The notes below the pieces were generated by a model. It saw nothing but the letters and a program-made list of their open reading frames with translations, was not told the DNA's origin and ran no database searches. DNA of 64,000 nt from Amoebophrya sp. A120 (lineage: Eukaryota; Protista; Dinoflagellata): positions 7,385,794 to 7,449,793 of the forward strand of contig CAJINV010000001.1 in assembly GCA_905178155.1 (NCBI GenBank). The letters are read 5' to 3'. A program made the translations under genes and the position numbers. Of the stretch, positions 1 through 64,000 are shown one piece after another (within the stretch, counting starts at the first letter, position 1; each line of letters begins with the position of its first letter).

Positions 1-1315
1 CTCCTGTCTCCACCCTTGAGAGGACGAAAGACAAACAATACGATCGCGCCCTCACGACAGCAAACCGATGTAGAGTTGACGACCCACTGGTAGCTGCACA
101 AGGAGCAACTGTCCATCTTTATCCGTACCCGACGACCCACAACCACACTTCAAGAACAAGGCCAAAGCAGAGCAAGAACCAGCTGCGCGTGTTGTAAAAA
201 TGGTCGAGAATGATCTCTTCGACGTCGACCCAAAAGTAACCGGCCTTTATTTGGAGTTGTAAAACAAAATAAATGAAATCGTAGCTCGCTCTGACCTTTG
301 CAGTACCATTTTCGCGTTGCAAGCAACCTTGGTTCTTTTGCGGCGTCGCACGAACAGACCTCACGTCCGTGCTTGAAAGTTGAAGTTCGGGATCGAGTTA
401 CGTCCCACGCCGTCGAGTACGAGTACGATTACCATTACGAATGCGATTACTTAATGTTAAAACTTAAAGTTAAACTAGTCGAAGTACTAAATAATAAATC
501 ATTCATCGTTTGATTGTAATACTGATGTGATGCTTCTTTTTCCTGTGCTTGCTCTGTATCATGCACACACCATCTCGATGACAGATTCCACATTGTAGAA
601 AAAAGAGTGCGAGATTCCGTTGTATTTGCAGACCATATAACAAACAGGAAGAGATAAAATTAATACGAGAATGCTGAGTAACGGAAGAGAATAATGTAGC
701 TGAAAAGTGTAAGCAAACAAAATAAATTGCGTATAATGCGTCCTGAATTTTTGACGTGCTAAACTACAGAGATGATGAGAAAACAAGCAAAACGAACTTC
801 AACTTTTTGTTACTTGTAAGTTGACGCGAACATAAAAATTGTATGTGAAAAAACAAAAATGCTGCAAAATTTTACAGGACGTCACTCCCCTACATGCTAG
901 TGGCGTTTTGCGGCAATAGACTAGTACTTTGACTTTCGTGATAGGATTGCCCTATCCTTCTGCTTGAATGCATCACATAAAATGTGCGAGATGAAAGCCA
1001 GAACTGCAACTACCAATTGATTCAAAAGCAGATGACAATGAAAACGATACACATGTCTCCTCGTAGTCGTCGGGTCTCGAAGACCCAAAGAAGAGTTCAG
1101 CTCCACTGCTTCGTTGGGTGTGCAGGATAAAAAACACTTTCACCATCACTCTTTCGCAATTCTGTTTCGGAGCAGGCTTATTTCTGCCGTGCAAGGAACG
1201 CAGTGAGAGCCATGAAAACTGTTCAATTCATGCATTTTTTTGCATGCATCATGGTACGAAAGGATGGTGCTAGTAGTATAATGGCTTTTTTTGTTGGTTA
1301 CCCTGAGCGCCCCAC

Positions 1316-4036
1316 TTAGTCCGTATTAAGCCCATTCTGCTCCATCTCTCATCCAACGCAAAAACACCTCCGCACTACTAATCAAGATGGCATCCTCGGC
1401 CCCTGCGAAACGTGTTCGCCGCGGCGGAGCTCAAGTAATGTGCCGAACGATGAGCAGAGACACTGTCATGCTAGCTCATATCTTAGTGATTGCGATAATT
1501 CCTTCTATTTCTACTGTATCTGGTGCAAACAATTAGTCCGGGATTTTTCACATTGTAGTTCATACGCAAAAATACAAATAGCATCAGTAGCTCGAAGCGT
1601 GCTGTGCTGCAGAAGCAAGCACTATTGGGGTCTCCTCTTGATTAGGAAGCGCAGTGTTTTTCCGATGGATACGTCCGCCTGCCCACCCTGTAATTGCGCG
1701 TTACTTTGTCTCGCAGAAGCACAAGAAACCGAGTCCTCCCCGTCCCCGCCCTCCATGGCCGAAAACAGACCCGTGGCCGCCCGCACATCCGGATCCGCGC
1801 GCCTCAAATTGTCGTATTGTTGTTGCTGTGCCGGCGTGCAGTCCCCGGGCAACGTATTCGCGCCGTTCCGGATGCCAGGGCCCCGCACCGGAGCGGACAT
1901 GGACCGAGGCAAGGCTGCAGGCGGGGTCGCCGCCGGCAGAGCTGCGTCATCGCGGTCCGCCGCTTCCCCGTCCATCGGTTCGCCCCCCGCAGCAGCCGCG
2001 CGAGCTTGTCCAGCTTCCAAATCCGCCACTTCGCCCAGATTCTCGCCTTCCAAATCCTGGGCTTCCGGCTCCGCCGCCTCCCCGCCGGGGTACTCCTCCT
2101 CGTCGTCCTCCTCGTCGTCCTCCGCAGCGCCCAACGCCGCGCCCGGCACATGTTTTTGAACGGTGCTGCGCAATTTTTTGTTCGCGTTCACCACCTGCTG
2201 TGTGGCCAGTTGCAACTGCTGCTGGTGGTACTTTTGAAGCACGAGCGCGACGCGCTGACCATGGATGGAATTGACCAGGGCGAGGATTTTCGTCGTCAGC
2301 GACCCCACCTCTTCGCACTCCTATCGCAATGAAATTTTCTGTCTCATGCCCCACCTGGCTGCGGTCCAGGCAACATCCTCTAGTGCAACTTCATCCGCAG
2401 GCCTTTCACAGCCGCGACCCTGCTGCTTGGCACACCAGCACAGATGGCTCGGTACGAAATGAGACACAATCAAAGCAAAGCACCTTTGTCCCCTTCACCT
2501 TCAGGAACTACAGATGTACAGTATATAGGTGGACGCCTTCCTGAGTTGTCGCACCGTTTGCTGGACGTCTAGTCTCATCCTGAGGTTGAGGAACGTCAAA
2601 CCAAAGTACGTCTATATAGTGAACGCTAATGAATGGACACGACCTCGCCCTAGAAATAGACTACAGGCAAAAAAATAATCTTCCACATAAAACGGATTCG
2701 CGAAACTCCTGCGCCACGCATCATACATTCGTATCTTTCTTGCAAGCAGCTGGACGGAGCGAGACCGAACGAAATTTCATTGGAATAGCTTCTCCTGGAA
2801 GGTGCCCAGCAGGTCCTTGTGCTCGATGACCAGCGGTTGGAGCGCGGTGATCTTCTCCGCGGTTTCGTGGTGGTCAGGAGCGGTGCCGCGCGCGTGTTCC
2901 AGCTCTTTCTGGTAACTTCCCACTTTCCGAGTCCACTTTGCAAACTCCTCGTTGATGATTTTGCGTTCCTCGTGAACCTCGGGCGACGGATCGGCGACCA
3001 GCACGCCGGTGCCAGCCTCTTCTGCTTCCTGGTCGTCGTCACCGGCTTCAGTTACATTCTCCCAGTCGTCCTCCTCGTCCTCATTGTACTCGCCACCGCC
3101 GTGGCCATCGTACCCACCCTCCTCGCCCGGGGCCTCCCACTCGTCCGGCGTGGCTTCTTCGGCTTCCTCGCCGGCACGGCCGAGAAACGAAGAACTCCCT
3201 TCAGGGAGGTCCTCACCTGTCCAAGCAAAAAAGATTGTAGATGTAACTTTTTTTTCTTTGGACAGGAATAGCATTACTACAAATCTGTCAGGCATAAGAG
3301 CAAAAACCTCTCATGCGCAGATAGCACGCTAAAACGCGCTTGCACGGATGTCCCGCAATGCATGTCCAGCATGTTGACAGAGAGAGGCAATCATCTTGCG
3401 TGTTGCGCAGCACCACAATAAAGTTACACTAGCAATGTTTTTCTTCTGGATACCGTCCCCGCCGGCATCCGCGGCCTCCGCGCCTGCGCCACCGCCTCCC
3501 ATCACGGCGGGAGCCAAGGAAGCCACAGTCGAAGCGGCTTCCAAGCCAGAGCCGCTAAACAGGGCAGTTAGCTTCTCAAGCCCCTCACTGACACTGCCTG
3601 CTTCAGCACCGGATTTTATGCAACGAAAAAACAATCAGAGCCTGCCCTATCCCGCAAGCCCAACTCAAGTAGAAGTACTCTGCCGCATCAAAATGAACTC
3701 GACACACGCAGGCATTGCAATGAACGGCTGCGGCCGTGCGAGCTACCATCGATAAGTACTTTAGTACCCACATCGAGGGCTGTACCGCAATACCGTGGTC
3801 AGCCAGATCCACTTCGCGTTCAAACGTGCATTGATCTCCTGCGTTGCCTACACCAGTGCCTTTCGACTTGCAAAACAACGACTTCTAGAATCCTTTTCGT
3901 GGTCGCATAACCGCTTTAAAAATCGAAGATAATGCCACCAGAGAACAAGAAGTAACAGAAGACACGCGAGCAGCTTCAGCAGACGATCAGCAAAATAGAG
4001 CAGAGGGTCACTGAAGATCGTTTGTCTCATAAGCAT
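1316..4036 (-). CDS. Multi-exon hypothetical protein with hydrophobic N-terminus and acidic/coiled-coil regions
   Basis: ORFs 3329-3634, 2777-3295 and 1622-2308 join in frame after removing TIR/TSD introns 3218-3452, 2322-2787 and 1350-1671 (e.g. QEK-REEVGSLTTK). Predicted stop TAA at 1316-1318. The 5' exons (3603-4036) are less certain. Confidence 0.55.
1350..1671. mobile_element. Degenerate introner-derived intron (322 bp)
   Basis: Ends CATCCAACGCAAAAACAC and (reverse complement) TATCCATCGGAAAAACAC. TSD is eroded. A GT..AG splice removing element+5 nt gives a short terminal exon. Confidence 0.5.
2322..2787. mobile_element. Introner intron (466 bp)
   Basis: TIR TATCGCAATGAAATTT / TATTCCAATGAAATTT, flanks ACTCC/GCTTC. 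Removal of element+5 nt fuses ORF 2777-3295 to 1622-2308 in frame. Confidence 0.75.
3218..3452. mobile_element. Introner intron (235 bp)
   Basis: TIR TGTCCAAGCAAAAAAGATTGTAGATGTAAC / TATCCAGAAGAAAAACATTGCTAGTGTAAC, flanks TCACC/CCGTC. In-frame join of ORFs 3329-3634 and 2777-3295. Confidence 0.7.
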
Positions 4037-4047
4037 ACCCGCGGAAA

Positions 4048-4131
4048 GAGTCGGAGGAGCCGTGGTCAGAGACAGGGTCGGAGACGGGGTCGAAGCCGGG
4101 GTCGGAGCGGTCAGAGACCGGGTCGGAGCGG
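4048..4131. repeat. Imperfect ~11-12 bp tandem repeat (GGGTCGGAGMC-like, ~7 units)
   Basis: Read directly: ggtcagagac agggtcggagac ggggtcgaagc cggggtcggagc ggtcagagac cgggtcggagc. Confidence 0.7.
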
Positions 4132-4509
4132 ACCCACCCCCAAAAAATATAATGAAGAAAAATCCCCCCTCCCTATACTGACATTCGTCGTTTGTTTATC
4201 TTTCGAGTCGAGTTGCGCACAGGGATTAGATTAAGAAATCTGTCTTGCAAGTCCGCAGCTAGCTTCATACTCGTTCTGCTTCTGGGGTCTCCGCCACATT
4301 ATTACTTGCATAAATAATACACATGCGATGTACTTAATGCTGCTCGGCCTACAGGAGAGCAGGCGTCTGTCACGCTAAGAGGCTGCTCCTCAAGTCGACG
4401 CATCCTTCCCCCCAGGCTTGCGGTCTCCCTCCTGTACCAGTCCGTTACTGCAAACCAGATATTTGACGCTCGTACAAAAATCCGGCATCAGAAGTGTGGT
4501 TTTGAATAT

Positions 4510-5578
4510 CTATTGGAAGTGGGGACTATCAATTTCGATAAACAGCGATTTCGCCTTGTCGAAGAGGCTTGTGGCTGCGGACTTAGCTTTGCCCGCCGCT
4601 TTGTCGGCGAGGTTCTTGAAGGACCCCACTGCCGCCGTTGCCCCGTTCTTGGTCTGGTCGAAAAGATTCTTCCACGTGCTTAATTGAAACTTAGATTGGA
4701 AGTCCCCCAAAATCCACTCTCCCCCCGCACGGTATGACCCTTGAAATTGATGCCTGCTACGAGAAATAAATATAAGCCGCGAAGTAGCAACGCAGGAATG
4801 GAAACCTCAAACCGAATCATCTTCACGACTACGCATGGTCTAAATACAGTATGGAGCTGAAGCCTTTGTTTTGTATTTAGATCGCAGAAGAAGCGGTTTC
4901 CAAACGAGATGCTGCTTCTTCCACGATCTCGGCCTCGAGACGTAGTAGCCCTCGGCGCTACAGACGCATAAGCATCGTGCCTGTTCGGGGTACGTACTTG
5001 AGTCGGTGTTACTCATTTCTGGCGCCTCATGGAAATGGGCAGCAGCCGACGATGACGAGCGCTCGACCTTGAACCAGACCATGCAACGCGGAAGATGAAA
5101 CAACTTCCGGAATAGGGACGATAGGCTTAAGCATCATCATGTATATGCGCCGCATTAATATCTACGTAAGTGTAATGCGTTCGCAAAAGACCAGACGACC
5201 ATCGAAAACCTGCGACGCATTGCAACTTTTTGCAGCCGATGACGAAACTCAGCCTACTAAAAATTGCAGCGGCAGCTTGTATAGTACGGAGTCATTCTGT
5301 CGTAAGCGGCCTACTACTTCGGCAGATCCTACAACGAAGCTTCTTCTCGTGAGCACGCACCAGCTAAAGCATGTCATACAGCCGATTTTTCCCCGATTTC
5401 CTTCATCAGCCCCGAAAAATCGTGGGTTTTCACCATGGAACCAAGCTTCCCCAATTCGGTCTTGGCCGCACCGGCAGCCGTTTTCAACATGGCAGGATTC
5501 GCAGCCAACGCTCCGACATTCGGCGCCAAGTAGATCGCTGCCAACAGCATCTTCAGCTGCCGCTGTTATGTTTTTCAT
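4510..5578 (-). CDS. Probable multi-exon hypothetical protein (Cys-rich segments, then a Lys/Ala-rich amphipathic segment)
   Basis: Co-oriented protein-like ORFs 5249-5578, 4840-5103 and 4510-4710. Junctions not resolved. Confidence 0.35.
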
Positions 5579-5899
5579 TTTCCGCTTCTTTTCGAACGCA
5601 CGCAGCGTCTGCGTCCTGGGACTTCAAACGAATCACAATGTCGTTCGACGTGACGCTATTGGTACGAAGTACAGGACCCAAGAAATAGCCACTGTTCTTA
5701 TATACTCCGGCAAGAAACTTTCGGCGAAGGTGGCGCGATTTTTAAGTAGGGACTTCATCACTCATATGATGTGCATGATGCTGGGTTGCTCCTAGAACTT
5801 GTGCAAGCATGTTGCACGCCTGTACAGCGCATATAACAAAAAAGCAATTCTACTTCTTGCTTCCCATATTAAGTACACGAAGCTTCGCCTTCATTCATA

Positions 5900-7684
5900 T
5901 CACTCGATTCGGCACCATGTCAAAAACATTCGGTTCAAACATAGATGACTACTTGTTACGAACTGACTTACCCGATTGTTCTGCACCCGGGTCTTGACCG
6001 CCTGGATCATCATCATCAGTGGCATGTCGAGCATTCGTTGTTTTGTGTTTTTGCGGACCGCCTTCTTTCCTGGCGAGAGCGTGAACTGGTACGAGGGGCC
6101 GGAAAACCACTTGGCGTAGGAATTGCAGACTTCGTCCTCGTAGGCCTTTTTCGCGCCCCCGCGGTAGACCCCCATCGACAGCGTCGCGACGCCCAGCGTC
6201 CACTTTTTGCTCCACGGCTTCACCACGTAGTCCGGCATGTAGAAGTCCGTAGCGTGCTATGGAGAGGAAAAAGTTTGTCGGGGCCACTATTTCATGATCC
6301 CAGGCTTTGTGTAGAAATTTTCCAGCCGTCCTAACTTTTGTCTTGCTGCAGAAAAACGAGCAAAAGGGGCGAGAAAAAGGAGAGAACGACGAGCTTCTCT
6401 GCGAGGATGCATTTGAGTGATCGCGTTCTTTCCTACGTTTTTGTCATGCAAATATGCGCCGCAAGAGGAATCGCGACAAACTTTTTTTGTTGGATACGTG
6501 CATGGGCTGTCCCGCGTCATCCCAACCAGTGATCATTTGCACGTGCCAGCGCATGACCAAGCTCACCTTCTTCTCGTACATCATGGCGTACGAGCATCAC
6601 CATGAAAATCATCCCCGCACCGTCCCGGGGCCTCCGTGCGAGGGCTCTCGCAACAACAACATGCAGTCAATACCGTTAAGACAGTGTCAAATTGCGGTTG
6701 GTAACACTCTAGACATCTTGCAAATTATCGGCCAGAAAAAAATCGAGGACTGTGCACCGCCTCAAAACTTTTTAGATGCGCTGAAGGAGCATGTTCATCG
6801 TTCGGCCTCAACAATCTACTGTGTCAAATGACTGCTTCAGCACCCCTTACATAACCACAAATGGAGAGCAAATACAGACTCATCGGTTGATTGTGTGCGC
6901 ACATTTGACCCCGGAAGGAAGGTGGAAATATGAAAAAACTGCAGTTTGATAACGGGTACAAGGTCGCCGGTTTATTGTGAAATTTTTGGTTACCATCTTC
7001 GCAAGCTTTTTTCGCTTTCTCCACGTCCTGCGACCGGCACGTGACTTGGGCGGGCTTGTCACCGCAGTGGTACGTCGCGCAGTGGAGAGGCTGGTGGGCT
7101 TTCGGCGGGGCGTCCTCCCCGCCCGCGAAGAACTCGTCCGTCGCATCATCGTAGTTCACCTGGTCCGACTGCGCAAAAATGACAAAGTTCGGCATGGGCG
7201 AAAGCATCCCCACTTTCTGCACCGCAGCGAGCGCTTCGGGTTTCTTGCCTGGTTTGGATCCAACCAGGACCATGCGGCCGCCCCAGCTGTACTCGCCCTG
7301 GATGTGCACTTTTGCATCGTCAATGGCGTTCTTGGCCACGTTGAGCCCGGTAGCACCCCCGTGTTCCTGCCGCGTCAGGTCGAAGCTGAGCCCCTTGAAA
7401 ATCCCCCGGCCCTGGAAGATGTGCTTGCGCATGTCGAAAGACGACGAACCGTCGTTCAGCCCCCAGTCATCATGGGTCAGCGGTTTCGGGTCCCAATCAT
7501 CCGGTACTTCATCGCCACCGCCGTCGTCTGCAGCGGCGAGAACCTTGGGCTGCACAAACGTCGAGTTGCCCGACATCAACCCGAAAGCATCCTCCAAAGA
7601 GTGCTTGTCGTCAACCTCATTCGCAACGCGCGCCTCCACCCCGTGGGGCAACAGCGCGCAGCACAACGCAACAGCGCGTCGCAT
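5900..7684 (-). CDS. Putative secreted protein (signal peptide-like MRRAVALCCALLPHGVEA)
   Basis: ORF 6824-7684, middle exon 6497-6594 (YAMMYEKKVSLVMRWHVQMITGWDDAGQPMH) and ORF 5900-6238 join in frame across introners 6595-6951 and 6258-6496. Confidence 0.65.
6258..6496. mobile_element. Introner intron (239 bp), TSD CGTGC
   Basis: TIR TATGGAGAGGAAAAAGTTTGTCG / TATCCAACAAAAAAAGTTTGTCG. Perfect 5-bp direct repeat at 6253-6257 and 6497-6501. Removal gives MH-ATDFYMPDY in frame. Confidence 0.85.
6595..6951. mobile_element. Degenerate introner intron (357 bp)
   Basis: Ends CATCACCATGAAAAT / TATCAAACTG, flanks ACGAG/ACGGG. Removal gives LYP-YAMMYEKK in frame. Confidence 0.55.
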
Positions 7685-9104
7685 CTGCAGCCCGAAGTTG
7701 TGCTACTACTTCTTCGTTTCGGCAACAACTCGTCGTCCAAGCGTTATCTGCTCCTCTCTTTGCCTCCTTGCGGACAGTTTATTTCTCACCCGTCCGCCAG
7801 ATTTTGCAGTATGCTGAACTCCAGAGTTTTTAAACAGAAAAGTTCGTCCGTAAAAACGGTGTGACGGTTGTTGGTGACTTCTTTTCAGTCTCTTCGCGAT
7901 GTAGTTTTGTTCTTCCTTTTGCTTAGTGTGTAGTTTACAACTGCTTGTTTGTGTTTCGTTAATTATCTCGGGTAATAAAAGTAAAAATTTTTGATTGCTT
8001 TCAAAACCTCCTCGTGGTCCTAGTTATCGTTGATAAAAGGTGAGAGAAAGTATGGGCTTCACTCAGGGTGTTCCCCATACCACTGAAAGATTATTGGGAA
8101 AAAGCTTTCTTTTGTCCAATCATGGGAAAAAGTTTTCTTTTGAAAATAGAGCTGTATGTCGTGGCACGTTGAACGATTGATGGCCGGGGGCGCAAGACCG
8201 ATATAATAGCAGTTATGCACGGTTACTCTTCAGTACGTCACTACCGAAGCAAATACTCTTGTGAACGATAATCCGAGGAACGAACGTACGAAAACTAGGA
8301 CGAACCGATTGCTTCCTTGCTTCCATTAGATGAGGAACCGACAGCTTTGGCGTTTTTCGATGCAAAACTATTGCTGTAATCTTTTTCATCTTCCTCGTAT
8401 ACACTGGGAAAACGCTTGCTGCAAAGTACGAAACCGAGCACCGCAGCTTCCTCTTTGTTCTGGACGCTATCTATACCGACTTTCGTTTTCAGAATCTCTA
8501 TGACAACCACTGAGCTTGCGGCAGGTTGACAATATTAATATTGATGGCACACGCTACCGAAATGACATTGATGCATTGGAAAACCCATTTCCTGACAGAT
8601 TTGTGACCGTGACAGGTACAAAACACGACCAGGTCCGAACCAATCTCGTCAGACACACTGCAGCGTTCCAAACTTGGAGGACAGACAATTTTTTTTTATC
8701 CAGGAGTTTATCAACCTAAAAAATCATTATTATTTGCAATGCCAGAGACGCAAAAGACATACGTCGGAGTACACGACTCTATCGATATTCTCAATGTCAG
8801 CACGCACGCATAGCGCACAAACTGCCCTCCGCTCCTCAAATTGGTCTTCCGGCGGCGGGGGATCGACGCTTATTTCGTCGTCACTGTATTATCGACCGAA
8901 CCGCTTCTGGGGGTCTTTATCATGATGAAAACTTTTGTCATATTCGTAAATTTTTACCAGTCAGTGCAAGTTGCCGCTTTCCACGCTGGAGAAAGCGGCT
9001 ACTTACTCATCTGTCCTCGTCGATCTCTCTGAACTCGAACTCGGTAAGTAGGAAAAACAATTGTGACTTCATCCCTGACAACATATCGACGACAAAAGTT
9101 TTCT

Positions 9105-11011
9105 TCACAGCAGTAATGTACGCAGCTTCAACAATGCCTCCACCTGATCTCCGAGCAGCGCGGCATTCTGGTTCCGCCGGTCAAAACAGTCCACCTCCAA
9201 GGAGATGCAGGTGCGCCGCTCTGTTCGAACGTGCGTCATCAGGTGCCTCGTCGTTGTCCTCCTGCTGGTTATGGTTTTTCGCCTACTACTCCGCCGCATC
9301 AGCTCCGATGTTTGCGTCTCTTCCTCTGATACGTCGTGTGTCGATGCAGAGCCCCCGGAGCCGATCGAAGGGGCTGCATTGTCACCTGCCAGTTTCATCT
9401 CTTCCTGGTCCTCCTCGGTGACGTGGATGGTTCTTCCCGATGATGAAGCAGTACTATGCTTCTCCTCGATTTTGGGCTCACCCGAAATATTCAAATGTGA
9501 ATCCAGATGTTCTGCTGGTGGTTCTTCCCCGGCAATGTTTCGAAAAGAATCCTCCACCAGCTCGCCTCCATCGCCAGCCCCAGGAGGATCTGAAGACTCA
9601 CTTGCATGCTCTACTGCTTTTCGCGAATCTTCTCCACGATCCTGCCCTGCCGCCTCGTCGGCAACTCCTGGCTCGCGGAAGTCACGATTTCCGGCAACGT
9701 CGAGCACAGCTTCTACTTCTGGGTCACCGGCACCAGCATCGGTCATCGCAGTACTCTCCCGCCGCTGCGTGCTGTCGTCCTGGACACCGACACGCACGAG
9801 CCACTGTTGTTCCTGTACGCTGACGCAGTGCGGCCCTGCGATGTCCGCCGCGCGCTCCTTTTCCGTGGGCGTCAGCTTCGGCAGATCGTTAGCGTCAAAC
9901 GTCACCCGCACACTGCTCACGCTATCGGCATCGTACGCGTTGGGTGTCGGGTCCGGCGACGCGTCGTGGGACCAGTACACCTTGTAGCTGAGTAGGTGCG
10001 GAAAGGGAAACCTCGACTCCTCTGCAGACTGGGGGAGCGTTGCTTGCTGCTGCGGGGTATGGAACAGGGAAATACTTAAGCAACTCCACCCTCATCGCTT
10101 GCTCCTCCGTATTTGACTTTGATTGTTCTTACAACAATGCTGTAGAAATAAGAACCGAACGAGTCTTACTCTATCATGCCAGAAAATGCTAGTTTGTTAC
10201 CCCCGTATGCACATGCACCAAGAAACAGCTGAGATTTTTGCTTCTCGGAGTGCGTTGCTCGCCACCTGATAAAGCGCTTCGAGGTTCGTCAGCGTCGGTT
10301 TCTCCAAGTGCGAAACGTCTGCGAAATCGTGCGTCATTCCGGCAAAGCGCAGCATCCGGTGCTTGTGTCGGATACAGAAGTCCTTTGACCGCCGATAGCT
10401 GCGTTGAAGAAGTCAAGCGCTCGTGTTATTTTTTCTCCCGAAGAACTGATCCGAGCATACTCACTTACAAGGAGAAAATTCTAAAACTCAAAAACTTTTT
10501 CACTTCTTCCATGCCTAAACATCTCCGGCGGGAAACAAAAATGTATTAAAAATCGTGTTCGTGATTCACATAAGACTACGCTCATCCGTCGCATATCCAT
10601 AACATCACAGCTCAATACTGAAATTCCTGGCCCTCTTCGCCGCAGAGACGATCGAGGTACTGATTTATGTTGCGCGCGATGGAGTATGGACCTTCCGGAT
10701 ATCATGGCAAAAACTTTAAATCTTGTTCACACGGTCACATTGTCTCTCGGGGGTTCTTCAGGTTGTGTACTTACCACCAGAGCAATGATTGACAAAGAAA
10801 TGGCTTGCTACTATATATCGGATGATCCACGGTACTTGTACCGCAGACGCCAAAGAACTGATGACATGTCGCGACAGATTTGACCGCTGAAGAAGATTCA
10901 AATGAATCGCCATTCGGATAGCGGGCCACGGGCGACGCGGTCCTCCAAGCGCACTGGGCCTTGCTTGTCCTCGCGCTGCATTTCCTTGAGTTCAGCTGGC
11001 CGGTCTGCCAT
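9105..11011 (-). CDS. Hypothetical multi-exon protein with an acidic disordered region
   Basis: 291-aa ORF 9105-9980 plus a probable first exon starting MADRPAELKEMQRED at 11011. Internal and 3' exons unresolved. Confidence 0.4.
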
Positions 11012-11675
11012 GCGCTCTCGTTTTTTTCGCTTCCCCTTTCTCGTTCGCACCTGGAAGAAAACGGCCAGCGGAGTGTGGCCCTCGGTCAACAGGCAACCTC
11101 CCACGGGACGTCGACGGAACTGTGTGGAGAGCATTGGCGGACTTTTCTACTCGCAAATTGATATGTCTGTTGAGCATACAGAGAACGGAAAGCAGAGAAA
11201 AAAACCGACAATGGATGGTGCCGCAGGGTTTAGGAAATTGGTCGACTGTGTTTCGAAAGTTCGTGGCTCAAACAAAACCTCAGCGAGAAAAACCCTTGGT
11301 GCTGTGTTGACTGATCCAATAAAATCACCAAGACGAGTGACGATTATTTCCAGAATCTATCACGGACCACGAAATCCGGACTGTGTGCTACACCGAAGAA
11401 CGATTTGTTCACCACCACAACAAAAACGAGCGCCAATGGTGTTGACAGAAAAACTTAGATGCCGCAAGCGAACCGAGTGGCTGCTGGTAGCAGCGAACAC
11501 TCTTGGATGATGATGATCAACCTCGTTCTACAAATCTTCACACCAGCTCACAGACCATCATCAAAAGGCTCGCTGTATTCTCAGAATGCGTGTGCGCAGG
11601 CATTAGATTGTTCAGGTCTGATCGACATTCTTAGTAAGGCGCGATCTCCTACCATCACGATTATACGTAGTACAT

Positions 11676-13850
11676 TTAGAAACCCCCCCAATCCTCCTCT
11701 TCTTCCCGTTTCTTCTTCTTTTTGCGTGTCACCGAAGTGTCGCCCTCTGCCCCGGGCAGCAGCTGCGGTGTGCCTCCGCCGGCGCGCGTCTGCGGCGTTT
11801 CGGGCGGCGGCTGTATGCTGTAAGACCCCATTCCGCGGGAGGAGGCTGCGTTCGAATCTCCTCGGGGGGCCGGCCCGGGCATCGGCGGAGGTGCCGCGAA
11901 CTGCCCGTTGCCGGCCGCGGGCGGACGCGAATAGTTCAACTGCTGCGAAGGCGGCGCTCCGTACTGTGGTGGTGCGGGCGGATTGTAGGCGTCCACATTT
12001 GCATAGTAGTCGGACGAAGAGGGCGGTCCCGCGTAACTGCTGCTCGAACTCCCCAGGTTGGCCGCTCTACCCGCGGCCCCGTAGTAAGGCGGCGCGGAGG
12101 AGGACCCCGCAGCTCCTCCGCCCCCCGGTTGCTGCGGCGGCGGGTTCAGGTTGCTGTAGGCCGTGGGTGGCTGCACCGCGGAAGCGGCCGGTGGGGGTAC
12201 GCCGGAAGACGGCGCCGGGCCGCCGCCGAAACCGGGCCCGGCTTGGCCCTGCGGACTGTAGTTCGACCGATTATTCATGTAGCTGTCGCTGCCGAATCCA
12301 ACCGGGGGTGGCACGCTTCCCGCGGGGCGCATCCCCGCCTGCTGTACCGGGCTCCGCGCGGCGGGCTGAAAATTCGGACTTCCGGACGAGCCTTGATCCC
12401 CGGGAGCGGCCGGCCGCGCCGCCGGGGAGGACGCAGTGCTGTCACGACCGGCACCCTTGATGCGGAGGAGGGCCGACTGTTCCCGTAGAAGGTCCAGCAC
12501 GTTCTGCAGGTCCGAAAACGCCACGGAGTACAGCTCCGCGAGCTCGGCGATTAGGTGACTCGCCGAGTTGATGCGATTCTCGATGATCTCGTGGATGTCG
12601 AAATTAACATCGCGCGTGATCTTATCCAGGTTCTGCTTGTGTCCGTTCCGCTTGCCCTCGTTCCGAATGATCTTCGTCGTCAGGCTTTCGACCCTGATAG
12701 AAGATTGTGTCACAGTTCAAGTTCTTCGCTTCAGAGACGGATGTTGGTGCGACCACTTTCAACGTTTATTTTCACTGCAGGGTTGAGGTGGACAACATGT
12801 CCACCAAGAACTGTTTTACACGTGCATGCTGGAAACGTGGCAAGCACTCGCGTGCGCCTTCGAACTGGACAAAATTGCTAATACCTCCATGCATCAGCAA
12901 AGGGGACCTAAACAACACAAATTGTGACTACCCTTCCAAACAACTACATCGAAAAAACGGATCTATCACATCAAGTGGATACAGTCGGTGGTTGTTGTCT
13001 CTCTGGGCATTTTGGAGTTGATCCCGCAGTTTCCGCAGCTTTTCCTCGTAGTGGTCCAAGAGGCTGGTGAGGCGATCCATGGAGTCCAGCGAGCCAAATA
13101 TTACTTGGTTCCGCTGGGAGGCCTGTCCCGCCACATCCCGGATTCGCGAAAGCTGCGGTGTAGTTTTTTTGGTATCAACTCTCTGCTTTCCACCCAACGA
13201 ATTTTTCGCCTTAAAAAATGCAACGCCGCCGGTCTTGTTTGAAGATTCTTGAAATTTCGTGCGTCGTAAGTACCAACAGCCGCTTTCTGGCACCAGAACA
13301 AGAAGACCCACGCAAAAAATAAAATACCACTTCTTCCGCTTTTTGGTAGCGCTGCGCAAAAATCTCAAGCAGGTCCTTGATAGAAACGACATGGTTTCTT
13401 GCGGGAAGTCCCACCGGGTACAGCGAATCGCAAAGCTGAAAACAAATTCGGAACGCGTGTTTTTCGGTATTCAAACCGTACATTGAAAACACAACTTTTT
13501 GTTTGTATTCTAAGGACACGAAGAGCAGCAATGAATGCTGGTCGATACTACCTACTGGGACCCAGATGGATTGTTCCGATCTAAATCTCTTTCCATCTAA
13601 TCCTATGCCGGCGCACAATGTCAAGAAAAATTAAGCCTGCTATACCCATTTTGCCTACCTGAAAAAGGTTGTCATGTAGCGTGGCAAGCTTCTGGAAACT
13701 CATTTGGAAGTCCTGGGTGGTGCTGAGCACCGTCGAGATGAACCGGTCATAGTCCGAGAGCTGCCCCCGCTCCGAATCGAAAGTACTGCTTCTCTTTGGC
13801 ACTCCGAAGAGGGACTCCTTCATTCCCCGGAAAAACTTTCCGGAGAACAT
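11676..13850 (-). CDS. BAR-domain-like coiled-coil protein with a Pro/Gly/Tyr-rich C-terminal tail
   Basis: Helical exons (MFSGKFFRGMKESLFG..., LLDHYEEKLRKLRDQL, KIIRNEGK) joined by GT-AG introns, then the low-complexity tail in ORF 11676-12713. BAR call is by visual resemblance only. Confidence 0.55.
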
Positions 13851-14624
13851 GGTGTGCCGGAAACCGGAACCGGTGAAGAGGAGGTAGAAGCTTGCGCGAA
13901 GAACTAAACAGGCAGATAGACTCTGTCCTCGGTTATGATGATCAGGAGGGAGGGTCGAAATCCATCATACAAGTGAGAAATTACTCACAATAAAGATTGC
14001 TCTTAGAAGAAGAGGTGAAGGATAGTCTGAAGTTGTAAAGTCTAACCACTAACGCTCGTTCGTTCATAGACGGCGAAACGAATTCCTTTCCAAAGCTACG
14101 CTGCCTGTACTCGCGACTGCATCAAGCTGCGACCGAAGAAGAAAGAACTTCCGCACGATAAAAGCTGCAGCATTCCTCTCTCCTCCGTGCCGCTTTCATC
14201 TCTTTCCTGCAGTTAATCTCACATAGAGCAGGCCGCTCACACTATACGGAAGCGCACCTTTTTTCACGTCCTTTGCAAATCGGTGACCGCGAAGCCGGAG
14301 GGCCGGCTCTCTACTCGATCTCGAGCCGAACTTTACTTTATTCCTGCTGCGCCGGAAAATTGGATATTTCATCTTTCGGGTGCGACAAAACAGAGTGCAG
14401 CTGATATCAGTCACCCGATAAAATGCATGCATTTGCACGACTGGCGTAATATTCAACAAGATCAGCGCAACGATCTTTCTTTGTTCTACGGATGGAGTGT
14501 ACCGTACGTTCACTTTCCGCAGGTATGTACAACGACATAAATATTTTGCAAGCGTGTCCGACATAAATATTTTCCACGGTTAAATCATCCCCGACCACGA
14601 CCTTCGTGTTGCTGGAATGCTTCC

Positions 14625-17600
14625 CTACACCCGGACACCGTAGTCAAGCCCCTGACCACCCGCCGCACCGCCGCTGGCCGAAACGGTATCAAATGCAAAA
14701 ATGTCTGGGTCTGGAAGATTCTGAGACTTGTCACGCATGTTTTTTTTTTTTTTTTCATTGGGCCCCTCATTTTTGCCGGATTCGGATTCGGATGTGCGCA
14801 CTCCGGTCGTGATTCGCCGGGGGTTACGCCGCGTACAGCAGGTCGACACTGCCAGGAAACTCGATGTGCGTGCCGCATTGGTCCATGCAAAATAAAACCC
14901 TAAACCCGCATGCCTACAGGGGGGTCACCCCTGCACCCTTTCGAACTCGGACCGGACACACGCATAGAAAATCCCCACGATATAGTTAACGTCTATAGCC
15001 GGAAGCCGCGGCGGACGTGCTATGCTGTGGGACGAATAGCAGGGGGGTGATATGGTCGAGAATAAATCTACACACGGGAAGCCGCCGCGCGAAACTGTAG
15101 TGAAAGTTTTTTCGAAAAAGTTTTTCAAGCCTATGACGGTTCGTATCTCGGTGGTACTACGCGAAGGCCATGCAAAAGAGTTTTTGCGACCTCCATGTTG
15201 AAAAATCTCGAGCGGAATCTGCAACGACCGTCCCGGCCATCATGTCACGGAGATACTCGCGCCAAGGTTGCGCCGCGACCAACCAGTTCCTCACTTTTCA
15301 GTTTCAGTTTCAGATGCGCATTCCGCTCGTGATTCGGCGGGGGTTACGCCGTGTACAGCAGGTCGACACTGCCAGGAAAATCGATGGGCGCGCCGCATTG
15401 GTCCATATAAATCAAAACCCTAAACCCTTCGGAAACATAAATCCGCATGCATACAGGGGGGTCACCCCTGAACCCTTTTTCGAACTCGGACCGGACACAC
15501 GCATAGAAAATCCCCACGATATAGTTAACGTCTATAGCCGTAAGCCGCGGCGGACGTTGCTATGCTGTGGGACGAATAGCAAGGGGGGTCGATATGGGTC
15601 GAGACTAAGCGCGATGTGCAGAAAGCCGCTGCACCTGACGGTAGTAAAGATAGGGGGGAGACCACTGTGTATGGAGATAGTTGCGCCTAGTGCGCGCTAA
15701 TCGGGATCTGTGTAAACGCGGATACTGGGAACGCCCTATGCAAACGGGTTTTGCAAACCCGCGTTTGAAAAACCCAGCGGGAAACACGACCGAAGCCAGA
15801 GATGCGTGGTGCGGAGAACATACAAAAACGAACCACGCGGGGTGCCCCCGCGACGAACTTTTTTCGCGCGCTACTGTCCCCCGAAGTAAAGGGCTTTCTG
15901 ATCTCAGATACTAGCCATAGGGTGCGATCAGACCAGACGCCAATAATAGAAGCCGCGCATCCTGACGAAGGACCTTAATAATAATTTGCCATGTAAATTC
16001 ATCACTAAGCTAGGAGGCCAGTGGGCGTTACTTAGAATGTGAATCAGTTCTACGAATTCACCTGCCTGCCGCAGCAGGTTACACAGGGCCGACACCTTTC
16101 ACACAGCTAAGCATTGCGGTGTACACCATCTTTTTTTGATTTTTGTTTTCTTACTATCGACGCCCGGCCTTGCAGGGCTCTCGCCCTGTCGTCTCTTGGG
16201 CTGTATGCTGCTTGACAAGTGGCACTTAAGTTCTTTTTGTACTAGGCTGCTTACATTCTGCTTAATTTATTTTCATACCTGTTACTCAATATCTTTGCTG
16301 CTCGACATCAAATACAAGTTTATTTGCAGGGGTTGGTGCAGACAAAGATAGAGAGTGACGGGTGTAGCGCATAGGATACAAAAAGAGCAGGATGAAAGCA
16401 GCTTTTCCTGAACTTATGTGTAATCATCATGGGCATAAGTATGTCGCTCATTATTTTGGAAAGTTTAAGGCTTTCTTTTTTATGAGATATATGCATTTCA
16501 CTTTCTTGGAAATTAGTTTTTCACTTATGCTGATTGAATTTCTGTCACCGTTCCAGATGGTTTCTTCGACTTCTTTAGCGCTTCATTTGATCACTTGCGT
16601 TGCAGCTCTGCATGGCAAACGCGATGTCCGCGCTGATTGATCTCAGTGCTATCTGTTCTGCATTTTTTCAGGGTATCTCATGCAAAAAGCCTCTATTCGT
16701 TTCCAAAATAATTATCGTATGCTGAATAGCAGCAACTTTTTTCCGCCGGATTCTTACCTTTGAGCAAGTACTGTTCTGCAAGATGCAGAGGCAGAAGAGA
16801 AGACGAAATCTGCCACGTGGCAGTGAGAGACCAGCTGCTACTTGTTGCACCATCTTGATTTGTGAACTCGTATTAACATAGTGCCTTACTTGAATGCGAA
16901 TCTTGTGCAAGATAAATGCATGCTTTTGCAATAGGCGCACTGTTTGTAAAGGATGACTTGTCACGCATGTTTTGCATGACCCAGGACGCCTGCAATGCAC
17001 GCCCTAGCATCATAGATTTTTAGAGGGCTTCCTGATGCCTACTCCGCATGACAAACGCTCTCCCCGCGTAGCACAAACTAGACTCCTCTTGCTGGTCATG
17101 CAATACAGACTTTTTTAGAGTCCAAAGTTAGCATCACAAGTTTCAACCTTCCAGACCCAGACATTTTTGCATTTGATAAACGGGCTCCAGGCCCGATATG
17201 CGCTCCTCCAGTTGCTTCACCTGGCTTTGCTGCTCCGAGGCCGAGCAGGTGAGCTTTTTTTCGACCTGCCAGAGCTTGACTGCGCCGTCGGTGTTGCCCG
17301 CGGCGAATCGTTGGCCCGACTTTCCATCCCACACCCCGCAGAAAAACGCGCTCTTCGCGTGCTTCGTACTCATGCTCGGCTGCTCCAGCGATTCGTTCAG
17401 GTGCCACAGCTGGCACAACCCGCTGGCGTCCACCGTCGCAAACACCGCCGGGTGCTCCGGGTGCCACTGCACGTCGGTCACGTAATCCTCGTAGTGCTGC
17501 CACTGCAGCAGCGGGCTCTGCGACTTCTTCGGCGCATACAAGTGCAGGCTCCAGTCGAACCCGCTGGTCAGCAGCAGATCGCCACAGCTCGACGACACCC

Positions 17601-19765
17601 GCGTGTTGATTGCCACATTTGAAACCTGCTTGTCACATTGCAATGTTGAATGGGAAGACTTCGAACGAACAACTTTGAAGATTGCGATATGATGTTGACC
17701 GTATCTTCGACCAAATAAACCAATCACTGCCAGAACAAACTTCAGGCAGCTGCCGAGCAGAAAGGAATAGGAAACAAGGAAAAAGAGTAAAGAGAAAACG
17801 ATGAAAGCCCATTACAAGAAAAAAAAGGTAGCAGCTAAGAAACTACCAATCCCAGATGCCCTTCGAGGGAATCCACAACGCCGGACTTGTTTTGATGAAT
17901 CTGTACTTGACAAACAGAACCGTCCTCGGCGCCGGTCCAAATGGCATTTTCAGATCCAAAAGCCATCGAGTTTACTACGAGGTCCCGGCTGCCCTTGCGA
18001 AGGTCGACGCATTCCTGCGGAGTGGTGATTACGATTATTGACGTCTTTTTTTAATAAAACTAAACATCATTCCAGAAGGGCTGACGCTGACCGCGTTCAA
18101 AAATGACAGAAGTATCAATTACTCAAGTCCTATAGTCTTCGCAGAAAATCACAGAAAAGCAGTATCTTTTCTCTGTGTGACTTGTACCAACCTGCGGATG
18201 CACGAGCATGGATAAATTCCAGAGACACAGTCTTCCATCTGTCGATATTGAAATCAGTTCACCGCCGCGTGCCCCTACTTGCTCCATGGCGTAGACAGGA
18301 TGCGCATGTCCTCTACCAGAAATCAAGGCGGTGCGCTGAACCTGGAAAAGTAGTTCGAAATAGAGATAAAAAAGTCGAAACATACACACGGCATCCAGAG
18401 TCTTCGCAAAACAACATAATTCTGGCGTGGACACTGAAAAAGACTCTTCCTTTCCCAGTGCCTGCACTTTCTCGCGAATAAAAATCTGGTACTACCGGGA
18501 CGCGCCTGTTCGTTCGAGAGTCCCACAGGACAATGCTGCCGGAATACGTCGACCCCAAATAAAGAGCGGGATTGAACTTATCGAACCTCACACTCAGCAC
18601 TTGAGACCCTGAATATGGATTTTGATGTTAGTTAATCATAATTCGCCACGAACCAATTCTTCCGCAAAAAGCAAGTAGTAGTAGTAGTTTTCAGGAGAAT
18701 ATCATGACTAGAACCACGAGCAGACAGGGGTCGTTTGTGCCACACTTCTAGTGCCAGCATGAAACCTGCGGTGAAGACGAACTCCGGACGATTCTGCAAT
18801 GCGAGGTTCCAAACACAGACCACCCCCTCGTCGTCCGATAGCGTCGCGTTCTTTTTCGGTCCGTAGGACGCGCAAAAAAGCTCGGGGAAATGCGGGCTCC
18901 ACTGCACGTCCGTGGTGGTCCGGTCCCGCGTCCAGCGACTACTTTCAAAATCCGCGATTTCCACCATCTCCTCGCCGTGCTTCTCCCCTTCGTCCAGCTC
19001 GTGCTGGTAGTCGCGATCGAACAGCGCCTCTGTCTGCGGCGCGGCGAGCAGTTTCTCGATCATTTTCGAGGATTTCTCGAAAAAGGCCACGAACTCGGGG
19101 TTCTGCAGCACCCTCGCACTGTCCTCCTCCGTCATGGGTTCTGGAGGTTTTTTCGGCACAAGGGAACTCGCAGCTCCTGCGGTGTCGTTGTTCGTTTTGT
19201 TCATCTTATTTCCAGGATCTCCTAGTAGTAATCGTGCTTCGTCATTTTGATTCTCCCCCAGCCCTTCTGTTGACGTTGCAACTGCCTGCGCCCCAGTAGA
19301 GACTGCTGCAGAACTGCGACCCTGCAGTTTATTTCCCGCGGCGCGGGCAGCGCGGGCACCAGGGTTGTCGTCCGCCATAGAAGTACCATCATCGCACGCA
19401 AAATCATCGGCCCCCGCCTGTACGCCCTTTTCGTACGCCTCACTCGTTTGCAGCGGCGGGATGTTCACTGAAGCGAGCTTCTTCACCACGTCCAGGTTCG
19501 ATGGCCGGTGCAGCGTCGGCGCTCGTGCAGGGTCCTGGTCCGCGGCGGAAAAGCGACCGGGCAGGAGTTCATTTAGCACCTCCTTGTAGGACTTGCGAGT
19601 CGTGGTGTCCCGGGTGGTCCCTTGCTGCAGGCTGGCGCGCTGGGCCTCCAGCTGCGTCGAGGCGCGTTTCAAGGCCTCGACCTTCTCCCGCTGCTCCTCA
19701 AGCTGCGCGCGCCGCTGCGCCTGCAGTTCCTGCAGCTCGGCTATACGGTCCCGCGCCGAAGACAT
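14625..19765 (-). CDS. DYNC1I: Cytoplasmic dynein intermediate chain (WD40)
   Basis: N-terminal coiled coil and motifs [100 protein letters not shown]. Four GT-AG introns plus introner 14687-17178; last exon [21 protein letters not shown]. Confidence 0.92.
14744..16954 (-). mobile_element. Retroposed non-coding insert with poly(A) tail and 15-19 bp TSD, nested in an introner
   Basis: GACTTGTCACGCATG(TTTT) duplicated at 14725-14743 and 16955-16973. T16 run at 14740-14755 is a minus-strand poly(A). No long ORF. Confidence 0.82.
14765..15603. repeat. Two ~300-bp imperfect direct repeats (~14765-15062 and ~15288-15603)
   Basis: Long identical blocks, e.g. TACAGCAGGTCGACACTGCCAGGAAA and TTTCGAACTCGGACCGGACACACGCATAGAAAATCCCCACGATATAGTTAACGTCTATAGCCG. 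Confidence 0.9.
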
Positions 19766-20426
19766 CCGGTACTGTGTTGCTGGTTCGCCTGATTCAGTGC
19801 GCCTCGCGTGAACAATTACATTTTCTCCTTAAAAATAGAACCGCAAAATTGCGATGCAATAATGATACTCGAAATTATGGGGCACGTAAAAATCAGAGCG
19901 ACGTGCAATGGTGAAGGAATGGGCAAAAGATGAAATTATGAAATGAGAGCAATGTGTTTTTGTAGTACGCGGATTAAGTATGTTCCTTGCCCACCACAAA
20001 TCCGCATTAGGTAGTGCACGAGGGCAATGATATTTTCTATACGAAAACGAAATGTCAGCACTTGAGCACAATAAACTACAACATTCCTTAGTCAAGGAAG
20101 CATGCACAAAGATCTAGCTACACCGACCTCCAAGAACGATCTTTGAAATTGATTCGACGTACTTGCATTGCCGGTACGATATTTACTATCGCCAACCAAC
20201 GACACAACGGAGCAGCGAAAATAACCGAACACATTTGTTTTCCCAGCAGAAACTGTCTATTCTCAGCTCGTAGCGCAAAGGCGCGACCTCGATACTGGCC
20301 AATGCGTCGTGGTCGATATCTTCGACAGCAATAGTGTACTTACTAGCTGCTAAGCTTCAGCAACATGCGTGTTCATCATGTAGTGGAGAAACCCAAATTC
20401 TCGATGGTCATTTGTAAGTGTAAGTG

Positions 20427-22255
20427 TCAATGCGCTGCAGCCCTACCCCCGGCAATACGCCCGCGCGACCTCTTTGAGGACCTTTGTGCCAGAAGCGTTT
20501 GCGCAAATTGCTCGCGCACACCGGGGTTCGTGAAGAAGTAGCAGCACGCATTCAGAAATCCCTGTAGCCCGCCGAAAGTGACCGTCAGAAAGTCAAGGAC
20601 GTACAGGCGTACCCCAAACCAATTCAGCAAGCGATTGAGCGAGCCGAATGACCAGCAAAAGACCAGCAGCAACGGGAAATAGAAAAGCCGCCGGAGGTTG
20701 CGCAGCTGCGCTTGCCGAAGCTGTGCCACTTCGTCTTCTTCGAGGCTACGAACGACGCGACCCTTGCTGTCAGGCTGGTGCTTGGTTCCGGCTATTCTCG
20801 GTGAAGTCGGACTGGAGGACGGGCTCAGCGACGGTGAGAAATTTACAGTGACGTTCTCGCGAACTAGATTCCCGGAGGTGGGCCCACGATCATTGAGCGG
20901 ACGACCCACAACCACCGCGGATTCTACCGCCCCGGCATCCAGTGGCCCGCTACTCTTGCTGAAAAATTCCTCGCGGCCTGCCGACGTTTTTATCATTTGC
21001 AGCCGGCTGCTGCTGCTACTGCTCACTTCCGCGCGGATCGACGAGGATGCGGCCGCAACTTGCCCCGTGACGATGTCTTCTGTCCGGCGGTCGGCAGTAG
21101 AAGCAACTTTCGGAGCTTGTGGCCGCGAATTGGATGTTGCTCCTCCTGCGGCAGTGCCATTAGACCCCGATCGCCCTCCACTCTCATCCCGGCCGACGCC
21201 CTCGGTTGCAGACGAAGCGGAAGACGCACTGTCTCCCTCCGCCGTCCCTTGGCTTGTTGCCAGCACCGTATCGCCGTCCAACACCAGTTTTTGCGTCCGA
21301 CCGTCCATGGACAGATTCTGGTCGACCAGTTCGGTGGTCTGCACGGCGATCTGCGTCACGTGAGAGGAGCCGTCCATTGACGCGTTGAATTCCTCAGCGT
21401 CCTCCGACATCAGCAACCGCAAGCGCTTCGTCAGTGCGAGGTACACGTACACGTTGTACAGCGAGGTGGCCCAGAGGGGCACGTAGAACAACAGAAACCG
21501 CAACGCACTCCCGTAACTGTTCCGCCCCTGAATCCAGCACCAAAACCCCGCGGGCCCGTATCCGTGCGTCAGAACGACGCACAAGGTCACGCCGAAGGGC
21601 ACGCCCCAGCAAACCTGTCTTCTAAGTACATAAAGACGTTCTATTTTGGTATTGGTTTCTTCGTGCACTATGACAGAAGAACTCTTGTTCTCAGAGTATT
21701 CAAAATTCATTCGAAAAAAACTTGCGAAATCAAATAACCCTGGAACAACACCTTGTGCATCTTCGTTTCCACTTCCATCTCCTTGAAGGACGGCGTCTGC
21801 TTTCCCCGAAACAACAGAAGGCGCAGAGAGTGCGAGATGGCGCTACTCCAGAGAAAGCTCGCGAGACTGAAGAACACGAAGAACGTGCTCTGCACGAGAC
21901 AGCCGGTGGACGAGGGGTTGGGAAAGTGTCCGATCACGGACGCACACGCCAGCCACATATCCGCGATGCTCAGGTAGAGAATCAGGCGCGTGAAGAACTT
22001 TCTCAAGTGCGGAAGGAGCAGATACCCGCCAATCACCACCTGGCAGGACGCCATCGACAGGGCCGAAACCAGCAGGTTCACCGATCGCAACAAAGGGTAC
22101 TCCTCCGCGACTGCAGGGACGAGCAAAAAACGCAACGCATCGTGGTAGGAGCTTTCGTCCTCTCTTGCGACGCCGTCGTAGTAGTTGTCGTCAGCAAGAG
22201 ATGAAACTGAAAAAGGCGGCATAAGAACCGCGTTGGCGACGGGCGAGGACATCAT
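20427..22255 (-). CDS. GCR1/cAMP-receptor-like seven-transmembrane protein
   Basis: Motifs RLILYLSIAD, C-x-VQ...SLASFLWS, YGPAGFWCWI, LFYVPLW, RLFYFPLLLVFCW, LQGFLNA. One GT-AG intron (KMHK-VCWG). Long Ser-rich third intracellular loop. Confidence 0.88.
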
Positions 22256-22893
22256 GAAAGCATCTTTATTCTCTTTCACCGAATTATTCGCTCGTGCAAC
22301 GTAGGAAGGATAAGCGGTGAGGGCAGCAAAGATGCAATTCCAGTTGATTTTCCAAAGAGAACAAATATGCCAAAACAAAACTAAGTATGGGGGCCCTTAC
22401 TCCAGACAAGTACCACGGGATTTTGGGATGAACGTGAACTGGACTTGTTTCGGAACGACTTCAGAAATAGCTTACATCCGCGCCAATCGCGCTGAAGTTC
22501 TTGTGGTTCTGCCATGATGCCAGCACTTAAAGTTTTCAATTCATTTTCGCCAGAAGCTGCAACTAGTCATGTTGCCAGGCACAAGGTGTATCAATTTGCT
22601 CAGTACATTTTTACTACAGAAACATCGTACATCAGAGCCACTCGCTTCTATTCATGTGTGCCTTGTCTTAAACGCTAAGTGTCATTGCAAGTACTATAGC
22701 CACTACCCGAATTATCACCAATTTTCTTCAGTGCTTCCAATTCTAAAAACTACAGTAGAGTCTTGAGGTAAAACCACTCCGGCTCCTACGTGGTACACCC
22801 TCCTACGTGGTACACCCGTACTGAGTTCTGCGACACGCAGCAGCACGTAAAACAAGCCCCATTGAAAGAATTCTGCCCCGCGCAGTACTGCCC

Positions 22894-23127
22894 TCACCAG
22901 GTCGGATAGCTGCAACTGAGTCGTCCTGCACAGGCCTCCTGCTGCCCCTTTCCACAAGAAGCCGAGGACGCCTGCTCCCCGAGGAAGGGACAGTGCCGGC
23001 AGCCGAGGTTGCAACATGGGCCCTGCTTCAGACGCGTCGTAGTGAACACGCGGGCGCCGGGATCCGGATCAATGTACTGTTCCCGTCCCTGCATCGTCGC
23101 AACCCGGTGCAACAGCGTTCGCGTCAT
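22894..23127 (-). CDS. Small Cys-rich DUF5522/C1orf53-like protein (may extend 5' to ~23421)
   Basis: LHRVATMQGREQYIDPDPGARVFT...GPCCNLGCRHCPF fits the YxDP..G..VFT...CCxxGCRHCP pattern. Confidence 0.7.
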   Translation of the reverse strand: MTRTLLHRVATMQGREQYIDPDPGARVFTTTRLKQGPCCNLGCRHCPFLGEQASSASCGKGQQEACAGRLSCSYPTW

Positions 23128-24281
23128 AGCGACTTGCTTTGTCCTATCTTCTGAACCCCGAGTATCAATAAAATTTAGTTGCCGAGCTATTCCTGCATTC
23201 TACGGCTCCGCCTGCTCCGCTGCAACACATCGCACTTCCGCCAGCGTCAATGGTGTCTTTGAAAGAGAAACTTTCACCGGTTGGAGAGCGGTCGCGCCAG
23301 CGGACGAAGCGCAGGACTTTGGTGATGAACTGCCTTCGGAGCTAGTGCTACGCGCACATGTGAGTCGCGGGAGAGCGCCGAAGGACGCAAGCAAGCAAAG
23401 CAAGTGGATCATTTTAACCATTGTTCTGCAACAATGAAGTAGTCCTTACGCAAAAACCCTGGTGTGCTCTCCGTGGGGCCTGGAAGTTGTATACGACAGA
23501 AATCTGCGAAATGTGAGGAAAAGCATCACATTTGAACTCGCGTGCTGGCGCCGAAAAAGATCGTCTTTTGCTCTTTGGAAACTACAGGCTGGGAACGCAA
23601 TCGCAAACGCTATAGCAACATAAAAAACGCTGGAACGAAGTGTGGCGACTTTGCTCCAGGACCCACAAGAGTGGTGCTGAAATTCGCACCAATCTGCTAA
23701 CCAGCCTCGACCTCCACGGATATCTCACTTAGCTTACGCCCTAGAAAACCCAAAATTTTTCGAAAGTAAAATCTGAGACAAGAAAGGCACGACAGACTCA
23801 CATCTTGTGCTGTTGGATCGCGGAGTACGAGTACTCACTAAAATGCCGAAATAATAAGCTGACGGAACAAATCCAGATGCCTATTTTGCAAATCGTAATG
23901 TTGACAACCGTCCCAACGCCGTCACCCAGCTCTCCGGCAAGTGCTTACTTTGGCTTTGCATTGAATAATTGCTGACTTACTTCGTGTCTTGCCAAAACCA
24001 AATCAGAAGAGAAAATCATAAAGACGCACCGCATGCACACTGGGTGTGACTGCAAAGTGAAAATTGTAGACATTCAATTTTTGACTTGAAGGCAAATGCC
24101 CTTAATCCAAAGGAGGGCGTTTGAGAAAATTACGGAAATGTTGTCTATTCGCGAATGCAACTGCATGTTGTATTTGCATGAAAAGAAGAATGGTAAAACG
24201 CAAAATAGCGGTGGATGCAGAGGTGTTACGGGACCCGCCTGAAGTGACTACTTATAAGGCGGCATCAAAAAAGTGCCTCAT

Positions 24282-26573
24282 CTAATGTTCCTCTCCTATC
24301 GGTTCTAGCAAGTTGAGAACCACGCCGGGCCGAAAAACGCTGCGAAAAGCCTTGCTTTTACTAGCAAGCCCGCTGCGCAAGTGCCCAGTAGTGGAAGAAG
24401 ATGAGCCTTTATGCTGCATCAGCAAGGGGGCCCCAGAGATTCGCTTCTCCAAAATCGCCTTCTCCACAAACATCTTCCCCGGATTGATGTGCAAGCCGGA
24501 AAAGTGCAACCGCCCCCCGCTGGTGCTTGCTCCCCTAGAAGCCGTACTACAGGTCATTGACGTTGCTGCACCGGTTAGCACAGCACTTCTATCGCGGTCC
24601 GGCAGCGCGGTCGGCTCGGTGGTAGGTGCGGTGCTAGATATTACACCGCTTGTTGCACCAGCTGGGACAAACACCTCGTCTGTCGACGCATCGCTGCTCT
24701 GCGCCCGGTTGAACGAACGCGACGTTGGAGGCACCGAACGCGATTCCGCCGCGCGTTTGCGGGCCCGCGAAGGGTGGCCCTCGTCCGCACTCTCGCTGTC
24801 CGCCGCCTCCGGTGGGACCACGACCTTCTCCAGACTCCACCCCCTCCGCCACGCGCTGCCGGTGCGGAATTTCGCCTGACCCGTGGTGCACCACTTTGCG
24901 TCGGCAGGTGCACCAGAAGTCGGGGCACCGCTGCCGACTACCCTCGAACCCGAGGAGGAAGAGGAGGAGGTTGTGGGCTGCACCGAAGAAAGTAAACGAG
25001 CGAGATGCTCCTGGTTCGCCGCGAGGCTCTCTTCCACGGTTCGCAGCAGCTCCTCCGACTGCTTCCCATGTTGCTGCCGGAGCGTGATGTGCTGCTGCAG
25101 CATGTGGTGAATGCTATTCAGCAGCTCTTGCATGCGTTCCGGCTGGTACTTCGATCCTCGCGAGGAAGCATTGCTCGAAGCGCTACCCGCCGAATTCGCA
25201 GTGCCCGAAGCGGAGGTTGACGAAGACACGGTTGTTGACGTTGACACGCCGGGCGTGCCGGCACTGAAGAAGGGCTTGCTGCTATGGCAAGTTGTTGCGG
25301 ATTGTCCAGCTCCTGCTCCACCCGTACAACTCGATAATGCTCCTGCGATGTTGCTGGTTGCGCAACTACCTGTCGTGCTGGAAGTAGTTCCTAGCTTACT
25401 CGTCGTGACTACTCCTGCACTAGTGGTGGATAAATGGCCAACGCCGCTTATACTAGCGGGCCTGCTGCCCCCGTCGCCAGTGCTGGGTGCGCGTTCGACG
25501 GCAGTAGCAAACAGCTTCGACGCAACGCCCGCCGTTGGCTCCGTCGTGCCCCCGGCAGAGCCCGCCCCCTCCTGCGGCAACGAATCAGCCCCCGGGCAAG
25601 GAAGCGTTTGGGAACGCATGGAAATTCTGCTGAGGCCCGGGCCGGCCGACGAAGCAGTCGCAGAAGAGGATCCTGCTTGTGCAGCTAAAGCGGTCGAGGA
25701 TCCTGCCGCCGTCGGCTTCGCACTGAAGTTCAGCGACAAGCTCGGCATCATTTTCTGAAACGTCGGCGTTGGCTGCTGCACTATTTTGTTCGCAGCTGCA
25801 AGAGCGTTCGCCCCCGAAACAGTTGCCGAAGACGTGCAACTCGCTGGGCCGCCAATTGCTGCACCCGTCGTTGTGGTAGAAGGTGACGATATGCTCAGCC
25901 GCGAAGGCTTCGCCCGCACCGACGTGGTGGTTTGCTGGAGTGGTGGGCTCGCGGGTGGCGATTTGCTACGGCTCGCCGTACAATTCCCGACGACCAGCTT
26001 GCTGCACGGGACAGGTTCTGGTCCCTTTGGTGCTGCGCCGGCAATTTTTGTTGAACTCGCTTCCGCGGAAGTTCGCGGCGACAGACTGGCACGCTCTAGA
26101 AGTGTCGTGATCGGTAGTTGCTCGCCCAGCGTTTGCGTTGGCAATCCCAGGTTATTCGGCGCCCGCGGAGCGGCTTGAGGCTTAGCACCCTGGGCCGGTA
26201 CCGTTCCCGCTATTTTGCAACTACTGGAGGACGAAGATGCTGCGACAGTGCTACCGGTGATTGCGGCCTTTGCGTGACTCGCTAGAACACTCGTCTGGAG
26301 TACCGGCGACCGCGGTTTTGGAGGTTCTGGCACGCGGGGGAGCGTGGGAGATGCGAGGGAGGCCATTGAGGGCATGGCCATCATTGGAAATGTCGGCTCC
26401 CACGTAGGCGGGCCTGTTGTGTGACAGCAAAAATTTGACTCGAGTATGGACTGCGACTGGCTCGTCTGGCACGACGTCACATTACATTTACAACCCACGG
26501 TCATGTTACTCTTCTTACTTGAACGATATGAAGTGGATGAATGAGGCATACGTACAGCTGCAATTCTTTGCAA
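24282..26573 (-). CDS. Ser/Thr/Ala-rich low-complexity protein with a short coiled coil
   Basis: Uninterrupted 763-aa ORF. True start uncertain. Confidence 0.6.
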   Translation of the reverse strand: MQRIAAVRMPHSSTSYRSSKKSNMTVGCKCNVTSCQTSQSQSILESNFCCHTTGPPTWEPTFPMMAMPSMASLASPTLPRVPEPPKPRSPVLQTSVLASHAKAAITGSTVAASSSSSSCKIAGTVPAQGAKPQAAPRAPNNLGLPTQTLGEQLPITTLLERASLSPRTSAEASSTKIAGAAPKGPEPVPCSKLVVGNCTASRSKSPPASPPLQQTTTSVRAKPSRLSISSPSTTTTGAAIGGPASCTSSATVSGANALAAANKIVQQPTPTFQKMMPSLSLNFSAKPTAAGSSTALAAQAGSSSATASSAGPGLSRISMRSQTLPCPGADSLPQEGAGSAGGTTEPTAGVASKLFATAVERAPSTGDGGSRPASISGVGHLSTTSAGVVTTSKLGTTSSTTGSCATSNIAGALSSCTGGAGAGQSATTCHSSKPFFSAGTPGVSTSTTVSSSTSASGTANSAGSASSNASSRGSKYQPERMQELLNSIHHMLQQHITLRQQHGKQSEELLRTVEESLAANQEHLARLLSSVQPTTSSSSSSGSRVVGSGAPTSGAPADAKWCTTGQAKFRTGSAWRRGWSLEKVVVPPEAADSESADEGHPSRARKRAAESRSVPPTSRSFNRAQSSDASTDEVFVPAGATSGVISSTAPTTEPTALPDRDRSAVLTGAATSMTCSTASRGASTSGGRLHFSGLHINPGKMFVEKAILEKRISGAPLLMQHKGSSSSTTGHLRSGLASKSKAFRSVFRPGVVLNLLEPIGEEH

Positions 26574-27008
26574 AAAGTACGCAATTGCGGTTGCTGCCTA
26601 CTGTAGCTATGGGAGCGAGTGTCCAAGGCCAACGCTGGAAACGGCGGAAGTGCGAAATTCTTCGTCTGGAGTGGCTGAAACGCACTGCTGGCGCCGGAAT
26701 GCTGCGGAAAATAGTTGCCAGCAACGTGTTGTGTTGCCACTTCTGGGGGCTCAACTGCAGTCACCTGTTCCGTCAAGTGAAATTGATGCGAGCCCGCGGA
26801 GCACGTGGAAACGGCTGGGGAAAGCAGCCCGGATCGCGACCTGGCATTTTTGTTCGCGAATAAGTAACTAGCTTATACGCAAAAGGAACAAAATGAAGTC
26901 TGGAATTGGATAAGGAAAAGAACAAGCGTCACTTCTATATTGCCGAACTTCATTCATGAGCAGAGTTTGGAGCTAAACCTAGCAACATCGTAGAGAACTC
27001 TGCTGTTT

Positions 27009-30000
27009 TTACCGGCACGAGAGCAGCATGCCATCCACTTCCATTCGGTTCCGGGCCATGTAGGGATCCTCCAGGCGCAGCCGTATCTCCTCAAGCACGT
27101 TTTCGAAAGAATCATTTTCCACCACTTCGCCAGAGTCGCCCGCCTGCCTCTTCAGTGCTTCGTACAATTCGTTCCGCCCATACCTGTTTTCGTTTTGGAT
27201 AAAAATGCGGCGCACAAGTGACAAAATGATGCTCGCGCGAGACAAAGATAAAAGATGGCTGTATCTTCAAAGACTCCAACAGCTCCAGAAAAATCTCCTT
27301 ACACGTGCTGCCTGTGCACCGGCCCGCGGTTGCTAGAGTAACCCTTCATGAAGGCGGAGAGACACTGCACGAAATCGGCATTCAGGAGCGCGACGAACTG
27401 CTGCGAGTTGCGATCCGCGCACTGGGCCACGGCAACAAGTTCGCTGTCGCTGTCATGTTCGCCTTTGCGCGGGTTCTTTCTTTCCCCAAAAACGTCGAAC
27501 CAATCCCACGCGACCCGCTTCTGCGGCCTTCGAATCTGCGCGGCCTTATCAGCGGACTTCGAAGATGCTGGCCCGGCGGAACAGCTGGGCGTGCGCTTTT
27601 GCTTCGCTACCAGATAGGAAATACCTTCGTAAAGGAAAAAACTTTCCACGTACAATGAAAACGATCTACGTCGTCGTCGAGTAAGTAGCGCGTCGACCGC
27701 ACACAAAAAGTACATACATAGTTCTTGACGATGGATGAGAGAAACCACGCAGAGTTCATCTTGTAGTACCCCCGAAATCATGACAGAAAGCAAGTACATT
27801 GTTGCGCATCCGAGAAAGCGACCACGTGTAACACCAACTGCGAAAACTTTCGCTTCGTGCCCGCAGGTACCCGCACTGTGTTGCGCCTCAGTCTTCTTCC
27901 AAATTTGAAGCGCATTTCCACGTCCACGTACTGAGCGTTGTTGAGAGTGTCATCCTGCGGCTGCGCGTCCTCAGTTTCCGGCATCGAAACGAAATCGCAC
28001 GTGCTCACAAAACACTGATCCAGACGAGCCTCAATCTCAGCCACTGGCAGTGGGTCGACCACCATCAGAAGCTGCGTCTTCACCGTCGGCAATGAACTTG
28101 TTGTGTCAACAGGACCCTCGTCGTCAGGAGAACTGCTGCGCAATTGCTTCTTCTTTGATGTTTTACTATGTTCTTCGAGAGGACCATTTCCCTTCACAAG
28201 AAGCAGTTCGCGCATCGCATCGACGAATGAGTCTTCCAATGTGAGGATCGGTTGCTCCTCCGACTCAAAAAATCCACCTTCTCCTACCGACGGCTGCGCG
28301 GAGGAAGTGCGGGAGAGATTTGCTTGCTTGTTGTTCTTCTTGTTTTTTCTTCTTCCGGCTTTTGCGCTGCTGACACTGGGTGCGAGAGCTGCACCTTTCT
28401 CCTGCGATGAGGGAAGAGGCGGGTTCAGATGCTGGCCCTCGCCGCCGGTCGTTGGGCCTCCAACGGAGGAGCAGGTCAACACTTGCTCACTGGTCACGCT
28501 TTGCGTTGTGAGCGCCTCACCGGGCGAAGAGGGCAGCACGTCCGGGCTCGCACCCGGAGAAGATTCTGGAATGGTGGTGCTATTGGACGGATTTGTGCTG
28601 TTGGACGACGGATTTGCGCTGCAGCCTTCGATTATCTCCGTGGCGAGCGCTTCGATGTTCCAGGGATTGTTTCGACTGAACTTATCGGCAATATTAGAGT
28701 TCCTGGAGGCCGACCCCCAATCCATGCCTGCCACTGGATCTGCCGATGCCACCAGTGCTCCTCCCAGAGTTCCCGCGACATCCTCTTTGCTCGTCGTTCG
28801 TGACAGCGTTATCTCGCTCGCTACGTCGCTCACCGTCCCGGCCGTTGCACCACAGTTGTTCGAATGCCGTTGCCGCCATTCCTGTGTATGGTTTTGCATG
28901 CACATCAGTCAGATCTGCATCTGCGTCAGGGTCCACCTCCTCCTCCAGCTACGAGGATGTTTGATGTAACCTCCGCAATACAAATTTCCTATTTCTTGCG
29001 TTGTTGTATCAATATCAACTTCTAGAGCTGTACCTTTTTGTAAACGACCAGCGAGCACAACGTGAGATGGCCACCGTCAAGACTAGCGGTCCGGATGTAA
29101 TCGGACACCGGGGCACACATGCTTTCGTGCACGCACGCCAAGTACGATTGCTGTACGTGAGCGGGCTGCTGCTTGTTATTTCCGCCTCTCGACAAAGCGG
29201 CTTCATTCGAAGATGTCGCACTTGTTGCACCTCCCTTCCCGCCTGAAGATACTAGCCAGGAGTTTTGGTGTCCCTTTTTTCCGAGGTTGTTACTTTTCGT
29301 CCCTTTGTTGTGCGATGAACGGCCGTGCGGCAATTGCGGTTCTTGCATAGAACTGTTGTTCCGAGTGGTCTTGCTGTTTCTGCGATTGCCCCCTCGTTGA
29401 GCGCCTTTATTTTCCTGCTGTTGTTCCACCAGGGCCTGCCTGCCGCTAGAAGAACTTCCCGCACTGTGGCAGCTCTTCTGTTTGTTCATCCACCTTAACA
29501 GGTTTTGTACCGTCCGGAACTTCTTCAAGCGCAATCCGCACCCCTGGCAGAACTGGTTCAGCAGAATGCTCAGCGGATGCTCGGGAAAAAACGCCGCTCC
29601 GTCCAGCCACACAACACCGGCGAGGTTATGCGGATTCAAAACGAAATTTGCGGAGGATGTGGTCGACAACCGTCGGTCCGCGTGCTGCATCGACATCGTC
29701 GTGCAATCGCTCCAGCCGCAGTCGGAATCCGTCAGCATGCCGTAAGAGGAACTGTAGTCGATTTGCGGAAAGTGCGGCCGCTCCCCGCTTGGTATTGTTG
29801 TCGCCGCGTATTGTGCCCGAGGACCAGCACCAGAGCGATCATTTCTGGAGTGCTGTTGTGCGAAAAAATGCTGCGACACGAGACTAGATTGATCTTTCAA
29901 TAATCTCATCCTGCGCTCGAGAAGATGCACCTTCTCCGTGTCAGATAACCGGTGGTACCAGGTGGACCACAGATTCGGCACGTCAATGTCCAGGTTCAGC

Positions 30001-31082
30001 GCCAAGCGGTCGATCATCTCTCGGTCCTGCGGAATGACGTGCTGCTGCGCGATTTCGCTGTGATAATCCACTGCTACTTTCCCGTTGTTCCGCGGCTGGT
30101 ACGATTGATCATGCCGCTCTCCTTGGTCGTGGCCAGAGGTATTCATCGTGAGAGAACTGCTACAACTCTCACCGCCCTGTACAAGGTCCTCCATCATGAA
30201 GTTAAAACCCTCCGCCTGCTCCTGTGCCGCCGCACTGATTTCGCACATTCGCGCTGGTGGTGGGGGCGGAGGCGGCGGGGCGTGTGGCGGATGGTGCTTG
30301 TTATTTCCACTTTTTCGCATACTAGCATGCTGGTGCAAAAACGCGCCTGCAGACCTGCCACCGCCGTGGTTCTGGCAGTGCTCACCAGGAGGAGTGGTCC
30401 CAAAGTGATTGCTCGAGAAGTTTTGTTTACCTTGCTCTCCTATCGAAGCACTTGAAGAACCGACAGCACTGGTATTGGCTGGTGCTGTGTAATTTTTACC
30501 CCAGGAACCTCCGTAGAAGTTGCGGTTGTAGTAGAAGCTAGCTGTCTTGTAATAATCGCCGTATTGCTGTTCCTGATAAAAATTCCTTTGGTTTTTGTAG
30601 CCCGAGTCACAATTATTTTTGTGGTTGTTTTTCTGCTCCAGCTGCTGAGCACGCGCGGTCGATTTATTGCGATTTAATGATGTGGTCGTGTTGGCTTTGG
30701 TATTTGCATCGTCCCTCTTCTCCCAGGCAGAGGCACCCCCCGTACTCGACGAAGAAGGGACGCAGCGGTACCGCTCTTGCTCCTCCGTGTGCGGACCTAC
30801 GCTGCTTCCTGTGTCGTGCTCCGTCGCAGGGCCCGGGGGAGGTATCGGAGGCGGAGGCGGTGGCACGACCGCTTCTTGTGTCGACGAAGCCGTCGGGTTG
30901 GAGGATCCGGCAGAGGTGCTGCAAACAGTATTCTGCAGATCAACGCCGGTGCTGCTCACCGTCTGGATTACCACATCAATCTTGTCTATTTGTGTAGATG
31001 CCGCTTTCTGCAGAGTTTCATCACTTCGGTCGCCCTCCTCAGCCACGTCGACCACGTCGGCCCACCGCGCTTCTTTCAGCAT
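27009..31082 (-). CDS. Large multi-exon, mostly disordered hypothetical protein
   Basis: Co-oriented ORFs 29022-31082 (686 aa), 27778-28905, 27299-27799 and 27009-27245. Junctions not fully resolved. Confidence 0.55.
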
Positions 31083-31858
31083 AGCTGCGCTCGTGCGGAA
31101 GCGGGAACCAAAAGAACGGCCACAGAAATTACATACTGGAGTTGATCTGTATTTTGTCTCCGAGGTGGCGACAAGAGCTAGTACTTTGACGAGTCAAGAA
31201 GACGCCTAGAGAGAATCACAAAGGTCCGAATTCCGTTGCAGATCGCAACTACGAGTATCGAAAACAAGAAGCGCAACCTTGTCGCAACTGATATTCTACA
31301 AGTATGCGCACAAGATCACCAAGCAACAGATTCTTCACACGTGCGCTTACGGTTTCCACTCGACAAACTAGAAGCATTCCAGTTGGTTCTAGACGACACA
31401 AACCCAAAATCAAATTAAAATTTGCATTCGCTACTCCACCAAAGTGTGTGAAGAAATAATGCACATGCTGGGTCACTTCTTCTTCTTCTCCGACAGCATG
31501 CTTTTTATCAGAGTATGACTGATGTCGTTCCTGATGTGCAGTCTGGGAACAAGGGCTTCGCGTCGTGCTATCAACATATTTGGTTAAGTTGTCTGACCGC
31601 AAGCCACGAGGATGCAGCAAGAACACAGAAGGTGGAAACGAGTACTTGGCACAGTTATCCATCGGCGGACAACAGGTTAGTAGTTCGGCACAATACAACT
31701 CTCGTTGCCTCTTAATCTTCTGCTCCCTCCGACAAGTATTTTTACAAAATTGCTGTAGCAACGTCTGAGAAACGAAAATGGAGTCTTGCCGACGAGGCGC
31801 TTGTGTTTCTATTTATAGACATAGTTTGCCTTTTTTTACTTTTCTTCCAACCTCTCTT

Positions 31859-32230
31859 TCAGCGCATGGTGTGCCGGTACTTAATGAGGTCCTCCGAATA
31901 GTCCTTGAAGTCGTCGCGTTTGAAGTAGTACCTGTTGACCACCAAGGGATTTTTTGCTTCAGCGTCCTTGCATCTTCTCAACTTTGTATTCATCTAGAAA
32001 GATTGGATCCTCGGTGATATTAGCAAAACAGACACTCGACACTGAACTAAAAACACGGGAAAATCACAAGACTTCACTTACGTCCTGTCGATGGCATCGG
32101 CGTCGTTGATGGGTTGGAACTGCCGGGCTGTGGACGGTTCCTCTTCGCGCATTTTTGGCGTTTGGAACAGGTTGGCGACGTTGTCTCGTCGCATCCTTGT
32201 CTTCACCCAATTCTGCAGTCGAGCCTGCAT
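31859..32230 (-). CDS. Possible small two-exon protein
   Basis: MQARLQNWVKTRMRRDNVANLFQ... ends at a GTAAGT donor; a downstream exon reads ...NRYYFKRDDFKDYSEDLIKYRHTMR*. Phase across the junction not reconciled. Confidence 0.3.
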
Positions 32231-32471
32231 TGTTGCGAAGTTTTCATTTTGTTTTATTGTCTGAGCTTCTCTTTCTATGAATGTCGCGCCCGGAGGGCGA
32301 TATTGGTAACCAAATGCGTGCGCGAAAATCTAACCAGCGCGAAAGCCTAACCAGCCGCGCGGCGAAAGCGCGGTTGCCACCACCATTTCTTTTTAATTAG
32401 AGTCCCACTTTTTTTAATTAGAATCCCACTGCTATCCCGGGTCATCGGAGGCTTCCGGATTCGCATTCAAA

Positions 32472-32583
32472 GCTTATCGCAGGAGCCTGCGGGCCGCCGC
32501 GGGCTCCACCACTTCCCCGCGGCCCTAAAGGGCCGCGGACAACTACTGTCGCCCGCGGCGGCCCGCAGGCTCCTGCGATAAGC
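32472..32583. repeat. Perfect 33-bp inverted repeat enclosing a 10-bp-stem hairpin
   Basis: GCTTATCGCAGGAGCCTGCGGGCCGCCGCGGGC at 32472-32504, its reverse complement at 32551-32583, and inner CCGCGGCCCT-AA-AGGGCCGCGG. Confidence 0.85.
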
Positions 32584-33481
32584 NNNNNNNNNNNNNNNNN
32601 NNNNNNNNNNNNNNNNNNNNNNNNNNNNNNNNNNNNNNNNNNNNNNNNNNNNNNNNNNNNNNNNNNNNNNNNNNNNNNNNNNNNNNNNNNNNNNNNNNNN
32701 NNNNNNNNNNNNNNNNNNNNNNNNNNNNNNNNNNNNNNNNNNNNNNNNNNNNNNNNNNNNNNNNNNNNNNNNNNNNNNNNNNNNNNNNNNNNNNNNNNNN
32801 NNNNNNNNNNNNNNNNNNNNNNNNNNNNNNNNNNNNNNNNNNNNNNNNNNNNNNNNNNNNNNNNNNNNNNNNNNNNNNNNNNNNNNNNNNNNNNNNNNNN
32901 NNNNNNNNNNNNNNNNNNNNNNNNNNNNNNNNNNNNNNNNNNNNNNNNNNNNNNNNNNNNNNNNNNNNNNNNNNNNNNNNNNNNNNNNNNNNNNNNNNNN
33001 NNNNNNNNNNNNNNNNNNNNNNNNNNNNNNNNNNNNNNNNNNNNNNNNNNNNNNNNNNNNNNNNNNNNNNNNNNNNNNNNNNNNNNNNNNNNNNNNNNNN
33101 NNNNNNNNNNNNNNNNNNNNNNNNNNNNNNNNNNNNNNNNNNNNNNNNNNNNNNNNNNNNNNNNNNNNNNNNNNNNNNNNNNNNNNNNNNNNNNNNNNNN
33201 NNNNNNNNNNNNNNNNNNNNNNNNNNNNNNNNNNNNNNNNNNNNNNNNNNNNNNNNNNNNNNNNNNNNNNNNNNNNNNNNNNNNNNNNNNNNNNNNNNNN
33301 NNNNNNNNNNNNNNNNNNNNNNNNNNNNNNNNNNNNNNNNNNNNNNNNNNNNNNNNNNNNNNNNNNNNNNNNNNNNNNNNNNNNNNNNNNNNNNNNNNNN
33401 NNNNNNNNNNNNNNNNNNNNNNNNNNNNNNNNNNNNNNNNNNNNNNNNNNNNNNNNNNNNNNNNNNNNNNNNNNNNNNNNN
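32584..33481. other. Assembly gap (N run)
   Basis: Run of n characters. Confidence 1.
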
Positions 33482-35150
33482 CTTCATTTCTGGCCATTTC
33501 CCTGACCTTCACGCCTCCCGGCGGTTGCCCTATATGGTAACGGCAACTGCCTTCGCGCTGCGTTTGCTAAGCAATATCGCAAGCGCGCAGAGCGCGCGCG
33601 CCGGCTTCGTGGGCCGGCGCGCGCTCTGCGCGCGCGCGCGCACGCATTTGGTTACCAGATCACTCCAACTTTGGCATACTATGTTAAGCAAGAAGAAGAA
33701 CAATCTAGCGATTTACTCAAAGACGAAGATATCGTACGTCGAGGTCGGCTGCTTCCTTGGCGTCGTCCTTTGGCAAAAATCTTCGCACCTCGGGATCGTT
33801 CACTATACTAGTGGACGATGTTGCGGCTTTTTTCTTTCTCAGCTCGACGATTCTGTAGAAAATTTTTGCGTGGAAATAAACATAAAGTGTGTACGGTTTT
33901 ATTAGAATTATTGCAGCACGACGAAATGGGTGAGCACGCACGCAATGCCACTGAAAGTGTCCTTGTCTAAATTTTGCACGACTGAAAAACAAATGCAAGA
34001 ATACTTGTCGACTTCCTTGTTCTGATTCGCACTGACCGTTGAGAAGCCATCATCGTTCGCCTTGTAAAAATCCAAGCTAAACTGCTTGCTGTTCTCGAAC
34101 TTCTCGGTCATTGTAGAAGAGAGTAGCAACCCAAGGCGCGGTCGTTATTCACAACGTGCAGTGAGTAAGAGGCCGAGCCAGAGCAACTTACTGGAACCTC
34201 CAGAGCCACTTACTGGAACCTGCAGATATTACTTTGGCCTTTCGATGATCCACGGTTGCCGTCCGGCTCCGAAGGTGGAAGGAAGTTGCAGGGACTCGGA
34301 AGTAGACCGGGCTGCGCTTTCAAGAAACTAGCAGAGATGTGCCAGTGTCACACTTGAGTTGCAAGAACTTCTAAGTTTAACAAAACGAAATTTTTGCAAT
34401 GTAGTATTTTACAGGAGGAGTACACAAAAGATATCACGTTAGTGCTGTATGTTGCACCGTCAACAGTTCAGGTCCTGGGCTCGAATTTGAAATTCGATCG
34501 ATGTTCAACTAATGGTGTACAAAAGAAACTGCAGCGTCAAATAACCTGTCCTAGAATATTACCGCAAAAACGCATCTAAGATGGGACAGTCGTACTCGTA
34601 GTTCTTCACTGGGCTCGCAATATTGGAGTTCCGAATTTTAGACATGTTACGACTAGTGGACGTACGAAACGACAGCGCCCGTCTCTAAAAAAGTCACCTC
34701 GACGCGGTATCACTCACGATGCAGTCACAGCTTCAGTTTCTATTCCGAGCGAACGAATCTTTCTCGACGACGTATTACGTGGCGCAGAACCAAAATTCCA
34801 AAACATCTACGAAAAAAAGGGAAACGCACGAGCCCGGTTGCGACGAACTGGCAAAAGTTTGCAAAAGTGATTGCACCTAGCACGCGAGGACGGACGCCTG
34901 GAAAAGTTCTTGCACACATCAGTCGGACAGAAGACGGAAACGCGATGCATTTAAGTATGTCAATTTTCCAGTAAGCACGGTTGGACTGTTGACGCAGATT
35001 AGAACACATTTTTCTGTTAATCCGCAACCTGGGCGGTGCTTTCCAGCTGCTCAAAATAATCACCTCGCGAAACTGTCACAAGCAATCTCGGCGCACTATC
35101 GCGCTGTTTTTTAATGTTCACCACGACTGTCTAGCCCGTAAAAAAAATGC

Positions 35151-37607
35151 TTAGCTCGAACTTGAGTCTTGGTCTGAGTCTTCGGTGGATTTGTCTCTCC
35201 TGGAATCCTCAGACTCGTCGGAGTCGCTTATGTCGCTGCTCTGCTGCCGAGAGGATTGTTGCTGGGAGGATTGTTGCTGGGACGATTGTTGCTGGGAGGA
35301 TCCCCTGCTGCGACTTTGGGAGTACTCAAGTAATTTCTTTTTGTTGGCTGCCCAGGCGGGGTTCTTGCCGTTCGCGTAGGCGTCGCTCTTCTTCGACGAA
35401 GTCTTGCGGTCTGTCGTGGAGCCCTGCTTCCTGCCCGCCGTCCAGGCCGGGTGTTTCGCCATCTCGCGGTCGTACTTCTTCTTCGGTTTGTCGCTGTCGT
35501 CCGAACTGCTCTTGTCCGGGTCGGACAGCGGGTGCCGCAGCCGGTGCGAGTTGTGCTCCAACGCGTCATCGATCTTCCGCCGCATGGTTGGGTCGGTGAC
35601 CGTCAACCCCAGGTGGGACAACGAGCGATTCTCCACTAAAGCGTTCATGAACGCGGTTTCGACCGCTTTGTATCGCCCCACCGCCCCCGGGTTTTCACTG
35701 AGGGACAGGCGCTCGATGTGCTCGTTGGTCCGGAGCCCCTCGGCGATGGCCATGCACGCGATGTGGTCGAACTGGTTGGCCTCCAAGTTCACTTCCCGCA
35801 AGCACTTGTTGTCCTTCAACACGTTCCCGAAGGCTCGGCCGAACAGCGTCGGGAGCTCGCACCCGCCCAGCGACAAGAGCTCCAAGCTGGTGTTCCGATG
35901 CAGCGCCGCGATCATGTCCGGGAGAATGGAGGCCTGCGACGCGAGGGGGAGGGAGATGCCGTCCAGAACCAACCGGGTCAATGTCTCGTCGTTCAACTGC
36001 AGCCGCTTGATCTGGTAGTACACCCAGTCACCGGGCGTGGCCGCCTGCGAGGGCGGCGGGATCTGGTCCAGTTGCCGCATGTTCTTGCACGCCTCCAGAC
36101 GGGCCTTCATCAGGTTCGAAGTGGTCGCGTGGAAGTCCGAGATCGAGAGGTGCTGGCCGCGGATGTAGGCCGTGATCTTACCACCGTGATCCTGCGCGTC
36201 GATCTGCTCCACGTCGCTCGGCGCCTCCAGGTCGTTGCTCCAACCGATGTGGTTGTAGTCCGTGTAATGGACGTCCGCCTTGCCCTCGTACCGCAGTTTC
36301 CGGTTGCTTTCGAACATCGGGATCCTGCGAAACGGGCCCAGCTTTTTCTTCTTCCTTTTGTTCCACTCCTTCGGATCCTCGGGGAGCTCCATGGCGTCGT
36401 CGCCGCGGCGCCGGACGTAGCGGCCCCGGAACCCCTCGTACTCGGCCTCCGACCCCATGTCGTCGGTGCCCTGCCGCGGCGCTCGCTCGCCCGGCAACTT
36501 CCAGTGCTTTGGCTTGCCCTTCATGCGCGCGCGCTCCGCGCGCCGCGTCTTCTCCTCTTCGGAAACATACAGGCCGAGCACGTGGGCCATGGTGAACTGC
36601 GGCTTCGGAAACGTGATCTCCGGGTGCCACCACTCGAAGCAGCCGGGCCGGGTCGGCAACTGCGGCGCGTCCAGTGCCTGGGAGACCCAAAAACGCGGGT
36701 CGGTGATCAGTTGCTGCGGGGCGGGGAGCGCCGGAAAGGGGCGGATGTCCCGCGCGTCCAGGGGCGCGGCAGTCCGGTTCTCATCGAGCATGCGCCGCAG
36801 CATTTCCCGCATGTCCTTCAGGCCGATCCGCGTCTGCTCGTGCAGCTGCGTGCTGGCCTTCGGCATGCCCTTCAGGTCGTCCTCCCAGTGCTGCGACCCC
36901 TTGACGCTGCGCAGCATGTTCTGGTCCGGGGCCATGAACGCCACGTTCCTGCCGGCGCAGTGCTCGTTGATCGTGTACCGAAGCAGAACCCCCCGGACGA
37001 ACTTGTTTTCCGCAAAAATCGCCTTTTCCAATTGCTCGCCGCACTGCATCTTGCGCACAATCTCGCATACCAGCTCGACCGTGGCGCGGCACTGCTTCCA
37101 CCGGTAGTCGGTCAGCACGCTGCGCCTACTGGCGAACGCCACGTTGTCTAACAGCGCGACGATGTGCGCCAGCCGGTGGCAGTCGCCGGCGAACACCCGC
37201 TCAAACACCGGCGGCGGGCGGTATCGGAGAAATTCCTCGATCAGGACGCGCACGAAATTCGTGTACTCCAGCACCAGGTCGAGCTTCTTCGTCTTCCCGG
37301 ACTCCGGTACCTCCCGTCGATGTTCCGCGATGTATTGCGCCAGGGCCTCGTCGAAGTCCTGCAGAAGTTTATCAAAGTCCGAGACCAGCAATTCTTGCGT
37401 GAAGTGGATCACCCCGGGCTGCGGGTGCGGCTCATCCGGGTCTATGTCCGGGACTATCAAGCCAGCAGGAGCTCGATGCTTCGATATTCGGGACGGGAGC
37501 GGCTGCACGGATACCCGCTGTCTCGTTAAGCGCCCCTGCGTGGAGGAAAGCTCTACTTGCGAGTACAGCCCCGTGGGGCTCATCAGATGCGGCGTGCCCA
37601 GCGACAT
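35151..37607 (-). CDS. 818-aa protein with a C-terminal tropomodulin-type LRR domain and Ser/Gln/Asp tail
   Basis: Single ORF. LQLNDETLTRLVL...ALHRNTSLELLSL...LKDNKCLREVNLEAN...IAEGLRTNEHIERLSL...ETAFMNALVENRSLSHLGL...RRKIDDALEHN resembles the tropomodulin LRR. SSQQQ repeats near the C-terminus. Confidence 0.8.
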   Translation of the reverse strand: MSLGTPHLMSPTGLYSQVELSSTQGRLTRQRVSVQPLPSRISKHRAPAGLIVPDIDPDEPHPQPGVIHFTQELLVSDFDKLLQDFDEALAQYIAEHRREVPESGKTKKLDLVLEYTNFVRVLIEEFLRYRPPPVFERVFAGDCHRLAHIVALLDNVAFASRRSVLTDYRWKQCRATVELVCEIVRKMQCGEQLEKAIFAENKFVRGVLLRYTINEHCAGRNVAFMAPDQNMLRSVKGSQHWEDDLKGMPKASTQLHEQTRIGLKDMREMLRRMLDENRTAAPLDARDIRPFPALPAPQQLITDPRFWVSQALDAPQLPTRPGCFEWWHPEITFPKPQFTMAHVLGLYVSEEEKTRRAERARMKGKPKHWKLPGERAPRQGTDDMGSEAEYEGFRGRYVRRRGDDAMELPEDPKEWNKRKKKKLGPFRRIPMFESNRKLRYEGKADVHYTDYNHIGWSNDLEAPSDVEQIDAQDHGGKITAYIRGQHLSISDFHATTSNLMKARLEACKNMRQLDQIPPPSQAATPGDWVYYQIKRLQLNDETLTRLVLDGISLPLASQASILPDMIAALHRNTSLELLSLGGCELPTLFGRAFGNVLKDNKCLREVNLEANQFDHIACMAIAEGLRTNEHIERLSLSENPGAVGRYKAVETAFMNALVENRSLSHLGLTVTDPTMRRKIDDALEHNSHRLRHPLSDPDKSSSDDSDKPKKKYDREMAKHPAWTAGRKQGSTTDRKTSSKKSDAYANGKNPAWAANKKKLLEYSQSRSRGSSQQQSSQQQSSQQQSSRQQSSDISDSDESEDSRRDKSTEDSDQDSSSS

Positions 37608-38751
37608 TGTACCTGATCCAGTGACTATATTTGTCGGTCCGGCGAATTTTACTTGTTCCTCGGGTATGTTATGTCCGATGGAAGTTTTTCGTCATGTTGA
37701 GGTTATAATCGTCGGGACACGACATACTGCTTCCAAATATTACGTAAAGCGGAAATGTGAAACCTGAAAACGTCGCGACATCAGAAAGGGGTAGAAGTAC
37801 TGCGTGGGGTGGTAGATCAGTGCAGCTGTGGTACACTTTACACAGACGCGGGGTACGCGCATAGTGTAGAGAACAGCAAGTGAGGTCCTGCGGACGAAAA
37901 CAAATGATTTTGGAGAGGATGTCAGACTAGTCACAGACGAGCTTCTGCTCACCGAGCAGTAGTGGTACTTGAGTTCACAATTACCGACGCAGTCGAGATG
38001 CACAATTCCAGTACCGATACAACATTGTGTCTTGAACGGGAACGAATCACTATAACGTGTACGATGGTGGCACCGATTTATTTGCACGCTTTGACTTTCG
38101 GCAATTCTGCTCTTCGTTACTTAGTGGACGACAATGAACGAACTATTGCACAAGAAAGTGTGACATTCACGCAAAGACAAAGTGAAAGTGTACGAACGAG
38201 GTGACGGAAACACCAAATAACATTCGGCTCTCCCGATCATCGCGAACTCGTCCTTCCGCGTGTGAGAAGCGCTTTTTTCTTTTCAGTCTAATCGCTGCGA
38301 AGTTTATAAAAATCTACGATCGGTTCATGGAACGTCGGATGTTGTTCAGATCGAATTTAGGTTTTTTCCGATCCGTCCCAGAGATGCCATTTTTTGGACT
38401 TTGCTTAAGCTTGTAAAAAATGGACTACATGAGGTCGCTGATTAGCTATAAGATACTTGGTATGAGTTTTGTTCTGTGCTACTTTTGTTTACTATGCTGC
38501 CACGCAGACGGCAAAAGAACTTCAAACACACGCAAGAAGTTCTTTGTTTCCGGGTGGATAATACCACTGCGTTGGTTGGGAAAATCGTCGTGTGGTTGCT
38601 TGTTGTCAAACACACTACACAAGTGAGATAGCAGGGGGGACCTGCAGCGAAAGGTATCAGATACAACAAACGAACTAAGTATCACCACCACGGTCTCTGC
38701 TCGGGGTCCGAACATAGCTAGAGTTGAAGTTCAGCGACATCGCCAGCCCGC

Positions 38752-41700
38752 CTACCCGGAGAAGAGGGGGTCGCGCGCGCGTCCGGCTGCCTTGGATCGC
38801 GCGTTCGCGTTGTCCCCAAACAGGCTGGCGTTTGGCGGCTTTCTGCCCGAAGACTGGCTGGGTCCGTCTTCGAACAGGTTGGCGCCGCCGCGGTTCGCCG
38901 CCGCCGGCGCGTTTCCGAACAAAGTGTTTGCCGCACTTTGCGGCTTCCCGCCGCCGAACTGCTGTTGCTGCTGTGGCGGGGCACCAAACAGACCGCCCGC
39001 GGCTGCCTGTTGCTGCTGAGCCTGGAACTGCTGCTGCTGGTGCTGCTGTGCCTGGAACTGCTGCTGCTGCTGCGGCGGTGGCGGGGGGACCCCCGGCTGC
39101 TGCTGCCCGAACTGCGACTGGTTCATCATCTGCCCTCCTCGGGGCATTGGGTCAAAGCCGCCACCGCCTCCCATAGGCTGCTGCATGTGCTGGTGCTGCG
39201 GTGCTCCCCCCGGCATGCCTCCGCGCGGTACACCGCCCATTGGAGGCGGAGCTGCGGCGGTTTGCGGCCCTGTGTAGGGGGACTGTCGCGCGTTCGCGCG
39301 GCCGAATAGCAGTTCCTGGTACAAAGAGTCGAGGCCCTGGTCCGCTTCGCCGAGCTGCATCTCGATGTCGCGCGACAGCACCTGGTGCGCCTTCTTATCA
39401 AAATGAAAAATCCCCCCTCCCCATATCAAAACGGAAATTTGTGATGCTGATTTGTGGCCACAAATCAGCTTTGTATTGCACAGAGGCACTGCGGCCAGAT
39501 CCCCAGGCGAGGCAGGGCCGTATGGGTATAGTAGTTCAGCATGGCAAACGGCCCCCCTTTAGCCCGAACAGCATGACAAATCGCTTCCATAATGGGGCGG
39601 AAGCTTCTGCCCTTGTCTTCTTGCAAGACAGACGTGATTTGTGACCTCAAATCCGCAACACAAATTTCTGGAAACATACCTTTTCAATATGGGGAGGGGG
39701 GATTTTTCCTCTCAATACTTCTTGATGATGGTTTTCTGCTCCATCAGCGACTTACGCTCGTCGCGGATGTATCAAATGTAAAAATGTCTGGGTCTGGAAG
39801 AATCCAACTTGTGATGCTGATTTTGGATTCTAAAAAAATCTGTATTGCATGAGCAGCAGAGAGTCCAAGTTTTGCTATACGGAAAGAGCATTTGTCATGC
39901 GGTATAGGCATCAGGAAGCCCTCACAAAATGTGTGATGCTAGGGCATGCATCACAGACATCAGGAGTCATGCAAAATGTGCATGACAAACCTGGCAATCT
40001 TCCAGACCCAGACATTTTTACAGTTGATAGGATGTGGGCGGGCTCGGACAAAATGTTGTCCAGGCTCTCGGAGCTCTGAAAGTTCTGCGTTAGCGTCAAC
40101 TTCAACTTCTCTTGGAAACTCCGCACTAGAAAACACCCAATCGCCTTCGGTACTGCCTCCCGCAACGAACGCACCACCTAAGCAGAACTTGAAATGGATG
40201 CGGCTATGCTTCTCTCAAGCGGCCCTATCAGATTTGATATCACAAGGGAGGACACGACAAAAACGATCAAATGCTGACATCTAGAGCAGCACAATAAAAA
40301 CCTCGATCAAAATACCAGTTTGAAGTAGGCCTCCAGGCGGTTTCGGATGTCGCGAAGAAAGGCCTGACTGTACTTCGACTGGAAATTTTTGGTTTTGTTG
40401 CCGGTGAGGTAAGCTTTGGCCTCGGCATACTTCTGCGACATGTTGTCCTTCATTTTGTAGTACCCGCCCACGTTGGGATCTTCTGCTTCCTCCTGCATCT
40501 CTGCCGCCTGCCGATTTGCGATGTCCGCAGCGGTGCCGCCGCCCCCAGAACCGCCAGCCGTGGGTTGCATCGCACCGTGCGCGATCAGATACAGGTCGTC
40601 ATTTGTGAAAAAATAACCTGTCGTGAGTGAATGGGTAAAGGTAAAGGTCTAGGAAAAAATCAAAAATTTGTCCTCCTGGTTTAAAAATATTTCACATCAA
40701 AACATACCTGTTGCGCTGTTGACCGCGTCCTCGACGATGGCTTTTGTCTTAAGCCGCTCCTCGTCAATAATCCGGTTGGAGAGCTCGAACACCTTCTCGC
40801 CCAGCTCGGGGAAGCGGTAAAAAACGAGCAGAGACACGCGGTGCGCCAGGCCCGACATGCACTGCACCGTGTCCGCCAGGCAGTCCAGCGAGGGTTGCAG
40901 CAGCTTGCTGAGGTGCGACGAAATCAGCATCTCAAACGTATCGGGACTGGGAAACCCGGGGAGTGCGTCACCCTCCAGGTTGCGTAAACTCTGGTTGATG
41001 TCGTCATCTGGTTGCGAATTTTTTGCTTAAAAACGCGTTTCCGGACTAGCAAACTCAAAGTTTGAGAATTCCTGATCGAACAACCACGCTGGCTTGCATG
41101 CGGTACGTGAAAAACATTCGCTCCTGCGTGAAGAAAGTTGGTGAAAAAACACATCATCGATCTTCGTGTTCGGAACTTTTCAGAATGAAAAAGCAAAGCA
41201 TAAGCATTACTCTGGTACTTACCTGTGAGGTCTTTTGTGATGTCCTCTTCGTAGATTTCCTCCAAGAACTTAGAAAACCTCCTTTTGACCTGGGCCCCCA
41301 CGGATGGCGCCTCGTCGCTTTCTGATTGGTACTTCTCTATCAGGGCAGAGAGCTTCGGGTCATACTTACCTGTGTTTGTGTGCGACGCAGCAAAATCTCC
41401 TTCTTCATTCGTGCTGCGGCAAAAAAAAACATGGGACCACCCATACATGGATTCTTAGAGTTTACTTCGAAAGTGGTGTAATATCAGTCCGCTCCTTGTA
41501 GTCGGCGTGCCTCGTGCCACCTCCGGCTACCCGTCAACAATAATCCTCTTACGTCTAAAATGCCTGCTGGGCCACATTCATCAATTCATTGTAGCGGAAC
41601 TGAAATTTTATTGCCCGATACCTTTTATGGAATTGTCTATCATCTCGCAGAAGGAGGCGATGTCGCGCCATACGAGCTGCGTCTTCACGTTAGAGTCTTC

Positions 41701-43756
41701 CGGAATCCCGTCCCCCAACTCGGTCAGCCGCACGTCAATTTTGGAGCGCAGATCGAACACATCCCGCTTTATCTTCGGTAAGAACCAGCGAATGTGCACG
41801 GAAAGGACTCGCATCAGCCGCTCGATCAGTGCCTTGGTGCCAAAGTAACCCGGCTCTACCCGCCCGTAGGTGGGGTGCTCGGAAAACCACCGCTCCTCCA
41901 TCTTCAAGGCCTCTGCGACCGTCATGTTATCCATGATATCCTGCTTGGACCGGTTCTTCACGCCAATGAAGCCCAAGCGTAAATGCACCTCTTCACCCTT
42001 CACCATGCGAATGGCCTGATGTAGTGGTTCCGGAGAACAATAAATCACTTTCTTACAATACGTACCCATAGCGTACTTTTTGTCGCCTTCTAAGGGTGAA
42101 GACACAGTCGACGCACCTACGCGACACGCAAGAATCTAATGAATCGAAAAAAACGAAGAAAAACAGGTGAAGTGAAGTAAGTACATTGGTTCCTTGGTCC
42201 ATGATGTCCAGCTTTGTCAGGACTCCGATAGTCCGCACGCCCTCGCGATCGAACACGCGAGCGTACTTTAGGCCTTCTGACGTAGTGATGTCCGCGTTTG
42301 CTGGGCTGACTGCCAACACAATGGTTCGGTCGTCGCGGATATACCTGGTACGGTCCGTTGTTTTACACTGATACGCACACTCTTGTTCCACGACAACTTT
42401 TTTCCTTATCGCTTCGCGGCTGTGGACCGAATCAATTATATTACTTGATAAACATCTCCACAAGAACAATGATCGGGCACTAGTTCTTGGCGCTTCATCT
42501 CTTTCATACAGTTACAGCCAACCGCAACCAGTGTACTATCGCATGTCAACATCACCGCGGCAATGAACATAGCGCACATCATGATGTTTGTGATGCATTC
42601 TTCTTTTTTAATCACATCGGTACCTTTCAGTCATTTCTCGTGTCACACGCGCAATGTCGCCGGTCTGGTCACTGCCGGCGGCCGCGACTTTGGTCAGCCC
42701 CGGGAGATCGATCAGAGTGAGGTCCGGCACATTTTTTCCGTACACCGTTAGCGTGATCGGATCATCAATGATACCTTTCATGTTGATACGGTTTTCGGTG
42801 CATGCTCACAATCACACAAAGTTAGTGTCAACTACGGCGCAGATAGGACTGGAAAAGTACGAGAGCTGCCACTGCATCACACGCTTTTATGAATATCTTG
42901 CACGCAGTGCGCGCCTGCGCTCTAGCTCTTGTGGAGCAGAGCCACGCGCGTCTTCTTTCAACACTTCAAATTTCAATTTCTCGTGCTCATAGTGCCGCAT
43001 AAATATCGCGATCCTGCACGAAGCTACGCTGGAACGAAAGCTATACCTTTGTTCGTGCCGCATATTTTGTCGGTGAGCAGCTCTATGTGTTGCCGGACTT
43101 TGTCAAAGTCGTAAAATTTTGTGGGGTCCCCGCCAAACACAGCCCAGGCTGGGTACCCCTCTTCCGCCGCCACCGCATCGCTGATATGCACAAGACGGAG
43201 CTCCAGGGGCCGTCGCGTCACAACACCGTCTCCGCGCGGAAGAAAGTCGTACCCAACAATGCTTTCGAGTACAGAGGACTTTCCGGAAGAATGGTATGCA
43301 GAGGAAAAAAAACTGGGCCCATCCAGCCACGGATCCCCTCTTCTTGTTTATTTACTTTTAGCCTCACACCTGGCCTTGGTGCATCACAACAACTCCGCAC
43401 TTGACAAAAAATAAAGTGCTTGTACAAATCTTACTGAATCAACCATGTGCATTTTCTTCCTTTTTTTCCTTGCAGAGGTCCCGCGCAGTTGTAGAGGTCA
43501 CACTTACGACAAGCGACGACCAGTAAGGAAAATGAATTCTTTTGCAAAATAAGTCTACTGCAAGCAAATCCATATCTTGTGGTCATCGGGATCAACAGTC
43601 GCGGGGTGCGTCAGAATCTTCTCAGCATAACTGCGAGCCGACAACGACAATGCGTGGCAGCGAGATGATTTGCTGCAGGCCCACATCCCGCAAGTCGTCC
43701 ACTACATGGATCACGGAGGCCAGAGCCCCCGATCCGCCGGACAGCAGCGAACTCAT
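38752..43756 (-). CDS. DrpB: Dynamin-related GTPase, alveolate DrpB/DYN1-like, with a Q/G/P-rich C-terminal extension
   Basis: DDLRDVGLQQIISLPRIVVVGSQ-SSGKSSVLES, FLPRGDGVVTRRPLELRL, DLTLIDLPG, RTIGVLTKLDIMDQGT, LGFIGVKNRS, GDALPGFPSPDTFE, and GED segment AYFKL-VVRSLREAVPKAIGCFLV. Mix of GT-AG and introner introns. Confidence 0.92.
39396..39717. mobile_element. Family-B introner (322 bp), TSD CTTCT
   Basis: TIR TATCAAAATGAAAAATCCCCCCTCCCCATAT / TATTGAGAGGAAAAATCCCCCCTCCCCATAT, perfect TSD. Removal gives IIKK-AHQVLSRD. Confidence 0.9.
39770..40029. mobile_element. Family-A introner (260 bp), TSD GGATG
   Basis: ~32-bp TIR TATCAAATGTAAAAATGTCTGGGTCTGGAAGA, perfect TSD. Removal gives EPAHI-RDERKSLMEQK. 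Confidence 0.93.
43295..43629. mobile_element. Degenerate introner intron (335 bp) splitting the dynamin P-loop
   Basis: Ends TATGCAGAGGAAAAA / TATGCTGAG, flanks AATGG/ACTGC. Removal of element+5 nt restores GSQSSGKS. Confidence 0.8.
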
Positions 43757-45285
43757 TCGGAAATTGAGGCTAGCACAATAGGAAGGGCGTCCCGGCTAAA
43801 CCCGCCTTGACGGCATGATCATGGATTTCGGTCTCCTCAGAGGCCAGGGCTCATTGATGGAGAGGTGTAAGTGTAAGTGTAACTAGGAGTAGGGGCGAAA
43901 TAGACAACATGGTACATAAATCGTTCTTGATCGAAATAATTTTATGCTCGGCCTCTGGATGAATAGACGAGAAACAGAGAGGAGGTCTGGCACTTACATG
44001 AACAGTACGGGCGACTCAGGGGTCGACCAAAAATCAGAAGAAGAGAGAGTGTCTCAAAATGGTGTCGCCTGCCAGTAGATCTTGTTCTTGCTTCCTACTT
44101 ACTGAAATAAACGGGGCGATGTCAAAGTTCGTTGCATTTTCGCGTTCTTGAACTGCAGAAGTAAGTCCTGATGCTGGTAATTTCTGCAGCTGCCGTTGAT
44201 CCTGGTTATTTTTTTTCACAGTTGTGTCTCGAATGTGGTCTAGAGGGAGACAACTTTCCAGTGCACAAAACCGTGACAACTAGTGCCTGCTGTCAACTTC
44301 ATCCAGTTGTAGAAATTTCGTCCTATGCATGGTGTTGAATGTTGCACCAGCGGACACACAGGTTTGAGGAACTTGAACAGCTAATTTTCTTCCTGCAGGT
44401 GGTGACAGCGACGCGCGTCCACGGACGGCACCAATCAGCTCGCCAGGTGACTGTCCTGACTCTGAATCATACCCGTTGCAGTTTTTGAAACAGATGGCGC
44501 ACTGTATCGGGAGGGTCTCTAATAGTCCTCAAGATTGTGCTTGGAAACTGAAAAACTGCATCTTCACCTTTGACTTGCGGCAACCGCCGCTCCGTCGAAA
44601 AACGAAAAGCCACCAGACATATCGAAGAATAGATTCATTGCTATCCCCCAGGCCTTCACTAGATTGCCGTTACCCAGGGTTCCAGCAAAAGAAAACAAGA
44701 TTGAGAAAATAGTTGCAAACTACGTGGCCACTAGATTTTGCTGGCGTGCGATGGTCTGTGTAACTGTAAACGACTTCTTGAAGTTGCATGTACAGATGCT
44801 TGGATAAGCCAACGCGGTTTTCTGGCGCGGCGCAGGTATTCTTCATTGATCTTCTTTAGGTTTTAGCTGCATTTCATGCGGATTCTTTCTCGTCAGGTAT
44901 AACAATAAATAATACACGGAAAAACATAGTACAACGGTTCAAATAAAGCGATGCTTTGTCTGCCGGGTGAAACCTCCGAGAACTTCCTCTTCAAAAATGA
45001 TTCGCTTCTTTAGATGGATAAGGCTGTTTCAAAATGTAGGAAAAGAGGGGCCAGCATTCGCAAAAATACTAATAGAAAGAGCGGCGCGAAAGTGCAATCA
45101 ATGTGCTAAAGCCTCGACTGCGACGCCGACCTCCTCATCCCCATCAAAATGCGAGAAAAATGTTACTACCGTGAAAAATGATGTTATCGTTATCCATGTT
45201 AAAGATGGACTGTTCTTGTTCACAAGACTGAAACTGCAAGCCTTGTTTACTTATCTATGGGGCACTCGCGTCGTGCTGCGTTCGA

Positions 45286-48200
45286 TCATTTGCGACCTTT
45301 CCTGTCCGCCCTGGAACCTTGACCCGCTTGATACCGCCTGTCTCTGGAACCCTTTCCCTTTCCTTTTCCGTGTGACCCCGCTTCGGAAATTTGCTGCGAA
45401 GGGTTCTGCGGAGGACCACCGAAGAAGGCACTCTGTCCCCAGCCACCATGCATCTGCATCATCGGGTGAGGCGGAACAGCATATGGGAACGCGTTTCCCC
45501 ACCCTTGTTGCGGACTGACCCCCCAATTTGTATACGGACCGATTTCCGCCGCGCCCCCCATATTTGGCATCTGCGCCTGGTACGCCTGCGGACTCGTCGG
45601 ATCAAGTGGTCCATCCGGTATCGACCCCGGAATGAAGTACACCGGCGCGACGATCTGTGCTTCGCCGGCAGCGGGCGTTGATCCCGCACTGGTGCCGTGT
45701 GCTGCCTTCTTCGGCCGCGCGTTTAGACGGGTGCGCATCCAAGATTCGTCCGCGTGGCCCGTCCCCTCCTGGGCTGTACTCCTGCCCGAGCGCGCGGTGG
45801 CCCAGCTCTGTGCAGAGTGCGCCCCTGAGGACCCCGACTCTGGCCCCGCCGATCGCGTTTGCGGTGCCGGCGTGCTTTCTGGAGGCTGCGTTTGTGCAGG
45901 CGTCTCGGGAGCGGGTTCGAACGGATCGTCAGCCGTGTCGTCGGAGTCTGAAGCGGGGTCCGGAAGGGACAACCCCGGCGGCGGTCTGAAGGGGTGGCCC
46001 CCGGTATTTTGAGGAGACATCGGGTCTGACAAAATCGACACCGAGTCTTTGGAGGTCTGCCGGTCCGGGAGCTGCAATTCAGGATCGTCGACAGAACCGT
46101 TTCCAAGATCGTTCGAAGAAGCACCCGGAGCGCTGGCAGATTCGTCGACACTCTGCTCTGGAGTTCCTTCGTGTTCTTGCTCCAGCATCAAATCGTCAAC
46201 GGACTTGCTGGACTGCGCGACAGTCGCAGTTGCGGGGGTCGTCTGCGACCCTTTTCTACCTTGTTTGCTACCCAGGAATGGAGACATCAAAGGTGGAAAC
46301 TCTGTGGGATTGCTGGCTGCTCCACCTGCGGATTCGCGCGGTGGGGCAGCGGGTCTATCGTCCCACACCCCTAGCACATCTTTCATCACGGGTCCGTTAT
46401 TCATAAGGACGACTCTTTCGTCTCCACTTTCACCTCCGGCGGAACCCGGCTGACCAGCGTTTGCTTCCTCGTCATCCGCTGGCAGTCCGGCAATAGGAGG
46501 TGGCGCTGGCGGCGATACCCGTTGCAAATCTTTCCGCTTACGCCGTCTGCCCGGACAGGACGAGGCTTGCGACAGCGTCGGGCCCCAGTTGGCGTCTCCA
46601 CTCAAGGCGCTGCCGCGGCTATCAGGGTTAGTTGTCTTCCAAACACTAAAATCGGAGGCGCCACTGCCGCTGGCGGGCCGGTCTGGGACGTCCCCGGAAA
46701 AGAACGGGGCCTCGACTCGAAGACCACCGGCCTGCTCAGCGATAGGCGACTGCAAAGGCGCAGGTGAATTCCGCAAGTTCTTCCTGCCAGAAATCGAGTT
46801 TGAAACACTTGCAGGTAGGGACAAGGGCTTCCCTGCATGCACCTCGTCACCAACTCGTATGCAAAGAAAATCTCGATGGTGAGTGATGGAAAGCTCTTTC
46901 GTTCGATCAGGTGTGGACTTTCTGCAACACTGTGGCGTAAAAAAATTGAAACATCATGCGAAGAACTCCGTGCGTAACCTTCGTACTTCCAACATGCAAA
47001 GTACCCGGAGAGAGATTCATGCTGCTCCTTGACGAGCGTATGATTAGATGATTCAATGGTACGAACAAAGTCGTCGTGCCGGCAAGAAACGCTACTGCTT
47101 GTATCAAGATGCCACAACTACTCCACCGCTGATGAAGAGCAGAGCATCCAGCACCCCAGCACAATTCCTTCTGCAAATACATAACTCTCGCATGGTCGTC
47201 TGAACCGAGGTTCCCTCGCGGAGATGAATCATTACTTGCGGCCTGTCGTGCAGCATGGGACGTGTCCGTAACTGCCAGCTCGGCCATGGCATCCACGATC
47301 GATTTGACGCGAACAGCACTGCCTTTCGCTGACTCCTGCAAATCCGCGACCTGTCGTTCAGGCGAGATCCCCGGAGGAAGCACCGGCGGCGGGCTACTAA
47401 GCATACCGCCGTACCTATGCCTAGCCCACGGGGGCAGCGATTCGATCGGCAACGGCGAAATTCGCGGAGGATGCGACGGAGGCGGGTTACTGGGCACGCC
47501 GACGACCGGATTCTGAGGCACCGTCGCTGGTTCGCCACTGATGTGCAAATGACCTTCCGGACCCACAGGACCAGTTTCTCCGACAAGTCCCGGCGGTGGG
47601 CCCACCAACGTTGCTACGCCCCCGGGAGGTGGCGGCGGAGGGCTGTGCGCTGGAGGTGGCGGACGCGCGTCGATGCGGTGCTGCAAAGTCGCAGGTTGTC
47701 CGTCGATTCGTCGCCCCGGATGAGCGTCGGGTAGCTCCGTCGTGGCGGAAGCTGCTGCGCCGGCCTCGCCCGCCGCGGAGGGACTTGATGCGTGTTCTCC
47801 CCGGGGACCACCAGGAGAAGCGGTTTTTGGCGCATTACCTTGCAGCTGAGCCTCGTCGGTCATTTCGTACCAAAGCGGAAGCACCAGGCGGTGTGGCTGC
47901 CACGAGGTCGGCGTGAACGGACCGAATCGGTTGACCACCTCCGGATGGTTGTCGTAGTGGTCCAAGAAGGCATGCCACACGTTGTTGTTTTGCGCCGGTT
48001 CGTTGCGAGTGGGGACCTGCTCCTGCTTTTGGCCTGCGCCGGCTCGCGGCACGTGCAGGTCTTTCGTCCCCGCGAGGCCGAGCACGTCGCAAACCACGAT
48101 CACCAAGTTCTTCGCGCGCGTAATGGCGACGTTCAACCGCGACTCGTTGTTCAAAAAGTCCCGCACCGACTTAAGACCCCAAGGACGCGTGCGCGACACC

Positions 48201-51200
48201 TCCACGATAATGACTTTCTTTTCGCGGCCCTGAAACGCATCCACCGAGGACACCTCCACCGCGTCCCCGAGCGACGAGCTGCCCCCCGAGCTGGCACTCG
48301 CAGACTGCTGCCGCTGGTCCAAGTCGTCGTCAAAGTCGACGGACACGCCGCCATGGCTCGCCAGGCGTTCGCGCGCGGCACGCACCACGGCGCGCAACCC
48401 GGGCCCGAGAAACTCCGCAATGGAGGAGTGCGTGCGGTGCAGTTTCATGGCAAGCGAGGAGGACACGGGATCAGAGCTTCTGCCCGGCGCTGCGGCAACG
48501 AATTGTTCCTCGCTGGGAAGATGGCGCACCTTCACACCCGTCAGGGCGAAGAAGTCAGCGACACCGTTATGCGCGGCAAACTTGGGTCCAAAGCGGTTCA
48601 CATCCGGCAGGCGTATTTTCAGTTGCATCCTTCCGGCAGCGTCCGCCCACGCCGTCAGTACCAGTGCGGGCTCCAGCGGCCGGTCCGGCTGCAGTCGCGT
48701 GGGCAACTCGAAAGACGACAGGCTGCCGTCCGGCGAGGCGGTCCACTGGACCCACGCATCTCCTGCTTGCATTAGAGCCTCCGGCTCGCTGACTCCGGAC
48801 GATCCGCCCAGGCGGTCCGGATCAGAGCCCGGCCCCTGCCCCGGTCCCCGCAGAAAATACTTGCGCGCGAAGTAGATCATGAAGGAACGCTTCTGCTGCG
48901 CGAGGTGCTGATCCTTCGACAACCCCGCACCCTTCGTGGCGTAGTAGTAGCTGCTTCGCGGTGCGGATGCTTCAGCCTGCGCAGGGTCCAGCTTACGCAG
49001 TGCCTGCTTGTTCCCGCCACGCTTACGCGCCTTTTCGTACTCCACAGCTGCGGCCGCGTCCACCTGCATGGGGAGGCTCTGCTGTCGCGTGAGCAGACCG
49101 GCGGCCAGCTGGGCGTAAACCAGCTGCAGCAGTTGCGACCAAAGCGGACCTTCCCCCGAAGTAGATGGGTCCGCCTGCGCCGCGGCCAACTCCATTTGTG
49201 CCTTGTCATGAGCCTGAAACAGCCACTCACCGGCCGGCGACAAGGACAGCATTCGCGCGATCTGTGCCCAGCGCGCGGTTGCGCCGGCATCTTCTAAGTA
49301 CGGTGTTGTGACGGGCGATCGCAGAGCAAAATGCCGGCCGTCGGCATTCTCCTTCAGAAACAACGCAATCCAATCGTCGAAACTTCGGCACGATGGCTCA
49401 GGCGGAGCTCCCGCGTCCACGTCCATCGGGGCGGTGTAGCTTCTTCCACCTCTTCCCTGGGGTGATGCCGGTCGCGGCTCTCGCGGCTCCCCCGAAGCAA
49501 GGTCAAAATGCTCCACAAATCTGCGAAGCGCACTGAGGGTTCTGTCCTCCTGGTCCGCCGCATATGCATACCCGACGCGCCGCTCCTCGTCTTTTAAAGC
49601 GCGGTTCGCAGGCGAGATACCTGTTTCGTCGGGAGACTTCTTCAAGTGCGCGTAAATTTTCACTTCATATCTTTGCTTCGGCACCAGGCCCGAGACCTCG
49701 ACCTCAGCCCGTGGCGACGACTCCGTGGGAATGTAGTCGGACATCTTCTTGTTCCGCAGCAGCACATCCGGATCTTCTGAATCCCTTTCGCCTTTTCCCG
49801 CAAACTTGTTTTTTTCGTACCACGCGCGCATAAGCGAGCGACTCACGTCCAGCGGAACTCTGAGCCAGGGGCGTTCAGCCGCAGCCCCGCTCGTTGCCTC
49901 AAGTCCCCCGTTCAGAATGCTACGCGCGGCCTCGCTCCAAATCTTTCCGTCCACGCGAAGAGCCGTAACCTGCGCAACAATCGCCTTTGCAAGAGTTCGG
50001 GAAACGAAAACGCACCCGACCACCGGCCCAAACCGGACGTGCCGCGAAAGAAGATCCTCCTCCTGGAGGGGATGATGGCTGCTAGACGCCGGCGTGTCTG
50101 GCTGCCACTTGTAGCCGAAATTGTTCGGGAACAGACCGTCCAACCCCCCCGCGGCCCTGAAAAGATCCCGCAGGTGCTCATTCGAAGGCACGTGAAGCAG
50201 CTGAAACCCCGTAGACTTCGTCAACGTCGTGAAACCTCGGAAAGCATGAGTGACCCACACCGACGAGGAGGTGCCACTTCCGTCGGGGTGCCAATCCTCC
50301 GCAACGACGAGGTGGCTCGGCACGTGTAACTGCACACGGTCGGGAAAGGCGGCGTGTGTGCGCCCCTCATCCGCCACAATACTCTCTTGCAACCGTTGTT
50401 CCAGACTCAAAAGCGGTACACGGACCGGCTCCTGATCGCGCCTCTCATCCGGCGGCGGGTCCTGCCCCGGCGCGCGCTGATCGGCGAGACGCGGCAGAAT
50501 CCAGAGGCACCTCCGCAGCTTCTCCTGCACGCCGGTGCCGTCGGGCGGCGCGTTCTGCTTGCCCTGCATATAATTCCAGCACTCCTGCATTTCCGCGCGC
50601 GCCTGTGCCCCCTTCCTCTCCGCAAAGTGCGGCGAATACGCCCCACGGTCGATAATATGTTTTGCCAGTCCCCACGCAGTCACGCGTAGGTCCCAGGACG
50701 CGGAAAACACTTTTTGGTAGAAATTTTCGGCGTCGCCGTACTTTGCTTTGATTTTTTGGTCGACCGGTAGCGCCACGGAAAACCAGCTCTGAGCCTTCCC
50801 GGCGTCCGCCGTCCAGTCTGAGTAGAAGAAGCGGTCCAGCCACGCGCGTACATCTGGAAGCCGCTCGGTGAGCAACAGGTTCAGATCGGGGCCCAGAGGC
50901 GACGACGCCAGCGTCGGGGCCGCGGGGGCCGCCGCTTGATGGCGGTCCGCTTTTTGTTGTGCTTCTTCAACATGTACTGCTGGGTCGTTCGCCGCGGTGG
51001 AAGTTGCAGGTAGGTGCAGAAGCCACGGCCGGTCCTCGATCAGAGGCCGCAGCATCAGGTGGTCCACGCCCTGCATGAGATGGCGAAACGCACTGCTCTT
51101 CTCCTGGACTGCCATTTGCGCGACTACGTGGTTGTGCTGCTGCATGTGCTGGCTGATCATGATATCCCACGCGCGCTCAAAAAACTCAACTCGCGCTTGT

Positions 51201-54200
51201 GCCTGGTCCTCCGCAGACATCTTGGACCAGACCGAAAAGGGCTTGGCCACCAAATAGGCCGGCACTCCGCGGTCATAGTGGCGTTGCACGACCTTTCGCC
51301 TAGCCGCGTTCGCCAGGGGCGACGCAGAAGTCGTTCCTTGCTTTTTCCTATCAAATGTAAAAGTGTCTGGGTCTGGAAGAATGCAACTTGTCATGCTAGA
51401 TCTGAACCTTCGCTACCTGCCATACTCTAAAGGAGTTTTTTTCTGGCTTGAGGACCCCCTCCCACCCCCCCGATCTCGGATGTGCGTGAGCCCATAAAAG
51501 TCGTGAGACTTGGACATGCAAACTTGCGTGGGTGCTGCAGAGTCGCATGAAAAACAAAAAACTCTGAGCGGGCTGCACCACACATGCACGACCGAACGAG
51601 TAGGAAGTAATCGACAAGAGGCTGGAGCTAGAGGTGTGCGGCACCTCAGGTAACTTGCATTGGCGACAAGAAGATGAAATAATTTTGTTTTTTTGAATTG
51701 TCAGACATTTGCGTATTACGGTACAAAACAGGTCAGCACTACCTCGATTGCGGTGCTTGCAAAGCGAAGCGGTAGCTGTAAGATGGATTTTTTGTTTGTC
51801 ATCATGGAGCTCTAGTATGTCCACATGAGTGTCGCCGGATCTTAGGGCCCATCTATGCACCCGCCTGGTGGAGCACGCTGTGTGCTAGGAACGGGGCCGG
51901 GCATAAAAAGCGGGGTGCGGCCCCTTGAATTACGTGGACTTTTTTCATGTATGCAGCCAAAAACGTCGTGTGTATTGCGCGGGGTGAGTGGATGGAGTCC
52001 TTGGGTGCGGCCCGCTGGAAACCACCACAACACCCACCTTGGCGCTGGTAAACAGAAACTGGGCGCTTCCGGGTGCGGCCCTTCAGCAGGTAAATATGGC
52101 GGCTGCCTTCAAGAGTAGTAAAATGTAGGAGCTAAAAGCCAAGAAGTATCTGTCAAAAACCCACCCAGCTCAGCCCGTTGGCAAGACGGAAAAAAAAACA
52201 TCTGCCCCTGCAACCAACAAATGCGGGATCCGCCACCTAGCGCTACAAAGATTCCAGAAGTAAGCAAGACGACACGAGAGAAATAAAAGGGTAGAGACCT
52301 AGATCTACGTGGGAACACGTGGGAACGCGGGGGGAGCAGGGGGAGCGGGGACTTCCGCTACCGACAGCATCGGCAGCGAGGCCTAACGCCCCTCTGGGTG
52401 TGAGAAACGAGGGAGGCACCTATAGACAGTCAAAAGACCATCCAGGATTGAGGAAGTGAGATTGGTACAATAAAATGTGACCAGGAGCGACTTGTTAGGA
52501 ACACTCCAACAACCTCTACCTACCACTGCCCTCGATTTCACTAAAGAGAAAGCCGAAGCTGACTCACCCCGAGTACGCTTCCCGAAGTCAGCTCATCCGC
52601 CCGTTTCCAAGAGCTGACAACGAGGCAATGTCCTGAGGGGCCGTTGCGAACCTCCCCAATCCTGAACGTCATGTGGTTTCAGCTCTTAGAAACCGGCTGA
52701 CGAACGAAAACGCACATCTCTGTACCCAGTGGCAAGTACAAGAGAGGCAGGGACATAGGGAGCACCGAACCGCACATCCAACTCGACCCTAGGTAACCCA
52801 GAGATCCTAGTCCCGGGAATCTTGGGGACCACGCAACAGACGAGCGGCAAAACAAGGAAGGAAGCCACCACCAGCCAAGCAGCACGAGAGCGACAGCGAG
52901 GGGGTCTTGGCCGAAGCCGCTGACCCGGGAGCACCTCGCATGAAGCTCACACACCACAAGTCCCGGAGCAAGCTCCGATGGCGCCACCAACCCGTCTACT
53001 CACCCGAACGTGCAGGGGGCGACGACGCCGACCAAGCGAGAGCCTCACACAACGGGAATTTCCCGCAAGGCCTAATCGTCGACCTCGCTCACTGAGATGG
53101 AGGCGAGAACGGTCTCGGTAGGTAATCCAAAATGCGACCAGAACCAACCAACCGGACGCGGGAAGCGGCGACGACACACGCACTACGACGGGCCCAACAG
53201 ACACCTACCAGACTGACCTCCTCTATTTGGGAGTCCGCGCCAACTCTATTTGGTGGCGGTCGGGTCAGGGCTCAATTTGGCTCATCTGACTCAGTCTGGG
53301 GCGCGCTGTAGAAGGCAAGGCGCACATGCTAGATCTGAATTGAATTGAATTGAATTGAAGTAGCGACGCCCCCTGACGTGCCTCGGTAGCCGATCGCTCT
53401 CTGAAGCATGTAAAAATCTGTGTTGCATGATTACCAAAAGTCGTCCAGTTTTGACCAAATCGGGAGCGAGTTTCTCATGCAGGATAGGCATGAGAGGGAT
53501 CGCGCAGAATCTGTCATGCGAGGTCCTGCGTTCCAGACCTCACGGGTCATGGAAAAGCTGCATGACAAATCGCGCATTCTTCCAGACCCAGACATTTTTG
53601 CATTTGATATTTCCACGACTTCGATCCAACCATTTCCGCACTGAGCTGGGCGCCTCTGCGCTGCGACGCTGTGTAGTCCTGCACCGTTTTGGAGAACTCT
53701 AGCGCAAACTGCCACTGACGCCCGTCGTTCGTCTGTGTCAGTTGGTATATTTGCTCGACCAAAATGCGGACGAGAGAAAGCAGAAAGCCGGTGCCTATAG
53801 TCCGCAGGTACTGCGCGCTATACGCCAGCCTCCAGGCAACACGGCGCTCCTCCGACCCGTCAACGGTAGTGGGAAGCAGAATCGATTTCAGGGAACCCGG
53901 AACCCCCTCGGGCGCTCCGACCGAAAGCACCCGCGCGACGTCGTGTAATTCAGAAAAAGTTTTCAGAGTGGTCTGGGCCTGGGGGACACTCGTTTGTTCT
54001 GCGTGGTCTCCACCACCAATCACCCCAACGGGGTACTTGGGGACGATACCGCCTCGGCGTCGTAGTTCTTCATTCCCCTCCTGCTTTTTTGGTTCATATA
54101 CGTGAGTCTTCACTACTTCCAGGAGATCCTCGGTCAAAACAAGTCCCGAGTTTCTCTGTACCACCGTGGGGTTTGCGTGTGCTTTGGCCCTTTCGTGGAT

Positions 54201-57200
54201 GCAGTGGACAACCTATCCTCTGGAAGAGCCTTTCCCCCCTAGTTGTACGCTCAAGATTATTTCGATGCAACTTTGCGACAACTTCCGTGGGGAAGAATTT
54301 GGATGTAAAATCTTCCACCCCCTACTTTGAGGCGTGCAAAAACTACTTCCCAGCGTGAGTTGCGGGAGTCGTAGACAGCCTAGTAAAACGTGGCCAAGAT
54401 ACTTCGGAAAATCGGTCGCATCGCGTCACCATATGTTTTTTTCGTCGTCGCAAATGCAGCACGGCCGCAATGCGGCATACTTCATCCCAGAAGTCAAAGA
54501 ATAGATTGAAGAATGAAGTAGACCTTTTACATGCCGAGAGCCGAATTTCCGGCCACTACTTACAAGAATCGTCACACTTGCCGGTGCGTCAAGCACGCTG
54601 GCATACCCGACAAGCAAGAACATATCTTGGTGCGCACTTGAAAATAAGAATAGACACTGACAAATTACTTTCGCTATCTAGGGATCGGACAGCGTTCTCA
54701 CAGAGGATATGATTGCTAAAGCGTGAGATTCCAGCCACTCATCTGCCATTCTCTCTCCGTATGCCCCGATGTTCATAAGCAGCGGGTCGGTCAGCAGTGC
54801 GGGACTCGTCAAAATCAACTCCTGCTTGTAGCGATCTGGACGGCTGTCTCGGAAGGCGCGGTCATGCTTATAATCATGCATCCCGATGTAATCAGAAATA
54901 TCAAATGTAAAAATGTCTGGGTCTGGAAGAATCCGAACTTGTGATGCTGCATTTGGAACCCTGATGCTGCATTTGGATTCTAAAAAAATCTGTAATGCAT
55001 GAGTAGCAAAGGGAATGCAATTTTTGCTACGCGGATAGGGCATTTGTCATGCGCAATAGGCATCAAGAACCCCTCGAAAAAGCTGTGAAGCTACGGCATG
55101 CATCACAGACATCATGGCTCATGCAAAACGTGCATGAATCTTCCAGACCCAGATATTTTTGCATTTGATAAGAAACGGCGTACACCTTTATTCCCATGTC
55201 CTTTATAATTCCGGCACTCCACCAGTACCGGGCAGATAGACTGTCTGGCCAGGCTGCACCCGTTTCCGGGATCTCAAGCCGAATGTCATGGGTGTCGTTG
55301 GGACCTCCTCCGGGGCGTTCCCAATGCCACCGCTCATTCCATCGCGGCGTGCGAATGGCAGTCACGTGCTTCTCGTTCACGAGCACGTACGCTCCCCGTA
55401 GCAAGCCGTGATGAGGGCTACTCCACATCACGGGTGAGTGCCCGTCCATCATGTACAGCATTGCGTCCACTCTGACCTTGTAATGAAGCACTTTGCTCCT
55501 GCACGTCCTCGCATGACCTTCCACGGGATGATCTCGAAAGGTGCCGCCACCCGCTCCTGAAAACCGGCGATCGCGCGGAGCACGTTCGCACGAAGCTGCG
55601 ATGTGGTCAAACGAGTCTTCGGTGCTGCCCTTTCCTTCTACATCGCAAAACCCGTCATCTTCTGCTTCTGGCGCAGCGTCGACGCACTCGTAGTGTGCCC
55701 CCACCACGGTGCCTACAAAATCGCTATCGGATTCCTTAAAAACTGATAGTGCGTTCCGCAGCTTGAAGGACGGTACGACGCCGCTATTCCGTGAAAATTA
55801 ACCATCCCCATCCTTTTTGTGATGCAAAACATGGAGTTGGGTCCGCTTTTGTCACGCATGAGTACTCGACTGCACCACATTAAAAACCTTCCCACCGTCG
55901 CCGCAAGCAGCTACGGACGCAGGAGATCGAGGGCCAGAACCGCGAAAAACATTGCGAGTATATCTACTTCATCCCCGGACGCTTTTATATCATTTTGTCC
56001 ATCCCCGGTCGGCTTTTCTCATGCAAGAAGTGGACCTGCTCCCCTGCAAGAAATAGCAACTTACGCCACGACATCACCCACTCCGAAGAGCAACAAAACG
56101 GTCGAAGAACAACCCCTGATTCCGAATCGGCGTCGCTCATGCAAAACGTCGATGGGGATGGTTACTTAATTTCCAGGGCATAACCGTAGACAGGGTGTGA
56201 CTCCCACTCCAACTGCGAGGCTGCCGGCACCCTCTGCCCCTGGGCGGCGTGCGCGCTGCTCCCTCGCGTCGCGTCTATTCAGATGAAAAATGCCCCAAGC
56301 CCAGAACTTGGCAGCATTTGCATTCCGCAAACCTTTCCAATGGAAACATTCCCCGTCCTCCATATATCAGCATCACAAGTTTTCGATGCTGAATAGCTCA
56401 AATCTGTGTTGCAAAGGAACCCAACCGTAGCCGGATCTGTTATGCAAAAGATACCGTGCAAAGATAGATTCTGCATCAGAAAGGCAAAGGCTTTCATTTG
56501 AAAACTTTGCATGAGAAACACTTGTAAGTTCCGGGGTGGGAGCATTTTTCATTGTAATAGCGTCGTGCTGGTCTTCCTCCACCGCCGCTTCCGTGCGCGC
56601 AGCGGGAGATGAGGACGACGCGGCTGCTGGCGATCCTCCACTTCTACTTGCCCCACCATCGTGACTCATGGGATAGACTTCAGGCAGAGCAGCAGCAGCA
56701 GCCGCGGGCGTCGAAGGCCATTGGCGAAAGTTGATCCGCGCAGGGACGTGCACACGCACCAGCGTCCTGTGAAACTGCATGCCCGGTATGTACTCGACGT
56801 CCAGTGTCCACAAGAAAAAGCAGGCAGGGCATACTTTTGGATGCGAAAAATAACGAAGCGCGAGCCGATAGCGTGCTGCTTCGGATATGCGCTTTACAGA
56901 TTACACTTTTCCTGTGTACTTATGATTTCATATGTTGGCAGCTAAGTAGGCCCTGCCTGCTTTTTTCTGTGGGATATCAAGGCCGCCACGGAGCACCCAG
57001 TCCGGTAGGGAATCCAGAAAAACGTCCCCCAGATGGGCCGCCCACCCCCGCTCCGCACTATTGGGGTGCATGAGATCGGTTTCCAATGGAACTCGTAACA
57101 CGGCGTCGAGATGCAGGGCAAGTAGCCGGCAACCCACTGTAATGCGCGGGTGATTATAAAAGGGCGAGGACTTGTCGACACGGCGTATGGTCCCGTCCAT

Positions 57201-60200
57201 TGTCAGCAGCACTCCAAGATTTCGCTGCACCTTCCCCTGTGCGACGAAGGCCACGCGTTCCAACCGAGGCCGCAGAATGGGGAGAGTTGTCTCGTAGTCT
57301 TTCAATTCAGCGCCTCGCAAAACTTCTGCGGGCTCACGATCCAGGTTTCCACGCTCCGAAGCATCATACCCGCATAGTCGTGCGTCGCCCTGGAATCCAG
57401 GATCTGTAGGTTTACGTTATGACATATAAAAATAGTAAACAGATGATCGAAACAAGAGAAAAAGCTGCCTGCAGACACACGTGGTGCAGTGACGCTTGTA
57501 TTGTTCTTGTTCGGGGAAATTATAGTAAATTGATGTGAAGCAGTATGCTTGAAAAGAGATAACGATCATTGCCAAACGGTACTGTTCCTCAGACTCCGAA
57601 GGTCGTCTATCAGGTCCGAACCACCAGCGAATCGGGCCAGTAGGCGCTCGGGCACTGCCATCAGTGCCTCCACCACGTGATGATCATGCTCAAGCGCTCG
57701 GGTGGGATGCGTAGCGGCTACCTCGTCTCCGTCTTCGGGCTCTTTGTCTACTGCCTCTGAGGGGGCCCTGCCCTTGCTGCGCCTACTTGCTCTGCGTCCT
57801 GCTTTCTCCCAAGCAGCTGCTGTTACCGGTGCAGGGGCCGCCTCCGGAACCGTCGGTGCAACCGCGACGTCGTTCCGTCTCCCCTCCGCCTGCTGCACGC
57901 CAGGCAAAAGATCCAGTTTGTGGTTGTGGGCAGCGTGAAGCAGCCACTGGCCTTGTCAAGTTGAAAACAGCTACCAACGCAGCTTTCTTTTAAAAAAATT
58001 AGTTGAACTTGATGCTGCAAAGAACCCGATCAAAAAGCCTCTGGTCTATATCTATTCTCTCGCTGGCGCATAATGTATAGAAGTGCGCAGCCAATACAAG
58101 AATCAAAGTGCAAATGGACGCCTCGTGAATTACTACCGTTTCAGCTCGCTCCCGAGCTGCAGTCTCTTTGGAAATGGAGCAAGAAGAAAACTACAGCTAA
58201 GCACCTGCGATATCGGACTTCCTTTCCAGCCTATCCGTATGGCGGGGTTGGGAGTTTTCAACTGGATAGGCGAGCCAACTTCACATGCGCCACTTCCAGG
58301 TCGTCGCCTGAAAGCAAACTCGCATGGATCCAAAACCGGTCCACCGGATCGGCGTGCGCTGTTGGCGACGAACCACCTGGCGGGGGCACCCAATTCAGAA
58401 ATTCGGCGTCCACCTCGAGAAATGGCCCCGCCTTGTATAGCTGTCGCACATGGTAACGCAACGACATGGCCACCCCCAGGTGGCTCCCCTCTCGTCCCGG
58501 AGTCGTGTGCATCTGTTTTGCCGAGGTTTCCACCGCTCGCTCCACTTCCTCCTGTGGCACAGCACGAAGCACCCCCCCGAGCAACGGTAGGGAGGGACCC
58601 AGCGGCCCCCACTCAATAGTCACGGGGACAAGATTCGACTCGGCCGCCTCGCGAAAGCCGTGCTCGCCTTCGAATTCACCCAGGGTCAACGGCGCGAAGA
58701 ACCCTGGAGCATCCAGAACTGCCTCCGGACCAGCAGCAGCAGGCTCCTCGTCCCCATGCGGAACCGACCGGAATACCCCCAGAAAGAATCCGTCAGGCAA
58801 GATGGGGTCGGCACCTTCGTGGTCTGCATCATCGTGCAGCACCCGCGGGAACAGATTTGCGAGGCGTACCTCGCTTCGCCGCAAGTCCAAAAAGCTCCTT
58901 TCGGGATGCACATTCCCGTCGTACTGCTGTCGCAACTCGTGATCCAGATAGACAGAATTCGCCTTGTCCTCCGGCCACCAGAGCCGGCCTCCAATCCACT
59001 CGGACCCTGGACTAGACACCGACGACGGAAAACTTAATTCCGGCCTCGGATACGGCCACTGCATGATCTTGTCGTGCACAATTTCGAAGAGTTGTCCTGG
59101 TTGAGGCCGAGAACTCGCTCGCACCTGGGCAGCTGGAAGGTGGTGCAGGCTTTGTTCCCTCACTGCGTTGAAGTACTCATACCAGGCCCTCGGCAAGTGC
59201 TGCCACTCTTCACGAGGCAGAAATAACTGTTCCACCGCGAGTTCGATGCCAGTGCGTTCGCCGAGGCCAGTTTGTTCACCGTACAGAGGCTCTCGTGGTC
59301 CCGTCCTGGACATAGTGGCTTCGATTTCAGACAACGCATCCGAGATCTCATTGTAGAGAAATACAAACTCACTAGCCTGATTTCCTTTAACAAGCAAAAG
59401 GGAGCACTTCGAGGTCATCAGAAAACCGTCGCTCTCCGGTAAATTGGCCACCGCGAGGTTTGCGTGGCTCAAGTAGCTGCTAGCTTTGCGCACGATGTTC
59501 GAGAAGTTCGAGTTATGCCATGCGGTAAACTTCAACAACAGCCGGGCCTTGAGTTTGGACAGCGCCGGCTCCACTTGCTTGGGGTTCTTTCGCGCGCTGC
59601 GTCGTGCCGTGGCCAGGTGCTGGCGCTCTTGCGCCTGGCGCTCTTGCTCCTGATACTGTTCCTGTCGGAACAGAGAACTGTAGACGGGGCCGGAGACCAT
59701 GGCGGAAAGCATTCCCGGCACTCCGTGTTGCCTGTGCACGCGCACGAGGTCGGCATAGTTGACCTCTCGATCCGGGTGGAAGTGGAGCTCCCTAGTATCC
59801 GAGAAATTCGCTTCGACCCGGGCCTTCAGCTCTGCGAGGATGCGCTGCCGCTCGGACTCGTTCGCGATTTTGTCACGCAGAGCCAAGAGGGTAGCACTAG
59901 TCTTGCCCTCATCGTCGTTGGCGAAGAGCTCAAACACCAAAAAGTGGACCCAGTGACGCAGCGACGCGAGCGCTTCCCGGGTTCGCTGCGTGAGTGCCAG
60001 AAACGAGTTCCGGACCCGCAGCCGCCCTTCGTCGTCGGCAAATGCGACACCCTGCTGCACGTGCTCCAGAAAAGCTGCCACACGGTCTTGCCACGGACGA
60101 AGCACAATCTTCTGGAGGCGGGGAAAAACCGGCGCCAGCAGTTCCTTGGCAGCGAGCATCATATTATTTCGCTGCGTTTGCTCTCGAGGAAAAAGTTCGT

Positions 60201-63200
60201 CGAAGGCATCGGTCCAACGCTTCTGGTATTGGTTGTCATTTTTAGCGTCCCAGACCCAGTCATCGACACGCGTGAGCACCGTGAGTAGGTACACTTCACG
60301 CATCACGAGCCCAAAGAGCCCCTTCAATGCCACGTACCAGTTAACAGCAGTGTGGCTTTTGTCTTTCGTCTTCAACTGAATTGCGTGTCCGTAGGGGAAA
60401 AGTGTGTGATCCACCCACTCCAGCTCTGCGTTGCGCGCCGCGAGCTCCGCTTTTCCGACAGCGCGAAGGGCACGGAACTGCTTTTCCAGCGCTTCGGTGC
60501 CCGGTTCGCGCGGCTGCAGCAGGGCCCGCTGCGCCAGCCCGTCCCTGCTATCCGCACCTTCATAGCATCTCGCGTGGCTGTATGTGTAATAAACACTCGC
60601 AGATCTGGTTGTACCATGGGACGATACCGTCTCTTGCTTATGGCGCTCCAACAAAGTGCTTCTGGAGGTCGGCTGCTCCGCAGACGGTCTCCACACGCTC
60701 CAATAGGCGGTTTGCTTTTTGCCACCATTCTTCTTTCTGTTGGGCGTTGTCCAACTTCGCCCGCATGACCAGGCCCACCGCACTGGAGAACCGGGGCGCA
60801 GCACCACCGGAAGCGTTTCCCACACCTCCCGCAGGTACTGCAGCATTTTCTCTCGGGAGAAGACGTTGATAAGGTGATCCTGGATGTTCTGCTGCTGCGC
60901 CAGTGAGTGCCCGGGCTGCTGCTTAAAGAGCGCACGCCACATGTCTTGGAAGAAGCGGACGTGAACCTGCGGCTCCGTTGCGGGCTCGCTTTCGGTGTGC
61001 GCGTAAATGTCCAACCGGACCTGGCGGTGGTCGATGTCCACGACGGGGACAGGTTCCAGTGGCCGCCTGCCTATTTGATTTCGCACGAAGTTCAACCGCT
61101 CCGCGTGATTGGTCTCGGCCTCGGTGCGCCGCGAAGCCTCCAGGTCCTCCAGTAGTCGCTCCATGCGCCGCAGCTGCACCCCCAGAAAGCAGACCGCCAG
61201 CAAAAAGTCGCCCCGTTCCATCTGCTGCGTCTTCCGGAGCCAGTCGCGCCCCGCCGCGTGCAGCTCGTATAAGGAGGCCCGCACCACCAGGATCAGATTG
61301 TCAAGTGGGTGCGACGCGTGGTCCGACGTGTGTTGCACGTTCCCGGGTACCTGCCAGCGCATCTCCGTCGCACGGGCTGCCGCGCGACCCGCCGGTAGTT
61401 GCTGCAGCTCCTGGAGCGAGTTCACCGGGTCTTTGGTTTCAAGGAGCGCCTCGATATCGTTAGGAAGCAGGGCCAAGTTCTTCTCAGCTGCGCCGACGAC
61501 ATCTTTATATGCGTGCGGGTACCGCTCGGCATCGGTTAAGGCCATAACCGCACTGCCCAGCTCCGCCGACACGGAGTGAGTGAGGACGAGCGCGGCCGCA
61601 CGCACGTAGGGAACGCAGGGGCCCTCGCGCAGAAACGCATACTCCTGCGAAAAAGGCTCGAGAGTTTTGCGCCCCCGCGGGTCGGTCGCTGCCGACTCTG
61701 CTGGCCTGACCGCACTAGTCGCCGCTGCCTCGGTTGTCAGGGTAGAGAGGAAGGTTAAGATCGGCTCCCGTCCCGCTGGCGCAGTCTGCAGCAGTGCCAC
61801 CACGTGGCCCGTCCGCGCCGCTAACGTCTCCTGCAAAGCGCGCACGAAGCCGGCGAGCCGCTCCTCGGACGCGAGTGGGGGCGTGCGCCCCGCTGCGGTG
61901 GAAGCCCCGGCCCGGCTGAGCAGGTATTCGAGCACCTGTGTCAACCGCCTTCCTTCCTGTGCACGCGCTTCCGCTTCTTTCACCCAATGACTATCCGTTT
62001 TGGAAAGCCCCCGCAGTTGCTCTTGAATCTTCTCTTTCTGGTCCTTGTACATAGGCAGTACTGCAATGTCTTCGGGACGGAGGGGACCTAATCAAGTGCA
62101 AATACATGAAATACCCCCGCGCGCAACGTCTCACGAACGCGGCACAAGACCATCAAACTTCAACATGCAAAAAGCCCCCTCTAAGCACGTATTACACTAG
62201 AAAAACTCCGTCGTGCTGCTTCCAGCAATCAAGTCTCTAGTAGCATCACATAGCGAATAAAGGCACGAAGGCGAATTATCGGTATGCGCGAGCGGCAGCT
62301 CAACTTCTGGTTTGATAGATCCGTCACGTCCGAAGTGCCAGAAAGCAGTGTCTTGACGATCTGCACGACCATTTGCGCTGATGCCGGGTTGCTGTGCTGG
62401 TCCTCGGCCCCCCGGCGCTTTTTGCGGCCAGAGGCGTCTGATCTGGGTGCGCCCGCGGCGTGGTAGTACTTCCGCAGAGGGTTCACAACGTCTTGCTCCA
62501 ACCGCAGCTCTCGCCTACGCGCCCAGTCAACCGTCTTTTGGTTTATTCGCAAGTTGTGTTCAGAGCCCTGCACCTTCTCCGTCCAGCGATTGTCGTCCAC
62601 GCGACCCCCGAACACGTCCTCGGTAAAGAGACCCGAGAAATGCTCCAGCAGCATCTTCTCGTAGCAGGAGTCGTAAATGGCCAAATTGTTGCCCCACTTG
62701 CGCTCTGCCGGCACGAGCTCTCTTACCTCCGAGGGTGCCCCCGTGTTTTTGGTTCCCTGCATTGTGCCCTCCCAGAGCTTCGGCGCTGGACCTCCCGAAG
62801 CGCCAAAACTGTACTCAAACTTCTTCATGTTGTCATTCATCGCGAGCAGCCCTCGATATGCCGCGGGCCCCAGCGATTTGTCGATTCCGCGCATCGAGGC
62901 CCAGGACGGCATCACTGCGGGGCACTGGTTGCATTGCTCGGAGCCGGCCGTGGTTCCCCGGCGCAGCAATGCTTGTTTCAACACTCGGACTTGTTTCATC
63001 ACGAACGGCGGCAGATCAAACCCAGCCGAGATCGTGGACTGCGCGGTCAACGTGGGGAAATAGACCTCCTCCGATTCTGTGGGCGTGCGAATGCGCTGTT
63101 CGTGCCTCGAAGTGCCGTTCTCGTCGTCGAGACCCCCCAGCTCGAACTGCCTCTCCTGCATCTGGACTGAATTTACGAGCGCGCGCCGGCCCAGCGTGAG

Positions 63201-64000
63201 CCCCAGGTCCACGACCTTAATGGGGATTTCCAGCCCGCTTTTGTCCCCTGGAGCGCCGGAGCTCAGGTCCGCGTGCTTCGCACTCCACACCGCCCCCAAC
63301 GAACTTCCTTGCCGAATCAACCCCGCGGACGGACTTTCCCCCGCCTTCATTGCGCGGTCAAAGACGCTCCTATCAACTCTCAAGCGCTACACTCTCAGCT
63401 TTTTTTACATGAATTTGCGACGCAACAATAGCGCAAGCGAAACGAGGAAGCTCCTGCTCGGGAGTCCCCCCTTACAGATTCGGTACATAAATATTTCGCT
63501 GTTTAGCGCTTGAAGTAGAATTCGTCATGCCAAGTGGCTTGATCGTGTGAAGTCTGATAGGTCTTCTCCGTGAGAAAAATCACACAACAGCTAACAATGT
63601 AACGTTTGAGACTTCCATACCTGCGCTTCAAAGCGTTTACCTCCGCCTGGTCCTCTTCGTAGCGGGTGCTGTGGAAGTGTTTCTGCTTGTGGTTGAGGTC
63701 CGTCTCCAGCTCACCCCGGTAATAGCGGTGCTTGGAAAAGTGCGCAATCCACTCGTTCATGCGACGCTGTACCCGTAGCGTGTCGGCCGCAGAAGGGTAC
63801 TTCGACACCAATTGCTCGAATAAGCTTTCCCGCATATCTACTTCGAAGTTTCCCTCGGTCGCGTGATCTTATCCAGCTTTGCAAAAATTATACAGCGCGT
63901 TGTGGGTTAAGAAGAAAAATGAAAATCTCCGTCACGATGAACTTGTCCGATTTTGTTCGCAAAGGCAGACGATCAAAACGCGGATAGAGCTCATCTTGTC
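45286..64000 (-). CDS. Giant (>4,400 aa, 5'-incomplete) protein with Upf1/Sen1-type SF1 helicase C-terminal motifs
   Basis: At least 12 exons join in frame across 10 introners and one GT-AG intron (~57405-57582). Motifs VSSVDAFQGREKKVII and RLNVAITRAKNLVIVV at ~48085-48260. Stop at 45286. Confidence 0.75.
46858..47183. mobile_element. Degenerate introner intron (326 bp)
   Basis: Ends TATGCA / TATGTA, flanks ACTCG/ACTCT. Removal gives HARV-GDEVHAGKP, joining ORFs 46907-51394 and 45286-46842. Confidence 0.7.
51407..53324. mobile_element. 1.9-kb nested insert with 15-bp TSD CATGCTAGATCTGAA
   Basis: TSD at 51392-51406 and 53325-53339. No convincing ORF; internal short repeats and hairpins. Confidence 0.8.
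53340..53399 (-). mobile_element. 60-bp 5'-truncated retro-like insert with (TTCAA)4 tail, TSD TCTGAA
   Basis: (TTGAA)4 at 53340-53359, TCTGAA at 53334-53339 and 53400-53405. Subtracting it gives the 262-bp empty introner. Confidence 0.65.
54214..54709. mobile_element. Degenerate introner intron (496 bp)
   Basis: TATCCTCTG at both ends. TSD eroded by transitions (CAACC/TGATT). In-frame join LAII-HCIHERAK. Confidence 0.65.
54899..55170. mobile_element. Family-A introner (272 bp), TSD AGAAA
   Basis: Family-A TIR, perfect TSD, body similar to 39770-40029. Removal gives VYAVS-DYIGMHDY. Confidence 0.93.
55785..56182. mobile_element. Introner intron (398 bp)
   Basis: TIR TATTCCGTGAAAATTAACCATCCCCATC / TATGCCCTGGAAATTAAGTAACCATCCCCATC, flanks GCCGC/ACCGT. 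In-frame join PVYG-VVPSFK. Confidence 0.8.
56276..56559. mobile_element. Introner intron (284 bp), TSD GCGTC
   Basis: TIR TATTCAGATGAAAAATGCCCCAAGCCCAGAACTT / TATTACAATGAAAAATGCTCCCACCCCGGAACTT, perfect TSD. In frame after removal. Confidence 0.88.
56805..56976. mobile_element. Introner intron (172 bp)
   Basis: ~32-bp TIR containing AAAAAGCAGGCAGGGCMTACTT, flanks TCCAG/TCAAG. Removal gives RGGLD-VEYIPG. Confidence 0.85.
57954..58268. mobile_element. Introner intron (315 bp)
   Basis: TIR TGTCAAGTTGAAAAC / TATCCAGTTGAAAAC, flanks GGCCT/GGCGA. Removal gives KLAR-QWLLHAAH...LPGVQQ in frame. Confidence 0.78.
62090..62317. mobile_element. Degenerate introner intron (228 bp)
   Basis: Ends AATCAAGTG / TATCAAACC, flanks GACCT/GATCC. 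Removal gives VTD-PLRPEDIAVLPMYKD. Confidence 0.55.
63371..63619. mobile_element. Introner intron (249 bp)
   Basis: TIR TATCAACTCTCAAGCGCTACACTCTCAGCT / TATGGAAGTCTCAAACGTTACATTGTTAGCT, flanks GCTCC/CCTGC. In-frame join LKRR-VFDRAMK; a GT..AG splice is also possible. Confidence 0.7.

Follow-up and report, generated by a model that had tools for sequence, protein, structure and literature searches.

Introners, introns that derive from transposons, have been described in Amoebophrya A120, a marine parasite. Farhat et al. (2021; PMC7789003) give their IR consensus as TAT, seven less-conserved bases and at least three A, and report direct repeats of 3-5 nt (including a 5-bp example), a likeness to MITEs and non-GT-AG ends; all nine of the top A120 non-canonical pairs in their Table S4 have the form NT-NN, and the leading pairs of A25 the form TT-NN. 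In the same paper, splice sites are variable relative to the hairpin, no clear splicing signature is recognized, general transposase mobilization is ruled out, hairpins are proposed to bring the exons together, and U1 snRNA is undetected in A120, with a novel protein subunit suggested in its stead. Gozashti et al. (2025; PMC12130899) note a Ginger-like or integrase-like ORF for a single A120 family, family 38; in 40 of their 58 A120 rows, the other families are assigned TSDs of 2-6 bp, varied classes and mixed splice mechanisms. Introns of Fritillaria borealis and of euglenids are similarly MITE-derived, bear TIRs and TSDs and are non-GT-AG, those of Fritillaria being removed by an adapted spliceosome (PMC11282704; bioRxiv 10.1101/2025.08.15.670264). 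Among transposable elements, TDD-4 and TDD-5 (Ginger2/TDD) make 5-bp TSDs, and Ginger2 ends in TGTNR and prefers AT-rich targets (PMC2836005); IS3EU/GingerRoot has TA..TA termini and 6-bp TSDs (PMC10045372).

The elements in the 64,000-nt stretch analysed here (the window; Table 1) are the published TAT-ended introners of A120; what had been noticed about them is partly confirmed and, for the most part, already described. They lie in the Amoebophrya sp. A120 genome, a window exon being 100% identical to a protein named as from that organism, and their IRs start with TAT, seven variable bases and at least three A, although the A-run is absent in some families. The direct repeat at the exon-intron boundaries is 5 bp long, perfect in seven window elements and decayed in others, and 17 of 18 elements have ends in RNA that are not GT-AG. 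They are also repeated in the genome, one family having four copies in the window, with loose ends at other sites in run X5. A sequence-only reading of the window had pointed to the IR/DR-bounded non-canonical introners described in Amoebophrya, and the window elements proved identical with them. Its start motif (TAT, TGT or CAT) fits 18 of the 19 starts that it listed, the exception being 62090, which begins AAT, and its seven perfect 5-bp TSDs were recovered exactly (6258, 14687, 39396, 39770, 51349, 54899 and 56276). For its element at 43295, neither the right end nor a TSD is convincing, and a GT-AG intron on the plus strand (43294-43475) is a possible alternative. Four introners, at 1119-1300, 3617-4031, 4148-4540 and 4733-5378, were absent from that reading. 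For the element at 63371, an alternative end at 63559 would also preserve the frame. In the held-out positions 1-44000, motif pairs with a TIR of at least 10/20 and a TSD of at least 4/5 numbered five, against 0-2 in 12 block shuffles.

Table 1. Introners, control introns and host genes in the window (TSD, target-site duplication).
Feature	Position	Strand	Intron, joint and remarks
Host gene 1	439..8084	-	spliced ORF 954 codons; 9 introners and 1 GT-AG intron
Introner, 3' UTR of gene 1	1119..1300	-	intron 1115-1301; joint 1114>1302, unambiguous; ORF stops before it
Introner, sole GT-AG case	1350..1671	-	intron 1346-1672; joint 1345>1673, unique register
Introner	2322..2787	-	intron 2318-2788; joint skips 471 = 466+5
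Introner, family also in related loci	3218..3452	-	intron 3214-3453; skips 240 = 235+5
Introner	3617..4031	-	intron 3613-4032; skips 420, unique register; right end picked after the joint
Introner	4148..4540	-	intron 4144-4541; skips 398 = 393+5; right end picked after the joint
Introner	4733..5378	-	intron 4729-5379; skips 651 = 646+5; ends picked after the joint
Canonical GT-AG intron, control in gene 1	5563..5971	-	joint 5562>5972
Introner, perfect TSD	6258..6496	-	intron 6254-6497; skips 244
Introner	6595..6951	-	intron 6591-6952; skips 362
Member of ~260-bp family with nested 2.2-kb insertion, removed as element+5	14687..17178	-	X1 contig joins 14680 to 17178; perfect TSD
Candidate introner, 322-bp family	39396..39717	-	perfect TSD, on sequence grounds
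Candidate introner, 260-bp family	39770..40029	-	perfect TSD, judged from sequence
TAT-GAAAA left end without matching TAT right end or TSD	43294..43475	.	possibly a plus-strand GT-AG intron
Host gene 2	44469..62089	-	at least 4019 codons open once spliced; AAA_12 helicase domain in one exon
Introner	46858..47183	-	intron 46854-47184; skips 331
Member of 260-bp family with nested 2-kb insertion	51349..53609	-	intron 51345-53610; skips 2266; perfect TSD
Introner, decayed TSD	54214..54709	-	intron 54210-54710 (AT..TT); skips 501, unique register, unambiguous
Introner, 260-bp family, perfect TSD	54899..55170	-	skips 277
Introner	55785..56182	-	intron 55781-56183; skips 403
Introner, perfect TSD	56276..56559	-	skips 289
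Introner	56805..56976	-	intron 56801-56977; skips 177
Canonical GT-AG intron, control in gene 2 transcript	57404..57582	-	joint 57403>57583
Introner	57954..58268	-	intron 57950-58269; skips 320
Probable old introner, left end AAT	62090..62317	-	+5 joins open frames of ~350 and 1272 codons; no RNA bridge
Probable introner, family without A-run	63371..63619	-	+5 connects an 82-codon frame to one of 350 codons; no RNA bridge

Evidence for removal of the elements comes from contigs of the transcript-type runs X1-X3 over two stretches of the window; the RNA class of these runs is a guess, none of the runs listed as carrying the sequence being recorded as RNA, and the contigs show the majority form only. 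All 18 element joints in these contigs, 14 from the earlier list of 19 and four from the missed introners, skip exactly the element plus 5 nt, and the same contigs also skip GT-AG introns, which serve as controls. A single register is common to all 18: 4 nt to the left and 1 nt to the right on the plus strand, or, in the sense of the transcript, an intron that takes in 1 nt ahead of the 5' TAT and 4 nt beyond the 3' ATA. Under uniform offsets, the probability of a common register is 2.4e-5 for the 18 elements, and approximately 0.003, calculated by hand, for the 14 previously listed ones only. In the DNA-type run X5, a 14,271-nt contig is colinear across 439-14709 with the elements present, and the few reads that aligned from the raw RNA runs X7-X9 (7, 3 and 0) fall on the termini of a single element family. 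Removal of element+5 also mends RPB1, a plus-strand gene in related loci, free of gaps at 4/4 sites, where +2 and +8 leave a gap, and RPB1 protein homologues are colinear across all four insertion points. The hosts tested by RNA are all minus-strand genes, so that we infer, rather than observe, that the register follows the transcript. The claim that all 19 listed elements are removed as element+5 is thus borne out for 14 by transcript contigs. Of the other five, 39396, 39770 and 43295 fall beyond the two stretches covered, and no contig spans 62090 or 63371; for four of these five +5 gives an open minus-strand frame, as +2 or +8 also would. The sequence-only reading was right that most elements cannot be spliced as GT-AG introns: the GT or GC donor and AG acceptor of spliceosomal introns occur in one of 18, and one more would be GC-AG only in another register. 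We regard the fixed register as highly probable. The window elements share their organism, TAT IR consensus, 5-bp repeat example and non-GT-AG ends with the introners of Farhat et al., but differ from the variable cut sites described there in having a TSD of 5 bp throughout and a register fixed at 1+4 (PMC7789003). No published statement of a fixed register was found in the literature passages searched; figure S23 of PMC7789003 may show one, as the '1-5 nucleotides' of its legend may be the same offsets.

The larger sample consisted of related loci (L001-L133, 574 kb) from a second assembly, of A120 or a relative; in length-limited searches, one of their ORFs matched only its own contig, and RPB1 hit no protein named as A120 (best match 86%). 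There, a perfect 5-bp TSD flanks 135 of 160 non-nested copies of one family, and none has a TSD of 4, 6, 7 or 8 bp. A scan that did not require TAT found YRT at both ends in 244 of 311 TSD-5 pairs, from many families. Introners fall within the 4-5-bp TSDs of Ginger2/TDD, but lack its TGTNR termini (714 of 744 element ends are TAT and 2 are TGT), and their targets are even in composition, not AT-rich (PMC2836005). With IS3EU/GingerRoot they share the TA..TA termini but not the 6-bp TSD (0/160; PMC10045372). No coding element was found that could carry the Gypsy-integrase-like DDE transposase with H2C2 finger expected of Ginger2/TDD, and the introners yielded no transposase for placement in a tree. 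Element interiors fall into 30 clusters, while a short end motif is alike at both ends, and sub-terminal motifs (TAT-C/G ... G-N-AAAA) are common to families and the same at both ends. Of the end consensus proposed from the window, TAT and the 5-bp TSD persist in this sample; the 'GAAAA' run was too narrow, as position 10 is G at no more than 51 and 52 of the 321 ends and the A-run is missing in several families. Both orientations occur in genes (28/19 and 11/11), orientation in the related loci being inferred from a codon score. The window and these loci have no flanking sequence in common, and no empty sites were found at the DNA level.

The elements are short and multicopy, with TIRs, a TSD of fixed length and no coding capacity, as is characteristic of MITEs, and a non-autonomous TIR transposon origin is very probable. 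The transcript joints and the TSD counts in related loci support the earlier view of TIR transposons with a 5-bp TSD that are removed scarlessly as element+5. The single transposase lineage that had been proposed with it was not demonstrated: no transposase was found in 22 ORFs from long elements and candidate long pairs, and Pfam recovered neither a transposase nor an integrase among the 131 longest of 203 ORFs (200 aa or more) from the related loci; in the literature, a single A120 family has an integrase-like ORF. No autonomous partner with the same TIRs came up in the window, in the 574 kb of related loci or in three viral-contig scans, which used three TIR patterns. The elements at 14687 and 51349 were rejected as autonomous partners, each being a short family member with a nested insertion and no transposase Pfam match; four long pairs (L013, L044, L054 and L059) cover host sequence or adjacent short elements, and their TSD matches seem to be coincidental. 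Several unrelated transposase lineages could instead have been at work, TAT and the 5-bp TSD dominating through the survival of scarlessly spliced exon insertions, a scenario that we find doubtful. The 30 clusters of interiors are consistent with it, as are the various classes and 2-6-bp TSDs that Gozashti et al. assign to A120 families (40 of 58 rows, PMC12130899), and the 1+4 register would by itself select 5-bp TSDs. Yet the sharing of sub-terminal motifs at both ends exceeds the needs of donor function, and the published TSDs were probably called automatically, from annotated boundaries free to slide within the TSD.

The explanation that we favour, with moderate confidence, is that non-autonomous TIR introners with a 5-bp TSD are cut in the 1+4 register, likely by a host spliceosome with a relaxed donor and a distance-set acceptor. 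From the observed register, we consider the spliceosome to be the probable splicing enzyme, reading transposon ends in place of GT-AG. At the DNA step, a DDE transposase, possibly integrase-like, would insert short TAT-ended elements at unselected sites through a 5-nt staggered cut. The RNA step would remove an intron of the form N + element + NNNN, in which N-TAT is likely read as a relaxed GT-A-T donor and the acceptor likely placed by distance, not by AG. The acceptor signal is probably a U-run at -19 to -15 with ATA at -7 to -5, where there is a candidate branch A. The mRNA would retain four bases of the upstream TSD copy and one of the downstream copy; 1 and 4 add up to the 5-nt duplication, so that the coding sequence would return to its original state without a scar, and because TAT is read inward at both ends, either orientation works. 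Such a register would explain the low-cost invasion of exons by transposons, even in RPB1. For the splicing of the published introners, a fixed 1+4 register gives exact, testable predictions. Under it, the boundaries of the approximately 30,000 annotated A120 introners could also be reassigned, since aligners can slide within the 5-bp repeat. In a tentative and broader form, all signature-less non-canonical introns of A120 (tens of thousands) might obey N-TAT...ATA-NNNN, a U1-less spliceosome having dropped +1 G and AG and measuring 1 and 4 nt, in exact agreement with the 5-nt staggered cut of a single integrase-like transposase lineage, so that insertions would be born as scarless introns in any orientation and exon position. 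A genome-wide, AG-independent and distance-set acceptor would, if true, make for an unusual spliceosome.

The sequence-only reading had suggested that the terminal RNA stem defines the splice sites. Such a hairpin could set both cuts for an endonuclease and ligase outside the spliceosome, as has been suggested for the nonconventional introns of euglenids, the offsets of 1 and 4 reflecting enzyme geometry. We think this unlikely. It is consistent with the lack of AG, the free +1 base, the undetected U1 and the exon-bridging hairpins of Farhat et al. (PMC7789003), and when 16 spliced elements were folded, TIR pairing was strong in six; terminal pairs, however, had a predicted probability of approximately 0 in seven, including 1119 and 3617, which are nonetheless cut at the exact, unique register. 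The first TIR base shows no change at the donor end against 10 at the acceptor end (p=0.002 pooled), the element ends thus acting like an asymmetric donor signal rather than a stem; seven of these 10 are A-to-G and would keep a U-G wobble pair. Among TIR substitutions as a whole, G-U is not in excess over A-C (226 vs 243 across the 321 elements, and 24 vs 26 for the window ones), and the second TIR position shows six pair-breaking A-C changes but not one wobble change. All 18 window joints have T at intron +2 and A at +3, the last four bases being free. A120 introners differ from the introns of euglenids, which require a conserved stem, and from those of Fritillaria, which have defined end dinucleotides (AG-AC, AG-AT), whereas in A120 the fixed bases are limited to +2 U and +3 A (PMC11282704; bioRxiv 10.1101/2025.08.15.670264).

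A new spliceosome subunit or domesticated transposase-like factor that binds both TAT...A-run RNA ends, replacing U1 and the AG check, seems improbable, though it overlaps with our preferred explanation. One short motif at both ends of all families with differing interiors would accord with such a protein, as would the novel subunit suggested by Farhat et al. in place of U1 (PMC7789003) and the divergent U2AF paralogues that serve the non-canonical introns of Fritillaria (PMC11282704; bioRxiv 10.1101/2025.08.15.670264), but the unequal constraint on the two ends is explained by ordinary donor and acceptor recognition. Direct repeats and hairpins promote template switching, and the RNA nature of the runs is only guessed; even so, joined forms arising from reverse-transcriptase template switching or from element-free DNA are largely excluded, as four joints share no bases at the junction, joined forms reach a depth of 604 against 7.4 and 2.9 for retained forms, the joins restore ORFs of 954 and 4019 codons, GT-AG introns are likewise gone from those contigs, and the X5 contig is colinear.

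On the acceptor side, a U-run bias between ends in the window (12 vs 1, p=0.003) has no counterpart in the related loci (39 vs 33). The A at -7 is invariant in the window (18/18) and varies in 5 of 321 related elements, without end bias (10 vs 5, p=0.3); a branch A fixed at -7, which the window suggested, was not upheld in the larger set. Canonical introns all have GTA donors, both in the window (5/5) and among those read in L038 (4/4).

We confirmed that elements in the window are absent from transcript-like contigs. Contigs of three putative RNA runs (X1-X3, whose RNA status is a guess) were aligned to the window, X1 to positions 44001-64000 and X1-X3 to 1-20000. They skip 18 elements, comprising 14 of the 19 listed by an earlier sequence-only reading and four that it had missed, and the skipped length is the element plus 5 nt in 18/18 element joints, those on 1-20000 being among the joints listed. 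Such removal had been claimed for all 19 elements and is seen for 14 of them; the claim that most are not GT-AG introns held, as only 1 of the 18 spliced elements has GT-AG ends. The GT-AG introns 57404-57582 and 5563-5971 are also absent from these contigs, and retained forms of a single element and a single canonical intron occur at low depth (7.4 and 2.9). The DNA-type run X5, aligned to 1-20000, has a contig colinear across 439-14709, so the joined, element-free form is not seen in X5 over that stretch. Open reading frames after splicing reach 954 and at least 4019 codons, and one spliced element sits in a 3' UTR, so that frame selection is not by itself a sufficient explanation of the rule. 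Raw-read runs X7-X9 were aligned to 44001-64000; RNA reads of X7 and X8 (other samples, labelled as the same species) align solely to TIR ends of the 260-bp introner family, at 51349, 53580 and 54899, and leave the genes unmatched.

The cut can be placed at joints where the copies of the target duplication (TSD) have diverged. The sole offset common to 18/18 joints puts the cuts, in transcript sense, 1 nt ahead of the 5' TAT and 4 nt past the 3' ATA (1+4 register), and four joints (1119, 1350, 3617 and 54214) permit no other. Under uniform offsets a common 1+4 register has a probability of 2.4e-5 for the 18 joints, three of which involve missed elements with ends picked in part with the joint already known, and of ~0.003 for the reading's 14 elements only (hand calculation). 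We infer that the register depends on the transcript strand; the RNA-tested hosts are all minus-strand genes. The register predicts NT-NN terminal pairs, in agreement with all of the top nine A120 pairs in Table S4 of Farhat et al. (2021; PMC7789003).

Right ends and TSDs in the window were searched using sequence alone. Exactly seven elements have a perfect 5-bp TSD, as had been proposed, and 18/19 listed starts are indeed TAT, TGT or CAT, the exception being 62090, which starts AAT. In the held-out 1-44000, an end matrix trained on eight elements gave five pairs with TIR>=10/20 and TSD>=4/5, and 12 block shuffles gave 0-2. A search for the right end and TSD of 43295 found no convincing right end; 43294-43475 resembles a plus-strand GT-AG intron with ends like a decayed TIR pair, and it may be an introner turned canonical.

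For a larger sample, one TIR pattern retrieved 135 loci in metagenome contigs, of which 80 were listed, all from a single assembly; they were selected around one family, and the counts are not genome-wide. After exclusion of 10 nested pairings from 170 paired copies, 135/160 had a perfect 5-bp TSD and 0/160 one of 4, 6, 7 or 8 bp. Scanning 80 long loci without the TAT requirement gave 311 pairs with a 5-bp TSD, belonging to many families, 244 of them YRT at both ends. GAAAA did not survive as an end rule: position 10 is G in only ~16% of ends in this sample, and the A-run is missing from some families. At the plus-strand RPB1 locus of the second assembly, removal of element+5 gives a gapless protein at 4/4 sites, and removal of +2 or +8 does not. 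This locus (1-12031, gene and flank) holds at least nine introners detected or paired, one of them inside a canonical intron (7517-7756). The second assembly and the window have four element families in common and no flanking sequence; if that assembly comes from another species, the families extend beyond a single strain.

A codon score trained on window genes oriented 321/372 elements. The first TIR T (intron +2) shows 0 donor-end vs 8 acceptor-end changes in these 321 related elements, and 0 vs 10 with the window included (p=0.002). Seven of the 10 acceptor-end changes are wobble-compatible, so this bias alone does not exclude a stem. The suggestion that a terminal RNA stem defines the splice sites is nonetheless disfavoured: TIR-wide, G-U and A-C number 226 vs 243, with no G-U excess, position 2 shows pair-breaking change only, and folding predicts no terminal pairs in 7/16 spliced elements. 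Since nearby canonical donors, in the window and at the RPB1 locus, all start GTA and often read GTAT, N-TAT looks like a donor with a relaxed +1. The -7 A is invariant in window elements and varies in 5/321 related ones; an acceptor U-run bias is present in the window only. Genes carry both orientations of a family, and both orientations of the 260-bp family are spliced in the window (14687 vs 51349 and 54899). With moderate confidence, we regard MITE insertion and AG-independent spliceosomal removal as the most likely mechanism: a MITE would insert first, and the spliceosome would then remove it independently of AG.

Other features of the window
Feature	Positions	Remarks
Exon	11679-12716	100% identity to protein named Amoebophrya sp. 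A120
Three GT-AG introns	12694-13658	deduced from the length of contigs; donors GTAGGC, GTATTT, GTATCC
Pfam match	20430-21842	cAMP-receptor-like GPCR domain
Pfam match	17146-17811	WD40 propeller
Pfam match	46910-51412	AAA_12 helicase domain; the protein has >4000 residues
GC-rich palindrome, ~110 bp	32472-32583	adjoins assembly gap (N 32584-33481)

The feature is real and the system already known. The accessible text of PMC7789003 describes non-canonical introners of Amoebophrya bounded by inverted and direct repeats, as the sequence-only reading had stated, with an A120 consensus of TAT followed by seven variable bases and three or more A, and direct repeats of 3-5 nt (one 5-bp example); it terms splice sites variable relative to the hairpin and reports neither U1 snRNA nor a transposase for A120. 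In the part of Gozashti et al. (2025; PMC12130899) available, one A120 family is given as Ginger-like, '5-bp TSD, TA/TA termini' (40/58 A120 rows). Introner class, end consensus and integrase hint are therefore previously published. This analysis adds the invariant 5-bp TSD together with the fixed 1+4 register and its donor-side +2 U constraint; we did not find this stated in the literature texts reached, but the Fig. S23 legend of PMC7789003 may give the same offsets.

A single transposase lineage behind all elements is plausible and unproven, as TAT-ended elements with 5-bp TSDs would also be favoured by the splice register itself. Scans of the 131 longest of 203 open reading frames of at least 200 aa in the second-assembly loci, and of viral contigs, found no transposase, and no long TIR element encoding a DDE enzyme. 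From the portions of the sources at hand, Ginger2 (PMC2836005) matches in part, sharing the 5-bp TSD but ending TGT vs TAT here, as does IS3EU/GingerRoot (PMC10045372), with a TSD of 6 vs 5 bp. Elements 14687 and 51349 were rejected as autonomous partners, both being short family members with nested insertions. The insertion in 14687 (14740-16955) has a T-run at its start, a flanking ~19-nt direct repeat and a tandem duplication of 300 bp that carries a telomere-like AAACCCTAAACCC motif; it is multicopy in X5 and possibly a non-coding retroposed element. The 2-kb insertion in 51349 (51399-53400) had no Pfam match at threshold. Nesting of this kind may explain the published retrotransposon class of some A120 introner families. 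The 2-kb insertion shows a direct repeat of 14 nt and a run of TTGAA close to its right end.

Follow-up and report, generated by a model that had tools for sequence, protein, structure and literature searches.

Interrupted Introners in the A120 Window

The window, a stretch of 64,000 nucleotides from Amoebophrya sp. A120, contains two family-A TIR introners (MITEs) that are interrupted by inserts and lie in genes encoded on the minus strand. These introners, the exons next to them and two further copies of the family are:

14687..17178, minus strand: family-A TIR introner, interrupted, 262 bp when empty
17146..17811, minus strand: host exon encoding part of a WD40 protein, preceding the 14687 introner in the gene; the frame resumes in 14625-14686
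51349..53609, plus strand: family-A TIR introner, twice interrupted at a single site, 262 bp when empty
46910..51343, minus strand: host exon with an AAA_12 helicase domain, following the 51349 introner in the gene
39770..40029, plus strand: intact family-A introner of 260 bp, used as orientation reference
54899..55170, plus strand: family-A introner in which 16 bp at offsets 44-59 are duplicated (repeats 54942-54957 and 54962-54977, 4 extra bases between them)

The outer 5-bp TSD is found at 14682-14686 and 17179-17183 for the first interrupted copy, and the outer TSD of the second at 51344-51348 and 53610-53614. The host introners have inverted repeats starting with TAT and direct repeats of 3-5 nt at the exon borders, by which A120 introner elements are recognized. 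In the consulted sections of two reports, the latter are described as having TAT, 7 bases and AAA, direct repeats of 5 bp and non-canonical borders (PMC7789003; PMC12130899), and the window copies match this description in termini and repeats. The opposite orientation of the two copies proposed in the initial annotation was confirmed, as they are 74% alike when one is reversed and 61% alike in forward comparison. Their equal empty length of 262 bp was also confirmed; as a coincidence it is weak, since this is simply the commonest family-A length (26 of 110 intact copies).

At both loci the reading frame is open once the element and one 5-bp TSD are removed. One contig (X3 record 9, from a run whose RNA nature is presumed) joins 17178 to 14680 with 0 mismatches, showing clean removal of the 14687 composite. 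The proposal that introners carrying retroelements are spliced out is thus supported for that copy, in one RNA-like contig. The raw RNA run X10 contained family-A ends only. From the frame that is open across its empty site, the 51349 composite is probably an intron as well.

Features of the Inserts

The inserts and their TSDs, with offsets counted from the introner terminus, are:

14725..14743, no strand assigned: 19-bp TSD of insert W1, left copy (offsets 39-57); its right copy, 16955-16973, precedes GCATG
14744..16954, minus strand: insert W1, non-coding, in sense with the host gene and ending in a poly(A) tail (T16 at 14740-14755)
51392..51406, no strand assigned: 15-bp TSD of insert A, left copy (offsets 44-58), with its right copy at 53325-53339
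51407..53324, minus strand: insert A, 1918 bp, repeated, tail-less and without recognizable ORF
53340..53399, minus strand: insert B, a 3' end of 60 bp that carries a (TTCAA)4 tail

Because TTTT merges with the T tail, the end offset of W1 is given as 53-57. W1 is likely 5'-truncated and contains an internal duplication (14765-15065 and 15289-15608, 85% alike). A contig of set X1 has 16629-16953 in common with it and then continues for a further 3.6 kb. The 3' end of insert A presumably lies at 51407, and the contig depth summed over it, which is a rough guide only, drops to 45 near 53250 from about 1070 near 51490; Pfam and Rfam searches with this insert gave no match. Insert B has a 6-bp TSD (53334-53339 and 53400-53405) and shares one site with insert A. 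Of the claim that three inserts share a position, the coordinates, the perfect TSDs and the location 57-58 nt inside two 262-bp copies held, with the correction that A (1.9 kb) and B (60 bp) occupy a common site, so that the window has two sites and not three.

The L-numbered loci mentioned below are 139 loci of a sister lineage (81% protein identity to A120), which total 442 kb and were retrieved from roughly one third of a record set by searching for the family-A TIR. The 3' end of W1 and its stretch 15990-16252 recur in the insert of L036 (86%). Insert B matches the 3' end of the 805-bp insert of L073 by 97% and that of L034 by 80%. Variable 5' truncation behind a shared 3' end is apparent from B and L073, from the depth gradient of A and from the contig that is longer than W1. 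The TSDs vary in length (6, 8, 13, 15, 16, 19, 19, and 21 bp), and a poly(A) or short-repeat 3' tail was found in W1, B, L036, L052, L073, L034, L103, L018, and L076; insert A has none, and the family shared by L007, L035, and L124 has no clear one. Pfam matches to reverse transcriptase or endonuclease were absent from 27 frames of 7 inserts, neither enzyme was detected in 133 long ORFs of the sister loci, and a Tx1-clade ORF2 (APE endonuclease plus reverse transcriptase) was found in neither set. Nor was an autonomous element with these 3' ends found among the inserts and loci examined. As the tested frames contain neither enzyme, the case for a retro origin is built on tails, TSDs and truncation, and judged from these sequence features the inserts are likely non-coding retroelements copied in by target-primed reverse transcription. 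Rfam searches of the inserts for a tRNA-, 5S-, or 7SL-derived SINE head or a ribozyme gave no meaningful match. Two hammerhead-like cores without stem were seen. A Penelope-like element, considered for an internal inverted repeat in L007, was rejected when the repeat proved to be a nested insertion, and a 415-codon ORF inside composite L075 was discarded as a retroelement gene, having no relative and no tie to the inserts.

Insert Positions in the Sister Lineage

Six interruptions without tail or TSD polarity were left out of the offset counts (L019, L075, and L090 in family A; L041, L059, and L094 in other families), as were L013 and the 54899 duplication. Among the nine new assignable family-A inserts, all at independent loci, four lie at 53-61 nt (p 0.0004-0.006) and include relatives of two window inserts: the W1 relative in L036 ends at 53-57 and the B relative in L073 at 60-61. 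The insert of L052 has a 19-bp TSD ending at 57, and that of L117, whose 5' junction resembles that of L052, probably lies at about 57, which would place all three new poly(A)-class inserts near 57. The other five family-A inserts are located at 44, 48, 113, 128, and 188 nt, and all new inserts together span 44-214. The shared position near 57 therefore exceeds chance, while a fixed distance of 57-58 nt for all inserts does not hold. A restriction to family A failed too, as L018 and L076 carry inserts in other introner families, the latter at 58-62 in a family with a different TIR. Strict sense orientation and 3'-end placement were not supported, given L117, whose insert is antisense to the gene; nine of ten inserts are sense.

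Host copies are 70-83% alike and the TSDs are perfect; both differ between inserts, which therefore represent separate insertion events. The recurrence of inserts in introners was borne out: insert families reappear in the second genome, at the same offset or close to it. Three insert families have five additional copies, every one of them in family A, and in the sampled loci copies of these families were found in introners only. Inspection of two candidates in these loci yielded no convincing tailed insert with TSD outside MITEs: L017 turned out to be a coding repeat and L068 was ambiguous. Beyond the MITEs there are about 30 isolated repeats of 14-30 bp, which resemble tandem gene copies or internal repeats. 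The TIR pattern occurs in 0 stretches of viral contigs. Contig ends at offsets 56, 56, 56, and 61 were not accepted as insert sites, because an assembler working with words of about 55 would produce such ends as well. The idea that inserts hitchhike with a moving introner found no support, as no pair among the composites seen has both host and insert in common.

A CAYG Motif at the Insertion Sites

Both window sites are located at the loop edge of a CAYGC...GCATG palindrome. The local sequences had been thought to differ apart from the TIR and TTGTCAYGC; in fact GCATG follows both empty sites and closes the palindrome with the upstream CAYGC. All seven new sites with a visible target abut CAYG or CRTG, compared to 25% of positions (p 7e-5, with the window chosen post hoc). 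Six of the nine new family-A sites are at motifs starting at 44-64 (p 0.002), and TIR-proximal motifs were used above their 18.5% share. The 7-mers TGTCATG and GCATGAC are concentrated in MITEs (89-90%), which make up 24% of the long loci. In L007, L035, and L124, inserts of one family follow TGTCAYG at 128, 188, and 48 nt, respectively; thus, in that family the motif prevails over distance. Three of the six unclassified interruptions (L019, L075, and L090) are away from the motif.

We consider it somewhat more probable than not that these are motif-directed retro-insertions into TAT-ended introner MITEs, with a TIR-proximal hot spot and the retroelements placed beside CAYG. The most frequent site would be the palindrome 44-62 nt inside the terminus, where a LINE-like partner enzyme might nick the DNA at TGTCAYG/GCATGA or beside it, and the tail might pair with 2-5 bases ahead of the nick. 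The position of the poly(A) class at 57 would be due to the T4 loop that precedes (G/C)CATG there; 39 of 65 TTTT(G/C)CATG sites are at 53-60, enough to account for this class (p 0.22). The elements would persist because the insertion leaves with the spliced introner. It counts against this reading that (CAT)n, (TCA)n, and (TTCA)n elements can be brought to CATG by the pairing of their tails, with no other guide.

Alternatively, a TIR-bound protein, either transposase or host factor, might recruit the retro machinery and set a distance of about 57-60 nt. Dissimilar tails (poly(A), TTCAA, TCA, or none) and both consensus ends all give 57-62, L076 does so despite its other TIR, and nearly all TIR-proximal inserts have the tail toward the TIR. 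The 54899 duplication, the sole one of 16 bp among 140 family-A copies, is possibly an aborted insertion or a break scar at the same hot spot. With its end at offset 59 and no GCATG behind it, it nearly equals the span of the insert-A TSD (44-58) and fits a distance rule better than the motif. However, the five family-A sites outside 53-61 are motif-adjacent where the target is visible (in L103 via its empty twin L125), the insert of L124 directly follows a motif at 45-48, and the motif is present in every readable retro-insert site at 57-62, so that motif and distance coincide at the peak and distance is never needed; we regard a protein-set distance as doubtful. It is unlikely that a whole guild of retroelements docks on a TIR-bound transposase or splicing factor, inserts about 57-60 nt in and in sense, is transcribed together with the host gene, is spliced away and can travel with a moving introner.

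Equally unlikely is a fragile palindrome, extruded or nicked by the introner transposase or a host nuclease, with breaks that take up unrelated retro RNAs lacking a specific endonuclease. The palindrome at the R end forms an 8-bp hairpin when folded (z about -2), it is a point of convergence for dissimilar families, and two intact copies have repair-like scars there, namely the 54899 duplication and, in L013, 14 bp copied from close by and placed at offset 56. These scars are, however, two of eight insertions of at least 8 nt among 140 copies, and the non-palindromic motifs at 113, 128, and 188 were used as well. Moreover, W1, A, L052, L073, L035, and L007 have clean TSDs of 13-21 bp; clean long TSDs fit staggered endonuclease nicks better than break repair.

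Least probable is passive accumulation, in which near-random insertion, purifying selection that leaves copies in introns and T runs or microhomology create the peak: all tailed inserts do pair over 2-5 nt with the target, selection could cause the sense bias, the sample is small and selected by TIR, and introners form 24% of the loci and 17% of the A120 genome (PMC7789003, in the part consulted), but T runs ending at 54-60 are only 12% of family-A T runs and took up all three new poly(A)-class inserts (p 0.002), untailed families adjoin the motif too, and in the sampled loci family copies and convincing tailed inserts with TSD were confined to MITEs.

Relation to Known Systems

Retroelements that target transposons are known from few cases. 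The following comparisons refer to the consulted parts of the cited papers. Like Tx1L and Tx2L of Xenopus, which insert into the DNA transposons Tx1D and Tx2D (PMC6719617, PMC1950540), the retro-type inserts favor a site within a DNA transposon, and their placement, too, is best read as the result of sequence-directed nicking. Here, in contrast, the target is a non-autonomous introner that splicing removes from host pre-mRNA, the dissimilar insert families number at least five and occupy several sites and host families, and ORF1 and endonuclease-reverse transcriptase were not found. Dictyostelium TRE5-A inserts about 50 bp upstream of tRNA genes via an interaction of ORF1p with TFIIIB (PMC5006619) and likewise has, in a compact genome, a peak of inserts about as far from a landmark; unlike there, each resolvable site here has the motif, offsets span 44-214, and a tether is only hypothesized. 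Tourist MITEs in Tourist MITEs (PMC6719617) share the preference for MITEs as nesting sites, but their guest is a DNA transposon, whereas the guests described here have tails and long, variable TSDs.

In the consulted parts of PMC7789003 and PMC12130899, retroelements nested in introners are not described, and the word "nested" occurs 0 times in both main texts. The family-A TIR string is absent from the 13 supplement files of PMC12130899 that were consulted. Our literature search, whose reach ended at subscription journals, found no earlier account of introner-targeting retroelements. According to the sections of PMC12130899 consulted, fam38 has a 5-bp TSD, TA/TA termini, a length of 808-810 bp, flanking TIRs and LTR homology, and fam3, with 3852 copies, is classed as non-LTR; both could reflect nesting.

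If motif-directed insertion is correct, some "retro-derived" A120 introner families may be composites, and kilobase-long introners would be accounted for. Non-canonical splicing of these introns would tolerate 2.2 kb placed 57 nt from the 3' end, and the motif could give a handle on a new site-specific insertion enzyme. The approximately 30,000 A120 introners (PMC7789003, in the part consulted), a class of self-removing introns, would offer several retroelement families in two lineages a large, renewable safe harbor within the genes of a compact genome. These results suggest that the retro-inserts are parasites of parasites hidden in introns.

Inserts in Two Introner Copies and Splicing of One

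Family A is a MITE-type introner, i.e., a transposon-made intron, of about 262 bp with terminal inverted repeats (TIRs) of roughly 30 bp and a 5-bp target-site duplication (TSD), and four copies are present in the window. The modal length of the family is likewise 262 bp (26 of 110 copies), and its ends fit the A120 introner motif of PMC7789003. The dynamin exon in the window is 100% identical to the Amoebophrya sp. A120 protein and 89% to that of A25, and minus-strand frames stay open once the element and one TSD are removed. Two copies, 14687-17178 (W1) and 51349-53609 (A and B), carry inserts, whose coordinates in the initial annotation were all confirmed on rechecking. Offsets are given in nt inside the element terminus.

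Inserts in family-A copies of the window
W1: 14744-16954, T16 tail, 19-bp TSD ending at offset 53-57
A: 51407-53324, 15-bp TSD ending at offset 58
B: 53340-53399, (TTCAA)4 tail, 6-bp TSD

A and B share a single site. A is a repeat, and the summed contig depth, a rough guide only, drops from left to right across it; on this evidence its 3′ end probably lies at offset 58, with the insert in sense orientation. The two sites had been described as differing in local sequence. When empty, however, each is followed by GCATG, which pairs with CAYGC upstream, and both junctions thus fall on the 3′ border of a palindrome loop of 7-10 nt.

A contig of sequencing run X3, presumed to be RNA, joins 17178 to 14680 with 0 mismatches, whereas in DNA run X1 the sequence continues into the TIR. 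Thus, at the 14687 copy, the 2.5-kb composite of introner and nested insert is spliced out as a single intron.

Other features of the window
3220-3452, 6258-6496, 39396-39717, 56276-56559, 63378-63619: uninterrupted TIR introners of other families
14765-15608: internal duplication in W1, which also contains telomere-like CCCTAAA units and, at 15296-15313, (CTGAAA)3
15336 to 15990, 15705 to 15900: deletion variants of W1 in X1 contigs
20430-22396: slime-mould cAMP-receptor-like Pfam match in two exons
32472-33640: 112-bp hairpin immediately ahead of an 898-base N gap, GC-rich inverted repeat behind it

Insert Offsets in a Sister Lineage

Scanning 22 of 64 parts of metagenome contigs with the family-A TIR gave 139 loci (442,005 unique bases, 112 contigs) with 333 TIR ends, 81 of them unpaired. 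One long ORF in these loci shows 81% identity to the A120 orthologue, and the loci are therefore assigned to a sister lineage, possibly to a mixture. MITEs make up about 4% of the window versus 24% of the loci, which were chosen by this TIR. Twelve family-A copies were interrupted, and the tail-side junction was assignable in nine; L019, L075, and L090 were dropped from the offset count.

Interrupted introners in the sister-lineage loci
L036: family A, offset 53-57
L052: family A, offset 53-57
L117: family A, offset about 57, deduced from its 5′ junction, which resembles that of L052 (73% over 67 nt)
L073: family A, offset 60-61
L124: family A, offset 48
L103: family A, offset 41-44
L034: family A, offset 110-113
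L007: family A, offset 128
L035: family A, offset 188
L018: other introner family, (CAT)n tail, offset 211-214
L076: other introner family, (TCA)n tail, offset 58-62
L059, L094, L041: other introner families, unclassified interruptions

Four of the nine family-A inserts fall at 53-61 (p 0.0004 to 0.006, uniform model). The peak near the terminus was thus found again, whereas the fixed distance of 57-58 nt initially proposed was not borne out, the other inserts lying at 41-44, 48, 110-113, 128, and 188.

The L036 insert shares its 3′ end and 264 bp (86%) with W1, and that of L073 its 3′ end (97%) with B. Sub-terminal bases differ at 5-9 of 27 positions between host copies that are 70-83% alike elsewhere, and every TSD is perfect and specific to its host copy, which indicates independent insertion events rather than the copying of one composite. 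The idea that inserts hitchhike when an introner moves found no confirmation.

Several loci showed further features. L103 301 and L125 301 share their flanks on two contigs, with a (CCAA)n-tailed insert in L103 and none in L125. In L007 (2447-3422), a further fragment, roughly 630 bp long, is nested by the insert's conserved end. Exons of RNA polymerase Rpb1 lie upstream of the composite introner of L052 (4001-4972), which belongs to a plus-strand block.

Motif and Position at the Target Site

CAYG or CRTG was present within -2 to +5 nt at all seven new sites with a visible target, compared to 25% of internal positions (p 7e-5); this interval was chosen after the data were seen, and tail pairing contributes at L034, L073, and L076. 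One insert family sits after TGTCAYG at offsets 48, 128, and 188 (L124, L007, L035), and the 7-mers TGTCATG and GCATGAC occur to 89-90% inside MITEs. The poly(A)-class site is not accounted for by T runs as such, of which 12% end at 54-60 (p 0.002), but it is by TTTT(G/C)CATG, with 39 of 65 at 53-60 (p 0.22). Three unclassified junctions lie away from the motif.

Some positional effect remains beyond the motif, as six of nine sites use motifs at 44-64, where 18.5% of CATG sites are located (p 0.002). A TIR-bound protein might set the insertion distance, for which TRE5-A is a precedent (PMC5006619), or insertion might occur at breaks in the sub-terminal palindrome. Both explanations stay alive because of two scars. 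In the otherwise intact 54899 copy, a 16-bp stretch at offsets 44-59 is duplicated, with 4 additional bases in between (window 54942-54977); these are nearly the offsets of the TSD of A. An insertion may have been aborted at the hot spot here, and the absence of GCATG behind the duplication agrees better with a protein-set distance. In L013 (4001-4283), 14 bp of neighbouring introner sequence recur at offset 56, counted from the right TIR, beside a short stretch resembling the tail of the L034 insert; this scar resembles the product of break repair or of an insertion that was aborted.

Possible Confinement to Introners, and Orientation

All five additional copies of the three multi-copy insert families lie within family A. 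Of the long loci, 10% is family A and 14% other MITEs; as loci were picked by the family-A TIR, the proportion found outside introners does not apply to the whole genome. Apart from these copies, repeats shared between contigs outside MITEs were only a 40-bp piece and the common flanks of L103/L125. When flanking duplications were sought at 107 simple repeats, W1 and L073 ranked first, and the next two lay outside MITEs (one coding repeat, one ambiguous); L052 was also picked up by an earlier scan. Restriction to family A did not hold, since tailed inserts in L018 and L076 (among 21 candidates inspected) show that other introner families are also targeted. L059 (5552-6699) has an untailed 860-bp insert rich in internal direct and inverted repeats.

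Gene direction was called by a codon model, correctly for 8/8 Pfam-known directions. Family A lies with and against genes at 31:30 (42 unclear copies left out), and its T-run site is equal on both strands (24:23). New inserts were sense in nine of ten orientable cases (p 0.011), or in six of seven (p 0.06) when a family with inferred polarity was left out. The proposed sense orientation stands as a bias; the L117 insert is antisense to its host gene, which is kinesin-like by its motif. Either transcribed-strand nicking or selection may cause the bias.

Nature of the Inserts and Known Systems

No known coding domain was detected in the tested inserts, even reading through stops, nor any Rfam match among those tested, nor a reverse transcriptase among the 133 long ORFs that the loci contain. 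Going by their tails, the variable length of their TSDs, and their 5′ truncation, the inserts are probably non-LTR elements, either non-autonomous or truncated; autonomous non-LTR elements are reported for A120 (PMC7789003). Several 3′ ends seem related (CGCTAC or CACTAC by the tail, CCAAT or CCAA ahead of the end), so that a single partner enzyme or a few may be involved. The family-A composite L075 (476-2934) has a 2.2-kb insert within the TIR region, whose 415-codon ORF had no relative in any library searched.

Xenopus Tx1L targets the DNA transposon Tx1D by a sequence-specific endonuclease (PMC6719617, PMC1950540). The Amoebophrya inserts, which lie inside a DNA transposon-type host, probably behave in a similar way, but no ORF2 was found, so that membership in the Tx1L clade fails. 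TIR-flanked A120 introners with retroelement homology, described in PMC12130899, may be composites or Ginger-like transposons. Literature searches gave no report of introner-targeting retroelements, and the parts available of PMC7789003, PMC12130899, PMC6719617, PMC1950540, PMC5006619, and PMC3747384 do not describe them. Both the insertion hot spot and the inserts' tie to introners are real, recurring in a second lineage.
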